A DNA stretch of 64,000 nucleotides from Callorhinchus milii. Taxonomy: Eukaryota. The notes below the pieces were generated by a model. It saw nothing but the letters and a program-made list of their open reading frames with translations, made no database searches and was not told where the DNA came from. Positions within the stretch are counted from its first letter, which is position 1, and each line of letters opens with the position of its first letter. The stretch lies in assembly GCF_018977255.1 (NCBI RefSeq), contig NW_024704755.1, positions 15,314,001-15,378,000 on the forward strand, read 5' to 3'. Of the stretch, positions 1 to 64,000 are shown piece after piece. The position numbers and the translations under genes were made by a program.

Positions 1-746
1 AGCAGAGAAATGGGTAAAAAAAGATTGTTGCCTCATTTTAACTGGAGTTTTTCCACATACTGCATAACGCCCACACAATAACCTTTTCATTGTGGCGGAT
101 CAATTGCATCGCATTTTCTTAGAATGTTTTTAAGGTAATTTATATCACTTTACTTCTAATTTGAGACTCTGTACATTACTGTCATCAGATGAGGTAACAT
201 AATATAAGTGAAACAAAACATTACCCTCACAGCACACACTGAGCTGCTGAATATTTACTTGGCGCTGTGTGTAATGCAGAGGACCTGGTATTCAATCTAT
301 CAGATTCAGCCATGAAGGAGCCACCCTGAGCAGAGGCTTGCTAACTTTTAAATGTGACCGACTGAGAAATGGTTTTAGAATTGATCATGAAATCTACATA
401 CAAATGTTGTGGGTATTCAACCGGATATTTGTTGTTGAAATTGGCTCCACGGTCAATGGAATGATGATAGCAGGAATCAACTAAAGGGGCAGCTCTTCGG
501 CCAATCATTCAATTAGTGACTAATACATAAAATGTTTGGATTTCCCAGAGAGAGAGAGAAACATTACTGAACGTTAAAGAATCATCATAATCTATGTCTG
601 AAGCCCAGCAGTAAGTACTTGGCTAAGCTCCATCTGAAACAACGCTTAAGAATTCCATTTTATAGTTTTTATTTAATTTTATCCGATTCTATCGAAGATA
701 TAGATTGAACAAATCAAACCCAACACATTACGTTTCATAACTTTTG

Positions 747-752
747 TTTATT
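747..752 (-). terminator. Putative polyadenylation signal of gene A (paralogues at about 28606, 42367-42372, 61213-61218)
   Basis: CTTTCAATAAA on the minus strand, about 320-345 nt after the stop or its homologous position in A, C, D and E. The context is conserved across both lineages. Confidence 0.55.
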
Positions 753-1095
753 GAAAGTCGACAAAACCGCTTCACAGTCTTACAAACTATTAGAAACTGG
801 TTCTAGATTTGTATTGGTATATTTTGTTCCAGTGATACAATAGCTTCTTAGCTTTTATAAACTATTATAGTTTATAGCTCAGCGACATTATCAGATTAGT
901 ATTATACAAATTTGAAGTTGAAATTGCATTGACTTGATAAATGATAGGTAATACAAACTAATCAAACATTATGTCTTCCTGCAGTGTCAGAGCAGTGACA
1001 CAATAACACACCACATTGATGTACACACTGTAACTAGTCTACATTAGAAGGGAACTGTGAGGAATCTGCATCGATAATTGTCTATTATTGTGACA

Positions 1096-4000
1096 TTATG
1101 CGGTTCCTGACTCCATGAAAGTGCCATCTTCGTAGTTTCTGGTCTTTACCTCGGAATACTCTGAATTCTTGTCGCTGTGTTTAGCTTTTCCTGTATTTTT
1201 GGAGCGAGGCAAATCCAGAGCAGCGTATGTCAGCTTGTTAGCGGCTGCTCCTTGCTTGGTCTGCAAAAACAATGTTTGGTTTGTCTTTGTTTGTCTTTGT
1301 TACACAGAGAGATGTACATAGAATGGTACAGGAACTGACCATCCGGTGTTTATACTTCACACGAGCTCCATCCCTTCCTATTTGCTCCTATAACTCTCTT
1401 ATCTCTTCCCCTCATGTATGCAACACGTTTTAGGTTACATTATTCCAAACGCTTCACCCCATGGACGATTGGTAAATGTATTGCAAACTGCGATATGTAG
1501 CTGCAGATTTAAGGGTTTTAGATCTCAACGATGAGCTGACAACTGCTTTCATGGGTTGGCGAAGATCAGTTAGTGCTGCAATTCCTGATTGCTCTGTGGG
1601 ACATTGACATCTCAGGACGTCTGGATTGTAATATCTCTGATCCTCGTTAATTTATTTGCTGAATTGTTGACTCATTTATAAAGATAAAATCTAAGGACTA
1701 TATAGCTCAGAAGACCAGACGGCCCATCGTACACGTGCTGTATGTTTGAAAGAATTATCTATTGATTCCCATTTACCCGCCTTTTCGCCAACACTCCCTA
1801 AAATTGATCCGTTTTACATATCTTCATTATCTTTAGATAAATAAATGATATTGGTTGAATCCTGGAAAGCTGAAAATGTTCCACAACTAAATGCAGCATC
1901 GAAAACGAGGTAGAAGATTGGAGGAGGGGACAAAATCATAACGATGAAAGTCAATGAACCCAATTTACCAAACCTGTCCAATACAAGATTTCTCCATGCT
2001 GTGTACCTGGGCGTATACTGTCCTGTCTTCCTGATGTTTAGTTCTTGGAGTTTTATTGGAACTTCTCAAATCCAATGTTACATAAGCCACGTTGTCACCC
2101 GCTGCTGCCTCCCCCGCCTGTAAAACAAAGGTACGTGGTTGTTCCGTTGCCTTTCTTGGTCTGTCATCTTTGACCATGGAATTGAATAAGTGGAGGATTT
2201 AGGGGAAATAAACTGCTGTCAAGTTGAAATAGTTAAAGACATATCTTCATTAAGAAGATCGAGTTCTGTCTGGAGGCAGTGAAATTCATTTTTGCAACTG
2301 ATGTTTTGCAATCTATGCCCGTGAAAATATGTTGCATATCTGATTAGATGGATCAAACAAGAATTATCACTTAAAATATTATCACTTAAAACATGCTTGG
2401 ACTCCTCGTGTTCCAAGTCATATGGCTGACTCTGAAGGATTACTAGAAAATTAAATTACTGTCAGCAAACTTTATTTATTTATTTATTTATTTAAGTAAC
2501 AGCTTAATCCTGAAAAGGGAAATAAATAGGTCTGTAATTCTGGAGGAATGATGTTAAGGTGGGAAACTTTCAGTTCACAGTCCAAGTGAACATGAGCTCT
2601 ACCTTGTTGGAGGTTGGTTGTCAAACCAAGTTCCTGTATTCTTGTTAAGTTTACTTTAAAGATCATTTGAGAATCTTCTAACACAGAATGAGGTTTGTCC
2701 GGTGTCCTCGCGAATGGTAATCATGATAAATTGGCGAAACACTTCATGACAGTTTATCGGACCATATTGTGTGTAAGTTGGTTCGACCAAATAGAGTCGC
2801 TACAAAGACAACGATTGTTCATGAAGCATTTTAAGATGTTTGGAATGATACCGGCCACAATGATAATCACTGAATTGGTCCATTGGTCACCCAAATAATT
2901 TGGTGATAGACTTACCTGATCTTCAGGATTGCCCAATTGAGTCAGGTTTCCCTTTGATCCTAAATATAAATTAAATTTACTGAATGAAATATTTACTCAG
3001 TTTCAATATTAACACTAGAATAATATTATTGCTCTACATTTCAGGATGAGTGAAATAGAAATATTCGCCTGCACCCTTTTCCTTCTCTCTGAATCTCCCC
3101 TTCACTCATACTTTCCGAAATCCTCAAAACAGTGGAACTCTTTCCCTTGAACATTTTAAATTTCAAACTTGGCAACGCCTATCCACTATTCCTTAATCAT
3201 TTTCATTTCTCCTCTTGGCCGAGGCCACTCACCTGGGACTCTCCATAATAAAAACATATTTTCTATGTCACAATTTCAATATAATATTTAACTGAATTCT
3301 ATTGCTGATATACATCTGCTGTGAGTCCCTGCATTTATTTGATGCCATTCATCACTAGAGTTTCTTACAAATGCATGTAATTCATCGTATTTGAAGCCGA
3401 TTGCAATAGGTTAGAGCAGATTTCAGACACTGGATGTTGTAAAATGAGAAATTCTGGGATACTAAAGTTCACCATGTGAAATGATTACAGTCCCTAATCT
3501 GTTGCAATAACTACCAGTAATTGGCATTGTATAACCGTAGCTTCTACCTTCGAATTTGAAGTAACAATCAAGACACTTTTTTCCATTTGCTAACCCAGTG
3601 GTGCTTTCTAAAGTTTTGTATCAATGTGTAATATTTACAATTAATTGCAATGAAATCAGAATTTTCTTACCGTTTTTCTTTTTTAATTGGCATCGCTTCC
3701 CAAATATGATCACAAGCGCCAGAAATGCGAAACCACCCGCTGCACATCCAGCCCACAATAAATAATGGGTTACCTTGCTACTACCGAGAGAAACTGTGAA
3801 AAGTGAGGTGAAGCATTGTGCAGCGCATCAATTTGGACTTCCACTCATCGCAGTAGAATACAAATGTTATGCATATCATTAATGAATTATATTCGCAGTG
3901 ATAATATATTCGCAAACTGAGTATTAAGCCCAATAAGTTGTTTAAATATTATGACTAATCTTAATCTGTGCATTTATTGAAATAAGAAAAAAAATGACAG

Positions 4001-6812
4001 GAGCATCACCGAAAAGAGTTTGATATTTTGTAGTATAATTAATGACATCTGATCGCGCGTATTTTTATTAATGCTCTTGATTTTATTACACAGGCGAGGT
4101 GACACCAAAACGTACCACTGATTTTCACAGGAATCCCCACAAAGTACAAACCATAAATTGTAGTTTAAGACGGCTGTACCCAGTGACATCTCATCACAAG
4201 CAATGAAACGTGCTCACTTGTTATTAATAAAACGAGGGAACATTATGGAATAGAATTACATTTTGTGATCAAATGCCTTGTGTTAAAAAGAATTTGAAAA
4301 TTAAGCAGTTTTAGGATGCTTCCATGTATATAATATCTGTTAGGTTTAGCAAAACCTTCACATCAAAAGATACAATATATTTTATGACCATCATCCACAA
4401 CTCCCTCATCACCATTCTTAACACATTGGTCTCTCATCATATCAGCCATCGCTTCCTATCCCCTCAGGTTCCCCAGGACAACAGTCACACTCCATCCCTC
4501 AAGTCACAGTTTCTTGCTGCTGAACATTGGATGTTCCTCATGGCTCTATCCTCGGTCCTCTGCTCTTCACTATCTATATGCTCCCACTTGGCGACATCAC
4601 TGTAGACATGTATTGCATATTCACATGTACAATGATGAAAACCATCTTCCTCCACACTCGACCTCCAACTTCGACCCGATTGCTGTCAGACATCAAGTGA
4701 TTGATCAGCTCTGACTTTCTTCAGCTGAATAATAATAATAATCCATGCATTTTATACTTCGACTTATATATCGAATGCAAGGATTAATATTATTATTATC
4801 TCGTTATTGTTGTCTCAAATCGCTTCAGATGATTTACTTGATGAATCAATGCAACAAAGCATTCCTCTGAAAATTCAATTAATAACAGTTGACTTTTTAA
4901 AAATCTTTTAGCATCTTACCTTTAGATTTTGGGAAAGCGAAGGTGGCAATAGCTGAAGTCTTGAGGCTGACGTGAGACACCAGACAGGTATAAACAGACC
5001 CATTCTGGCCAGGCTGTGTGTCTTCGATAGAGCTCGAGGCCTTATAGAGATCCTCTGAGTTCTGCTTCTCAGTGGAACCTGACTCTTCCAGCTTTATTTC
5101 TGGTGTTGGCACAATTGTGGTGCCATCTTTATACCAAGTAAGGGTGATTTCCTTTGGGTGAAACAAGGCAGTTTCACACACAAGAGTCTGAGGCTTAGGT
5201 GAATTTCTAGAGAAAATCTTCAGTGGAGTTGGGGGAGCTGTGGAACAGATAATGGAGGAGAATCGTGTTAATTTTGATCAATCGATGGGACAAACTTTAT
5301 TTTGATTTGTATCCGATACATTTCTTTGCAAACTCCTGACGCCTGAGTACAAATAGAGGTTTTCTAAGATACACAAATATCCCTTCTCACAGCAGCATTG
5401 GCCTTACTCCTGCTTTAATTACTTTGTGCTTTTATCAATTAATATTTTAAATTAATATTTATGGTTAAGTTTGCAATACATTGGAATTCATTTGGGAGTT
5501 TTGATTTACCTACTCACTTTCCCTCAACTTACAGAGCTCAGAAACCATCCACATAAGGTGATATCACTTGTATATTTCCTTTATAATTTACTGCAGAAAT
5601 ATTCAAGATCTGAAACCATTTATAAATAAAAATCTGAATTTAATTTTGCTTCCACACTCCACACGCCTAATAATAATCCCTCAAGAAACAAAACAACAAT
5701 AAATTGGTCACTTCAATCCACGACTGTTTGTGGGAGACGACTGTGCGCAATTGGCTGCCGCATTTTGCCCACAAATATACAGTCAATTCACTTTACAGTA
5801 TATTCTGTGAAGTGCTTTGAGACATCGAGAAGACGTGAAAAGCGCTATATCAAATGCAAGAATTATTATTCTTATTATTATATTCATGTCCTTTATCTTT
5901 CATATTATTACTAACTTTGATGATTGGCAGGTAGAAATGATCACTTAGAAATGCCTAACCAATATGTTGAAGTGTCGAACAGAGGAGATAGAGGATTCCT
6001 GGCAGAGGTGTGCACACTGTGTTAGTGTGGATCAATTGGTTGTATTTTCGCCTCTGCGTTAGAATTTTGCTCTGCTGACCACTGCTGAATGATGGTGAGA
6101 AAATAATCATTTCATTTGAATATAGCGCCTTATCACATCTTCGAGACATCTCAAAGTACTTTAAAAGCCAGATTGTGAAAGTTATTAATGGACAAACGGT
6201 ATAAATAACGGTATAGCATTCACCGCATTTATTACTTGTTATGTAATTTCTAAACGCCAATTTTGCTCTTCATTCACACTCACCGCGCACAGTTAATCGT
6301 GATCCAGGTCCTGTTCCAATTATTGATCCCTGACGGACCACTAGACAGCGATAGACTCCAGAGTCCTGTAAACTCACATTCAGGAACTGGCAGAAGCCGC
6401 TTCCTTTAGTTTTTACACCAAATAGTTTCCTGAGATCCTCCTTTGTATCCAAATAGCCGCTCTCACCCTCCTTATGCCACTGCACCTTCACTCCTGAACC
6501 ATCTTGAGGGAAGCGAAAGATACAGTGGAAGGTGACATTTGTCCCTCTGATGACAGCCACATGGTCGGGGATTTGAGTCACTTTCAACGATGAATCGCCA
6601 GCAACTGTCAGAAAATAAAGTCAGAGTTCTTAGATGGTGAGCTATGGAGAAAACAAATGGGTAAAAGAGGAATAAATGTAACTATATAAGATAAATGGCA
6701 CACGGAAACAATTTGCACATGTTTCATAGAAGAACTGAATTATAGAATGAACATACACACCTGTTGAAATAATATATAAGGCAGACAGGCACAGAAAGAC
6801 CACATTCCTCAT
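1096..6812 (-). CDS. Gene A: VJ-C1-TM inhibitory Ig-superfamily receptor (NKp30/SIRP-like), 7 exons, about 377 aa
   Basis: Exons: leader 6812-6761 (MRNVVFLCLSALYIIST), V 6604-6284 (..VTFHC..VQW..DSGVYRC..GTGPGSRLTV), C1 5237-4920 (LVCETALFHPKEITLTW..YTCLVSH), TM 3793-3671 (YLLWAGCAAGGFAFLALVIIF-GKRCQ), linker 2959-2916, 2117-2007 (VAYVTL, TVYAQ), 1260-1096 (LTYAAL, SEYSEV, stop). All introns are GT-AG with phases 1-1-1-1-0-0. Total 1134 nt, no internal stop. Confidence 0.9.
4385..4700 (+). mobile_element. Old L2 RT relic in the C1-TM intron (paralogues at 17600-17900, 24000-24260, 31890-32220)
   Basis: CTATCCTCGGTCCTCTGCTCTTCACTATCTATATGCTCCCACTTGGCGACATC encodes an (S)ILGPLLFTIYMLPLGDI RT motif. 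It is shared by the paralogues, so it predates their duplication. Confidence 0.75.
5668..5882 (+). mobile_element. Partial SINE (other partial copies at 15095-15313 -, 22402-22630 +, 60184-60436 -, 63575-63956 +)
   Basis: Same body and/or tail as the full-length copies. Confidence 0.85.
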
Positions 6813-6886
6813 GTCTGTCTCTGGCTCTGATGGCTTGCAACAAGTGAACGTGTATTATTTGATACAGAGTGGGTTGTGTGACACTG

Positions 6887-6928
6887 ACTTCCTGTTTCTT
6901 TGGGTTTGAGAAATGTAGAAGGTGTGGT
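6887..6928 (-). promoter_or_regulatory. Putative proximal promoter of gene A: ETS core plus RUNX/T-box-like motif
   Basis: ACAGGAAGT (6895-6887) about 75 nt upstream of the ATG; AGGTGTGGT at 6920-6928. The ETS motif is conserved upstream of every leader in the window. Confidence 0.5.
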
Positions 6929-8834
6929 AGACGCAATTTGTAATCACACTTTTGCATTAAAATTGGGAAAGTAATAACCAAGGGCAGAAAAAAGCTAAGA
7001 ATCTATAAACTTAAAACAAAACATTGTTTAGTGCCATTAATACATTTTGGTGCTTTCTCCATCTGTAAATGTTGGTTTGAGCATCAACTTGTGAAACCAG
7101 TTATGTCAGAAACATTCCGAACTGATGAAAAATGTCTTCTTTACTTTTATCCAGCTGTCCCCTACTGATAGAAATTAACTTTTCCCTCTGGCATAGTTCT
7201 CCGCTTTAAAACCACAGTAACCACTCCATCAAAGAGTGTACCCCCATCCGTCTAAACTCTCCAATTACTGGTCCATCTCCAACTTGCCCTTGGTAACCAA
7301 AGTTCTGGCCACTCAAATTTGCTTCCACCTTTTTCTTCACTCGTTGCTGAAAACCATCCTCCTTGTCTCCTTCTAACATTTTCTTTCTCCAATGGCTTGC
7401 TGCATCCTCTCTGCATCACCATCAATGGCCGAAACTTTGGTTGCTTTGCCTACAAAATAAACACAGTCGCACCATTTCCCAATATATCCTGCAAAACCCT
7501 TTTAAACATCTCAACAACATAATAAGTTGAAATATCAATCAACGATTGTACTGTAATTATTATTAGATTACTCTTTCCCAATCTGCCTTTGTCCTGATTC
7601 AATTCCTCCCTCTTGAAACATGTCTATGTCCATCTCTCTCCCCGCTGCCTTTCCCTTGCTCAGTGTCCAACCCAAACGCTTTGAAGCCCACCAAGATTAT
7701 AGGCTATGCGAAGGATGCCACAATGTAATAATAATCTTTGTGCCTTTTTATGTCTTCGAGACCTCTCAAAGCACTTCACAGAATATATTGTAAAGTGAAT
7801 TGAATTGATGCTGTACAAATGTGAACTGTTCTTGTTAATAGGTAACAAATAATCTGATCAATGCAGGAACTTTTCTTACACAAATATATGCAAATTATAT
7901 ATTGTAGGGACATTATGGAGGTCTGTCAAATGGCGATGCAGACTACATCATATTTATGCTATGAAAAGCTGTAATCTACACTTTTATTGCACTCGTTCGT
8001 CTGTTGCACTTTTGTTTGACTGGCTCAGGATTTCTATGTGTACCTGATGCCTTTGGCACCTTCAAGCTAATCCTGCCTCAATCCCTGTACCCCACAAACT
8101 TTTTAAGTGTCTTCAAATCACACTTGAAGATTTTCCACTTCGCCTGTACCTATGGTCAATTTGCCAGACAGGCATTTTTGCCCACAAAATGCACACCACT
8201 TCATGTACTAAGAATGCATATCTGTTGTTATGTAAATAATGATATACTGTGTAGGTACAGCCACTTTAAAACATTAGGCACAGCCTAAATAATGGAAAAA
8301 GTTAATAACCTGCGGTCTATTTATAATGTCAGAGAGCGAGACTCTTGCAATGGAATTATCCTTTGACATTTACAAATACAGCAGAATGATTGGTGTTTTA
8401 ATGCTTAGTTGTTTCATGTTAGATATATTTGTAGCAGTTACATGAATAGTTCAACGCCCACGCTTCAACTTTTTCACTGCGTTGGGTGAATTGTGTCTGC
8501 TTTTAAGTTAGCCATGTGTATAAGGAGTACCCTGGAACTTAATGCAGATGAACCAACATTGCAGGATCAGTCATAGTATGAGATCCTCTTGATGTGTTTG
8601 GATGGCAAGATGTGCTCAATAAGAAAAAAGCTTGTAGACTATTTGGGGTCCGTGACTTACGCCGCTGCTATAACAAAGCAATGATATTATTAGAAGTGTA
8701 TATGAGAAAAAGAAGGCAGTACTGAAGGGCGACATCAACCAACCCAACATAAACTGGGAATGTCCCAGTGTGAAAGATCAGAGCTTGCAAACATGTGCTT
8801 CCTTACTCATTTGATAAAGTACCACATGAAAGAC

Positions 8835-10190
8835 GCAGTGTTTGTATAGCATCTACGCTTGTACAGCACCTTTCACGTCTGTAGGATGTCCCAAGGCATT
8901 GGATAGTCCGTGTATTGGACCCAAGCTGGGGGTCGTGATTGGGGAGTGTGTAGGGCAGGGGTATGGAAGCAGGGTGATTGAAAGCATGGTTGTTAAGAAG
9001 GGTCTTGAGATGGGTGTTGAAGGAGGCAAGGGACAGGGGGTGAGGTGGAGGTACTGTGGGATGGAGCACCAGAGGGTAGTGGCTGAGTGGCGGAAGGCCC
9101 GCCCGCCAATGGTTGTGGGCAAGGTGGAGAATGTGAAGCAGGCTGGAGCCCCTAAGCGGAGGAATCGGGCAGGATTGTAGGGATTTAGGGAGTCACAGAA
9201 GTAGGGGCGGACATGGAGGGCTTTGAAGGTGAACTCCAGGATCCCGAATGATGGGAAGCCAGTGGAGTTGGGCGACAATGGGGGTGATAGGGTCACGGAG
9301 CCTGGTGCGAGAGAGGACATGAACTGCAGAGTTCTGGATGATCTGCAGCCTATGGAGGGAGGATTGGGGAGGCTGAGTAGCAAGGAGTTTGCATAGTCAA
9401 ACCTCGGTGTTCTGAATGCATGTAAGAGGGTTTCGGCGTCCTGTGATGTGAGACAGTGGTGGAGCCGGGAGATATTGCAGAGGTGGGAGAAAGCAGAGTG
9501 GGTCGTGGTATGGATGTGGGATAGAAAGGATACTTGAGGGTCAAACAAGACGTCAAGGTTCTGGACTGGCTTAGTACGATGCAGTGTGCATCAATGGATG
9601 ATGATGCTGTCAGCAGCTGAGGTGTGGAGGCACTGAATGGAGCCTTCAGGAGGGTTTTAGTCTTGTTGATATTCAACTGAAGAAAGTTAGCTCTCATCCA
9701 GGACCGGAGTGTGACAGACATTCTGTTAGGACAGCAGTGGTCCTGGAGTCAAGGGCGGATGCAGAGACGTTCAGTAGCAAGCCATCTGCATCCATGGCAG
9801 TTGACCCCATGTCTGTGGATGATTTCACCAAGAGGGAGCATATAGATGTTGAAGTGGAGAAAGGACAGAACTCTAAGGAACGTCGCAAGAGATGGTGCAG
9901 ACCTAGAGGAGAAACCGTTGGTGAGATGAAGTGTAGGTGGTGTGAGAGGTATGATCTGAACCATTCAAGGAAAGAACCATGAAGGTTGAGGTGAGAAGAC
10001 AGGTGGTGGATGAGGATAGAATGGTCAACGGTGTCGATGGCAGCAGTGAGGTCAAGAAGGACAAGGAAGCAGAGTGAACACTGTTCCCAGATGGACAGAA
10101 TGTCATTTGTCACTTTGACCAGGGTTGTTTGTGTGCTGTGGGTATCACGGAAACCGGATTGGATGTGTTCATGAAGGGAATGGCGGGATG
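8835..10190 (-). mobile_element. L2 LINE, 5'-truncated and decayed (RT to 3' tail), followed by a short inverted L2 piece at 10185-10310
   Basis: TNDIL..LVLLDLTAAIDTVDHSILIHHL; QLNINKTK; RFDYANSLL; 3' tail GGGACATCC..GACGTGAAAGGTGCT. Confidence 0.9.
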
Positions 10191-11069
10191 AGAGCTAACT
10201 TTCTTTAGTTGAACATCAACAAGACTGAGGCTCTCCTGATTGGCTCCTGTCAGCACTTCCACACCTCAGGTGCTGACAACATCACCATCCATGGATACAC
10301 ACTCCACCTTTCTTCAAGCCCCATATCTGGACATGGAACGCATGTAGACAAAGAAAAATAATAATAATTCTTGTATTTGGGACAGCGCCATATCACATCT
10401 TTGAGATGTCTCAAAGCGTTTCACAGACTACACTGTAATGAAAATGACACTCCAATGTAGTACCAGAGGGTGTAGAATTTTTGGATAAACTGTCCTTCAG
10501 ATGAGAAGCTGAACCAAGGACACGCCTGACTGTTTAGGTGGACATTAAAGATCCCATGGCACTCTTTAAAAACAGAAGGAAATTTTGCCTGGTTTGCTTG
10601 GCAACAGTCCCCCAAATTGATTATTTAATTCATGGCTACTTTATTTATTCCAGGTCCAAGAGGCAGACTGTACCAATTGTTGTTTCATTAATACTGAAGA
10701 GACAGAGCGTCAACCTCGTCAATACGAGCTCAAAGTTATAACCTGGGCTTGAACCCAAACCATCTGATTCACCGTACATGTTATCAGGCATCATCCAACG
10801 GGAATTTTGATTGCACAGCATCCTCGGTCTCAATTGTGGATAATGCTCATGGATAGTGTTCGGTAGCGGACAGCAAAAGCAAATGATCATTGTAATGGAG
10901 CCCTGGATTCAGCAATAGGCCACCGACTTGGCATTTAAGGCTGATCAACAATGAGCGCACGAGAAACCAAGATTGTTCAATTGGAGAAAAGAAGAAGGGG
11001 ATTATTTTCTTGGTGTTTTCTGAATCACACAGAGTATAAATAAACTGTCCTGAAATAATATGTTTGATG

Positions 11070-11324
11070 AAGGAAAGGAATGATGCAGAGGAAGGTGATG
11101 TTTGTCTCTGATGGCAATCACATATTCTGGGGTTAATGTTACTTTGACCGAAAAATAATCAATAACTATCAGAAAAAGAAGGCCAGATAGAGGCAGTAAC
11201 ATAACATCCCCGTCTCATGATTCTGAGCAGTTTTGACCCTGATCATCTGTAAAGAGCTGATCTGCAACAAGGCTGCATAAATGTTTTGCTGCGAAAAATG
11301 TTTCTGTGTCATTTGACTTCCTGT
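11070..11324 (-). pseudogene. Pseudogene G1: old leader/V relic with promoter ETS site
   Basis: Acceptor TTTTTCTGATAG, then KVTLTPEYVIAIR.. resembling KVTQIPDHVAVIR. A leader relic is fused next to the acceptor. ACTTCCTGT at 11316-11324. Confidence 0.6.
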
Positions 11325-12749
11325 CTTTGAGGGTTCAGGAAGTTGAGTGTGTGTTGCAAGGGCAATTTGTAAGCACACGTGATCCCTAAAGCTATGATGA
11401 GTGTAACCCAATGGATATTGACAGACAAACGTAGCAAAACATTCGGGGGCAGGGGAGTGTGGAGAGAAATAAACATGCATGGTCCAGGACACTGTGCTCA
11501 TCAAGATCTAAAATCCCATCTAGTCTTCGAGTGCCAGCACATTTTTAATGTGCATCAAGCAAAATTGTCAAAAGTTCTTAAAGTTAGCCTTAATTTGAAA
11601 GTCAGTTTTACACAGTAAAAACAAGTGAATATAGGTATTTTGCACAAATTAGTGTGACCATAAATACGAAGGGCTATTTATGGTCACACATGAAGAATGA
11701 TGTCCAATTTGAAGATCCTCTTGGACGTGATATTGGGGATAACCAGCAACAATGGCTAAAATCCCAGGATAAGGAGACTGTGGCCTAGGAGTGAAGGTGT
11801 ATGCCAATCATAAAACATAATTTAGAAACAAAAACTGTGTTTTGCCATCAAACATGGCAGCCAATTTTCGCACAGCAATGACGCATGAGCAGCCATGAAA
11901 ATAGTTGGGCGAGTGATTGAGAGAAAGAGAGATAGTGATTGAGGAGAGAGAGAAAGAGAGAGAATGTGAGCCTCCGTCGGCCATCGCATAGAGAAGAAGG
12001 ACAGACACCAAACCACGTGTCTGGCATTATCCTCACAGAAAGTTCCCTCTTTCCCCAGTGAGAAACTCCTCTATGTTCTTCATCCCCCCCCAATCCTACC
12101 TCTGCAGCCTACCCACCAGATGCTTCTGTTTGCAGTGCTCCCTATCCCTTCCACTCCATCTGCCGCAACATTGCCATTTGTCCCGGCTCTCAGGATCTCT
12201 ATTTCCGGAGTCCCTCCCCTCTTCCAAGGCATATCAAGAACTCTTGAACAGGGCTTTTGGTCATCGTTTCCCTCCCCATTCCTTCCCTTGGCTTCCTCCT
12301 CTGGCTGAGGTGCTGAGATGAATGTGTCAAGTGTATTCTGTGAAGCGCATTGAGACATCGGTGATATGACAAGGCACCATATCATTTGCAAAGATTATTA
12401 TTATCCATTGCTCAGCAGCCAAAAGGTTGCATTTGATGCAGCACTTTTTAAATCTTCTAGACATATTAAAGCACTTTAAAGAATATGCTGTAAAGTGAAT
12501 TGACTGTATATTTGTGGGCGAAATGAGTTCCAAGTCCCGACATGGGGCTTAAATCGACAAACCTCTGGCTGGGAAGTGAAAGTGTGACCAAATGAGCCAC
12601 AGCGCACTCATCTGATGTACTTGGATGTATTTTTAAAATGAATGGCTACATATCATAACAAATGCTCACTGAACAGATGCCATTCCAATACAGATAAAAG
12701 CTTAAATAAAAATTAAGCAAGCCACATTTTCTACACCATAACATTAGTT

Positions 12750-13900
12750 TGATGCCATATCATCGAACCAAACTCGAATGAAGAAAATAAGTGTAGTACC
12801 AACCGCTCTGGGCGGCAATAAAAATGGAAGCTCTTAAGGCACAATAGCGCTTGGTGGCAATGAGTCTTCTTTTGGCTAACAAATTCTTATGTTCTTATTT
12901 TCTTAAGTTGTTATTGAAGCGTATTAAAGGTAAATTGGATAATATATCTAAAATACAGCTCAACACAAAGATTGGATGCATTTAACAGATTTCCGCTTGT
13001 CCTAGACATTGCTTTCATCTGGTGCAATGACAATCAACGATTGACTCAATTACCACATTCAACTTCATTGAACTTTTTATTTATTGCAACTCAAAATGAT
13101 GAAATCAAAGCTTTTATGTTCAATTATAATGCACAATACAAAGAACTTCATTTGAGATTTTAGACAAGTGGTATTTCAAATATCATACAAAAATACAATA
13201 AAACCTTTATTCTTTGCAATATCCTCACCGTCATCCTTACTAAACACAAATAGCTCTATTTTAACACAATAAAATATGTAATTTATGAGACTTGGTGATC
13301 AAGTCTCGGCAGTTCACACATGACAGTGTGTGCAATGTAAAAATTTATTTGAGCCTTGGAGGAGAATGAAAACTTGACTCAATTTCCTGGTGCAAAATTT
13401 GAAAGGTTTGCCAACTTGGAAACAAATAGCAACAAATTGGATTGTTTTTTGAATTACGCTAAAACAGACAGACTTTTTATTTTTAAAGAGCTGAAAAATG
13501 TGAATTGTTTAGGCTGGTCCAGTGAAATAATACAAAAGCAATATAGATCGAAGAGTAGACGCCTTCTGGATCCTTTTGTGGACAAGGCTCTGTGGCTACT
13601 GGTACATAGATTTCTTAACACCATCACCAACATCATTTTCAGCAGCAGTTGGAAAAATCAAAACACGTTCTACATTTGATGTACAGCTGGACTCCAGGGT
13701 ATGTCCTGAAATTAAAAAACATTATATTTGATGCGTTTGGTTTATTTTATTATGTTAGTAAGTGTTGGTTTATTGGAGCCAAGTTGTCCAAGCTGATGTA
13801 TTTTATTTTGACGTGGGTCTACGAAGAAAATTTGGGAATTTACTCATATAAACAGGTGAAAAACAAATAAGAGGTGGTATTTGAAATACATTCCAACTCC
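12750..13900 (+). mobile_element. Probable decayed Tx1/L1-clade LINE ORF2 C-terminus
   Basis: ORFs 13356..13679 (..ALWLLVHRFLNT) and 13649..13870 (E..HL..LKNII..FGL..FIG) resemble the zf-RVT region of Tx1 elements. Recognised by motif only. Confidence 0.4.
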
Positions 13901-14791
13901 TAAATGGTATAAATCAAATGCACTCAAATATGTTTGATACAGAATACCAGTCCATAATTTACGATCTTCTGTTTCTTCCAGTCAGTGTAATTCCATCAGC
14001 ACAATTCAATCACTTCTAATCTTTTCTTCCTTACTTCATCTATAACAAAACAAGCAGTGCAAATGAGAATATCACCAATCCTTTGATTCTTTGATTAATT
14101 GTAATAATTACTGCTTTTCACCCAAACAAATTGATGTTTCAATCTGAAATGTTTACAACGAGACTGCAAACATAAAATGTTTAGTTTCATTCTACACGGT
14201 TGCTAAACTTATTCAGATAACATGATTTGCAGTTAGATTGCACCTTTCATGTTGGAAGGAGGTCTTAAATTGCTTGGCTCAGTTTGTTGGGCACCGGAGC
14301 TGGAGACGGAAGCCGAAATATTACATGTGACTGCCTGATATCATTTGTCTCTAAGACAATATCAATTTATTATAACACTGGATATATTTTCAACTTATCT
14401 TCAAGAATATTCAGCCTTAGGGAAGCAGAGCTTATGAATGACGACATTAACATGAATATGATAACCAAGTAACAGATATGGAAGTTATTACATGAATATG
14501 TTGTTCAATATTGTTACAGATAACTGGAGAGTTGGATGAGATATTTATATAACCACTGATTATTAGAGAATCCTCCAACAAAACAAAACGTAATTCCCAC
14601 ATTTTGAACTATATTGTCCCGGTTGCCAACAACAACAACAACTTGGATTTATATAGTGCCCTCCATGCCGGACGGCTTGTCAGCGAACAACATAAACTTG
14701 TTTCCTCTCATTGATAATGTTAAGGCTTACGCCATAAACACAATAATTGTAAACGAAAGACAATGTCATTTTGAAACAAAGAAAGCCTTAC

Positions 14792-17700
14792 CGTTCAAAT
14801 GGTTTGGCTCTAATGCAGTCAACAATGAAGATTGTCAACACTATCAGTAGGAAGAAACATAATATAAACCGAAAAACCATCACATCGTTGGACATTCCAC
14901 GGTAACCTAGAAAACAAATATCGCACTGTAAAATGTTTACATGAAATCTACTGAATAATTAGACTGTATTGGGAAAGTGCACATGTTCTTAGATAATTGA
15001 TATTGGAAGCTACAATGAGGTGGACGATTATTATAAACTGCGCATTCAATTGATCCACAGCAAACAGTCGTGAATATCAGCAGGCAGTTTTTTGAATTGA
15101 CTGTATATTTGTGGGAGAAACACGGCAGCCAATTGCGCACAGCAGTGTCCCACAAACAGTAGTGGATTGAAAATGACCAATTTATTATTGTTTTGTTTTG
15201 GAGGAATTATTATTAAGTGTGTGAAGTAGGGAAAGTTGCGCAAGGTTTCGCCCTGCCTGCAATTGAACCCAGGTGTCTCGCTTGCAAGGCGAGTGCTCTA
15301 ACCACTGAGCTATAACATCACTGTGTTTAGTGAAGTTATAGAGAAACAGTTATACATTATGCGTTAAAAGTTCCCCTGAGACTGTTTGCTCAGCTTCAAA
15401 CGTACCAAATATGACCCCTGTTCCGACCCGAGCCATTGAGAAGCGGTTACCATCGTAATCAAAAATTATAGCATAGGACATCTGCTATCATATCGAAAAT
15501 TCTTTAAAACTTCTCACAAACGCGTTTTATTTTATGTGCGGTGATTGTTGTTATAAAGGAAAAGCAGCAGAAGATTTGATCGAAAAAGTCCTCAGTAAAT
15601 GGAACGGATTGATGGACGAATATTATTTGTGTTTTATTTGTGAACATTCATCAATCCAAAAGTCCAATTTCTGATTTCAAACCTAATTGCGTGTGGAACC
15701 CGCAGCACTATTGCACTTTAGAAGTTAGTAAATGACAAAAAATAACATTTTGTAGGAGACATATTTAGAATTTAATAACAAAACAAGAACATCCCCAGGT
15801 TTGAGGTATTCTTCGATTCAAAGACTATATATCTTTAGTTGATTGTGTTATATATAGACATTTACACACATGTAGTTTACAGCGAGAAACTTGTATGATT
15901 ATCAATTGCAGCGTAAATAAATGTAAATACAATTTCCAGTAACAAGGTGTTTAACAACAAAAGACAGAAAGACAAGATGTTTCCTGCCATACAATCCCGT
16001 GTCGGGTTTACAAACTGTGTCGCTGCGACTCCGGGAGTCCGGAGGTGCCGTGAGATGTCAGACAGCAATAACCAGCCCCGCGCTGTCCCGGCGGTATCTC
16101 TTCTCTGTGGCTACAGAGCTCGAAACTTCATAAAGTCCCTTTGAATTATTTCTTTATTACAATTTATCCCCGTTTTAACTTCACTGCCATCTTTATTCCA
16201 AGTGAGTTTGATATCTCCGGGTACAACCCACCCATATCACTCACAAAGTGTTCACGTCTTCTACTTGGAATAATGCGTTCAGTTTAGAGCAGTAAACAGT
16301 TCAGAGATAAACAGTTTAGAGATAAACAGTTTAGAGATATACCAGCCCGGGGGGATGGGTGGGGAGGGGGGGTGTTAAATTAGTGCAGGACACGTCCTTC
16401 TAGAAGAGGAATCAAAAATAAGGCAACATAATCTTAACATTGTGGCTGAACCCCTCAGAAGTGATGTGGGACGTTTCTCTTCAGATGGAATTTTGGAATT
16501 CACTCAAATCAATAGCCATAGATGCAGATTCAAACGGGATATTTAAAAGCAACATCGATAATAGTTTTAAGGGATATGGAAATTGGATTTAAAATTCTGC
16601 CGCCATTCCAGAGCAACAACAACCTGGATTTTTCTAGCGTCCTTCACCAGGAGATTGTTCCGAAGAAGACAGGAGATTTCACTATAATTAGAGATATAAG
16701 CAGAACTTCGCCGTTCACACCACAATTGCGCAAACAGTGGAGGTTTGATTGACCAAACTACTATGATTATTATTTTTAAAAAAATATTTTAAAGGGATTA
16801 TTAACCCCGGAAAAGCGATCCGCGAATCGACGGACAACTGGGTTCCTACTTACTGCTGGTAAACAGATGCCAAACATTTCGCCCTGACCGGGAATCGAAC
16901 CCAGGTCCCCTCGCATTGCATTGGATTGTCTATGACCTGGGACATTCGGAAAAAATGCGATCAAGATAGAAAAAAAAATTGGATATAGTAAACATTCTGG
17001 TTACGACGCTAAGGAGGGATATAAATGTTTGAAAGCATTGTAAGCTTTAGACATTTATGTATATAATTGATGAATACTGTTTTAATGTAAGTATTAAGCA
17101 CAGTTACCGGTTTAAATATTATAAATATTCTCAATCTGTGCATTTATTGAAAGCAGAATGAAAATTACAAGGAGATCAGAACTGAAAGCACTTTGATATT
17201 TTGTAGCTTAAGATAGGTGTAGCTAATGACATCTGATCACATTTATTGTTATGATTACTGTTGATTTTAATACACGGACGAAGGTGACACACGGGAAACC
17301 AAAACGGACACCTGATATTCAGAGGAAACCCACAAAATAAAATCCATAATTTGTAGAGTAAGGCTGTACCTATTGACTTCTGATCGCAGCGATAAAACAT
17401 GAAACATGCTATTAATAAATGGAAGGAACATTATGGGATGGAAAGACATTTTGTGATCAAATGTGTTGTGCTGAAACCAATGTTTTAAAAAGTGATGCGG
17501 GTTTAGGATACTAATATGCACATAGATAACAGCGGTTAAGTTTAACAAAATGTTTGATGATTCACAACAAATATTTCACAATCAAACAGTGGAATGCATT
17601 TGATCACCATCATGCACAATACTGTTGCCTCCTATTAACTCAGGCATTGCTTCCTATCCACTCAGGTCCCCCAGGACAACAGTCACATTCCATCCCTCAA

Positions 17701-19522
17701 GCCATAGGTAGTTGCTGCTGAACAATGTATGCTCCTCAGGGCTCTATCCTCGGTCCTATGCTCCTCACTATCTATATGCTCCATCCTGGAGACATCACCG
17801 TAGACATATATTGCACGTTCACATGTACGACAATGAAACTCAACACTCCCATCTTCCTCCACACTCGTCATCAAGCGATTGATGAGCTCTGACATTTGTC
17901 AGCTGAATAATAATAATAATCCATGCATTTTATATAGCAACTTATATATCGAATGCAAGGATTAATATTATTATTATTATCTCGCTATTGTCGTCTCAAA
18001 TCGCTTCAGATGATTTACTTTATAAATCCATGCAACTAAACATCCCTATGAAAATTCAGTTAACAACAGTTGACTTTTTAAAAATCTTTTAGCATCTTAC
18101 CTGCTTTAGGTTTTGGGAAAGCATAGGTGGCAATAGCTGAATTCTCGAGGCTGATGTGAGATACCAGACAGGTATAAACAGACCCTATCTGGCCAGGCTG
18201 TGTGACTTCAATAGAGCTTGAGGCCTTCTAGAGATCCTCCGAATTCTGCTTCTCAGTGGAACGTGTCTCTTCCAGCTTTATTCCTGGTGTTGGCACAATT
18301 TAGGTGCCATTTTCATACCAAATGAGGGTGACTTCCTTTGGGTGAAACAAGGCAGTTTCACACACAAGAGTCTGAGGTTTAGCTGAATTCCTAGAGAAAA
18401 TCTTCAGTGGAGTTGGGGGAGCTGCAGAACAGATAAGTGTTAATTTTGATCAATCGGCGGGACAAGCTTTATTTTGATTTGTATCTGATATATTTCTTTC
18501 TTTGCAAGCTTTGCTTAGATACACAAATATGCCTCTCATAGCCTTTCTCTGGCTTTAATTACTTTGCAGTTTTATCAAGTAATATTTATTCATAACGTTT
18601 ATATTGCATATTATTACTGACTTTGATGATTGGTAGGCAGAAATGATCACTTAGAAATGTCTCTTCAATATGTTGATCTCACAAACAGAGGAGATAGAGG
18701 ATTCCTGGCAGAGGTGTACACACTGTGTTAGTCTGACTATACTGATAGTATTTTCGCCTCTGAGTTAGAATTTCGTTATGTTGATCGCAGCCGACCGATG
18801 GTGATAAAATAATTGTTGCAATTGAATATAGTGCCTTATCACGTCTTCGAAATGTCTCAAAGCACTTTAAAAACTAGAATGTGAAAGTTATAATGGACAA
18901 ACAATATAAATGACAATATAGCATTCACTGCAGTTACTACTTCTTATGTAATTTCTAAATTCCAATTTCATTCTTCATTCACACTCACCGCGCACAGTTA
19001 ATCGTGATCCAGATCCTGTTCTAATTATTGATCCCTGACGGACCACTACACAGCGATAGACTCCAGAGTCCTGTAAATTCACATTCATGAACTGGAGAAA
19101 ACCACTTCCTTTAGTTTTCAAGCCAAATTGTTTCCTGCGATCCTCCTTTGTATCCAAATACCCGCTCTCACCCTCCTTATCCCATTGCACCTCCACTTCT
19201 GAACCATCTTGTGAGAAAGGAAAGATACAGTGGAAGGTAACGTTTGTCCCTCTGATGGCAGCCACACTTTCAGGGATTTGAGTCACTTTCACTGAAGAAT
19301 CGCCATCAACTGTCAGAAAATAAAGTGAAACACTGATTTCTCAGATGGTGAGCCATGGAGGAAACAAATGAGTAAGAGAGAAAATAACTTAAGTATATAT
19401 AATAAATGTCAAAAGAAAAGTAGTTTGCACACATTTCATAGAATAATTGAATTATTGAATGAACATAAACCTGTTGAAATAATATGTAAGGCCGACAGGT
19501 ACAGAAAGACAACACTCTCCAT
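14792..19522 (-). CDS. Gene B: chimeric paralogue; either a C1-skipping activating receptor (leader-V-TM with Arg) or a pseudogene
   Basis: Intact leader 19522-19471 (MESVVFLYLSALHIIST) and intact V 19309-18989. Intact TM exon 14906-14792 (tag/gtaag; GYRGMSNDVMVFRFILCFFLLIVLTIFIVDCIRAKPFE) with Arg codon at 14871-14869. Both intervening C1 exons are disabled. A possible terminal mini-exon at 14523-14514 (R-Y-L-stop) is speculative. Confidence 0.55.
15985..16275 (-). pseudogene. Decayed D-type C1 exon inside gene B
   Basis: Aligns to gene D C1 (LTWNKDGSEVKTG..GLYEVSSS). It is frameshifted, the first Cys is TGT>AGT, the GT donor is lost (GGCAG|GAAAC), and the 5' end is replaced by a 15-bp tandem repeat. 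Confidence 0.8.
16285..16340 (+). repeat. Short tandem repeat (AAACAGTTTAGAGAT, about 3 copies)
   Basis: Directly visible; occupies the place of the 5' end of the D-type C1 relic. Confidence 0.8.
18101..18421 (-). pseudogene. A-type C1 pseudo-exon of gene B
   Basis: Colinear with the C1 exons of A and C, but has in-frame TAA (18302-18300) and TAG (18230-18228). A 12-nt pyrimidine-rich stretch upstream of its acceptor in A (GATTCTCCTCCA) is missing. Confidence 0.85.
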
Positions 19523-19597
19523 GTCTGACTCTGGCTCTGATGGTCCGTAACAAGTGAACGTGGATTGTTTGATACAGAGTAGGTTGTTGTGACACTG

Positions 19598-19639
19598 ACT
19601 TCCTGTTTCTTTGGGTTCGTGAAATGTATCTGGTGTGGT
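19598..19639 (-). promoter_or_regulatory. Putative proximal promoter of gene B
   Basis: ACAGGAAGT at 19606-19598; TGTGGT at 19634-19639. Confidence 0.5.
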
Positions 19640-21767
19640 GGGTGCAGTTTGAAATCACATTTCCACAGTAAAATTGTGAAAGAATAACCCATCCTATTAA
19701 GAGCATTAAAAAGCTAAGTGTATATAAACTTAAAAACCACAGTTTAGCATCATTAATAGTTTATGGTGCTTTCTCCAACTGTAAATGTTGGTTTGAGCAT
19801 CAACTCGTGGAACCAGTTGTGTCAGAAACATTTCAATCTGATGAAAAATTTCTTCTCGTACTTTTATCCAGCTGTCCCCTATTTATAGAAACTAAACTTT
19901 CCCTCTCTTCTGGCATAGTGCTCCGCTTTAAAACCATTGTAATTACTCCATCAAAAAGAATATCCCCGTCCCTCTAAACTATCCAATTATTGGCCCATCT
20001 CCAACTTGCCCTTGGTAGCCAAAGTTCGGTCACTCAACTTTGCTCCCACCTTTTTCTCCACTCGGTGCTAGAAATCTTCCTCCTTGTCTTCTCCTGTGGC
20101 TTACTGCACCCACTGTGTGTCGCTATCAGTGGCCGAACCATCAGTTCTTTGCCCACAAAATAAACACAGTCGCACCATTTCACAATATATCCTGCAAAAT
20201 TCTTTTGAAACATTTCAACACATGATAAGGTGATACATCAATCAAGGATTGTACTGTAATTATTATTAGATTCCTACGCCCTATCTTTTGCAAATCCCTC
20301 CATCTTGCACTTTGTTTCACTGTTTCCCAATCTGTCTTTGTCCTGATTCATTTCCTACCTCTTCAAACATGTCTATGTCCACCTCTCTCCCCGCTGCCTT
20401 TCCCTTGCTCAGTGTCCAACCCAAACACTTTGAAGCCCACCAAGATTATACACTATGAGAACGCTGCTATAGAGTAATAATAATCCTTGTGCCTTATCAC
20501 GTCTTCAAAACGTATCAAAGCACTTCACAGAATATACTGTAAAGTGAGTCGAATTGATGCTGTACAAATGTGAATTGTTGCTGTTGATAAGTAACAAATA
20601 ATCTGATCAATGCAGGAAAGTTTCTTACACAAATCTATGCAAATTATATATTGTAGGGACATAATGGTGATCTGTCATGTGGCGAAGCAGACTACATCAT
20701 ATTTATACTGTGAAAAGCTGTAATCTACACTTTTGTTTCCCTCGTTCACCTGTTGCACCTTTGTTTGACTCGCTCAGGATTTCTGCGTGTACCCGATGCC
20801 TCTGCTGCACCTTCAAGCTACTCCTGCCTTAATCCTTGTACCACACATTCGTTTTAAGTGTCTTTAAATCAGACTTGAAGATTTTCCACTTTGCCTGTGC
20901 ATATGGTCAATTTGCCAAGCAGACACTTTCACCCACAAATCGCACACCACTTCATGTAGTAAGAATACATATTTCTTGTTACATAAACAATGAAATATTG
21001 TGCACTGTTGGTACAGCCACTTTATACATTAAGCACAGCCTAATTGATGGAAAAGTTAATAACCCGTGGTCTATATAGAATGTAAGCGAGAGGAACTCTT
21101 GTAATGGAATTCTCCTCTGACATTTACATATATAGCAGAACGATTGGTGTTTTAATACTTAATTGTTTCATGTTAGGTATATTTTTTAGCTTTTACGTGA
21201 AAATTTCAATACCACACTTTAAATTTTTCACTGCGTATGAATTGTGCCACATTTTGTTGGCCTGCTTTTAAGTTAGCCCGTACCAAGTGTTGTTTCATTT
21301 ATACTGAAGGAACAGAGCATCAAACTTGTCAATATGAGCTAGTCTGATTCACTGTACATGTTATCAGGCATAACCTCACGGGAATTTTGATTGCACAGAA
21401 TCCTCAGTCTCAAATGTGGATGATGCTCGTAGATAGTGTTCGGCAGCATTCAGCCGAAGCAAAATATATGTATGTTTTGGAGGGTTAGACATTAAATCCT
21501 AGAAGTTCCACACAAAATATTCAACAGGCTACGTTTCATGAATTGTGCACAACCTTGATGTTGCTATTAGTAGTGGGAATGATCATTGTAATGGAGCCCT
21601 GGGTTGAGCAACAGACCACACACTTGGCATTTAAGGCTGATCAATGATGAGCGCGTGAGAACCCGAGATTGTTCAATTGGAGAGAAGAAGAAGAAAGGGT
21701 CATTTTCTTGGTGTTCTCTGAATACAAAGAGTATAAATAAACTGTCCTCAAATAATATGTTTAATGA

Positions 21768-22019
21768 AGAGAAGGGAATGATGCAGATGAGGGAGGTGAC
21801 ATTTGTCTCTATGATGGCAACACACATTCGGGGATTAATGTTACTTTGACTGAAAAATCATCAGTAACTATCAGAAACAAAAACAAGGACATATTGGTGC
21901 AGTAGAATAACATCCCCCTCCCATGATTTTGACCCTGGTGATCTGTAACAAGCTGATCTGCAACAAGGTTGCACAAATATTTTGCCCCAAAAATGCTTCT
22001 GTGTCATTTGACTTCCTGT
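21768..22019 (-). pseudogene. Pseudogene G2: old leader/V relic, paralogue of G1
   Basis: From 21867: VTDDFSVKVTLIPECVAIIETNVTSLICIIPFS, compared with VDGDSSVKVTQIPESVAAIRGTNVTFHCIFPFS in gene B. ACTTCCTGT at 22011-22019. Confidence 0.65.
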
Positions 22020-24329
22020 CTTTGAGGGTTCAAGAAATTTGCTTGTGTTATGAGTGCGATTTGTAAGAACACGTGATCCCTGAAGTTATGATGAGTTTAA
22101 ACCAGTGCATGTTGACAGACAAATGCACTAAAATATCCTTGGGCAGTGGGGGAGAAAAATAAACATACGTTGTCCAGGATACTGTGCTGATCAAGACCTA
22201 AAGTCACATTTTTAATGTAGATCAAGCAAAATTGTGAAAGGTTCTTAAAGTTAATCGAAATTTGAAAGTCTGTTTTACACAGTAAAACGACTGAATATAG
22301 GCATTTTGCGTGACCATAAATATGAAGACATGGTCACATTCAGCAATCAATCACTTTGCTCAATTATATCCCAACAAAATAAGAGTTCCTTGAAGGGAAG
22401 CAGCCTAATAATAAACCCTCCAAAACCAAAAACAATAATAAATTGGTCATTTTCAATCTACGACTGTTTGTGGGACATTGCTGTGTGCAATTGGATGCCG
22501 CGTTCGCCCACAAACATACAGTCAATTCACTTTACAGTGTCTTCTGTGAAGCGCTTTGGGACGTCCTCCCGACGTGAAAAGCGCTATATCAAATGCAAGG
22601 ATTATTATTATTATATTATTATTATTATAATGACTAATTTCAGACAAGATGGCATCCTCATTGATGAGAGCTGAGCCATGGGGTATGCATTAATGACAGT
22701 GAAGGATTTTAACCAGCTAACACTATATTCTGTACCATTGAAAACACTGTTGGGAAGATACATGTTGCTTGTCTCGTAAGGAACATCCTATCACTTAGGG
22801 ATTTGTCTTGCAGGAATAAACGGTAGTCAATAGGAAGGATCCCTGTCACCAGACTGACCTTCCAAATCCCGCTCCGAGATGACAAAATTGGTCATAGAGA
22901 CCTGATGGGATATTTGGCCTCTGATGGCTACATAAATGTGTTTTTTTGGCAAGAGTCACTGGGTAATGATGAAGAGAAGGCGCCCTGGCTTATTATCCCC
23001 TCACTATCCCATGGTGGTGAAGACCAAATCTAGTGCTCCAACTGGTGCCCAGTTGAAACCAAAGGAACACAACTGCAGGATTACCTATTTTGGGTAAATT
23101 CACCAAATATTTTAGAAATTAATGGATTTTTCAATTGATGGGCGTACTTTGAATTCAATTGATCTGTAATTATTGTCCTCTTGGGCGGGGTAAGCACTGT
23201 GTTCTTTGAGCTGAACTAGCTCCAAATGTATATACACAGTCAATTCATTTACATTCTGTGAAAGGCTTTGAGAAATCTGGAAGAAGTGAGAAGTGCTATA
23301 TCAAATGAAAGGATTATTATTATTTATTACTAACATCTGGCTTCCTACCCACTTCTAGGTAAACAGATACCAAGCATTTCGCCCTGCCCGGAAATTGAAC
23401 CCAGGTCCCCTAGCATTGATTTGGATTGTCAGTGACATGGGACAATTGCAATAAATGCGTTCAGGAAAGAATTAAATATTAGATAGTGATATTGCACAAT
23501 AACTGGTTTAAATATTATATCTATTCTCAATCTGTGTATTTATTGAAATCAGATTGAACATTACAAGGAGATCAGAACTGAAAACACTTTGATATTTTGT
23601 AGATTAAGATAGGTGTAGCTAATGATATCTGATCACTTTTATTTTTATGATTGTTCTTGATTTTAATACACAGGCGAAGGTGACACATGGGATACCAAAA
23701 CAGACAACTGATATTCAGAGGAACCCCCACAGAATACAATCCATAAATTGTACAGTAAGATGGCTGCACCTATTGACATCTGATCGCAGCGATGAATCAT
23801 ACTCACTTGCTATTAATAAAAGGAGGGAACATTATGGGATGGAAAGTCATTTTGTGATCAAGTGTATTGTGCTAACACCAAGATTTTTGAAAATGATGTG
23901 GGTTTAGGACGCTAATATGCACATAGACAATATAGGTTAGATTTAACAAAATGTTTGATGATTCACATCAAATGTTTCACTTTCAAACAGTATAATGCAT
24001 TTTATCACCATCATGCCCAACTCGCTTACCACCATTCATAATCCCGTTGCCTCCTATTAACTCTGGCATTGCTTTCTATCCCCTCCGGTCACCCAGGACA
24101 ACAGTCACATTTCATTCCTCAAGTCACAGGTAGGTACTGCCGAACATTGGATGTTTGTCAGGGCTCTATTCTCGGGCCTCTGGTCTTCACTATCTATATG
24201 CTCCCACTTGGCGACATCAGCTTAGAATGTCTACATGTAAAATGATGAAACCAAACTCTCCCAGCACCTTGTGACGTCCTTCTGACGTGAAAGGTGCTAT
24301 ACAAATGTAATTTGTATTTGTTTTTGTTC

Positions 24330-25760
24330 TATTTATCAATTGAGAATAAATACTGTTTTAGTAATTCCGAGGGAAAAGATTGTAGCTTAGGATAGTGGTA
24401 CAGGGAATGTCATCAAACTGGGAAACTGTTACCAGTGGAGATCCAGAAGGGACTGTTTTGGTACCTATTTTGTTTAATATTTGTATAAATGATTTGGAAC
24501 TAGGTGTTGCAAGCCAGTGGCTATGTTTACAGTTGACACCAAGCTAATGAAGGTGGCAGATTGCGAATCTGAATAAGGTAGGTTACCGGAGGTTTTGAGC
24601 ATACTTGGCAATTGGGCAGATCGGTGCCAGATGACATTCAATGTGTAGAAATGTAAAGTAATTCACATGGGGACAAAAATCCTGGAAGGGGCTATTGTTT
24701 GAATGGAAGGAAAAATATATGTATGGGAAAAGGAAAGGACATGGGGATCCTGATTGACAATACATTGAATCTCTTCCAACAGTACTCAGTGGGAGTGAGT
24801 GAAGCAAACCAGTTGTTGGGATGTATCAAAATATCAATAGCTAGCTGAAATCCTGCTGCTGTATATATAATAATAATAATAATAATAATCCTTGCATTTG
24901 ATATACGCTTTTCACGTCGGGAGGACGTCCCAAAGCGCTTCACAGAACACACTGTAAAGTGAATTGACTGTATATTTGTGGGCGAACGCAGCAGCCAATT
25001 GCGCACAGCAATGTCCCACAAACAGTCGTAGATTGAAAATGACCAATTTAATTATTGTTTTTGGTTTTGGAGGGATTATTATTAGGCTCTGTGTGGAGCA
25101 AGGAAACTTGCCCAAGGTTTCGCCCTCTGCCTGGAATTGAACTCAGGTCTCTCACTTGCAAAGCGAGTGCTCTAACCACTGAGCTACAGGACTCCACGAT
25201 ATATAAATGTATAAATCATTGGTGAGACCATGCTTAGCATACTGTGTACAGTTTGGGTCGCCGCAGTACAAAAAAGATATTGGAAAAATCAAGATGAGAC
25301 AGTGGAGGGCAGCCAAAATAATTGAGGGAATGGAGGGACTGGACTATGAGGAACAATTAAGGAAATTGTGCATGTTCACGCTGGTTAAGAGAAGATTGAG
25401 CGGTGACATGATTCCTGTCTTTAAGATTCTAAAGGGGCAAGACAATATAGATCAGGATAGACTATTTCAACTTGTCCAGGATAGTAAAACCAGAGGATAC
25501 AGCCTGCAATTGAAGGAGAGTAAATTCAGAATGAATCTATGCAAACATTATTTCAGTGAGCGAATACTGAACCTGTGGAACAGGCTCCCTAGGTAGATGG
25601 TTGAAGCAGAAAATGTTGATTGTTTCAAACACAGAGTGGATAGTTTTCTTTTTGGAAATAATATTATTGAATATAGTACATAGGTATTCGGGACATAGGT
25701 GCATGCGACAGCCAGGAAGGTGGAAGGCGAACCAGATGGATCTTGGTCTTTTCTCTAGCA
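24330..25760 (+). mobile_element. CR1 (L3) LINE 3' fragment interrupted by a SINE
   Basis: VTSG..GTVLVPILFNICINDL; ORF 25207..25596 YKSLVRP.L.YCVQF.SP..KRRLSGDMI.VFKILKG..FSERILNLWNRLP, the CR1 ORF2 C-terminus. Confidence 0.9.
24868..25195 (-). mobile_element. Full-length SINE, same family
   Basis: Near-identical to 33144-33474; inserted in the CR1 fragment. Confidence 0.9.
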
Positions 25761-26579
25761 TTTTTTATGTTCTTATGTACCACGGTAACAATGAATCTAC
25801 GCATCAAACCAAATTGTTTATTCGGTGAGGAGATTTAATTTGAATCCAGTGTGTGTGTGGGGTGGTGGGGGTGGGGTGGGGCGGAATGGAAGGGGGGGGG
25901 GAAGATAGTAGGAATATGACTTGCAATATGAATTATCATAATCCCATAGAATATGTAGATTGGACAGATGTTTTCTTCATAATTGTTTGTCTGATGCAGT
26001 GTTAGCACTCTGACATCTGAGTTACAATTTTGTGTGTTGAAGCTCCAGATTGCTTGAGAATCTAAATCAAGTTGAGATTTCCATGCATCCTACGTACACA
26101 TGGAAATCCCAGAGGTAGGTTGTTGGAATGGAATGTGCACTCTCTCCATGGAGGGATGCATCCTGCTTAGCTAATTCCAGAAATTATTATACGCAGGTTT
26201 GCAAGAGCCGAAGGTTGGGGTAAATGCTAAAACTGCATAATTTGCCATTGATACTGCTGTCTAGTTACCTTTCCCGCTGCTATTCCAGCTAAGATGACCC
26301 TAGCAGTTAGGACTTTGGCTTGCAAGGTTAACAGTAGCTGAGTGGGATGACTCCCTGACCCTAGTGACTGGTCTGCCATTTTCGGTCCTGCTGATGAACC
26401 AGGCTGGCTGTGCTGTCCTCAGCAGTGCCCTGGAATGCTGCGGACCCCCTGGCTCAGAAACCCGACTACCAAGACCGCCACAGATGGCTGGCTCGATTCT
26501 GACATTCCATTGCCAGCCATGTCACCTTGGAGTCAGTTCAGCTCCAAGGATACCCTGTTTAGAATGTGTTGAATAGTCA

Positions 26580-26870
26580 GAGTTGGCGTTCTTCAGCTGA
26601 GATGTTAAACCGAGTTGCCATCTGCCTGTTCGGGTGGATGTTAAAGATCCAGTGGCATATTTGAAAAGAGAATGGAGTTTCTCTCAGTGTCCTGGCCATC
26701 TTCCAAGTAAAATTTCTCACTCGCTCCATGGCTGTTTGTGACACACTGCTGTATGCAACTGGCTGCTGAATTTCATCTATAAAATGTACAGTCAATCCAC
26801 TTTACAGTATATCTTGTGAAGCACTGTGAGACATCTCAACGATGTGATAAGGTGGTAAGTCAAATGCAAG
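26580..26870 (+). mobile_element. Deu-domain SINE relic (others at 10490-10640, 40430-40590, 58260-58480)
   Basis: GAGATGTTAAACCGAG..GGTGGATGTTAAAGATCCAGTGGCA matches my recollection of the conserved Deu-domain core of DeuSINEs (AmnSINE1/SacSINE1 class). Confidence 0.7.
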
Positions 26871-28955
26871 CATTTTTCTTATTTTTTATTATTAGCATTA
26901 AAAGATGGTAATTGATGAGGGCTGATAAATTCATGTGAATTGGAATCATTTCATATTGTAAATGTGCATTTTCCCAGAAACAGTCATAAAGTGAATTATC
27001 TGAGGGATGTTTGCAGTACACCTGGATAAGGTGTCTTGTCTTATCTAATGATGTCATGGGATCTTTAACATCAATTCAACAAGCAGAGGGGACTTTTTCA
27101 GTTCAAGCTGTTACACCCAAAGAAGCAGAATTTAGAGAGACACTGAGAGAAACTCCCTTCTCTTTTCGAATATTGCCACAAGATCTTCAACACCACCCGA
27201 ACAGGGAAAGGAAAGTGAGTCCTGTGAGTCAACGTTTTGGGTCCTCGACACTTCATCAGAATCCTTCGTCAAACCAGAATCGTTGACTCACTTTCCTTTA
27301 TCCATAGATCCTGTCTGACCTGCTGAGTGTTCCCAGTGACTTCTGTTATAGTTTCAGATTTCCATCATCTGCAATATTTCGTGTTTTGTTTACAAAAGGG
27401 ACATTGGATTGTGGAGAACATTGAGATCAGCCTTGGGAAGTTGTGTGAAACATACGCCACAAATCAATTGTGACAACATTTTAGGCAACTGTCCATAATG
27501 CATGCCCCTATAAGCAATACCGCAGCGATGCTGCTCAAGTCTTCGAGACATACAATTTAATTTAATTTATAAACGTTTTAAGAAAAAATACAATTGTTGC
27601 TTTGATTCCATCAAAAAGAACGATGCAGTGTAAATTAGAGAAACACATGAAAAAATGAAATGAGACACACAGGCTTTACTGATGGCCAATAATAGTCTTT
27701 GTGGTGTGAGATTGTATCTGTGGTACACATATGTATATTTAGATATATACGTTTACGTGTGAAATTGCAACAAATATCCACTGCTCGCACCATCAGCTGA
27801 TGTGTTACATGAATTACCAGTGAAGGGAGATAATCGTGTTCTTCATTTATTGCCTTTACAGCAGAGACATGGGTAAAAAAAGATTGTTGCCTCATTTTAA
27901 CTGGAGTTTTTGCACATACTGCATAACGCCCACACAATAACCTTTTCATTGTGACAGATCAATTGTATCGCATTTTCTTAGAATGTTTTTAAGGTAATTT
28001 ATATCACTTTACTTCTAATTTGAGACTCTGTACATTACTGTCATCAGATGAGGTAACAAAATATAAGTGAAACAAAACATTACCCTCACAGCACACACTG
28101 AGCTGCTGAATATTTACTTGGCGCTGTGTGTAATGCAGAGGACCTGGTATTCAATCTATCAGATTCAGCCATGAAGGAGCCACCCTGAGCAGAGGCTTGC
28201 TAACTTTTAAATGTGACCGACTGAGAAATGGTTTTAGAATTGATCATGAAATCTACATACAAATGTTGTGGGTATTCAACCGGATATTTGTTGTTGAAAT
28301 TGGCTCCACGGTCAATGGAATGATGATAGCAGGAATCAACTAAAGGGGCAGCTCTTCGGCCAATCATTCAATTAGTGACTAATTAATAAAATGTTTGGAT
28401 TTCCCAGAGAGAGAGAGAAACATTACTGAACGTTAAAGAATCATCATAATCTATGTCTGAAGCCCAGCAGTAAGTACTTGGCTAAGCTCCATCTGAAACA
28501 AAGCTTAAGAATTCCATTTTATAGTTTTTTATTTAATTTTATCCGATTCTATCGAAGATATAGATTGAACAAATCAAACCCAACACATTACGTTTCATAA
28601 CTTTTGTTTATTGAAAGTCGACAAAACCGCTTCACAGTCTTACAAACTATTAGAAACTGGTTCTAGATTTGTATTGGTATATTTTGTTCCAGTGATACAA
28701 TAGCTTCTTAGCTTTTATAAACTATTATAGTTTATAGCTCAGCGACATTATCAGATTAGTATTATACAAATTTGAAGTTGAAATTGCATTGACTTGATAA
28801 ATGATAGGTAATACAAACTAATCAAACATTATGTCTTCCTGCAGTGTCAGAGCAGTGACACAATAACACACCACATTGATGTACACACTGTAACTAGTCT
28901 ACATTAGAAGGGAACTGTGAGGAATCTGCATCGATAATTGTCTATTATTGTGACA

Positions 28956-31900
28956 TTATGCGGTTCCTGACTCCATGAAAGTGCCATCTTCGTAGTTTCT
29001 GATCTTTACCTCGGAATACTCTGAATTCTTGTCGCTGTGTTTAGCTTTTCCTGTATTTTTGGAGCGAGGCAAATCCAGAGCAGCGTATGTCAGCTTGTTA
29101 GCGGCTGCTCCTCGCTTGGTCTGAAAAAACAATGTTTGGTTTGTCTTTGTTACACAGAGAGATGTACATAGAATGGTACAGGAACTGACCATCCGGTGTT
29201 TATACTTCATACGAGCTCCATCCCTTCCTATTTTCTTCTATAACTCTCTTATCTCTTCCCCTCATGTATGCAACACGTTTTAGGTTACATTATTCCAAAC
29301 GCTTCACCCCCAAGGACGATTGGTAAATGTACTGCAAACTGCGATATGTAGCTGCAGATTTAAGGGTTTTAGATCTCAACGATGAGCTGACAACTGCTTT
29401 CATGAGTTGGCGAAGATTGGAGGAGGGGACAAAATCATTACAATGAAAGTCAATGAACCCAATTTACCAAATCTGTTCAATACAAGATTTCTCTATGCTG
29501 TGTACCTGGGCGTATACTGTCCTGTCTTCCTGATGTTTAGTTCTTGGAGTTTTATTGGAAGTGCTCAAATCCAATGTTACATAAGCCACGTTGTCACCCG
29601 CTGCTGCCTCCCCCGCCTGTAAAACAAAGGTACGTGGTTGTTCCGTTGCCTTTCTTGGTCTGTCATCTTTGACCATGGAATTGAATAAGTGGGTTTAGGG
29701 AAAAAAAACGTCTGCTGTCAAGTTGAAATAGTTAAAGACATATCTTCATTAAATGTATCGAGTTCTGTCTAACAGTCAGTGAAATTCATTTTTCCAACCG
29801 ATGTTTTGAAATCCACCCTGTTAAAATATGTTGCATACCTCATTAGTCGGATCAAACAAGAATGATTACTTAAAATATTATCACTTAAAACATGCTGGGA
29901 CTACTCATGTTCCATGTCATATGCCTGACTGGGAAGGAATACTAGAAAATTAATTTACTGATAGCAAACCATAATTATTTAAGTAACAACTTAATCCTGA
30001 AAGGGGAAATAAATAGGGCTGTAATTCTGGAGGAATGATGTTAAGGTGGGAACCTTTCAGTTCATAACCCAAGTCAGCATGAGCTGTACCTTGTTAGAGG
30101 TTGGTTGTCAAACCAAGTTCCTGTACTCTTGTTAAGTTTACTTTAAAGATCATTTGAGAACACAGAATGAGGTTTGTCCGGTGTCCTCGCGAATGGTAAT
30201 CATGATAAATTGGCGAAACACTTCATGACAGTTTATCGGACCATATTGTGCGAAAGTTGGTTCGAGCAAATAGAATCGCTACAAAGACAACGATTGTTTA
30301 TGAAGCATTTTAAGATGTTTGGAATGATACCGGCCACAATGATAATCACTGAGTTGGTCCATTGGTCACCCAAATGATTTGGTGATAAACTTACCCGATC
30401 TTCAAGATTGCCCAATCGAGTCAGGTTTCCTTTTGATCCTAAATATGAATTAAATTTACGGAATGAAATATTTACTCGATTTCAATATTAATTCACTAGA
30501 ATAATATCATTGTTCTACATTTCAGGATGAGTGAAATAGAAATATTTGCCTGCACCCTTTTCCTTCTCTCTGAATCTCCCCTTCACTCATACTTTCCGAA
30601 ATCCTCAAAACGGTGGAACTGTTTTACTTGAACATTTTAAATCTCAAGCTTGGCGACGCCTTTCCACTATTCCTTAATTCTTTTCATTTTTCCTCTTGGC
30701 CGAGGCCACTCACCTGGGGCTCTCCATCATAAAAACTTATTTTCGATGTCACAATTTCAATATAATGTTTAACTATTGCTAATAAATATACATCTGCATT
30801 TATTTGACTCCATTCATCACTACAGTTACTTACAGTTACTTACAAATGCACGCAATTCATCGTATTTGAAGCCGATTGCAATATGTTAGACAGATTGCAG
30901 ACATTTGATGTTGTAAAATGAGAAATTCTGCGATACTGAAATTCACCATGTGAAATAATTACAGGGCTGAATCTGTAGCAATAACTACCAGTAATTGGTA
31001 TTGTATAACCGTAGCATCACAGAACTCTACCTTCAAATTTGAAGTCACAATCAAGCCACTTGTTTTTCCATTTGCTAACCCAGTGGTGCTTTCTAACATT
31101 TGGTATTAATGTGTAATATTTACAATTAATTGCAATGAAATCAGAATTTTCTTACCGTTTTTCGTTTTNAATTGGCATCGCTTCCCAATTATGATCACAA
31201 GCGCCAGAAATGCGACCCCTCCCACTGCACATCCAGCCCACAAAATATAGTCAGTTACATTTCCACTACCTAGAAAAACAGTGCAAACTGAGGTGAAACA
31301 CTGTGCAACGCAACAATTCATAGTTCCTGTCATCGCAGAAGAATAGAAATGTTATGCATATCATTTATGAATTTTATTTGTAGTGATTCAAACTGAGTAT
31401 TAAGCACCACATGCGGTTTAAATATTTTGACTAATCTTAATTTGTGTATTTATTGAAATAAGAATAAAAATGACAGGATCATCACCGAAAACAGTTTGAT
31501 ATTTTGTAGTGTTACTAATGACATCTGATCGCTCTTATTTTTATTAACGCTCTTGATTATATTACACACGGGAGGTGACACGCAGAACACACAGACACCA
31601 AAACGTACCATTGATTTTCAGAGGAATCCCCACAAAATACAAACCATAAATTGTAGAGTAAGACGGCTGTACCCAGTGACATCTCATCACAAGCAATGAA
31701 ACATGCTCACTTGTTATTAATAAAACGAGGGAACATTATGGAATAGAATTACATTTTGTGATCAAATGCCTTGTGTTAAAAAGAGTTTGAAAATTAAGCA
31801 GTTTTAGGATGCTTCCATGTATATAATATGTTAGGTTTAGCAAAACCTTCACATCAAACATTACACATTCAAAAGATACAATATATTTTATGACCATCAT

Positions 31901-34397
31901 CCACAACTCCCTCACCACCATTCTCAACACATTGGTCTCCCATCATATCAGCCATCGCTTCCTATCCCCTCAGGTTCCCCAGGACAACAGTCACACTCCA
32001 TCCCTCAAGCCACAGGCAGTTGCTGTCGAGCAATGTGTATTCCTCATGGCTCTATCCTTGGTCCTCTGCTCTTCACTATCTATATGCTCCCACTTGGCGA
32101 CATCACTGTAGACATGTATTGCATATTCACATGTACAGTGATGAAAGCCAACTCTCCCATCTTCCTCCACACTCGACCTCCACCTTCGACCCAATTGCTG
32201 TCATAAATCAAGTGATTGATCAGCTCTGACTTTCTTCAGATGAATAATAATAATAATCCTTGCATTTTATATAACGCCTCTTATATAGAATGCAAGGATT
32301 AATATTATAATCTCGTTATTGTCAACTCAAATCGCTTCAGACATTTTATTATATGAAGAAATGCAACTAAACATCCCTAGGAAAATTCAGTTAACAACAG
32401 TGGACTTTTTAAAAATCTTTCAGCACCTTACCTGCTTTAGGTTCTGGGATAATGTAGCTGGCAATAGCTGAAATATTGAGGCTGACGTGAGACACTTGAC
32501 AGGTATAAACAGACTCTAACTGTGCGCCTTCAATAGAGCTCGAGGCCTTATAGAGTTCTTCTGAGTTCTGCCTCTCAGTGGAACCTGACTCTTCCAGCTT
32601 TATTCCTGGTGTTGGCACAATTTTGGTGCCATCTTTATACCAAGTGAAGGTGATTTCCTTTGGGTGAAACAAGGCAGTTTCACACACAAGAGTCTGAGGC
32701 TTTGGTAAACTCCTAGAGAAAATCTTCAGTGGAGTTGGGGGCACTGCAGAACAGATAATGGAGAAGAATTGTATTAATTTCGATGAATTGATGGGAAAAA
32801 TTTTGTTTTGATTTGTATCTGATACATTTCTTTGCAAGCACCTGATTCCTGAGTACAAATGGAGGTTTATTTAAATACACAAATATTCTTCTCACAGCAG
32901 CATCGCCCTTCCTCCTGCTTCAACTACGTTATGGTTTTATGAAGTAATACTCATTCATAACCTCATCTTGTATATTATTACTAATTTTAATGATTGGCAG
33001 GTGGAAATAATCACTTAGGAATGTCTATTGAATACACTGAACTCCCGAACAGAGGAGGTAGAGAATTTCTGACTGAGTTGTGCACACTGTGTTAGTCTGG
33101 CTCAGTTGGTAGTATTCTGGCCACTGAGTTCAAAGGATTTTGTGGAGTCCTGTAGCTCAGTGGTTAGAGCACTCGCTTTGCAAGTGAGAGACCTGAGTTC
33201 AATTCCAGGCAGAGAGCGAAATCTTGGGCAAGTTTCCTTACTCCACACAGAGCCTAATAATAATCCCTGCAAAACAAAAAACAATAATAAATTGGTCATT
33301 TTCAATCTACGACTGTTTGTGGGACATTGCTGTGTGCAATTGGCTGCCGCGTTCGCCCACAAATATACAGTCAATTCACTTTACAGTGTGTTCTGTGAAG
33401 CGCTTTGGGACGTCCTCCCGATGTGAAAAGCGCTATGTCAAATGCAAGGATTATTATTATTATATTATTATTATTTGTGTTCGAGCTCCACATTGGGACT
33501 TGGAATTTACATTGTCTATCTTGACACACACGCTGCAATGTCGGAGCTACCATCCTTAGTATGAGAAATTAAAACTTGGTGCCTTCTGATTGCTCAGGTG
33601 GACATTGAAGACCTCATGACACTAGTCAAAAAACAGAATGGAGTTTCCCTGGGGTCCTGGCCAACATTAACCCAAATACAAAAAAATGGTTAGGGTGAAT
33701 ATCGTGCCTTATCGGGTCTTTGAGACATCTCAAAGCACATTAAAAACTAGATTGTGAAAGTTATAATGGAAAAAGAATATAAATAATTATTTAGCATTCA
33801 CCACATTTATTACTTTTTATATAATATCTAAATGCCAATTTCGCTCTTCATTCACACTCACCGCACACAGTTAATCGCGATCCAGATCCTCTTCCAATTA
33901 TTGATCCCTGACGGACCACTACACAGCGATAGACTCCAGAGTCCTGTAAACTCACATTCAGGAACTGGAAGAAGCCTTTTCCTTTAGTTTTTACACCAAA
34001 TAGTTTCCTGCGATCCTCCTTTGTATCCAAATAGCCGCTCTCACCCTCCTCATCCCACTGCACCTTCACTCCTGAACTGCCTTGAGGGAAGGGAAAGTTA
34101 CAGTGGAAGGTGACATTTGTCCCTCTGATGGCAGCCACATGGTCGGGGATTTGAGTCACTTTCACCGAAGCATCGCCATCAACTGTCAGAATATAAAGTC
34201 AAACACTGACTTCTTAGATGATGAGCAATTGAGAAAACAAACGAGTAAAAGAGGAGAAAACGTAAGTGTATAAGATAAATGTCACATGGAAACAAGTTTG
34301 CACATATTTCATAGAAAAACTGAATTATAGAATGAACATATATACCTGTTGAAATAATATGTAATGCAGACAGGTACAGGAAGACAACACTCCCCAT
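28956..34397 (-). CDS. Gene C: VJ-C1-TM inhibitory receptor, close paralogue of gene A, about 372-378 aa
   Basis: Exons: leader 34397-34346, V 34182-33862, C1 32743-32432, TM 31269 (or 31287)-31156, linker 30438-30395, 29616-29506, 29120-28956. The frame is open. One ambiguous base (n at 31169) falls in a TTN codon (Leu/Phe, cannot be a stop). Confidence 0.88.
33144..33474 (+). mobile_element. Full-length tRNA-Ala-derived SINE with Deu-domain 3' part and L2-type tail
   Basis: A/B-box head GTAGCTCAGTGGTTAGAGC..GAGTTCAATTCC with TGC anticodon loop; body TGTGGGACATTGCTGTGTGCAATTGGCTGCC; L2-like GCGCTTTGGGACGTCC..GTGAAAAGCGCT; (ATT)n tail. Confidence 0.9.
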
Positions 34398-34472
34398 GTC
34401 TGCCTCTGGCTCTGATGGTCTGTCACAAGTGACCGTGGATTATTTGATACAGAGTAGTTTGCTGTGACACTG

Positions 34473-34481
34473 ACTTCCTGT
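34473..34481 (-). promoter_or_regulatory. ETS site upstream of gene C
   Basis: ACAGGAAGT about 76 nt upstream of the ATG. Confidence 0.5.
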
Positions 34482-36066
34482 TTGTTTGGGTTCGTGAAAT
34501 GTAGCAGGTGTGGGTCATACGATTGGAAATTACACTTCTACAGTAAATTGTGAAAATAATAATCATTCCTTTTAATAGTAGAAAAAGGTTAAACAAAATA
34601 TAAAGATAAAACATCGGTTCAATAATACTGTTGAGTCAGTGGTGCTTTCTCCAACCGGAAAATGTTGTTTTAAGCATCAACCTCATGGATTCAATAGTCA
34701 GAGACATGCCTATCTGGTGGCATATTTCTGCTGATAGTTCTGTGCAGCTGTCTCTTAGTTATATAAATTAACCTTTCTCTCTCTTCTTGCCAAGAGAGCC
34801 CCTTTAAAACCACTGGCATCACTCAATCAAAAAGTGCACCCCCATCCCTCTAAGCTTCCAAATTATTGGCCCATCTTCAACTTACCCTTCGTAAACCAAG
34901 TCCTGGCCACTCAACTTTGCTCCTACCCTTTCCTCCATTGGGTGCTAGAAGTCCAGTCTCTACCCAAAGCATAGACAACAGAGTCAAAGAAATGATAATA
35001 CGCTCACTGTTTGTTTCGCAAGTTTCTGCACACAGCAAAGAAAACCTATATAGAGTAACCAATGATGTATTCTCTCTCTTGCGCTCTCTCTGCAATCATG
35101 GCCCTCTGCCTTCTTGTCCTCCTGATCACTAATGCTTTCAAAATTGTCCACCATCCCATCCTACTTGATGACTTCTCTTCCTTCTCCTTAGTACTGCAGG
35201 GTATCCAGGGACTGTATCTTGGGCCCCTTTCTGTTTCTCATCCACATGCTGTCTCTTTTGGTGATATTATCCACAGACAAGTGATTAACTTTCACATTTA
35301 TGCGAATGACAGATAACTCTAGTTTTCAACTTCCACTGTTTTTTCCAGGATTCGAGGTCTACTGATGCGCTATTCATTTGTGTTTTAAGACCTAGATGTA
35401 CCCAGACTTCCTGTAACTTAATATGGATGATGGAAATCATCCTCCTTGTCTTCTGCAATCATTTCCTTTCTTCCATGCCTTGCTGCACCCTCTCTGCACC
35501 TCCATCGGCCATACTTCAGTACTTTTCCCACAAAATATAAATAGTCATATAATTTCAAGGAATAATTATGTGAAGCTCTTTGAAATGCTTCAACACCATG
35601 ATAAGGTGCAATATCAATCAAGGATTGTACTTTAATTATTATTAAATTTCTACCCGCTAACTGTAAACTGAATTGAATTGATGCTGTACAAATTGAATTG
35701 TCATTGTTAATAGGTAACAAATAATTGGATCAATGCAGGACATTTTCTTATACAAATCTCTGCAAATTATATATTATAGATATTATGGAGATCTGTCAGT
35801 GGTCGCGATAGTCACCAGACAACTTCTTAAACCATCACCTGAAACTGGCTTGTGGCCTGGCTCTACCGGAAAGGTCAATAACCATGTCAACTGTAGCTTT
35901 TCTGTATCATTGTCACTTATTGAGCAGAAATGCCATGAAGTATAGGAAGTTTCTATTACTTGACTATCCTATTGCAAACATTGAATTGTATGATATTAAT
36001 CAGGTAAAACAAGATATTTGGTACTTGTCTTGCCTTTTCGCACATTGATTTTCCCATTTCCTCCTT

Positions 36067-36514
36067 TCGAATTCAAGATCCTCACCCTCACCTACAAGGC
36101 CATTCACGGCCTTGCTCCCTCTACCTCTCCGACCTACTATCCCCCTACCTACCCGCCCATACCCTCCGTTCCTCTGGCTCCGGTCTGCTCCACATCCCCC
36201 GCCCCAACCGCCCTACTATCGGTGGCCTGGCCTTCAGCCTCTCAGCCCCGAGGCTCTGGAACTCTATCCCCCAGTACCTTCGCCGCTTCCTCCCTTTCCT
36301 CCTTCAAAGCCGGTCTCAAGACCTTTCTCTTTGACCGTGCCTTCAGCTCCCTTCTCGACTCTCTACCGCCTCCTCGCTCCCTCCCTTCCCTCCCCTCACC
36401 CTGACCATTTCCCCCCTGCTCAGGTCCTGACCCAACTGTACAGCGCCTTGGGACGTCCTCCGGACGTGAAAGGTGCTCAATAAATGGAATCTTGCTGTTG
36501 TTGTTGTTGTTGTT
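36067..36514 (+). mobile_element. Short 3'-end L2 copy with (GTT)n tail
   Basis: EFKILTLTYKAIHGLAP.. followed by the L2 3' UTR and tail. Absent from the paralogous site near 54890. Confidence 0.9.
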
Positions 36515-37251
36515 TCGTGAATACATTTGGCAATTCTGTCTTTCCCGTGGTGTATGGTCCACCTGTGATCTTTAAGTACCTCATGCATATGGGCTTTATT
36601 CACATTGATGTTTAACCGTTTGACTTAGGCAACAGATCCTATGGCACTACTCAAAAAGTGAAGGGAGTTCCTTCACTTGTCGTGACCAAGAATTCCCTGA
36701 ATAAAATTGATTAATCCATTCAAGACTATTTGTGGAACATTGCTGTGTACAATTTTGCTGCTGCATTTGCTTATAACTGGACAGTCATGACACTTCACAG
36801 TTTCCTGTGAAACACTTTAAGATGTCCTACCAACGTGAAAGTAACTGTACAAAATGCAAGGAGTATATTTATGTTCCAATCGTTGCATGTACATTTTAAT
36901 TATCCTCAGATTCTGTGCATTAAAGGGATGCTATTTAATCAATTGGTAGCAAATCTGTTTCTTCTTTTGTAATTGCTCATATGATCGTAAAGGAGTTTGA
37001 AGAAACTATCATCTAGTGCTCCTTCTGCAAGATTACGTTTCTTTATAAATTATGGCACCAGATGGCGCTGCAGACTACACCATATTTATACTGTGAAAAG
37101 CTATAATCTACAGTTTTGTTTCCCTCGTTCACCTGTTGTACCTTTGTTTGACTGGCTCAGGTCTTCCGTGTGTACCCCAACCCCTCTGCTACACAATTGG
37201 TGTCTGTACCTTCAAGCCGTTATCTCCTGAATCTCTGGAACTCTGGAACTA

Positions 37252-37570
37252 AGTCCTGTAGCTCAATGGTTAGAGCACTCGCTTTGCAAGTGAGAGACCT
37301 GAGTTCAATTCCAGGCAGAGGGCGAAACCTTGGGCAAGTTTCCTTACTCCACACAGCTAATAATGATCCCTCCAAAAACAAAGCAATAATAAATTGGTCA
37401 TTTCAATCCACGACTGTTTGTGCGACACTGCTGTGTGCAATTGGCTGCCGCGTTTCACCCACAAATATACGGTCAATTCACTTTACAGTCTATTCTGTGA
37501 AGCACTTTGGGACGTCGAGAAGACGTGAAAAGTGCGATATCACATGCAAGGATTATTATTATTATAATAA
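37252..37570 (+). mobile_element. Full-length SINE, same family
   Basis: Head, body and (ATT)n tail present. Confidence 0.9.
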
Positions 37571-37979
37571 CTCCCTGCCTCAATTCCTGTGCCACACATT
37601 CTTTTTAAGTGTCTTCAAATCATCCTTGAAGATTTTCCGCTTTGACTGTGCCTATGATCAACTCATCTTTGTCCCTCGCTCGGTGTCAAGCTCTGCCACT
37701 GTTCTGTACTTGGTGTGTTACATAATTATAAGTTGTTGTTGTTGTTGTTGTTGTTGCTTCGATAGTTCCATCAGGGCAGATGTATCAGAAGCCCAGGGGA
37801 CCATTTTTGCTCAGTTGGGTTTCTGACACATGCAGAAATCCTTTACTATGCTTAGGAGTATCCAAACAAGCTGGCATATTTATGCCAGAAATTTCCCTGT
37901 GTATGGAATGGGTTGTGCACTTTCTTCTTGGAGGGAACCACGCTGCTTACCTAATTTCGGAGAATGTTTGGCACAGTTT

Positions 37980-38980
37980 GGTGAAAAGTAGATTTGGAGG
38001 GATGAAGGGGGATTGCTGTGGTAGATAAAAAAGAATTCAGGCCTGTTGATCGTCGAGAAGAGACGAGAAAGGGTGAAACTGTTATAAACCCAAAAATAGA
38101 GGAAGTAGTTAAATCTAGAGTCACAAATAGCAGCTTAGAGCAAGTCGAGTTAATCAGAAGATTAAACTGGAAAAGCGTACAATTAAGTGCATATGTGTAA
38201 ATGCTAGAAGCATCATTCAACATAAAATGGAACTAGAGGTACTGGTGGCAAAGATTAACTAAGATGTGCTAGGAATCTCAGACACATGGATTACTGCACT
38301 AGTAATGGTGGAAAGGAATATAACTTACAAGGTTACAGGTTACCTCGGGAATCTTAGAGAGGCAGCAATGGTGGAGAGGTTTCCAGGTGTATAAAGAAAA
38401 CCTGAGAGCTTAACGCTAATGAGCCAACATTGCAAGATCAGTCATGGTATGAGATGCTCTTGATGTGTCTGGATGCCAAGATATGCTCAATAAGTAAAAG
38501 GCTTGAATACATTTAGGGTCCGTGACTTACAATAATATTATTAGGAGTGTATATGAGAAAAAGAAGGCGGTACTGAAGGGCGATATCAATCAGCCCAACA
38601 TAAACTGGGAATGCCCCAGTGTGAAAGGCTATAGGCTTGTAAATGTACAATGTAAATGAACACTTCCTTACTCATTTGACAAAGTACCACATGAAAATCT
38701 AGGTCTGTCAGGGAGCACATAAGGGTCAATTCCCTTCTTGACTTAGTTATAATAACAATAATATTAATCCTTGCATTTCTTTTGTCAGATACTTGAATTC
38801 AAGTCCTAAAGAAAGGAAAGGGTGCCCATTGGGCTGAATAGTAGTCTGCACAGAAAGAGGTTAAAAAGTCATTTGGGGAGCCAAGAGAGAACTGGAAAAG
38901 AACATAAAAACTGGAAAACATAAACCTCCAAATCCTTTCACTATTGCAACAGAGAAGGCATGAAAACCTGAAGGAATTTA
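37980..38980 (+). mobile_element. Decayed CR1 endonuclease region (related pieces at 8515-8830, 56450-56830, 57690-58100)
   Basis: CICVNARSI..KMELEVLV..DVLGISDTW; GDINQPNINWE-like motifs. Confidence 0.7.
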
Positions 38981-39044
38981 AATAGGATTAAAAACAAATA
39001 GAATGGCAGGAGGCAGCAAACACTGAATGAATATTTTGGATGGA

Positions 39045-40265
39045 GCTCCAGAGGGTAGGGGCGGAGTGGCAAAATTCCCGCTTGCAAAAGGTGGGGCAGG
39101 TATGGCGGGGGATGTGAAGCCTGCTGATCTGAGGAAGTGGGCAGGATGGTAGGTGGTTAGGAGGTCACAGTGGCAGTGGGGGAGCAAGGCCATGGAGAGC
39201 TTTGCAGGTGACCACCAGGATCTTGAGTGATGGGAAGCCAGTGGAGTCGGGCGAGGATAGCGGTGATAGGGTCACCGAGCTTGGTGGGGGAGAGGACACG
39301 GGCTGCAGAGTTCTGGATGGGGAGTTGGGGAGTTCTAACAAGCAAGGTGTTTACATAGTTAAGCCTCAATGTTATGAATGCATGTAAGAGGGTTTCGGCG
39401 GCCTGTGGTTTGAGACAGTGATGGAGCCGGGCGATGTTGAAGAGGTGGGGTAAGTCAGAACGGGTCATGGCATGGATGTGGGGTAGAAAGAATAGTTGAG
39501 CGTTGAACAAGATTCTGGACTGGCTTAGCACGGTGGAATGTGCATCCATGGATGGTGATACCTTCAATGCCTGAGGTGTGGAGGCACTAAATGGAGCAAA
39601 TCAGGAGGGCCTCGGTCTTGTTGACATTCAACTTAAGAAAGCTAGCTCTCATCCAGGATTTGAAGCCTGACAGACATTCTGTCAGGACAGCAGTGGCCCT
39701 GGAATCAAGGGTGGAGGTAGAGATGTGCAGTTGGGTGTCAACCACATACATGTGGAAGTTGAACCCATGATTGTGGATGATGTCACCAGGGGGAACACAT
39801 AGATGTTGAAGAGGGGGGGACAAAGGACAGAGCCCTGCACGAGATGGTGGGTGGGCTAGAGGAGAAACTATTTGTGAAGATGAAGTGGAGGCAATGCGAG
39901 AGGTACGATCTGAACCATAAAGGACTGAACCGTGAAGGTTGAGGTGAGAGGAGAGGCAGTGGATGAGGATAGAGTGGTCAACAGTGTCTAAAGCAGCAAA
40001 AATGTCAAGGATGATGAGGAGGCAGAGGGAGCCCTGGTAGCAGATGGACAAAATGTCATTTGTCACTTTGACCAGGGCTGTTTCTGTGCTGTAGGTGGCA
40101 CAGAAATCAGTTTGGAGGGGTTTGTGAAGGGAATGGTGGAATGAGAGCTTTCTTTCTTCAGTTGAACGTGAACAAGACTAAGGCCCTCCTGATTGGCTCC
40201 CTTCAGTGCCTCCACAACTCAGGTGCTGATAGCTTCACCATGCAAGGATGCACACTCCACCTTAA
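39045..40265 (-). mobile_element. L2 LINE fragment, duplicated counterpart of 8835-10310, including the inverted piece at 40135-40265
   Basis: TNDILSIC..LDIFAALDTVDHSILIH; LKLNVNKTEALL. Same junction sequences as the 8.8-10.3 kb copy. Confidence 0.9.
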
Positions 40266-40668
40266 TTCAAGCCCCATGTTTGGACCTGGAACTCATGTAG
40301 ACAAAGAAAAAAACATAATAATTTGTGTATTTGATATAGCGCCATATCATATCTTCGAGATGTCTCAAAGAATATACAGTAATGAAGGTAACACTCCAAT
40401 GTAATACTGAGGGTTGTAGAATTTTTGGATATTCCGTCCTTCAGATGAAAAGCTGAACCAAGCCTGCCTGTTCAGGTGTACATTAAAGATCCCATGGCAT
40501 TATTTAAAAACAGAAGGGAGTTTTTCCCGGGCTCCTTGGCAGCAGTCCTCCAAATTGGTAACTTACTTTATGGCTACTTTATTCCAGGTCCAAGGGCAGT
40601 ACAGATGAAAGCAACGAGGATAGTCCCCAGGATTAAAGAATGATCTTTGAAAGGTGTTTAAAATTTTA

Positions 40669-40987
40669 AATAATAATAATAATAATCCTTGCATTTGATA
40701 TAACGCTTTTCACGTCTTCTAGATGTCCCAAAGCGCTTCACAGAATATACTGTAAAGCGAATTGACTGTATATTTGTGGGCGAACGCGGCAGCCAATTGC
40801 GCTCAGCAATGCCCCACAAACAGTCATGGATTGAAAATGACCAATTTATCATTTTTGTTTTTTGGAGGGATTATTATTAGGTGTGTGGAGTAAGGAAACT
40901 TGCCCAAGGTTTCGCCCTCTGCCTGGAATTGAACTCAGGTCTCTCGCTTGCAAAGCGAGTGCTCTAACCACTGAGCTACAGGACTCC
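40669..40987 (-). mobile_element. Full-length SINE, same family
   Basis: Head, body and tail present. Confidence 0.9.
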
Positions 40988-41760
40988 AGAGGCAGAATAT
41001 CGGAGATGAAGGTGGGAGAGGTTTTAGGGGCTGGTAGAGGAGGAGGATTTTGAGTGAGTGGAAGGAAGGGTGGGAGAGGGTGAGGTGCTCAAAAGAGGGG
41101 AAAGAGCCAGAGGAGTAGGGGGATAGGGCAAGTGGTGTCCTTGAGATAAGGGCTACACCATCGCCACGGTGGTTGGGGCGAGGGATGTGGTGGGAGGTGT
41201 AGCCAGGTGGTGTGGCCTCTGTGAGGGGGAAGGTGTTGCCTGGGGTGAGCCAGATTTCCGTTAAGGCCATGATGTCAACTCTCTCATCAAGGATGAGATC
41301 GTTGATGACCAGGGCCTTGCTACAGAGGGAGTGGACGTTTTGTAGTCCAATGTGGAGGGAGCAGTTGACAGAAGGGTGTGTGAGGAGAGAGTGGGGGTCC
41401 AGGTTGTGTGGCAGGGGTGGGAGGAATGGGGATGAGGGAGGAGAGGTTGGCTCCCTGGGTCTGTGTCCGGGGTGGCTGGCGAGTGTGGTGGGGAATGGGG
41501 CAGTCGGTGTGTCTGGTGCTGGACAGCAAACGCCGAGTGCCATGGTGAGCCCGGCAGAGGATTCCCAGGCTGGAACAGAGGGAGGTTGTGGGAGGGTCAA
41601 GTGGGGATAGAAGGCGAGAGGGATGGACAGAGAGGAGGACAGAGCAGGAGAGATGCAGAGGGGGGAGGGTTTGGGGGAAGAGAGGAGGGGGGAGGGAGGG
41701 GGTGTGGGGGCTCGGGTCAGAGCGGCAGCCATAATGGGCACACGGGGACCGGGAGCGAGC
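40988..41760 (-). mobile_element. L2 LINE 5' part with APE endonuclease domain
   Basis: ORF 40935..41741: LQNVHSL..DIMALTEIWL..PPGY..RGDGVALI, an APE-type endonuclease signature. Abuts a SINE at 40987. Confidence 0.85.
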
Positions 41761-42695
41761 AGTCAGGTGGATGGCATTAGCCCATAAATAGGATTGAAAA
41801 AGTAAACCCAGATCAATACTTTAGTTTTCAACAAAACAGCAGAATAAGAGGACATAGGTTTAGAGTTGCAAGGGCAATATCAGGACAGATACCAGTTTTT
41901 TCTTTACTGCAACTAAAATAAACAACTGGAATAGGTTGGCAGGAAAGTTGTTCAAAGCCATCTCATTTAAAATACAGCTTGAGGGAGTGATGGGGGGTTG
42001 GTAGGATGTGTGTTCTGAAACTTTACTACAATATTACAATAGGCACAGCCTAATTGATGGAAAAAGTTAATAACAAGTGCTTTGTATAGAATCTGAGCGA
42101 GCGAGACTCTTGTAATGGAATTATCCTTTGACATTTACAAATACAGCAGAACGATTGGGGTTGTAACACTTAGTTGTTTCACGTTAGGTATATTTTTAGC
42201 AGATACGCGAAAAGTTCAACACCCACGCTTCAAATTTTTCACTGCATTCGAAGAATTGCACCACAGTTTGTTGAGCAGCTTTTAAAATAGCCCGTAACAA
42301 ATGTTGTTTCATTTATACTGAAGAGAAAGAGTGACTAGAGTAGACCGGTTTATACAACTTGTTTTTTTTATTGAAAGGCTGATTGAACATGTTGCACAAT
42401 AGTTCCTAATTTTGTAGTAGTTCGTATTTTTGAATCAGCTAATTCAGTAGTTATCTTTATGGAATGATTAGATTCACAGTAAATACTTTTTGACAGTTAA
42501 GTATGGTTACATAAGTATAGTCAGCAATATTTTCCAAGAAATTTCCTATATAAATAAAATGTAATAAACTAATAAATGCAATTATGGTTGAAACAAGTGC
42601 AAATAGAATCGCAGCACAGGACCAATGTGCATATTATTCACTATGGTGAAAAACTACATCTAATATACACAATATCTATTTCTGCGCCTGTTGCA

Positions 42696-45600
42696 TTACT
42701 TGGATTTTGGTTCCCTGCAGATAGCTGCTGCTGCTCCTCCGTGGTTTCTCACATGGAGCTCTGCATATTGTGTATTCTTAACGGTACTTTTAGGTTTTTC
42801 TGTTTTAATGGAAGGATGTAAATCCAAAGAGGCATACGTCAGCTTGTTCCCAGCTGCTGCTTGCTTTGTCTGTAAAGGCAATGTTTGAGAATTAAATCAT
42901 TTTAATTCATTTTTCCTCAGTCTTCAGAAATCTCCTGGAATATATGCCAATTAGTAGCTCAGCTCTTGCCCCATAGCTCATATGGCAATGCCATTGCTCT
43001 TACTGAACTTAGCCAAACAGAATCCAGCTGCCACAATGCTGTGAGGAATAGGTTGGAAAGGAAAAGTGTAAATCAGCCTGTGTATGAGTTGTTCATTGAC
43101 CTACACAAATGTTTGCTTGCATTTCAGTATGTACTTGATGGCCCAAGTGCCTCATAGATTAACACACGCAATAACTAGTCTTACACAGAAGAATAACTAT
43201 TTGGCTATACAGTGGCGGATTGTCGCCACCATATCACATGATAGCACCAGAGAGTGAAGATTAGAGGGAAAGAAAGATTAACCACAGGAATGGTGCAAAC
43301 CGTCTTACAGTGAACACTGAAGCGAGTTCTACTCTATTTACTGAAAACAAGGAAATCCAGTTGGATACTAAAGGCTTATGTTTCGATTTTGTGTTTCTGG
43401 GATATACCTGGGTGTACACAGTCCTCTCCTCTTGTTTTTTAGGTCTTGGAGTTTTCTTAGAACTAGTGAAATCCAACGAGTCATAAGCCACCGGCTCATT
43501 CTTTGCTCCGTGCATCATCTACAAAACAAGACATGATCACAACAACAACAGATTGCATTTGTAGAGCACCTTTCATGTCTGGAGTACATCCGAGGGTGCT
43601 GATCTGGAGATTGCTATGTAAGTACTGATCGGAAAGCTAATACGTTGAAAATATTCCAAATATTTAACATGCAAATTTACAGTTTTATTGAATACTCTGT
43701 CACCAATTGCATGACACCTCATATTTGAATGATACATCGAGGCTGCGTAGATGCACATAGAGAATATATTTAAAATGTTCTTACTAATTTATGAAGAACA
43801 GTGTCTTTCCATTACAACAACTCTGTTTTCAGATTAAACATCTGCTGAGATGGATTTAACAAATGTACCTGCTCTTCGTAATGGCTGGATCCCTCCTGGT
43901 TTCTGCGTGGGCCTTAGAAAGAAATTCAATGAATGAAGAATACATTTTCGAAAATATTTTGCTTAGACCGAATGAAAAGCGATTCGAAGCTCACGAGCTG
44001 CCAGAGTCTGTTTTTTCTAAAAATATATATAAAGCTGTCTTCTTGTACCAATCTGTCTTACTTAGACTCTAATCTGAACCCAGGAGTAGAGTCACAGAAA
44101 TCAGACAATCACTAATTCATAAACTGTCTCGCTCTTGCACTCTTATTCCTTTCAACGTATTTTCGTCCACTGCTCCTGCTCTCTGGAATTCCATCCCGGA
44201 GTCTAATTACCTCTTTCCCACACCTCCTTCAAACTCTTTGATGAAATAACCGAGAGAATAGATAATTAAGGGTATAAACAGGCAGTGATACAGTTAGAAT
44301 ATTATTTCCAGGATGGTTTACTTTACTTAGGAAATTTACCTGACTAATACTGGGGAAGAATGAGCAGAGACTGGAGGAACTGGGACTTTTCACCTTGAAA
44401 CAAAGACGTTTCAATGTTGACCTGATGGAGATCTTTAAAATTATGAGTGGTTTTCATAGTGTCAATGGAGAATTTATTTACAATGGACGGTGATTTAGCA
44501 AACAGGCAAATGAGTAGTTCGGAGACTACACACACTGAATAGTTATGATATCGAATCACCCGTTGGGAGCGATGTTTGAGGCAAACATCACATTCGCTTC
44601 CAAAAGGGTACTACAATACCTAAAATGAATCAAATACAGAGGTATATGGGAAAGCCAGGTAAATTGGGACAGAAATGATTGCTCTTAAAAAGCTATCACA
44701 GAGACAGTGGATGGAATAGCCTTCTTCTGTGCTGTAAATATGTATGGTTCTATCCATCTAAACATGTATTACTTTGACCTCGGTTTTAGGTCATCTTTCT
44801 TCTCTCCATCATCCCACCCCACCACCAGCTTGGGTGCCCAGCCCAGTGTCAAGTGCTTTGGGACTTCCTCTCGACTTGAATGGTGCTATAGAAATGTACG
44901 TTTGTATTGTATTGTTAAATGTCGCCATAATGTTTCCATAACCCTCTTTGACCCAAATTAAGAGTTCTACAGCTGCATTTCTATTGACACCGGATGCTTT
45001 TCTCCATTTATATACACAATCAGAATTTTGGTATATAGGGCACCAATTCTAAGTTTGCTGAGGCGACAAAAGGGCAACTAACACTGAAGAAGATTGAAGA
45101 GATATAAAGACTGGTAGATTGGACAGAGAGGTGGCAGATTAAATTGAATGGAGAAAAGTGCGTTTGTACATTTTGGGATGTGTACCCGGGTCTCACGGCA
45201 TGCTACGGGTGCAGTGGGCCAGGTGGAATGTGCATTTTCTATAATAAAATTCTACCCGTATTTTGTAAAACTAATTAATTGTAGCGCAATGTGGAAAAAG
45301 CGGGATGTGAATGCTTTAAAGAGCGAATAGAGACACCCTGGGCTGAATGGCCTTCTGTGCTGTACATTTCTGTAGTTGTATCACAACAGATTTCAAACAT
45401 TAGTTGCATGCAAAATTCTGATTAAATATGCAGAGAGGGATTCTATGAGGACAATTGCATTTGTGAATCAATCGCAACATATTAATCATTGGCGCCCCTT
45501 TACAGGATGTCAGACTTACTCTCCTTGTCACCCAGGATTCCTGAAACTACTAACTGAATTATTGTGCTAAATTAAACATTTACATTTAACTTGAATAAAA

Positions 45601-48600
45601 TAGGAATATATCTTACCTTTCACTTTGTTTAATTGGCATTGCTTCCCAATGATGATCAAAAGCAGCAGAAATACCAGCCCTCCAGCTGCACCTCCAGCGA
45701 TCAGCGCATAGTGAGGCTGACCGTCACTCTCTACAAGAAATGCATAAACTGAATGTACTATTGACCCCAGCAATGAGTTATAGTTTCAGTAACTGTGTGG
45801 GGGGAATCTTCTTGCTTAACTCCTGATAATCCTTTTAAGTCAGAAACATGGAGAACAGTGTTCATAATGGACAATTTGAGTGGTTAAACCCCAGCAGTTC
45901 CTCAAAGCACATTCTGGACTTTCATGGTTCTAGCCAGCCTGCGCCTCATACAATTCGAAGTTAGGTAATAATAATAATCCTTGCATTTGATATAGCACTT
46001 TTCACGTCTTCTCGACGTCTCAAAGCGCTTCACAGAATATGCTGTAAAGTGAATTGACTGTATATTTGTGGGCAAAACGCGGCAGCCAATTGCGCACAGC
46101 CGTGTCCCACAAACAGTCGTGGGATTGAAAATGACCAATTTATTATTGTTTTTGTTTTGGAGGGATTATTATCAGGCTGTGTGTGGAGTAAGGAAACTTG
46201 CCCAAGGTTTCACTCTGCCTGGAATTGAACCCAGGTGTGTCGCTTGCAAAGCGAGTGCTCTAACCACTGGCTACAGGACTCCAAGTAGAGTTAGAGAGTA
46301 AGAGTGATAAATAGAGTTAGAGAGTGATACCAGTCCACTTCGGTGTTTATACTCCATACAAGCCCCCACTACCCTCTTGCTCGCATACACAGCAAGTTTT
46401 CTGTTAAATACTGTACATTGAAGCAATTTATTTCACCCGCGAATGCAATAACTATAATAAAATAATAAATATATATAAATATAGTATAATAAAATATAAT
46501 AAGAATAAAGGTAAGAAAGCACATTGTATTCCAGACACAGAGAAATTCGAGGTAGACGGCATTATGATCAATCATATTTTCATTTGATATACCCTCGTGA
46601 GGAAAAGCCTAAAATTGAAACACATCACAAATTGAATTGATTTAGTGGATGAAAATGTAATACCAAAAACAGTAATCCTTAAGTTTGACATAGCAACTTA
46701 TCACGTCAACGAGATATCTCAAAGCGCTTCACAGGATATCTTGTGGATTAATTGTGGATGTTGTGGGCGAAATCCATTTGGTAACCAATAATCAATTGCA
46801 GAGAGGGATTTACCATGTAATAACAATAAAATTGGAAATACTGGGATTTCAGGTATTCAGGTGCATTTCTAATTGAACAGAATCTAAGAGGTTGAAACTT
46901 GATGAGTTTGTTAAGAGACTTCTCGGAAAGATAGTATGATTACTGTGGTGTCCATCTCTATATGGCTCGGGTCAAATACTGTTCACATAAACATTGTCAT
47001 TTTATATATTTCTCTGGAGTATTTGGTCAGAAAATGATATGACTCTAATCTTCAGTATAAGTAAAATTTAATGTTTTCAAATAAGAATTTAGCTAACAAT
47101 AATTGACAATAGGATATCGCTGGAATTCGGAAACTGACGTGAATGCACATGTTCTTTTTTTTTAGTGGAAGCCACAATGAGGTGGACGAATGCTATAAAC
47201 TGCGCATTCAATCAATTGAAAATAACAGCAAAGAGTAGTGAAAATTAACGCGCGGCATTTTATTAGTGATGTTATAGAGACACAGTTATATATTATGTGA
47301 CAGCAGTTCCCCATTGACTGTGCGCTCAGCTTCAAATGCACCGATAGAATGCGTGTTCTGACCCGAGCCATAGAGAGCCACAGTCACCAAAACTCATTGC
47401 ATTGGAAATGTGCTCTCATCCCGAAAATCTATAAAACATCTCACAAGCGAGTTTTATTTTAATGCAGTGATTGTTGTTATAAAGGAATACGCAACAGAAG
47501 ATTTGCTCCAAATCGTCCTCAGAAAATGGAGTGGATTAATGAACCAATAGTATTTATGTTTCATTTGTGAACGTGTTTCAGTCCAAAAGTGCAATTCCTG
47601 ATGAACGCGCAGGACTATTGCACTTTAGAGAGGTTACTACATGTCAACAACGCTTTGAATGAGACATATTCAGAATTTAATAACAAAACAAGAACATACG
47701 CAGATTTGAGATATTCTTCGATTCAAAGACTATACATTTAAAATTGGATTTTAAATATTTTTGGAGTTTTCAGCGAGAAACTTATACGACTATAAATTGT
47801 AGCGTAAATAAATGTAAATACAACTGCTAGTAACAAGGTGATTAACAACAAAAGACAAGTAACTTCTTACCATCATCTTCTGTTTTGGATTCATAAACGG
47901 CGTAGACGGCAACTGCTGGAATCCGAAGGCTGACATGAGATACCACACAGGTATAAATAACTCCGCTCTGCACAGACTCTGTCTCTTCCATAGAGCTCGA
48001 AACTTTGTAAAGTCCATTTGAATTCTTCTCTTTAGTGAAATGTATCCCAGTTTTAACTTCATTGCTATCTTTATTCCAGGTGAGCGTTACATCTTCCGGG
48101 TAGAACTCAGCCGTTTCACACACAAGAGTCAAAGACTTTGATGAATCTCTTTCAGAATCTCTGTGGAATATCTTCAGTGGGGTTGGGGGGACTGTAGGGC
48201 AGACAGTGGGGCAGAATCACGTTACTGGTGAGCAGTTGGAATATGAAATGTTATTCCCAGTTGAAATGTACATGAATTGATTCCGAGCGACATTTTAACA
48301 AAGGAAGGTTTTCCGAGACGTTAACCCATGTGACGGGCGCTATATAAATGTACGTTATTGTTGGCATAACAAGGAATCTGGATTGCAACGGCAAGAAACT
48401 GATCCTGTTCAGATGTTTTATTTGGAACAACGTTTCTGGTACCAATATTAAACGATGCCCTGCAGGAGGTCCAGATATTCATTCACCAAATTAACAGTTG
48501 GATGAAAGGATTTAACTTCGACGATAAGATGGGTAAACGTGATTTATGTTTGATAGATCTGAGAAGTAATTTGATTGAGCTGTCAACGAATACTAAAATA

Positions 48601-50538
48601 GTGCATTCTTTCCAATAGAGGAATAACAATAGAAAGGGACACAATCCTAATACTTTGGCTAAACCTGGTGAGACGTGAAATGAAACCATTCTATTCACAT
48701 GTAGTTCAGTGAAATTGTGGAAATGACTCCCATAAGTGGCCTTAAATGCCGATTTAAGTGGGATATTTATTGATAAGGGAGAGAAATAAAAGTTTTAAGG
48801 GGTCTGGAAAGTGGCGGAGGGATTGGATGAAAAGTTCTGCCACCGTTCTCGAACAACAGTAACCTATATGTATTGAGCGCTCTTCACACAGGATACCGTC
48901 CCGGAGAAAACTGGAGATTTTACCACAATAATAATAATAATAATCCTTGCATTTGATATAGCGCTCTTCACGTCGGGAGGACGTCCCAAAGCGCTTCACA
49001 GAACATTCTGCAAAGTGAATTGACTGTATATTTGTGGGCGAACGCGGCAGCCAATTGCGCACAGCAATGTCCCACAAACAGTCGTAGATTGAAAATGACC
49101 AGTTTATTATTGTTTTTGGTTTTGGAGGGATTATTATTAGGCTCTGTGTGGAGTAAGGAAACTTGCCCAAGGTTTCGCCCTCTGCCTGGAATTGAACTCA
49201 GGTCTCTCAGACAGAGACATAAGCAAATCCTCCCCATTCACACCAACATTGATTTTGTTCTGCTCTGTTTTTAAATTTGATAAGTTTCCAACTAATTTTC
49301 CATAATTAGAACAGGTAATTCAAAATAATTTCACGACTGTTTGTGGGACATTGTTGAGCGCCAATTGTTAATGTTATTTCAAATGGTCTAAGTGTGTTTA
49401 AACATTTGCCTTTGATATGAATCAGTAATTTTTTAAATGTCTGAACCCCAGTACAAGGGATTTTGATTAATAATAATAATAATGCTTGAACCTGAAGCCA
49501 TGGGGCTCTCGCTCAAACATTGCATTTCTTTGTCTGTGTACACTATAATCTTCATGTCTTGATGTGGGAAATCTGACTAAATGCGTTCAGGTCAGAATAA
49601 AATACCATATAGAGTTAATATTCTACTGACGGCAGGAGGAGGGTTATACATGTTTGAAAGCGTTGCATAACGGAGTTATTAGCGACTCACATTCCCACTT
49701 TGCTGTGTGGTATAAACCCGCCGTTCCCTTCAGTACAGTAACGAAGGGGCAAAACTGCATTTGAATAATATTTCATTGATAAAATGTGTTTCGGGTTAAA
49801 GTAAAATCTGTTCCCGTGTCCTGTGCTATCATAACTTTTTGTGAGAGTAGAAAATAGGACTCTCGCAAAAAGTTATGACAGCACAGGACGTCAGTTAATG
49901 TAAAATAGTTTATCCATAACGATTTCAAATTGCCCCAATACTCGCCTTTCAGCATTCCCCGTTCCTGTTGCACTCACACTTACCATGTACAGTTAAACTG
50001 GTTCCAGTCCCATTTCCTGCTATTTTCCCCTTATGGACCGCTGCACAAATATAGACTCCGGAGTCGTTGAAATTCAGATTTAGGATCTGGAACGTTTTGT
50101 AATCAAATATTCTCCTGTTGTCAGGTCGTGTGTGCAAATATTCCCTCTCTCCTCGCTTCCACCAATATAATGTTGTATCTGAACCAGATTGACTGTCAGC
50201 AAACTTGCAGCCGAAGGTAACGTTTGCACCTCGGATTGCTGTTCGCTCTGCAGGATACTGAATCACTCTCATCGATGTACCACCAGTAACTGTGAGAAAA
50301 TACATCAAATCTATCATTAGTAATTGTGGAATCTAAAACTAGAAAAGTGACAAAATAGCTATAGGACAGGATGGAGAGAAGGTGGAAGAAAGGAAAAGAA
50401 AAAGATGAATGTATTCATTAAACACATTTTGAAACTCATGAATATCGTTTTGTATTTAAGATCCGCTGTAATAAAACAATTACCTGTGAAAATAATCCCC
50501 ATCAGAGAAAGACAGGGGAACACATCACTCGCCACCAT
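42696..50538 (-). CDS. Gene D: divergent-lineage VJ-C1-TM inhibitory receptor, about 374 aa
   Basis: Exons: leader 50538-50484 (MVASDVFPCLSLMGIIFT), V 50289-49984 (..VTFGC..LYWW..DSGVYIC..GNGTGTSLTV), C1 48191-47871 (LVCETAEFYPEDVTLTW..YTCVVSH), TM 45730-45617, 44-nt linker 43912-43869 (GPRRNQEGSSHYEEQ), 43518-43408 (VAYDSL, TVYTQ), 42869-42696 (LTYASL, TQYAEL). Same exon phases as A and C. Total 1125 nt. Confidence 0.9.
44350..44700 (+). mobile_element. CR1 3' fragment
   Basis: QRLEELGLFTLKQRR..DLMEIFKIMSG motif. Confidence 0.65.
45966..46282 (-). mobile_element. Full-length SINE, same family
   Basis: Head, body and tail present; lies in the C1-TM intron of gene D. Confidence 0.9.
48927..49208 (-). 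mobile_element. SINE with truncated head
   Basis: Body and tail intact; the first ~40 nt of the tRNA head are missing. Confidence 0.9.
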
Positions 50539-50632
50539 CGTGATCAGTTGCTGAGAATCACCATCAACATGTTATTGGGTGTAACAAACATTTGCTGATT
50601 GTCTAATATGAAATAATTCGCAGTGTCATATG

Positions 50633-50641
50633 ACTTCCTGT
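50633..50641 (-). promoter_or_regulatory. ETS site upstream of gene D
   Basis: ACAGGAAGT retained although the surrounding D promoter is otherwise divergent from A/B/C. Confidence 0.5.
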
Positions 50642-52079
50642 CTCCATGGTCAGAGATGAGTGACATACGATTTGCAAAGAGAATTGTGCCTTTCAATTGT
50701 AATTGGAATCACTCCTCAGATCGGCAGCCAAGAGGAAGGTAAATGTATTCATATTATTGTCTGTTTTTTGTTTTCTGTATTCTTGAAATAATTCTCCATT
50801 TTCATCCCCAAATTCACATTTATAATTAGTATATAATAAATAATCATCTGTCTTAAAAGCTGATATACAAAGCCAATGAAACTACATTTTCTCCAGTTTA
50901 GCATCACTTTTAGTCTACACCATGGAACGGCAATCGAAGGGAAAGAACACAGGAACCAAAATGATCTTTGAATCAAAAACAAATGTTTGATTTATCTAAA
51001 GTTCTGAACAAAGGTACAATGGTTCCTCTTGAACCTGGGCCTTTAATCATTCAATGTATTACCATACTTAATGTAATACCATATTTTATTGAATGCAATT
51101 AAATAAAATGAATAAAAGCATGTGTAGCTGATTTTTAGTAATAATTTACCAATTAACTTTTACAGGATAATAATCCTTTGCACATGACTCATTTGCACCT
51201 ATTTGCACGCAGTAGTGTCCCATAAATAGGTATGAAGTGAATGACCGATTTTCTCTGAGAATTGTTGGTCATGATACCAGAGTACCCATTTCAACTGAGG
51301 AATGATACTAAGAGATCTTTAACCTACCCCTGAACAGTCAGTCTGGGCGTTGGTTCAACGGCTCATCTGAAGGATAAGAAGAACACTCTGCAAACATATT
51401 GCGCCTTTCACGCGGAACAGCTTTCCCCGGATATCTGGAACTACAGCTATGACAATGCAGAACACAGCATTACAGCATTGGAGCATCAGCTTAGAATATG
51501 AGCTCAAAGTCTCAACCTTGGGCTTAAACCCAAAGTGCACATGTTACCAGGCATCACCTCGTTTGATTGCACAGCTTCCTCAGTCTCAGCTGTGGATAAT
51601 GCCCGTGGATAATGTTCAGTGGTGGTCAGCAGAAGTGAAACATATGTATATTTTGGAGGGTTGGACTTTAAGTCCTGGAGGTTCCGCACAAAACTTTCAT
51701 CAGACTATGTTTTATAAATTGTGCACAAACTTGATGTTACGAGTAGGAATGGTCATCGTAATAGATCCCTGGGTTGAAATGCCAAGAAAGGCCATTTACT
51801 TGGCACTTACGGGCGATCAACTGTGAGCGCATGAAAAACCAAGATTGTTCAATTGCCCCTTTGCCTTTTGTATGGATTTTGAATTACTGCTATGAATAAT
51901 ATGGATAAATGATGTAACAATTATTGTTTTAGAATTGATAAAATGTATTATTTGCTAATGTGGTGAGTTGTATTATTTTGGGCTTAAGTTAGGCAGTGAT
52001 CGAAATTAAAATTGTATTTTCACTTAATATGCTTTTAATAATAATCATTACATTTGGTATAGCACCTTATCATTTCTTC

Positions 52080-52680
52080 GAGCCATCTCAAGCGCTTACT
52101 CAAACACACCACCTGCTCCCTCGATCCCATCCCCACCTCTCTCCTCGTCTCCCGGCTCCACCTTCTGGCCCCCCCTCCTGTCCAATGTCATCAACCTCTC
52201 TGTCCACTGGTTCAGTTCCCACCCCCCTACAAACAGCTGTCATCACCCCCATCCCAAAAAAAACCTTCCCTGGATCCATTCCTCCTCTCCAGCTACCACC
52301 CCATCTCTAATCTCCCATTCCTCTCCAAGGTTCTGGAACAAGTCGTCGGTCCCAGCTCCGCTCCTTTCTCTCTCGCCATTCCCTTATGAACCCCTCCAAT
52401 CCGGCTTCTGCACTTCCCACAGCACAGAAACAGCTGTGGTCAAAATCACTAATGACATTCTGAACATCTGTGATCAGGGCTCCCTCTGCCTCGTTGTCTT
52501 CCTCGACCTCTCTGCCTCGTTCGACACTGTCGACCACTCCATCCTCATACACCGCCTCTCCGCCTTGCTCAATCTTCACGGATCTACTCTTGCTTGGTTT
52601 GATTCCTATCTCTCTCACTGTCTCCACTTCGTTGCCTCTAACGGCTTCTTCTCCAGTCCCCGCACTGTCACATCTGGGTC
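52080..52680 (+). mobile_element. L2 RT fragment at the break in pseudogene F V exon
   Basis: VVKITNDILNICDQGSLCLVVFLDLSASFDTVDHSILIHRL. Confidence 0.9.
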
Positions 52681-52989
52681 TTGAGAGAAGGGAAAGATAC
52701 AGCGGAAGGCAAGGTTTCATCCTCTGATGGCAGCCACGCTGTTAGGGATTTGAATCACTTTCAAGCTAGAATCTCCAGCAACTGTCAGAAAATAAAGTCA
52801 AACACTGATTTCTTCGATGATGAGCCATTGAGAAACTAAATGGGTAATAGAGGTAAAAACTTAAATATATATGCCAAATGGCACATGGAAACAAGTTTGC
52901 ACATATTTCATGGAAAAAACTGAGTTATGGAATGAACCCGTTGAAATAATATATAAGGCCGACAGGTACAGAAAGACAGCACTCCCCAT
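52680..52989 (-). pseudogene. Pseudogene F: A/C-type leader plus truncated V
   Basis: Leader 52989-52938 (MGSAVFLYLSALYIIST). V starts at 52781 (VAGDSSLKVIQIPNSVAAIRG*NLAFRCIFPFSQ), has a TGA, and is cut by an L2 fragment at about 52680. Confidence 0.85.
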
Positions 52990-53782
52990 GTCTGACTCTG
53001 GCTCTAATGGTCTGTAACAAGTGAATGTGGATTATTTGATACAGAGTAGGTTGTTGTGACACTGATTTCCTGTTTGGTTTTGTGAAATGTAGCAGGTGTT
53101 GAGAACGCAATTTGTAATCACACTTTTACATTAAAATTGTGAAAATAGTAACCCATCCTGTTAAGATCAGGAAAAAAACTAAGCGTATCTAAATGTAAAA
53201 AAAAGTTCAGCGTCATTAATAGTTTATGGTGCTTTCTCCAACTGGAAATGTTGATTTGAGCACTAACTCGTGGAATAAGTGGTGTCAGAAACATTCCAAT
53301 CTGATGGGTAATCTCTTCTCATGCTTTTATCCAGCTGTCCCCTGTTTATAGAAATTAACCTTTCCCTCTCTTCTGGCATAGTGTGTCCCTATTATCACTC
53401 CATGAAAATGTTTACCCCATCCCTCTAAACTGTCCAATTGTCGGTCCATCTCCAACTTACCCTTTGTATCCAAAATCCTGGCCACTCAACTGTGCTCCCC
53501 ATTTTGTCCACTTGGTGCTAGAAGTTCAATTTCTACCCACAGCAGAGACAGCATAGTCAAAGCAAGGATGATATACTCTCTCTATGTTTCTCTCCCTCTC
53601 TCTCTGCAACCTTGACTCTCTGCTTCTTGCGCTCCAAGATCATTCTGCTGCTTTCAAAATTGTCGACCATTCCATCCTACTTGACCATCTCTCTTCCCTC
53701 ATCCATCTCCTTGGGTCTGCACGGCCATCTGCAGAATATCTCAGGTCTGTATCCTCGGCCCCCTTCTTTTTCTCATCTACAT

Positions 53783-53784
<2 letters not shown>

Positions 53785-53829
<45 letters not shown>

Positions 53830-53830
53830 A
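53785..53830 (+). repeat. (TC)n microsatellite
   Basis: Directly visible. Confidence 0.95.
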
Positions 53831-55608
53831 TATTATCCTCAGACAAACGATTAACTTTCACATTTATGTGAGTGACAGACAACTTTACTTTTCAACTTCT
53901 ACTATTGATTCCAGATCTACTGATGCTCTAACCATTTGCGTGTCAAGACCTAGATGAACCCAAACTTCAAATGGATGATGGAAGCCATCCTTCTGGTCCC
54001 TGGTCAACAACTCCTTTCTCGCAGGGATTGCTGAACCCTCTCCGCACCACCATCTGTGGCCGAACATCCGATTCTTTGCCCACATAGTTACACAGAGGGA
54101 CAGTTAAACCATTTCACAGCATATGCCATGAAGCTCTTTTGAAATGTTTCAACAACATGACAAGGTGCCATATCAATCAAGGATTGCACTGTAATTATTA
54201 TTAGATTGCTTTGCCCTAACTTCTGTCAATCCCACCACAACCCACTGTGTCTCATTCTTTCTCAGCCAATCTTTGGCCTGACTTAATTCCTACCTCTTCA
54301 AACATGTCTTATCAACCCCCCTCTCTCCCCCTCACTTCTACCTTGCTCGGTATCTAACCCAAACTCTTTGAAGCTCTCCAAAACAAAACCGAATGTGCAG
54401 GATGCCATAATGTAATAATCATTGCATTTAATACAGCACTTTGAGACGTCTTAAAGCACTTCACAGAATATATTGTAAAGTGAATTGAATTAATGCTGTA
54501 TAAAAGTGAATTATTGTTGTTGTTAACAAGTAACAACTAATCTGATCAATGCAGGACATTCTCTTACACAAATCTATGCAAATTATATCTTAGGGACATC
54601 ATGAAGATCTGTTAGTGATCAACATGTTCATCAGTCACCTTCACAAACCATTACCTGAAGCCAACTTGTTGCTGTGCTCAATCGGAAAGGTCAATACCCA
54701 CGTCATCAGTAGCTTCTCTCTGTATTGTTGTCACTTATTGTGAGGAAACGTCACAAAGTATTGGAAGTTTCTATTACTTGAATATCCTATTGCAGACATC
54801 AAATCTTACAATATTAAATACGCAAAGAACAGATATTTGGTATTTGTCAATCCTATTCGCACACCCTGGAGTGCATTCCTTTTCTGCTCCCTCCTCTTGT
54901 TAATACATTTGGCAATTCTGTCTTTCCATGAATTCCATGATCTTCCAGTACCTCATGCACATGGACTTTATTCATATGTCATGCTTAACAGTCAGAGTCA
55001 TCAATCCTATGTCACTACTTGAAAAGAGAAGGGAGTTTCTTCTCATACACTAGTCAATAATTTCCCAAATAAAATTGTTGATTGCTTTCATGGCTGTTTT
55101 GGGGACATTGCTGTGTACAATTGAGTTGTTGCATGTGCCTACAACTGCACAACTGTGAAATGCTTTGAGGTGTCCCCCCGACATGAAAGGAACTGTACCA
55201 AATGCAAGGAGTATTATTATTTTCGAATTGTTGTGGGTACATTTTAATTATCCTCAGATTCCGTGCATTAAAGGGATTCTATTTAATCAACTAATAGCAA
55301 ATGTGTTTCTTTTGACTTTTGTAATTGCTCAGTTGATCGTGAAAGAGTTTGAAGAAACATTAATCTGTAGCTCCATCTGATGTATAACAATTGCTTATAA
55401 ATTATGGCACCGGATGGCGCTGCAGACTACACCACATTTATACTATGAAAAGCTGTAATTTACATATTTGTTTCCCTCGTTCACCGGTTGCACCTTTGTC
55501 TGACTGGCTCAGGACTTCTGTGTGTACACTGACCCCATGGGTGACCGTACCTTCAAGCCACTATCTACTAAATCTATGGAGCTTCCTGCCTCAATCCCTG
55601 TACCACAC

Positions 55609-56079
55609 AACAACAACAACAAGATTTCATTTATAGAGCGCGTTTCACCTCGGGAGGACATCCCAAGGCACTGGACAGTTGGGTCGGGACCCGAGCAAGG
55701 GGGAAATGGTCAGGGTGAGGGGAGGGAAGGAAGGGAGGGAGCGAGGATCGGAGGGAAGGGAGGGAATGAGGAGGGGGTAGAGAGTCGAGAGGGGAGCTGA
55801 AGATACGGTTGAAGAGGAAGGTCTTGAGACCGGCCTCGAAGGAGGAAAGGGAGGAAGCAAGGCGAAGGCACTGGGGAATGGAGTTCCAGAGCCTCGGGGC
55901 TGAGAGGCTGAAAGCCCGGCCACCGATGGTAGGGTGGTTAGGGCGGGGGATGTGGAGCAGACTGAAGCCAGAGGAATGGAGGGTACGGGCAGGTAAGTAG
56001 GGGGATAGTAGGTCGGAGAGGTAGGAGGGAACAAGGCCGTGAATGGCCTTGTAGGTGAGGATGAGGATCTTGAATTCGA
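55609..56079 (-). mobile_element. Short 3'-end L2 copy with (GTT)n tail
   Basis: About 90% similar by eye to 36067-36514 and starts at the same TCGAATTCAAGATCC. Absent from the paralogous site near 37600. Confidence 0.9.
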
Positions 56080-56839
56080 GTATTTTTAAGTGTCTTCAAA
56101 TCACACTTGAAGATTTTCTGCTTCGATTGTGCCTATGGTCAATTTACCTTTCTCCCTGGCTCAGTGTAATACTCTGCTACTGTTCAGTGCTGGATGTATT
56201 AAATCAATTCAAGTTGTTGTTGTTGCTTCTATGGTTCCATCAGAGCAGATGTATGAAAAGCCCTGATAACCATTTTTGCTCAGCTGCACTTCTGACACTT
56301 GCAGAAATCATTTACCATGCTTATGTGTGTCCAAACAAACTAACAGAGTTAAGCCACCGATACAAGGAAATTTTCCTATGTCTGGAATGGAATGTGCACT
56401 TTCTCCTTGCAGTGACCCACGCTGCTTAACTAATTTTGGAGAAGGTTTGGCATAGGTTGGTGATAAGTAGATTTGGAGGGATGAAGTGTGAAGCTTGCTG
56501 TGGTAGATAAAAAAGAACTCAGACCTGCTGATCATCGAGAAGAGACAATAATGGTTGAAACCATTTAGACCAGAAAATAGGGAAGTAGCTAAATCTGGAA
56601 TACGAGGCTACCAGAAAGCATCATAGAGCAAGATGAGACAATCAGGATCAGACAGGAAGATTAAACTGGAAAAGAGTACAATTAGGTGCATATGTGTAAA
56701 TGATACATAAAATGGAACTAGAGGATTGGTAGCAATGGTTAATTAAGATGTGGTAGGAATCTTAGAGACATGGATGTCTAAACCAGAATGGTGGAAAGGA
56801 ATATAACTTACAAGCGTACAGGCTACATACAATAAACAA

Positions 56840-57240
56840 TAAAAAATTACAATTGTAAAGAGCCTTTCAATTCGGGAGGACTACGTTGGGTGGGCAGGCA
56901 GCGGACATGGTGCAGGCTGGAACCTGCTGAGTGGATGGAGCCAACAGGTTGATTCCGGGTTAGCAGATCAGAGAGGTAAGAGGGGTCAAGACAATGGAGG
57001 GCCTTGAAGGTGAGGATGAGGATTTTCAACTTGATCCTCTGAGGGATGGGGAGCCAGTGGAGCCGAGTGAGCGTGGGTGTGATGGGGTCACAGAGCCTGG
57101 TACAGGAGAGGACCCAAGCTCCAGAGTCCTGATGATCTGCAGCTTGCGGAAGGACGAATTGGGAAGACCGACAAGCAGAGCATTGACATAGTCGATCTTG
57201 TTTGTAATGAAGCCATGTGTAAGGGTTTCAGTGGTACAAG
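56840..57240 (-). mobile_element. L2 3' fragment
   Basis: ITNKIDYVNALLVGLP..; KILILTFKALHCLDPSYLSDLL. Confidence 0.8.
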
Positions 57241-58911
57241 ATGGTGCAGGGGCTGGAGGAGAAGCCATTTGTGGAGACAAAGTGGAGCCAGTGTGAGGTT
57301 TTCTTGAATTACTTCTAATAATAATAATAATCCTTGGATTTCTTGTATCAGCTAGCCTATGACTATGTGCGTTCAAGTCCTGACCTGGGATTTCACCCCA
57401 TAACCATCTGATTCAGAGGCATGGCACTTAGCCAAGCTGATACACATGACCTTGGCACTATTCAAAGATTAGGAGTAGTTGATCTACAAGGGGACAATGA
57501 CAACAACAACAACAAGATTCCATTTATAGAGTGCCTTTCACGTCGGGAGGACGTCCCAAGGCGCTGAAATGACATCAGCTGATTATCATTGAATTACATT
57601 TGGAAAGCAACACAAGAATGTAATCAACTGTTAGTGTACATATTTTGGTGGGCGAACTTCTGGGGTCTGAAGGCTTAACCAAGAGGCTTAGACTGGGAGG
57701 ATCACTCAAGGACAAACCAGTTATAGAAGATTATGCAGTACATGCTGGACAAATATAGAAAGTAAATCAATGGCAAAGTAAACAAAAACACCAAAATGGA
57801 TCAATAGAAAAATAAAAAGTGAGATGAAGAACAAACAGAAGATTTATAAAGATTGTCGGGAGAAAGGAGACAGTGATCATTGGGCGGAATACAAGATTGT
57901 ACAGAAAGAGGTTAAAAAAAACATGAAGGGATCCAAGAGACAACTGGAAAGGAATATCAAAACTCAAAAACATAAACCCTCGAATCCTTTCAATGTTAGG
58001 ACAGGGAAGACATCAACATTTTAAAGGATTCAAACAAGCTTAAAAAGAGAGAATGGACTGAAGGTAGCAAACACTGAAGAATTCCTGGAGTTCTTTTTTT
58101 ACCATTAAAATCATGACCAATAACATCTTACATTTGTTTCAGCTTGACTCAGTTGTCAACACTCTCACGGCTGAGTCAGAATACTATGTGTTCAAGCCCC
58201 ACATTTGGACACGGAAATCATATAGACAAAATAACACTCCAATGTGCAGCGTTTTTGGAGATGCTGTCCTTCGGATGAGAAGTTAAACCAAAGGCTCAAC
58301 TGCCTGTTCATCAAAGATCCCATGGCACTATTCAAAACAGAAGGGAATTTCTCCAGGTTTCCTGGGCAACAGTCCCCCAATTGGAAATAGACTTTATGGC
58401 TGCTTGTGGTATATTGCTGTGCACTAAAAGACAGTCACTGAACTTTAGAGTATATTCTATGAAGTGCTTTGAGACATCCTCCAAAATTTGTAACGAGTGT
58501 GTAACCACATAGATTATGCTGTCAGCGCCTGAGGCAAGAAGGCACTGACTGAAAAGGAGAGCTGCTGTCTTGTCAACATTCAACTGGAGGAAGTTAGCGC
58601 TCATCAGGACTTGATGTCTAAACAGGCAATCGATCAGAACAGCAGTAGTCCTCGAAACAAGTTCGGAAGCAGAAATAGAAATTTGGGTGCTATTCACCTG
58701 CATTTGGAAGTTAACTTCATGTCTGCAATGACATCACTGAGCGGAGCATGTTATTATTAAAAAGAAAAAGACCAAGGATAGAGCTCTAAATTACTTGGAA
58801 TTATAGACCCAATTAAAAAGTGTGTACATGGGCTGCTAAATCAAGAATAGATAAATTAATGGTAAACTAAGTATAGATAAACATATGCGATAGACCAATA
58901 GGAAACACAAG

Positions 58912-59228
58912 TAATAATAATAATAATAATCCTTGCATTTGATATAGTGCTTTTTACGTCTTCTCGACGTCTCAAAGCGCTTCACAGAATATGCTGTAAA
59001 GTGAATTGACTGTATATTTGTGGGCAAAACACAGCAGCCAATTGTGCATGGCAGTGTCCCACAAACAGTCATGGATTGAAAATGACCAATTTATTATTGT
59101 TTTGTTTTGGAGGGATTCTTATTAGGTGTGTGGAGTAAGGAAACTTGCCCAAGGCTTTGTCCTGCCTGGAATTGAACCCAGGTGTCTCGCTTGCAAGGTG
59201 AGTGCTCTAACCACTGAGCCACAGGACT
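58912..59228 (-). mobile_element. Full-length SINE, same family
   Basis: Head, body and tail present. Confidence 0.9.
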
Positions 59229-61559
59229 GGACAGAACTTGCCAAGAGGAAGCTGAAATAAATCCAGGTGTGAGTGACTCATCACTCACTATGTCAAAACA
59301 GTGCAAGATAGCAATAAACAAGACAAACAGGATGCTTTGCTATTTGCTGCACTAAATCATTTGAGTTAGATCCTAAGATATCACACATAGCTTTGCTCAG
59401 ATCACACCTTCATTGTTGCACAGCGATTTGGTCACTGTGACAATGGGGCTGCCAAGATCCAATAGGCAGTGCAGAGGAAAGCAGCGAGGATGGTCCCAGG
59501 ATTAAGGGAATGAGCTTTGAAAGTTGTTTAAAATTTTATGGGATTGAAAAAGTAAACCCAGATCAATATTTTAGGATGTAACAAAACAGCAGAATAAGAG
59601 GACATAGGTTTAGAGTTGGAAGGGCAATATCAGGACAGATACCAGGTTTTTCTTCACTGAAACTACAATAAACGATTGAGGCTGTGATGGGGGCATGGTA
59701 GGGGGGGAAGGAAGGGAGGGATGGGTGATGGTGTGGGTTCTGAAAGGATGAGATCAGATAGGCCAAAGTGTCTTGTTCAATGAAACCAATCTTGTGATCT
59801 TGTGAGGAAGTGGTGGGGACGCCCAAGGGTGCACTTGGTTGTATTGTTGCAGTTTAACAAGCTAAAGTCTCAAAGGTTGCCATTGAAAGCACCATCTACC
59901 CAGCTTCAATCCTTGTCTAGCTAGGACCACTCTTTTCATTAGGTTTTTGGCCTGCAGAGTTAACAATATCTGAGTGGGAAGATACCCCACTCCCAATGAC
60001 AGGTCTACTCCTTGAAGTATTGCTTCAAAGTGATTCCAAAGTTCTTTTGCCAAGCAAGTCACACTGGACCGAGCTCGGCTACAAGGGGACGCTGTTTGCT
60101 TACTCCCTCCAAGGCAATCACTGGTTGAAATCAGACAAAGAAATACCAGGAATTCCCTAGAAACCAGCAGTGAGCAGCCGAACTAATAATAATAATAATA
60201 ATAAAATAATAATAATCCTTGCATTTGATATAACGCTTTCATGTCTTCTAGACGTCTCAAAGCGCTTCACAGAATATGCTGTAAACTGAATTGACTGTGT
60301 ATTTGTGGGCGAAACGTGGCAGCCAATTGCGCACAGCAGTGTCCCACAAACAGTCGTGGATTGAAAATGACAAATTTATTATTGTTTTGTTTTGGAGCGA
60401 TTGTTATTAGGTGCGTGAGTAAGGAAACTTGCCCAACTAAGCATGAAATATGTGAGAGGATAGAGCCCCCTTCCTCCTGCCCCTCTTGGCAAACATCTGT
60501 GTGAATTTAGCAGAGGCTGTACGAGTTGGTGCGTTGCCATTTTACTGAAGCAACACTCTAAACATGTATTTAAAAAAAGGTTAAAGTAGGACAAACAGAC
60601 AGTATCTCCCCAAAACACATAAAGCCACATCACGTTACACTATATCCTGTAAAGCGTTTAGAGACATTATGGTGACAGATTAAGTCACTACATTAAATTC
60701 ATGGATAATTAATGAACACAAATTTGAATTAAACCCACTCTACAGTTTAGGCTTCACTTGTAGTGAGCCAGGACATGATGCCCACAACGATGTACCTCAT
60801 GTTGTAAGAATGTATATCTGTTGTTACACAAACAAAGAAATATTGTGCACAGTTGTTACAGCCACTTTACTACAATAGCCACAGCCTAATGGATGGAAAC
60901 AGTTTGTAACCCCTTGCTCTATATATAATCTGAGAGAGTGAGACTTTTGTAATGGAACTATTTAGTGACATTTACAAATACAGCAGATCGATTGGGGTTT
61001 TACTACCTAGTTGTTTCATGTGAGGTATATTTTTAGCAGTTACGTGAACAGCTCAACAGTTCAACACCCACGCCACAACTTTTTCACTGCGTTGGATGAA
61101 TTGCATCATTATTTTTGAACCAGCTTTTATGTTAGCCCTTACCAAGTGTTGTTTCATTAATACTGAAGAGACAGCGTAACCAGAAGAGACTGGATTATGC
61201 AACTTACTTGTTTTTATTGAAAGGTTGATTGAACATGTTACACCACAGTTCCTATTGTTTGTACTCTGGTTTTAGTTTTGTAGCAGTTAAAGAACTATTT
61301 TTCTAATCAAGTAATTCAGTAGTTACCTTTATGGATTGATCAGATTCACATGAAAATAATGTTTGGCATTTAAGTACAGTTTTATAGATATCGTAAGCAA
61401 CTTTACAAAACATTTCCTGAAGACATATAATGTAATAAAATAATAAATGGAGTCATGGTTGAAAAAGGGGCAAATAGAAAAGCAGCACAGGATAATGTGC
61501 ACATTGTTCACTATGGTGGAAAACAATATACACCAATAACAGTTTCTGAGCCTGTTGCA

Positions 61560-63008
61560 TTATATGGATCTTGGTTCCCTGCAGATAGCTGCTGCTGCTC
61601 CTCCGTGGTTTCTCACATGGACCGCTGCATACTCTGTATTCTTAATGGTACGTTTTAGGTTTTCCCATTTCATTGGAAGGATGTAAATCCTGAGAGGCAT
61701 ATGTCAGCTTGTTCCTTCTGCCCCTTGCTTGATCTGTAAAGACAATGTTTGAGAACATAATTATATGAATTAATTTACAGAAATCTCTTGAATATGCAGC
61801 ACCACTTGCTCCATAGCTCATTTGGTGAAGTCACTGCTCCTTTAAAGAACTGAACAAACAGAATCCTGCGGCTACAAATTCTGTTACGAATAGGTTAGGA
61901 AAGAAAAGTGAAAATCAACCAGTGTATGAATTCTTCATTGACCTACAGAAATGTGGGGTGTATATTTCTATATATAGTTGATGTCCCAGTGCCTCATAGA
62001 TTGAAACACAATTCCTAGTCTTACACAAGAAAAATAAGTATGTGGCTATACAGTGGCAGATTGTCGTGATCATATCACAACCCAGGACAGTGCCAGAGAG
62101 TGAAGGTTGGGGTAGAAAGAAAGATTAACCAAATAAACCATCTTACAATGAACATTGAAGTGAGTTCCACTCTATTTACCAAAGCAAGGAAAACCAATTG
62201 GATACAAAAGGTTTTACCATACCTCTTTGACCCGAACTCAGAGTTCTACAGCTGCATTTCTATTGATACATGATGCTTTTCTCCATTTATACACACAAAA
62301 TTGAATTTTGGTATATAGGGACAATTTGTAAGTTTGCTGAAGAGTCAATTAACAGTGAAGAAGATTGTAGTTTCATTAAAAATATATTAAGACTGGTAGA
62401 TTGGACAGAGAGGTGGCAGATGAAATTAAATGGAGAGCAGGGCAGTTGTACATATTGGGATGTGTACCCGGGTCTCACGGCATGCTGCGGGTGAGTGGCC
62501 CAGGCGGAACGTGCATTTTATACAATAGAACATTTTCTACCTGTATTTTGTAAAACTAATTAATTGTAGCGTGATATGGAAAAGATGGCTGAATGGGATG
62601 TGGACTCTTTGAAGAGCGAATAAAGGCACCATGGGCTGAATAGCCTTCTGTACATTTTGTAGTTGTATCACAACAAACTACGGAAAATTCTGATTAAATA
62701 TGCAGCTAAATATATGCAGGGAGAGATTCTGCTAGGACATTTGTATTTGTCCATCAATCGCAATATATTAATGATTAGCGCCGCTTTACAGGATATTTTT
62801 CTCTCCTTGTCATCTGGAATTCTCTAAGCTATAAACTGAATTTTTGTGTTAAATGAAACATTTACATTTATCCTAAATGAAACAGGAATATATCTTACCT
62901 ATCTTTTTAATTGGCATTCTTTGCCAATGATGATCAAAAGCAGCAGAAATACCAGGCCTCCCCCTGCACATCCAGCGATCAGCAAAATGGAAGGATAATC
63001 GTCACTCT
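61560..63008 (-). CDS. Gene E (3' part only): D-lineage receptor with truncated cytoplasmic tail (decoy or pseudogene)
   Basis: TM exon 63008-62899 (ESDDYPSILLIAGCAGGGLVFLLLLIIIGKECQLKR-TAG) ends in a stop directly before GTAAG. The last-exon homologue 61733-61560 is frameshifted. The linker and first ITIM exons are deleted. Ectodomain exons would lie beyond the window. Confidence 0.7.
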
Positions 63009-64000
63009 CTACAAGAACAGCATAAACTGAATGTGTTATTGACCCCAGCAATGAGTTAAAGCTTTAGTAACTGCGCATTGTATCTGAATGGAGATGTTTT
63101 AGCAGGTTTTATTACTTAATTTTTTATTTTTAAACAAGGTCTTGGCAAGTCCACAAGAGAAACCAAATCGCCAGCTGGTCAACAAGACTTAGAATTGCAG
63201 GACAGTCACTGGGGTGAGAGGTCTAGCCAAACCTTCACCAAATACTATTCTGATTAGGCTGCAAAGGTGAGTCTCTACAGGGAGACGAAGCACATTCCAT
63301 TCCAAACACAGAAAAAATTAGAGGTGCACGACATTATTGAGCGGAGACCAGAAGTTTGAAATTTGATCAGTTTTTAAATATACTTCTTCTCAGGGAGATG
63401 GTATGAATCCTTTCAATTCAAAGACTACACACATTAAGCTGATTCTTATCTTATGCATATTTATATGGAGTATTCGGTAAGAAACCTATATGATCATAAT
63501 CTTCGGTTTCAATCAAATTAATATATTTTCCAACAAAAATTTAGTTAACAAAATTAACAGTTGGCCAATTTGAAGAGTCTTGTAGCTTAGTGGTTAGAGC
63601 AGTCACCACCCAAGCAGAGACCTTGGGTTTGATTACGGGGCCAGGCAAAAGGTTTGATAAGTGTCCTCACTCCACATGCTTCTCCACTGTTCACCTAAGT
63701 AGAAATCCGATTGTTAGTCGATAGGCAGATCTCTTTCCTGTGGGTAATAATACCTTAATAAACAATATTTTTTCAAAAATGATACAATGGTCACTCAACC
63801 CACGACCGTTTGTGGGACACTGCTCTGCGCAACTTGCTGCCGAGATTCACTCACAAAATATACAGTCAATTCATTTTCCAGTATATTTGTGACGCGCCTT
63901 CAGATATCTCGAAGATGTGATATGATGCTATATCAAATGCAAGGATTATTATTGTTAAATTACCTGTATTGGATTTAGAAACTGCATAGATGGCAACTGC

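What the first reader, a model, noticed from the sequence alone, without database searches (positions are those of the whole stretch)
1096..63008. Germline VJ-C1 paired immune-receptor family: inhibitory, activating and tailless members in one cluster
Seen: five receptor loci plus three relics share one exon/phase plan, a single V exon that already contains a J-like GxG(S/T)xLxV strand, and a C1-set domain. Known: C1 domains outside antigen receptors and MHC are rare (SIRP, tapasin, PRARP-type genes), and germline-joined VJ domains mark NKp30/NITR-type receptors. From memory, human NKp30 has 9 residues between the F-strand Cys and GTGNG; A (C-LVVRQGSII-GTGPG), B, C and D all show the same 9-residue spacing. 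Inference: an NKp30/SIRP-related paired receptor system in an early jawed vertebrate that combines antigen-receptor-like VJ-C1 ectodomains with ITIM, Arg-TM or null signalling ends. I cannot tell whether it has been described.
Basis: partly seen in the sequence, partly recalled or inferred. Interest (0 to 1): 0.85.

Follow-up and report, generated by a model that had tools for sequence, protein, structure and literature searches.

The report
Elephant-shark SIRP-like paired receptor cluster
This stretch of elephant-shark (Callorhinchus milii) DNA is part of a large cluster of immune-receptor genes that are cartilaginous-fish relatives of mammalian SIRP "don't-eat-me" receptors, which suggests that this receptor family is far older than the tetrapod origin recently assigned to it.

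Summary
On the minus strand lie five receptor loci and three relics with one exon plan: leader, a single V exon with a germline J-like strand, C1-set exon, TM exon, three tail exons. The window is Callorhinchus milii scaffold MU249845.1:15,314,001-15,378,000, inside a cluster of at least 410 kb.

- **Intact:** A and D are seven-exon genes. D equals a RefSeq protein exactly.
- **Damaged:** C has lost its TM-exon acceptor. B has two stop codons in C1 and is followed by an Arg-TM exon. E ends in a stop just after its TM.

The family is large and, as far as sampled, confined to sharks, rays and chimaeras. ITIM-tailed and Arg-TM members sit side by side with near-identical ectodomains.

The closest relatives outside cartilaginous fish are tetrapod SIRPs. 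The alignment to a bat SIRPα-like protein runs from leader to C-terminus, with all four tail tyrosines in register. The V domain alone is no closer to SIRP than to NKp30.

I read the cluster as cartilaginous-fish SIRP-like paired receptors with one C1 domain instead of two and an Arg-TM activating cassette. RefSeq already labels them "SIRPα-like". I found no paper describing them, but several key papers could not be read.

The parts
1096..6812 (-). Locus A: intact 7-exon inhibitory receptor gene, 377 aa (leader-V-C1-TM-three tail exons)
   Evidence: Exons: 6812-6761, 6604-6284, 5237-4920, 3793-3671, 2959-2916, 2117-2007, 1260-1096. All junctions are AG/GT and the reading frame is open. Tail tyrosine motifs are VAYVTL, TVYAQT, LTYAAL and SEYSEV.
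11073..11151 (-). Relic of a V exon
   Evidence: tblastn hits to A's V exon, split over two reading frames, one with an in-frame stop.
14788..14906 (-). Arg-TM exon: transmembrane segment with an embedded Arg, a 10-residue tail and a stop (GYRGMSNDVMVFRFILCFFLLIVLTIFIVDCIRAKPFER*)
   Evidence: Polypyrimidine tract plus AG acceptor in phase 1. Homologous to the C-terminus of Heptranchias P0020, with the Arg and the VD(H/C) motif aligned. Three further copies lie elsewhere in the cluster.
16024..16248 (-). Relic of a D-type C1 exon, just upstream of the Arg-TM exon
   Evidence: tblastn with stops and frameshifts. 74% nucleotide identity to D's C1 exon plus downstream intron. The same relic precedes the Arg-TM copy of L001 and one of the two copies in L002.
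18101..19522 (-). Locus B: leader (19522-19471), intact V (19309-18989), C1 pseudo-exon (18421-18101). No ITIM-type TM or tail exons follow.
   Evidence: In-frame TAA at 18302-18300 and TAG at 18230-18228. Splicing V directly to the Arg-TM exon would give a 163-aa open frame. The paralogous module B' (locus L002) has an intact C1 and a clean 269-aa V-C1-ArgTM frame.
28956..34397 (-). Locus C: A-like gene whose TM-exon acceptor is lost. It is either rescued by a cryptic acceptor (372 aa) or ends after C1.
   Evidence: Exons: 34397-34346, 34182-33862, 32743-32432, 31269-31156, 30438-30395, 29616-29506, 29120-28956. The ancestral AG is TG at 31280-31279. The RefSeq product at this place is 235 aa, consistent with leader-V-C1 plus read-through. 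An N at 31169 lies in the TM exon.
42696..50538 (-). Locus D: intact 7-exon inhibitory receptor gene, 374 aa
   Evidence: Exons: 50538-50484, 50289-49984, 48191-47871, 45730-45617, 43912-43869, 43518-43408, 42869-42696. The product is identical to RefSeq protein P0176. Tail motifs are VAYDSL, TVYTQT, LTYASL and TQYAEL.
52678..52989 (-). Relic: leader (52989-52939) plus the first 35 codons of a V exon (52782-52678) with a stop, cut off by a LINE insertion
   Evidence: tblastn. A reverse-transcriptase-like open frame on the plus strand at 52028-52681 abuts it.
61560..64000 (-). Locus E (its 5' part lies beyond the window): end of C1 (64000-63964), TM exon ending in TAG (63008-62899), decayed last tail exon (61733-61560)
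   Evidence: Sequence read. The translation ends ...IIIGKECQLKR*. The segment holding cy0 and cy1 in D is deleted in E. cy2 is readable only across two frameshifts.

Best explanation
The window is a 64-kb piece of a multigene cluster of at least 410 kb in the elephant shark. The cluster encodes cartilaginous-fish members of the SIRP (signal-regulatory protein) kind of paired immune receptor.

**Ectodomain.** Each gene encodes a germline-joined VJ-type V domain followed by one C1-set domain. Mammalian SIRPs have two C1 domains.

**Inhibitory members (A, D, perhaps C).** These have an uncharged TM and a tail with four tyrosines in two pairs. By inference from SIRPα, ligand binding to the V domain leads to phosphorylation of the tail tyrosines. 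The tandem SH2 domains of SHP-1/SHP-2-type phosphatases then dock and the cell is restrained.

**Activating members (B' in the neighbouring module; B here, which is damaged).** These join an almost identical ectodomain to a separate exon encoding a TM with an embedded Arg and a very short tail. By inference, the Arg pairs with an acidic residue of an ITAM-bearing adaptor.

**Truncated members (E, and C if its TM exon is not spliced).** These would be signalling-null or secreted decoys, or are simply dying genes.

**Dynamics.** The cluster evolves by tandem duplication, gene conversion, exon loss and reuse of the Arg-TM cassette.

**Shown versus inferred.** Shown: exon structures, domains, tail motifs, homology to SIRPα, and the pairing of ectodomains. 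Inferred: phosphatase and adaptor recruitment, expression, and the ligand.
For: **Identity of the window.** It is 100% identical to MU249845.1 of GCA_018977255.1. Family genes lie from 15.247 to 15.657 Mb.

**Gene models.** Canonical splice sites throughout. D is identical to RefSeq P0176.

**Domains.** V-set and C1-set pass the Pfam cut-offs. In the AlphaFold model, block-mean pLDDT is above 90 over most of both domains and the TM helix spans 234-262. The best structural matches are Fab light chains.

**SIRP kinship.**
- In an exhaustive profile search of 1.84 billion representatives, every family-type hit whose name I looked up (about 20, plus those already named) is chondrichthyan.
- The only relatives from other vertebrates I could identify are tetrapod SIRPs: a bat SIRPα-like protein (159.8 bits, matching C1, TM and tail) and a skink protein with SIRP-like tandem V-C1 units.
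- A word-limited search gave a hyena SIRPβ1-like protein as the only outside hit.
- SIRPα 2WNG is the second-best PDB match.
- BLASTP of D against bat SIRPα aligns V-C1 to D1-D2 (3e-15). It also aligns C1-TM-tail to D3-TM-tail (4e-14), with the four tyrosines in register: VAYDSL/ITYADL, TVYTQ/TEYAS, LTYASLD/LTYADLD, TQYAEL/SEYASV.
- hhalign of the family against SIRPα gives probability 99.7%, E 1e-26 over 350 columns.
- The C1 profile scores 46 bits against SIRPα D3 and 32 bits against D2.

**Paired nature.** RefSeq and Ensembl models from at least three shark species (Heptranchias, Scyliorhinus, Heterodontus) and C. milii carry a conserved R...VDH transmembrane cassette. On the ectodomain tree the 8 Arg-TM rows need 8 changes. 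Most sit next to an ITIM-tailed or short-tailed relative: D and P0187 are 98% identical, A and B' 89%.
Against: - There is only one C1 domain, against two in mammalian SIRPs.
- The V domain alone is not closer to SIRPα D1 than to NKp30.
- The activating TM uses Arg in a cassette that, by eye, is not similar to the Lys-TM of SIRPβ.
- I had no transcript data. The C1-to-Arg-TM splice rests on one Ensembl model (P0187) and shark RefSeq models.
- Among the four C. milii Arg-TM copies, pN is at least pS in five of six pairs, and the exon is only slightly more conserved than its flanks. This gives no sign of purifying selection.
- In this window B, C and E are damaged.
- Synteny with human 20p13 and the presence of a CD47 ligand were not tested.
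- PRARP sequences could not be compared.
Confidence: 0.72

Rival explanations
1. The genes belong to the NKp30 (NCR3) family, for example the 'shark NCR3 family' of Kinlein et al. 2021. On this view they are NKp30 relatives that carry an extra C1 domain.
For: - The V exon is of the VJ type, with the same 9-residue F-G spacing and a GxGNGT-like motif as human NKp30.
- The V profile scores slightly better against NKp30 V than against SIRPα D1: 34 vs 25 bits, and hhalign E 4e-10 vs 1e-8.
- The activating forms have Arg in the TM, like NKp30.
- RefSeq names a C1-skipped isoform 'NCR3-like'.
Against: - NKp30 has no C1 domain and no four-tyrosine tail. Collinearity over the whole protein is with SIRPα.
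- The per-domain score against NKp30 (30 bits) is no higher than the same profile gives for unrelated Robo Ig domains.
- NKp30 is absent from the top PDB hits of the V domains.
- The genes marked NCR3 in white shark and sawfish lie between AIF1 and DDAH2 on the MHC chromosome (chr19 and chr34). This family's sawfish and catshark members lie on contigs of 54 Mb and 199 Mb, which do not fit the MHC chromosomes.
- I could not read the Kinlein paper.
Confidence: 0.1
2. The genes are the cartilaginous-fish counterparts of PRARPs. [quoted passage not shown]
For: The architecture is the same: VJ-C1-TM. PRARP is cited as a VJ gene of the MHC or its paralogous regions.
Against: Among the top 150 hits of the exhaustive search whose names I checked, the relatives found outside cartilaginous fish were tetrapod SIRPs, and none was named PRARP. 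The other bony-vertebrate hits checked (coelacanth, bichir, lungfish) lack the J-like strand; some further named hits were not inspected. The tail is collinear with SIRPα. No PRARP sequence was available, so this was not tested directly.
Confidence: 0.07
3. The genes are B7/butyrophilin-type ligands (V-C1), for example B7-H6 relatives, rather than receptors.
For: PD-L1 V domains are the best PDB hits of A's V domain, although weak (E about 1e-4). B7-H6 appears among the V-C1 hits. Several shark members are auto-named 'NCR3LG1-like' or 'CD276'.
Against: The G strand carries the J-like GxGxxLxV motif, which is absent from the B7-like hits inspected. D's full V, including the G strand, aligns to TCR and VNAR V domains. 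The ITIM tails and Arg-TM partners are receptor features.
Confidence: 0.03
4. The region is mainly a graveyard of decaying Ig-superfamily duplicates, and the 'activating' and 'tailless' forms are pseudogenes with no role.
For: B, C and E each carry a disabling lesion, and there are three relics. The Arg-TM copies show no purifying selection. Transposons are abundant.
Against: A and D are intact, and D matches a RefSeq model. B' in the next module has an open V-C1-ArgTM frame. The Arg-TM cassette and its pairing with ITIM forms recur in several shark species and in C. milii.
Confidence: 0.08

Closest known systems
SIRP family (SIRPα, SIRPβ, SIRPγ) of tetrapods
   Same: - N-terminal V domain with a germline J-like strand, followed by C1-set domain(s).
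- The inhibitory member has a tail of four tyrosines in two pairs, which aligns residue for residue.
- The family contains inhibitory, activating (basic TM residue, short tail) and signalling-null members with near-identical ectodomains.
- The genes sit in a cluster.
   Different: - One C1 domain instead of two. It is most like the membrane-proximal D3.
- The activating partner uses an Arg-containing TM cassette on its own exon, not a Lys.
- There are many more genes.
- Ligand and synteny are unknown.
- A 2026 survey dates the SIRP family to tetrapods (PMC13262535).
NKp30 (NCR3) and the MHC-linked shark NCR3 family
   Same: Non-rearranging VJ-type V exon. Same short F-G loop with a GxGNGT-like motif. 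Arg in the TM of the activating form.
   Different: NKp30 has no C1 domain and no four-tyrosine tail. NCR3 genes lie in the MHC class III region in shark and ray, and this family appears to lie elsewhere.
[quoted passage not shown] 2019, Chen et al. 2018)
   Same: Non-rearranging VJ-C1-TM genes (from my own knowledge).
   Different: They were described in bony vertebrates. Sequence relatedness could not be tested here. I did not establish whether they have a paired ITIM/Arg-TM organisation.
UrIg and UrIg2 of elasmobranchs
   Same: Non-rearranging VJ exon followed by C1-set domains, in cartilaginous fish. UrIg2 is among the best C1 matches in the PDB.
   Different: UrIg2 has several C1 domains in a row, nine in nurse shark, and resembles an antibody heavy chain. 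The paper does not mention ITIMs at all. The V domains are not close: UrIg2 is absent from the V-profile hits.
Teleost NITRs and other paired receptor families (KIR, LILR, PILR)
   Same: Multigene clusters of inhibitory (ITIM) and activating (charged TM) receptors with similar ectodomains and rapid birth-and-death evolution. Some NITRs have a J-like motif (from my own knowledge).
   Different: Their membrane-proximal domains are not C1-set. They show no collinearity with the SIRPα tail.

Membership tests
SIRP family | N-terminal V-set domain with a germline J-like G strand (GxGTxLxV) | tested here: met
   Pfam V-set. The motif is in all four V exons and is conserved across 18 family members. 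It aligns to SIRPα D1 through the G strand.
SIRP family | Two membrane-proximal C1-set domains (D2 and D3) | tested here: not met
   There is a single C1-set exon per gene. It scores 46 bits against D3 and 32 bits against D2.
SIRP family | SIRPα-type cytoplasmic tail: four tyrosines in two ITIM-type pairs | tested here: met
   Four motifs each in A, C and D. All four are in register with bat SIRPα-like P0164 in BLASTP and hhalign. Phosphatase binding itself was not tested.
SIRP family | Closest relatives outside the lineage are SIRPs | tested here: met
   In the exhaustive search, the only relatives I could identify outside cartilaginous fish among the names and sequences checked were tetrapod SIRPs. 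The word-limited search gave SIRPβ1-like as the only outside hit.
SIRP family | Activating partner with a basic TM residue and a short tail | tested here: inconclusive
   Arg-TM exon at 14906-14788, and an open V-C1-ArgTM frame in the neighbouring module. It uses Arg, not Lys. B is broken in this window. No transcript evidence. No purifying selection among copies.
SIRP family | Binds CD47 through the V domain | not testable with these tools
   No ligand data and no search left to look for a C. milii CD47.
SIRP family | Conserved synteny with the human 20p13 SIRP cluster | not testable with these tools
   All flanks I could fetch (10 kb each) hold only family genes.
NKp30 / NCR3 | Ectodomain made of a single VJ-type V domain, with no C domain | tested here: not met
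   A C1-set exon follows every V exon.
NKp30 / NCR3 | Location in the MHC class III region (AIF1-NCR3-DDAH2) | tested here: inconclusive
   NCR3 genes sit there in white shark and sawfish. The sawfish and catshark members of this family lie on contigs whose sizes do not fit the MHC chromosomes. The C. milii scaffold could not be placed.
NKp30 / NCR3 | V-domain sequence specifically NKp30-like | tested here: inconclusive
   hhalign E 4e-10 against NKp30 and 1e-8 against SIRPα D1. The F-G loop length is the same. The scores are at the level of generic Ig domains.
PRARP | Non-rearranging VJ-C1-TM architecture | tested here: met
PRARP | Sequence relatedness to chicken or Xenopus PRARP-A/B | not testable with these tools
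UrIg / UrIg2 | VJ domain followed by several C1 domains in an antibody-like chain | tested here: not met
   There is a single C1 followed by TM and ITIM tail.
B7 family | V domain without a J-like strand, plus a C domain; acts as a ligand | tested here: not met
   The J-like strand is present and conserved. The genes have ITIM tails and Arg-TM partners.

The most novel reading that the evidence does not exclude
The SIRP family did not arise in tetrapods. It was already present in the last common ancestor of jawed vertebrates as a minimal VJ-C1 receptor with the four-tyrosine tail. In cartilaginous fish it expanded into a large paired-receptor system in which a portable Arg-TM exon is repeatedly combined with the ectodomain exons of neighbouring inhibitory genes. 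With its NKp30-like F-G loop and SIRP-like C1 and tail, it would be a living intermediate linking NKp30, SIRP and the non-rearranging VJ-C1 relatives of antigen receptors. It has not been described as such.
Probability: 0.4. Interest if true: 0.7.

Novelty: new variant of a known kind. Interest (0 to 1): 0.55.

Why it matters
SIRPα-CD47 is a central self-recognition checkpoint for phagocytes and a drug target, so the age of the family matters. A 2026 survey places the family's origin in tetrapods (PMC13262535).

A SIRP-like family with the same four-tyrosine tail in chimaeras, sharks and rays would date it to the origin of jawed vertebrates, about 450 million years ago. It would also show that its basic unit was VJ plus one C1 domain. 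That is the same unit thought to have been invaded by the RAG transposon to create antibodies and T-cell receptors.

The family also offers a natural experiment in how activating partners of inhibitory receptors are made. Here a separate Arg-TM exon sits downstream of otherwise inhibitory-type genes.

All of this is testable with existing elephant-shark RNA-seq and simple binding assays.

Tried and rejected
- **First splice guess for A.** A cryptic AG inside the first ITIM exon was wrong. RefSeq paralogues revealed a 44-nt exon (cy0) that restores the frame through the canonical acceptor.
- **Hydrophobic stretch after D's C1 (47866-47810).** It is T-rich intron in another frame, not a TM exon.
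- **PDB profile searches with the V and C1 alignments.** They were swamped by multi-domain Ig proteins and did not rank families usefully.
- **V-only database search.** It returned only C. milii paralogues.
- **dN/dS.** A versus C in V gives 1.9, but from 3 synonymous and 18 non-synonymous changes, too few to claim positive selection. The Arg-TM exon gives no sign of constraint.
- **Synteny.** Six gene look-ups returned flanks holding only family genes, and a seventh (P0187) found nothing on record. The RefSeq accession of MU249845.1 could not be matched to the MHC-paralogue scaffolds listed in the MBE 2023 supplement.
- **Papers not held.** Flajnik 2012 (NKp30/B7H6), Ohta and Flajnik 2015, Ohta 2019, the UrIg 2023 paper and Kinlein 2021 (shark NCR3 family) could not be read. 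A prior description in them cannot be excluded.
- **Large coelacanth, bichir and lungfish hits.** These are B7- or tapasin-like proteins with a V domain and several C1 domains and no J-like strand. They are not this family.


Full report
**What the window is.** The sequence is vertebrate DNA, about 40% G+C, with one N at 31169. Protein searches with the spliced product of the first locus hit only cartilaginous-fish proteins, best of all Callorhinchus milii. A locus fetched for RefSeq protein P0176 is 100% identical to window 60538-32696. The window is therefore MU249845.1:15,314,001-15,378,000 of assembly GCA_018977255.1. Other family genes lie between 15.247 and 15.657 Mb of this 18.1-Mb scaffold, in both orientations. 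The window is thus a slice of a cluster of at least 410 kb.

**Check of the observation.** Six-frame reading and tblastn with the exons of two loci show that all elements are on the minus strand.
- Locus A runs 6812-1096, B 19522-18101, C 34397-28956 and D 50538-42696.
- The 3' part of E runs from 64000 to 61560.
- There are three relics: a leader plus truncated V at 52989-52678, a C1 relic at 16248-16024, and a V relic at 11151-11073.
- The V exons pass Pfam V-set and the next exons pass C1-set, well above the cut-offs.
- Each V exon ends in a J-like strand: GTGPGSRLTV, RTGSGSRLTV, GRGSGSRLTV and GNGTGTSLTV. Nine residues separate the F-strand Cys from this motif.
- Human NKp30 has the same spacing. 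I verified this against PDB 3PV6_B.
- The shared exon and phase plan holds: leader ending in phase 1; V, C1 and TM exons 1-1; a 44-nt exon 1-0; then two phase-0 tail exons.

**State of each gene.**
- **A (377 aa) and D (374 aa)** are intact, with AG/GT at every junction. D is identical to RefSeq P0176, which independently supports the exon chain.
- **C** is a recent copy of A. Their 3' ends are 98% identical over 1.57 kb. C has lost the acceptor of its TM exon: CACAG has become CACTG at 31280-31279. A cryptic AG 9 nt downstream keeps the frame and would give 372 aa. However, the RefSeq product at this place is 235 aa, which is consistent with leader-V-C1 plus read-through.
- **B** has an intact leader and V, but two stop codons in C1 (18302-18300 and 18230-18228), and no ITIM-type TM or tail exons.
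- **Downstream of B**, after a decayed D-type C1, lies an exon at 14906-14788. It has a good phase-1 acceptor and encodes GYRGMSNDVMVFRFILCFFLLIVLTIFIVDCIRAKPFER*. This is a TM with an embedded Arg and a 10-residue tail.
- **E** ends in TAG immediately before the donor of its TM exon (...GKECQLKR*). It has lost the segment that carries cy0 and cy1 in D, and its last exon is readable only across two frameshifts.

In this window, however, only the inhibitory kind is certainly intact.

**The neighbouring module.** About 30-60 kb away on the scaffold lies a copy of the B-ArgTM-A module (locus L002). It is 98.9% identical to window 1-15093. There the B-type gene (B') has an intact C1. Leader, V, C1 and Arg-TM join through canonical sites into a clean 269-aa frame. 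An Ensembl model, P0187, likewise joins a D-identical V and a D-like C1 to another Arg-TM exon. In all, four Arg-TM copies were seen.
- Their flanks are only slightly less conserved than the exon.
- pN is at least pS in five of the six pairs.
- I therefore see no signature of purifying selection on these copies within C. milii. This counts against function.

**The family.**
- An exhaustive profile search of 1.84 billion representative proteins gave 272 hits at or below 1e-30. Among the best 150, roughly 90 are single-gene proteins of 124-504 aa with the family hallmarks: WWKxGE, GNGTGSxLxV, VPPTPLKI and YTCLVSHVSL.
- Every family-type hit whose name I looked up comes from a chimaera, shark or ray. 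The automatic names disagree with one another: SIRPα-like, SIRPβ1-like, tapasin-related, NCR3LG1-like, Igλ-like, CD276, HLA-DP/DO-like and FcRn-like. That inconsistency marks an uncurated family.
- Many members have long tails with several ITIM-type motifs.
- Others have a conserved Arg-TM cassette (R...VDH) with a short tail, for example in Heptranchias, Scyliorhinus and Heterodontus.
- On a tree of V-C1 ectodomains the eight Arg-TM rows need eight changes. Most sit next to an ITIM-tailed or short-tailed relative. D and P0187 are 98% identical and A and B' 89%. SH-aLRT support is 99-100 for several pairs.
- This is the classic pattern of paired receptors.

**What it is related to.**
- Among the top hits I examined, the only relatives outside cartilaginous fish were tetrapod SIRPs.
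  - One is a bat SIRPα-like protein (P0164, 159.8 bits), whose best stretch covers profile positions 123-354, that is C1, TM and tail.
  - The other is a skink protein with SIRP-like tandem V-C1 units.
- A word-limited search gave a hyena SIRPβ1-like protein as the only outside hit.
- Human SIRPα 2WNG is the second-best PDB match to A's ectodomain.
- BLASTP of D against P0164 gives two alignments.
  - The first aligns V-C1 to D1-D2 (E 3e-15).
  - The second aligns C1-TM-tail to D3-TM-tail (E 4e-14).
  - In the second, all four tail tyrosines are in register: VAYDSL/ITYADL, TVYTQ/TEYAS, LTYASLD/LTYADLD and TQYAEL/SEYASV.
- hhalign of a 30-member family alignment against P0164 gives probability 99.7%, E 1e-26 and 350 aligned columns. 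It runs from leader to C-terminus, with the extra SIRP domain treated as an insertion.
- The family C1 profile prefers SIRPα D3 (46 bits) to D2 (32 bits). The VPPTPLKI start resembles the VPPTLEV start of D3.
- I therefore file the family as SIRP-like, with one C1 domain instead of two.

**Rivals.**
- **NKp30.**
  - The V domain alone does not decide. hhalign gives E 4e-10 against human NKp30 and 1e-8 against SIRPα D1.
  - The F-G hairpin is indeed NKp30-like in length and motif.
  - Against this, NKp30 has no C1 and no such tail.
  - NKp30 does not appear among the best PDB matches of the V domains. For D these are TCR and shark VNAR V domains. For A they are weak PD-L1 hits.
  - The genes marked NCR3 in white shark and sawfish lie between AIF1 and DDAH2 on the MHC chromosome. 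This family's sawfish and catshark members lie on contigs of 54 Mb and 199 Mb, which do not fit chr34 and chr13.
- **PRARP** shares the VJ-C1-TM plan, but I could not compare sequences.
- **UrIg and UrIg2** have several C1 domains in a row, and the UrIg2 paper does not mention ITIMs.
- **B7-type proteins.** The ones I inspected lack the J-like strand.

**Structure.** AlphaFold2 with the family alignment predicts the D ectodomain with block-mean pLDDT above 90 over most of V and C1. It also predicts a TM helix at 234-262 and a disordered tail. Foldseek against the PDB returns antibody Fab light chains as best matches (E about 1e-15, about 220 aligned columns). The ectodomain is therefore an antigen-receptor-like VJ-C1 pair.

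**How it most likely works.**
- **Shown.** The inhibitory genes encode an uncharged TM and a tail with two repeats of an ITIM (V/LxYxxL), each followed 23 residues later by a second tyrosine. This layout is collinear with SIRPα.
- **Inferred from SIRPα biology.** After ligand binding the tyrosines are phosphorylated. They recruit the tandem SH2 domains of SHP-1/SHP-2-type phosphatases, and the cell is restrained.
- **Shown.** Activating-type members combine a near-identical ectodomain with an Arg-TM exon and almost no tail.
- **Inferred.** The Arg pairs with an acidic TM residue of an ITAM adaptor.
- **Truncated forms** (E, and C if unspliced) would be decoys or dead genes.
- **Unknown.** The ligand.

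**Novelty.** RefSeq and Ensembl already carry these genes under automatic SIRP-like names, so they are not new to databases. In the library I could search, I found no paper that describes a VJ-C1 SIRP-like paired family in cartilaginous fish.
- The 2023 and 2025 papers on shark non-rearranging VJ-C1 genes present UrIg as the novel case. The 2025 paper mentions neither SIRP nor ITIM.
- A 2026 survey dates the SIRP family to tetrapods.
- Several key papers were not readable, so prior description cannot be excluded.

I rate the finding as a new variant of a known kind, of moderate to good interest.

Noticed in passing
window 24872-25196, 33146-33467, 37252-37569, 40669-40988, 45966-46283, 48927-49209, 58912-59228, 60195-60436: A family of about 320-bp repeats, 87-97% identical to each other. 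Four copies have a head that ARAGORN reads as tRNA-Ala(UGC), at 25122-25192, 33147-33217, 40914-40984 and 59158-59227. They look like tRNA-derived SINEs scattered through the introns and spacers of the cluster.
   Followed up: partly
window 52028-52681 (+), 9697-10194 (-), 9059-10666 vs 39038-40599: Open frames with a reverse-transcriptase-like motif (FLDLSA.FDTVDHSILI), probably LINE fragments. One of them cuts off the V exon of the relic at 52678.
   Followed up: no
window 1-1566 vs 27860-29417: The last tail exon, 3' UTR and downstream DNA of A and C are 98% identical. The rest of the two genes is about 88% identical. This suggests recent gene conversion or a patchwork duplication.
   Followed up: partly
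L002 (MU249845.1:15,247,272-15,286,562) vs window 1-15093: A second copy of the ArgTM-A module is 98.9% identical to the window over 15 kb, yet the B-type gene upstream of it is only about 85% identical. In that copy the ITIM-type TM exon of B' is truncated (L002 12371-12460). This is a snapshot of an inhibitory gene turning into an activating one.
   Followed up: partly
window 14791-14788: The stop codon of the Arg-TM exon (TAA) is part of a perfect GTAAG donor consensus, which is kept in all four copies. The exon could therefore also splice onward to an unseen downstream exon instead of ending there.
   Followed up: no
window 31169: The single N of the window falls inside the TM exon of locus C (codon X in ...KRCQXKTKN).
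   Followed up: no
window 2010-2004 and 29509-29503 (TVYAQ|gt): If the donor after the first ITIM exon is not used, the reading frame continues as TVYAQV, which is an ITSM-like motif, and stops 13 codons later. Alternative splicing could thus switch the second tyrosine motif.
   Followed up: no
P0140 (coelacanth), P0155 (bichir), P0142 (lungfish): Large proteins with a V domain that lacks a J motif, followed by many C1-set domains, appear among the profile hits from basal bony fishes. They are unnamed in RefSeq, and I do not know what they are.
   Followed up: partly

What the first reader, a model, noticed from the sequence alone, without database searches (positions are those of the whole stretch)
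14792..19522. Gene B may make an NKp30-like activating receptor by skipping two dead C1 exons
Seen: leader, V and an Arg-containing TM exon (VMVFRFILCFFLLIVLTIFIV) are open with canonical splice sites. The first C1 carries two stops and a shortened polypyrimidine tract; the second has lost its acceptor region and donor. V ends in phase 1 and the TM exon starts in phase 1, so V-to-TM splicing is in frame and gives about 165 aa. Known: an N-terminal TM Arg is how NKp30/NKp46 pair with CD3zeta/FcRgamma. Inference: loss confined to C1 converted a V-C1 receptor into a V-only activating partner whose V closely resembles those of inhibitory A and C. An annotator would probably call it a pseudogene.
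Basis: partly seen in the sequence, partly recalled or inferred. Interest (0 to 1): 0.8.

Follow-up and report, generated by a model that had tools for sequence, protein, structure and literature searches.

The report
Broken hybrid activating-type immune receptor gene
In an elephant-shark cluster of paired immune receptors, gene B joins an intact ligand-binding V exon to a real, unannotated arginine-bearing membrane exon, but its constant-domain exons are dead, so it is most likely a decaying hybrid copy rather than a proven new NKp30-like receptor.

Summary
The window is Callorhinchus milii (MU249845.1). It holds a minus-strand tandem cluster of V-C1-TM receptors with ITIM tails (genes A, C, D). 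Gene B has an open leader and V. Its first C1 has two point nonsense codons. Its second C1 is a wreck. Its 115-nt Arg-TM exon is open and splice-competent.

New findings:
- The Arg-TM exon is a real exon type. It is the reciprocal best match of the TM exon of an intact V-C1-TM(Arg) gene in the sevengill shark. Four further copies lie in this genome (three distinct sequences), all open.
- B is a mosaic. An A/C-type 5' half is fused to the 3' half of a D-type activating gene, so the "second C1" belongs to that other gene.
- No protein or gene model on record contains the Arg-TM exon.
- The Arg-TM copies diverge about as fast as their flanks.
- The stop-bearing C1 keeps usable splice sites.
- NKp30 is not a specific match. 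SIRP-like paired receptors fit as well or better.

Verdict: B is probably a pseudogenised hybrid. A V-only activating isoform by exon skipping is possible, because C1-skipped models exist for paralogues, but it is unproven.

The parts
19471..19522 (-). Gene B leader exon (MESVVFLYLSALHIIST, 52 nt, exits in phase 1)
   Evidence: Leaders 76-94% identical at 6812 (A), 34397 (C) and 52989.
18989..19309 (-). Gene B V exon (VJ-type V-set domain, open, phase 1/1)
   Evidence: Pfam V-set, E = 3e-11; all 10 family-invariant residues kept; AlphaFold pLDDT 89.9.
18101..18421 (-). First C1 exon (A/C type), disabled by two point nonsense codons: TAA at 18302-18300 and TAG at 18230-18228. The acceptor tract is shortened by ~12 nt and the donor is intact.
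   Evidence: The Ensembl-derived protein P0032 ends at the first stop.
16290..17090 (-). Junction zone. Homology to A and C ends at ~17050-17090. A SINE-like piece follows (16985-16834), then D-type V-C1 intron sequence (16688-16480), then low-complexity sequence and a tandem repeat (~16400-16290).
15981..16282 (-). Second C1 relic (D type). The 5' end and acceptor are missing, there are frameshifts, stops occur in all frames, and the donor has changed from GT to GC.
15093..15312 (-). tRNA-derived SINE in the intron (a family with 12 or more copies in the window)
14792..14906 (-). Arg-containing TM exon (115 nt, enters in phase 1, exits in phase 2). The stop TAA overlaps the donor if the exon is left unspliced.
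14366..14415 (-). Candidate terminal coding segment (R)LNILEDKLKIYPVL*, with AATAAA at 14371-14366. It lies in a block (14545-14346) that is better conserved among paralogous copies than the TM exon itself. This assignment is an inference.
13966..14073 (-). Second conserved downstream block around a strong acceptor (ttgttttgttatag|). Its role is unknown.
1096..6812 (-). Gene A, the inhibitory neighbour. Seven exons give a clean 377-aa L-V-C1-TM protein with tyrosine motifs VAYVTL, TVYAQT, LTYAAL and SEYSEV.
28959..34397 (-). Gene C, the inhibitory neighbour with the same architecture. Its TM exon contains the single N of the window, which was left unfilled.
   Evidence: P0003.

Best explanation
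Gene B is a hybrid copy from the activating arm of a birth-and-death cluster of paired V-C1 receptors, and it is most likely no longer a working receptor gene.

Origin. B arose when the 5' half of an A/C-type gene (promoter, leader, V, C1 and most of the C1-TM intron) became joined to the 3' half of a D-type activating gene (part of the V-C1 intron, C1, an Arg-TM exon and a short tail). The D-type C1 decayed first. The A/C-type C1 later acquired two nonsense point mutations.

Expected output (inferred). That C1 keeps a usable acceptor and a perfect donor, so default splicing should include it. This places a premature stop well upstream of the last junction, which gives nonsense-mediated decay or at most a truncated 164-aa secreted fragment. 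The in-frame V-to-TM(Arg) transcript could arise as a minor skipped isoform. If it did, it would be a V-only type I protein with an Arg in the outer third of the membrane span and a very short tail. That is the format that recruits an ITAM adaptor through a buried acidic residue.

Shown: the anatomy, the mosaic origin, and the homology of the TM exon. Inferred: the splicing outcome and the signalling.
For: Species and family. Homologues at E = 1e-276 to 1e-21 are all from cartilaginous fish. The closest are Callorhinchus milii 'SIRP-alpha-like' proteins. Window 60538-32696 is 100% identical to MU249845.1.

Mosaic structure. B 17052-18766 aligns with A 3920-5447 and with C 31362-33130. B 15327-16246 aligns with D 47263-48125, and B 14978-15077 with D 47144-47245.

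Two stops lie in an exon whose splice sites are still usable.

The Arg-TM exon is real:
- Its exon-anchored, ungapped alignment with the TM exon of P0024 (L-V-C1-TM(Arg)-tail, H. perlo) has the same phase, 37 full codons in both, Arg and IVD at the same positions, a BLOSUM62 score of 46, and p ~ 3e-4 against shuffles that preserve the TM organisation.
- It is the reciprocal best tblastn hit (E down to 1.3e-6).
- Four further copies in this genome (three distinct sequences) all keep AG, GTAAG, 115 nt, the open frame and the Arg.

Signs of decay:
- Three-way variable fraction is 26/115 in the exon and 173/710 in the flanks (Fisher p = 0.73).
- Between B's copy and the L003:730 copy there are 17 nonsynonymous and 1 synonymous changes.
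- B's copy is the one least like the shark exon (33% versus 40-43%).
- The D-type C1 next to the TM exon died by different lesions in different copies.
- Sister units are broken in other ways. B' is truncated in the middle of an inhibitory TM exon. B2 lacks most of its V.
- No protein or gene product with this exon is on record.
Against: B's leader, V and Arg-TM exons have no lesion at all.

V keeps every family-invariant residue. The branch separating B from A and C has 9 synonymous against 10 nonsynonymous codon changes. That is an excess of synonymous changes (p = 0.017), although this branch also includes the A/C stem.

Under a neutral simulation, the chance that the three diverged TM copies all keep their splice sites, open frame, Arg/Lys and an apolar core is 0.036. 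In addition there are no indels where 1.9 would be expected. So some constraint on the exon type is likely.

NCBI models P0002 and P0017 join V directly to TM while an intact C1 exon lies between them. Skipping is therefore a family habit, and B's weakened C1 acceptor would favour it.

The absence of annotation is weak evidence, because genes with stops are not given proteins.
Confidence: 0.55

Rival explanations
1. B is a working gene whose normal product skips both dead C1 exons. The result is a 163-177-aa V-only receptor whose TM Arg recruits an ITAM adaptor (CD3-zeta, or a DAP12-like or FcR-gamma-like chain). It would serve as the activating partner of the inhibitory receptors A and C.
For: The junction is in frame, with strong sites at both ends. 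V is intact and 83% identical to A and C. The Arg-TM exon is homologous to that of an intact shark V-C1-TM(Arg) gene. C1-skipped models exist for paralogues. B's C1 acceptor tract is shortened. The second C1 has no splice sites and would be ignored. The neutral simulation gives p = 0.036 for retention of the exon's features. Possible terminal exons and a poly(A) signal downstream are conserved.
Against: No transcript or protein evidence was found. The stop-bearing C1 still has a good acceptor and a perfect donor. The dN/dS values do not separate V from C1. B's TM copy carries mostly nonsynonymous change. The only public model of B includes C1. One survey found no FcR-gamma in sharks (PMC4016189), so the adaptor is uncertain.
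Confidence: 0.2
2. B makes a soluble product. Transcripts that include C1 escape decay and give a secreted 164-aa protein (V plus the first 39 residues of C1), which acts as a decoy for the ligand of A and C.
For: The Ensembl/UniProt model A0A4W3H256 (P0032) is this product except for residue 2 (Gly there, Glu in the window). NCBI also models gene C as a 235-aa TM-less V-C1 form.
Against: A half C1 domain lacking its second cysteine would probably misfold. The stop lies far upstream of later junctions, so decay is expected. The model may rest on protein alignment alone. The exact product is not on record in the gene-position index.
Confidence: 0.1
3. All Arg-TM modules in the elephant shark are dead relics of one ancient D-type activating gene, carried along by segmental duplication. 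B's V and this exon are neighbours only by accident of rearrangement and are never spliced together.
For: Exon divergence equals flank divergence. The L005 copy has no V or leader within 6.7 kb upstream and only half a C1. The copies travel with 12-15-kb duplications (window 15093-1 matches L003 15308-30383 at 98.9%; L003 1-~11500 closely parallels L002 1-~11500, with feature positions matching within ~17 nt and the Arg-TM exon plus 400-nt flanks identical). The junction zone is low-complexity and repeat sequence.
Against: Recognisable homology, equal codon count and equal phase with a functional shark exon, across the split between holocephalans and elasmobranchs, are hard to keep in a long-dead relic. 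All copies remain open with intact splice sites (simulation p = 0.036). Two downstream blocks are more conserved than background.
Confidence: 0.15

Closest known systems
SIRP-alpha / SIRP-beta paired receptors
   Same: A V-set domain followed by C1-set domains. The inhibitory members (A, C, D) have a tail with four tyrosine motifs arranged like SIRP-alpha's. The counterpart has a near-identical V, a basic residue in its TM and a short tail. NCBI auto-names several cluster members 'tyrosine-protein phosphatase non-receptor type substrate 1-like'. SIRP-alpha D1 is the top Foldseek hit for B's V.
   Different: SIRPs have V-C1-C1, whereas these genes have a single C1. SIRP-beta uses Lys and DAP12, whereas here the residue is Arg and the adaptor is unknown. 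No orthology was shown. The Foldseek ranking is not discriminating.
NKp30 (NCR3)
   Same: The hypothetical skipped product would have a single VJ-type V domain (GxGxxLxV J-like motif), an Arg near the outer end of the TM and a short tail. NCBI names one C1-skipped paralogue 'natural cytotoxicity triggering receptor 3-like' (P0017).
   Different: NKp30 is natively V-only, whereas B carries C1 exons. NKp30 is not among the top 60 PDB sequence hits and ranks 47 by fold. Neighbouring members are ITIM receptors. The published shark NCR3 family study (Kinlein et al. 2021) could not be read here.
Heptranchias perlo P0024 (NCBI 'immunoglobulin lambda-1 light chain-like', 287 aa)
   Same: It belongs to the same receptor family (E = 3.5e-35 to gene A). 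Its TM exon is homologous to B's: same phase, 37 codons, and Arg and IVD in register. Its tail is short and has no ITIM.
   Different: It has an intact V-C1 ectodomain. Its TM exon is 114 nt and exits in phase 1 (B's is 115 nt and exits in phase 2). Its tail exon is unrelated.
Activating KIR / LILRA / PIR-A genes and their pseudogenes in mammalian leukocyte receptor clusters
   Same: Tandem birth-and-death clusters. Activating members are built by recombination between an inhibitory-type ectodomain and a TM with a basic residue. Hybrid and disabled copies are frequent.
   Different: The Ig domain types differ (C2/I-set there, V plus C1 here). There is no sequence relationship. This comparison rests on general knowledge and was not tested here.

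Membership tests
Cartilaginous-fish V-C1-TM ITIM receptor family (auto-named SIRP-alpha-like / NCR3-like / tapasin-related) | VJ-type V-set domain with the family's invariant residues | tested here: met
   Q10, P12, G20, N22, C27, W42, D80, Y84, C86 and G98 are all present in B. Pfam V-set E = 3e-11.
Cartilaginous-fish V-C1-TM ITIM receptor family (auto-named SIRP-alpha-like / NCR3-like / tapasin-related) | One intact C1-set domain exon | tested here: not met
   B's first C1 has two stops and the second is a relic. A's C1 is intact (Pfam C1-set E = 6e-10).
Cartilaginous-fish V-C1-TM ITIM receptor family (auto-named SIRP-alpha-like / NCR3-like / tapasin-related) | Uncharged TM exon followed by ITIM/ITSM tail exons | tested here: not met
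   No homologue of A's TM, e5, e6 or e7 exons lies between 14792 and 6900. B belongs to the cluster but not to its inhibitory form.
Activating member of a paired-receptor pair | Basic residue in the outer part of a single TM span | tested here: met
   VMVFRFILCFFLLIVLTIFIV has Arg at position 5 of 21. The Arg is kept in all five copies in this genome and in H. perlo.
Activating member of a paired-receptor pair | Ectodomain closely similar to an adjacent inhibitory receptor | tested here: met
   B's V is 83% identical to the V of A and of C, which carry ITIM tails.
Activating member of a paired-receptor pair | Short tail without inhibitory motifs | tested here: inconclusive
   Every candidate continuation gives 1-16 residues and none contains an ITIM, but the real 3' end is unknown.
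Activating member of a paired-receptor pair | Uninterrupted reading frame through constitutive exons, and expression | tested here: not met
   Two stops lie in an exon with usable splice sites. No product is on record. Expression itself cannot be tested here.
Activating member of a paired-receptor pair | Association with an ITAM adaptor through the TM charge | not testable with these tools
   Needs co-expression and co-immunoprecipitation. One survey found no FcR-gamma in sharks (PMC4016189).
NKp30 / NCR3 | Natively V-only ectodomain | tested here: not met
   The gene carries two C1 exons between V and TM. A V-only product would need both to be skipped.
NKp30 / NCR3 | Specific sequence or fold similarity of V to NKp30 above other V domains | tested here: inconclusive
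   NKp30 is not in the top 60 PDB sequence hits. In Foldseek it ranks 47 at E = 4.8e-8, against 4.9e-9 for SIRP-alpha.
NKp30 / NCR3 | MHC linkage and B7H6-type ligand | not tested
   The chromosomal context beyond the fetched loci was not examined.
SIRP family | V-C1-C1 ectodomain | tested here: not met
   A, C and D each have one C1. B's two C1 relics come from two different genes.
SIRP family | Inhibitory member with four cytoplasmic tyrosine motifs | tested here: met
   Gene A has VAYVTL, TVYAQT, LTYAAL and SEYSEV.

The most novel reading that the evidence does not exclude
B, and perhaps its sister units, are expressed mainly as C1-skipped transcripts. The elephant shark would then have turned a V-C1 paired receptor into a V-only, Arg-TM activating receptor by killing its C1 exons. 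That would be a living example of the route by which a V-only receptor of the NKp30 format could have arisen from a V-C1 ancestor. It would use an Arg-TM exon that predates the split between holocephalans and elasmobranchs and is missing from current annotation.
Probability: 0.15. Interest if true: 0.65.

Novelty: new member of a known kind. Interest (0 to 1): 0.35.

Why it matters
Paired activating and inhibitory receptors are well known in mammals, birds and teleosts, but are poorly charted in cartilaginous fish.

This locus shows that the elephant-shark V-C1/ITIM cluster has an activating-type Arg-TM exon lineage. The exon is homologous to that of a sevengill-shark gene, so it is old. It is present in five copies, and no public protein model contains it.

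That matters for annotating these genomes and for dating the activating/inhibitory pairing principle.

For gene B itself, the practical message is caution. Intact exons with good splice sites and a compatible phase do not make a working gene. The exon between them keeps its splice sites, and the cluster is full of rearrangement by-products.

Tried and rejected
1. Exhaustive HMMER search with the 38-aa TM peptide against 1.84 billion representatives. The only hit was a repetitive 995-aa protein (NGVYTFRFVLADYDEK repeats), which is spurious.

2. Two word-indexed searches, one with the V-TM product and one with a 71-aa junction peptide. Neither found a protein carrying the TM exon.

3. BLASTP of the TM peptide against P0024 gave no alignment, most likely because of BLASTP's default low-complexity and composition settings. 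My own ungapped scoring and unfiltered tblastn recovered the match.

4. PDB sequence searches with B's V and with a family V profile. They were dominated by multi-Ig proteins and did not help with family placement.

5. I first read L003 as an allelic version of the B/A region from another assembly, with an intact C1. I rejected this when window 60538-32696 proved 100% identical to L004 of the same record. L003 and L002 are paralogous units downstream in the same assembly.

6. The counts are too small to separate them.

7. Exact-product look-ups for P0032, the window's 164-aa version, two V-TM variants, gene A and P0009. None is on record.

8. The key shark NCR3 papers (PMC8273117, PMC3709836) are not held.

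9. Rfam and tRNA scans of 11000-20000 found only the SINE's tRNA-like head.


Full report
**What the window is.**
Gene A, assembled from seven exons with canonical splice sites, gives a clean 377-aa protein: leader, V, C1, TM and a tail with VAYVTL, TVYAQT, LTYAAL and SEYSEV. Pfam confirms V-set and C1-set domains.

Its homologues all come from cartilaginous fish. The closest are Callorhinchus milii proteins with automatic names such as 'tyrosine-protein phosphatase non-receptor type substrate 1-like', 'NCR3-like' and 'tapasin-related'.

Window 60538-32696 is 100% identical over 27,843 nt to MU249845.1 of GCA_018977255.1. So the window is elephant shark, with record coordinate = window coordinate + 15,314,000.

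All genes lie on the minus strand:
- E, partial
- a leader plus pseudo-V fragment (52989/52776)
- D, which is P0006
- C (34397-28959)
- an intron relic (24263-23333)
- B
- A (6812-1096)

**The observation.**
- Leader: 19522-19471.
- V: 19309-18989.
- First C1: 18421-18101. It has two in-frame stops, TAA at 18302-18300 and TAG at 18230-18228. Both are single-base changes from the A/C state, with no frameshift.
- The C1 acceptor has lost about 12 nt of the pyrimidine tract seen in A and C. A serviceable ttatctgttctgcag| and a perfect CAG|gtaaga donor remain.
- Second C1: about 16282-15981. It lacks its 5' end and acceptor, carries frameshifts and stops in all frames, and has GC in place of the donor GT.
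- TM exon: 14906-14792, 115 nt, with a good acceptor and a GTAAG donor. It encodes (G)YRGMSNDVMVFRFILCFFLLIVLTIFIVDCIRAKPFE.

V exits in phase 1 and the TM exon enters in phase 1, so the junction reads through as Gly. The TM exon exits in phase 2. If it is not spliced further, the frame ends at once (cgGTAA), giving 163 aa.

A strict scan of both strands for phase-1 exons with good splice signals found 12 candidates in 128 kb. The only hydrophobic ones were the TM exons of A and C and this exon. It is not a chance open frame.

**Is the Arg-TM exon a real exon type?**
No paralogue exists elsewhere in the window, and no protein in the large databases contains it.

Among the family hits, one protein has an Arg in its TM. 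This is P0024 from the sevengill shark Heptranchias perlo, with the layout L-V-C1-TM(Arg)-short tail.

Its TM exon in the genome (L001:17216-17329) starts in phase 1 with GT, like B's. It has 37 full codons, like B's, and ends ...GAAG|gtaaga against B's ...GAACG|gtaagg.

The exon-anchored, ungapped alignment has these properties:
- 11 of 38 identities
- the Arg and the IVD motif in register
- BLOSUM62 score 46, against 22-27 for the best ungapped local scores of A's and D's TM exons against the same shark exon
- p about 3e-4 against shuffles that preserve the flank-core-flank layout

Unfiltered tblastn makes the two exons reciprocal best hits in six-frame searches. The shark peptide picks B's exon as the top hit in the window (E = 0.011). 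It picks the four other elephant-shark copies as the top four hits in 119 kb of fetched loci (E down to 5e-6). The elephant-shark peptides pick the P0024 exon in the shark locus (E = 1.3e-6).

I conclude that this is an old activating-type TM exon of this receptor family.

**More copies in the same genome.**
Loci fetched through annotated paralogues hold further copies of the exon:
- L003:15495-15609. It lies in a 15-kb segmental duplicate of window 15093-1 (98.9% identity) and has 3 nt differences in the exon.
- L003:730-844, which is identical to L002:747-861.
- L005:23917-24031.

All are 115 nt, keep AG and GTAAG, are open, and keep the Arg.

Their contexts differ:
- B' (L003:10001...) has an intact V and C1. 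It breaks off in the middle of an inhibitory-type TM exon, where it joins post-C1 intron sequence.
- B2 (end of L003) has a leader and an open C1 but has lost most of its V.
- The L005 copy sits behind half a D-type C1, with no V nearby.

The D-type C1 beside the TM exon is damaged by different lesions in B and in L005. It was therefore intact in their common ancestor, which would have been a D-type V-C1-TM(Arg) gene like P0024.

**B is a mosaic.**
B matches A and C from upstream of the leader down to about 17050-17090, which is roughly 100 bp before where their TM exon would lie. Below that come a SINE-like piece, D-type V-C1 intron sequence, the C1 relic (74% identity to D over 928 bp, continuing into D's C1-TM intron as far as 14978), and then the unique Arg-TM region.

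So the 'second C1' is not a second domain of one receptor. It and the TM exon are the 3' half of another gene. The switch zone contains low-complexity sequence and a short tandem repeat.

**Tests of constraint.**
- V exon. Omega between B and A or C is 0.41. On the branch separating B from A and C there are 9 synonymous and 10 nonsynonymous codon changes, an excess of synonymous change (p = 0.017). That branch also includes the A/C stem.
- C1 exon. Omega is 0.49-0.74, with 5 synonymous and 8 nonsynonymous changes. V and C1 do not differ (Fisher p = 0.72).
- Arg-TM exon, rate. Among three diverged copies the exon varies at 26 of 115 sites and the flanks at 173 of 710, which is no difference (p = 0.73).
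- Arg-TM exon, kind of change. Changes between B's copy and the L003:730 copy are 17 nonsynonymous to 1 synonymous. They are mostly conservative. Only 1 of 10 variable core sites is a second codon position (p = 0.10).
- Neutral simulation. With the observed numbers of substitutions, all three copies keep their splice dinucleotides, open frame, Arg/Lys and an apolar core in 3.6% of runs. No indel occurred where 1.9 would be expected.

Together these results point to weak or intermittent constraint on the exon type. They give no sign that B's own copy is protected, and B's copy is the one least like the shark exon.

Two blocks downstream (14545-14346 and 14073-13966) are better conserved among copies than the exon itself. 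The first contains a conserved acceptor, the frame (R)LNILEDKLKIYPVL*, and AATAAA directly at the stop. It is a candidate terminal exon, unproven.

**Would C1 be skipped?**
Points in favour:
- NCBI model P0002 joins V directly to TM although an open C1 exon lies between them in L002.
- P0017 is a C1-less isoform of another paralogue.
- B's C1 acceptor is weakened.

Points against:
- The acceptor and donor are still good.
- The only public model of B (UniProt A0A4W3H256) includes C1 and stops at the first TAA.
- No product with the V-TM junction is on record.

The evidence behind the NCBI models cannot be seen here.

**Comparison with known families.**
B's V folds confidently as a V domain (pLDDT 89.9). 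Its Foldseek neighbours are V domains in general: SIRP-alpha D1 at rank 1, shark vNAR, TCR V, PD-L1, and NKp30 at rank 47, all within a tenfold range of E-value. The C1 of A is closest to IgM C-mu, TAPBPR, B7-H6 and MHC C1 domains.

By function, the cluster most resembles SIRP-type paired receptors: V plus C1, a four-tyrosine inhibitory tail, and a counterpart with a basic TM residue. It differs in having one C1 rather than two. The NKp30 format (V only, TM Arg) would apply only to a skipped isoform. Pairing of a TM Arg with an acidic residue of CD3-zeta or FcR-gamma is established knowledge for NKp30 and NKp46. For sharks, one survey found no FcR-gamma (PMC4016189), so the adaptor is open.

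**Verdict.**
The anatomy is confirmed. The Arg-TM exon is a real, old and unannotated exon type, and finding that is worthwhile.

Gene B itself is best read as a hybrid, recently disabled member of the activating arm of a fast-turnover cluster (confidence about 0.55). A functional V-only activating isoform is possible (about 0.2) and easy to test with junction reads.

Noticed in passing
window 14545-14346 and 14073-13966: These two blocks downstream of the Arg-TM exon are more conserved among the paralogous copies than the exon itself (three-way variable fraction 0.12-0.15 against 0.25-0.33 background). The first holds a conserved acceptor, a short frame ending ...KIYPVL* (a YxxL motif) and AATAAA at the stop.
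   Followed up: partly
window 6604-6284 versus 34183-33863 (V exons of A and C): A and C differ at 3 synonymous and 18 nonsynonymous sites (dS 0.04, dN 0.078, omega ~1.9). This looks like diversifying selection on V, or patchy gene conversion between two inhibitory genes.
   Followed up: partly
window 1-1140 versus 27860-29000; window 15093-1 versus L003 15308-30383: There are very recent duplications. The 3' ends of A and C are 99.1% identical. A 15-kb block (C1 relic, Arg-TM exon and the whole of gene A) recurs at 98.9% identity further downstream (its copy ends ~58 kb beyond the end of the window) in the same assembly.
   Followed up: yes
window 6812-1096 (gene A); L003 10001-29291: Gene A looks fully intact, but its exact 377-aa product is not on record. 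The NCBI model for the paralogous pair (P0001, 489 aa) runs B' and A' together and has no TM segment, so the annotation of this cluster appears unreliable.
   Followed up: partly
L003 12371-12460: In the sister unit B', an inhibitory-type TM exon stops abruptly after ...AGCAAGGFA and continues as sequence that normally lies 20 nt into the post-C1 intron. This is a clean non-homologous rearrangement junction.
   Followed up: yes
window 52989-52678, 21859-21768, 11151-11065, 24263-23333: Relics are scattered between the genes: a leader plus a V fragment with a stop upstream of D, two short V relics about 2.3 kb and 4.3 kb upstream of the leaders of B and A, and an isolated piece of post-C1 intron that shares B's breakpoint.
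   Followed up: partly
window 8512-10666 versus 38383-40599 (also 52-60 kb): G+C-rich blocks with strong GC skew (GC 0.42-0.49, skew up to +0.33) are repeated between gene units at ~78% identity. They are probably a transposable element inserted upstream of A. Not identified.
   Followed up: no
window 15093-15312 and 11 or more other sites (e.g. 5650-5881, 22402-22629, 24862-25197, 33142-33475): A tRNA-derived SINE family is present in both orientations at 85-96% identity. Its head scores as tRNA in Rfam (32 bits), but ARAGORN calls no tRNA.
   Followed up: partly
window 31169: The single N of the window falls inside the TM exon of gene C. It was left as X and not filled.
   Followed up: no
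window 19519-19517 versus P0032: The UniProt/Ensembl protein for gene B starts MGSVV, whereas the window reads MESVV (GAG). Either this is a polymorphism between assemblies, or the model borrowed a leader from another copy.
   Followed up: no
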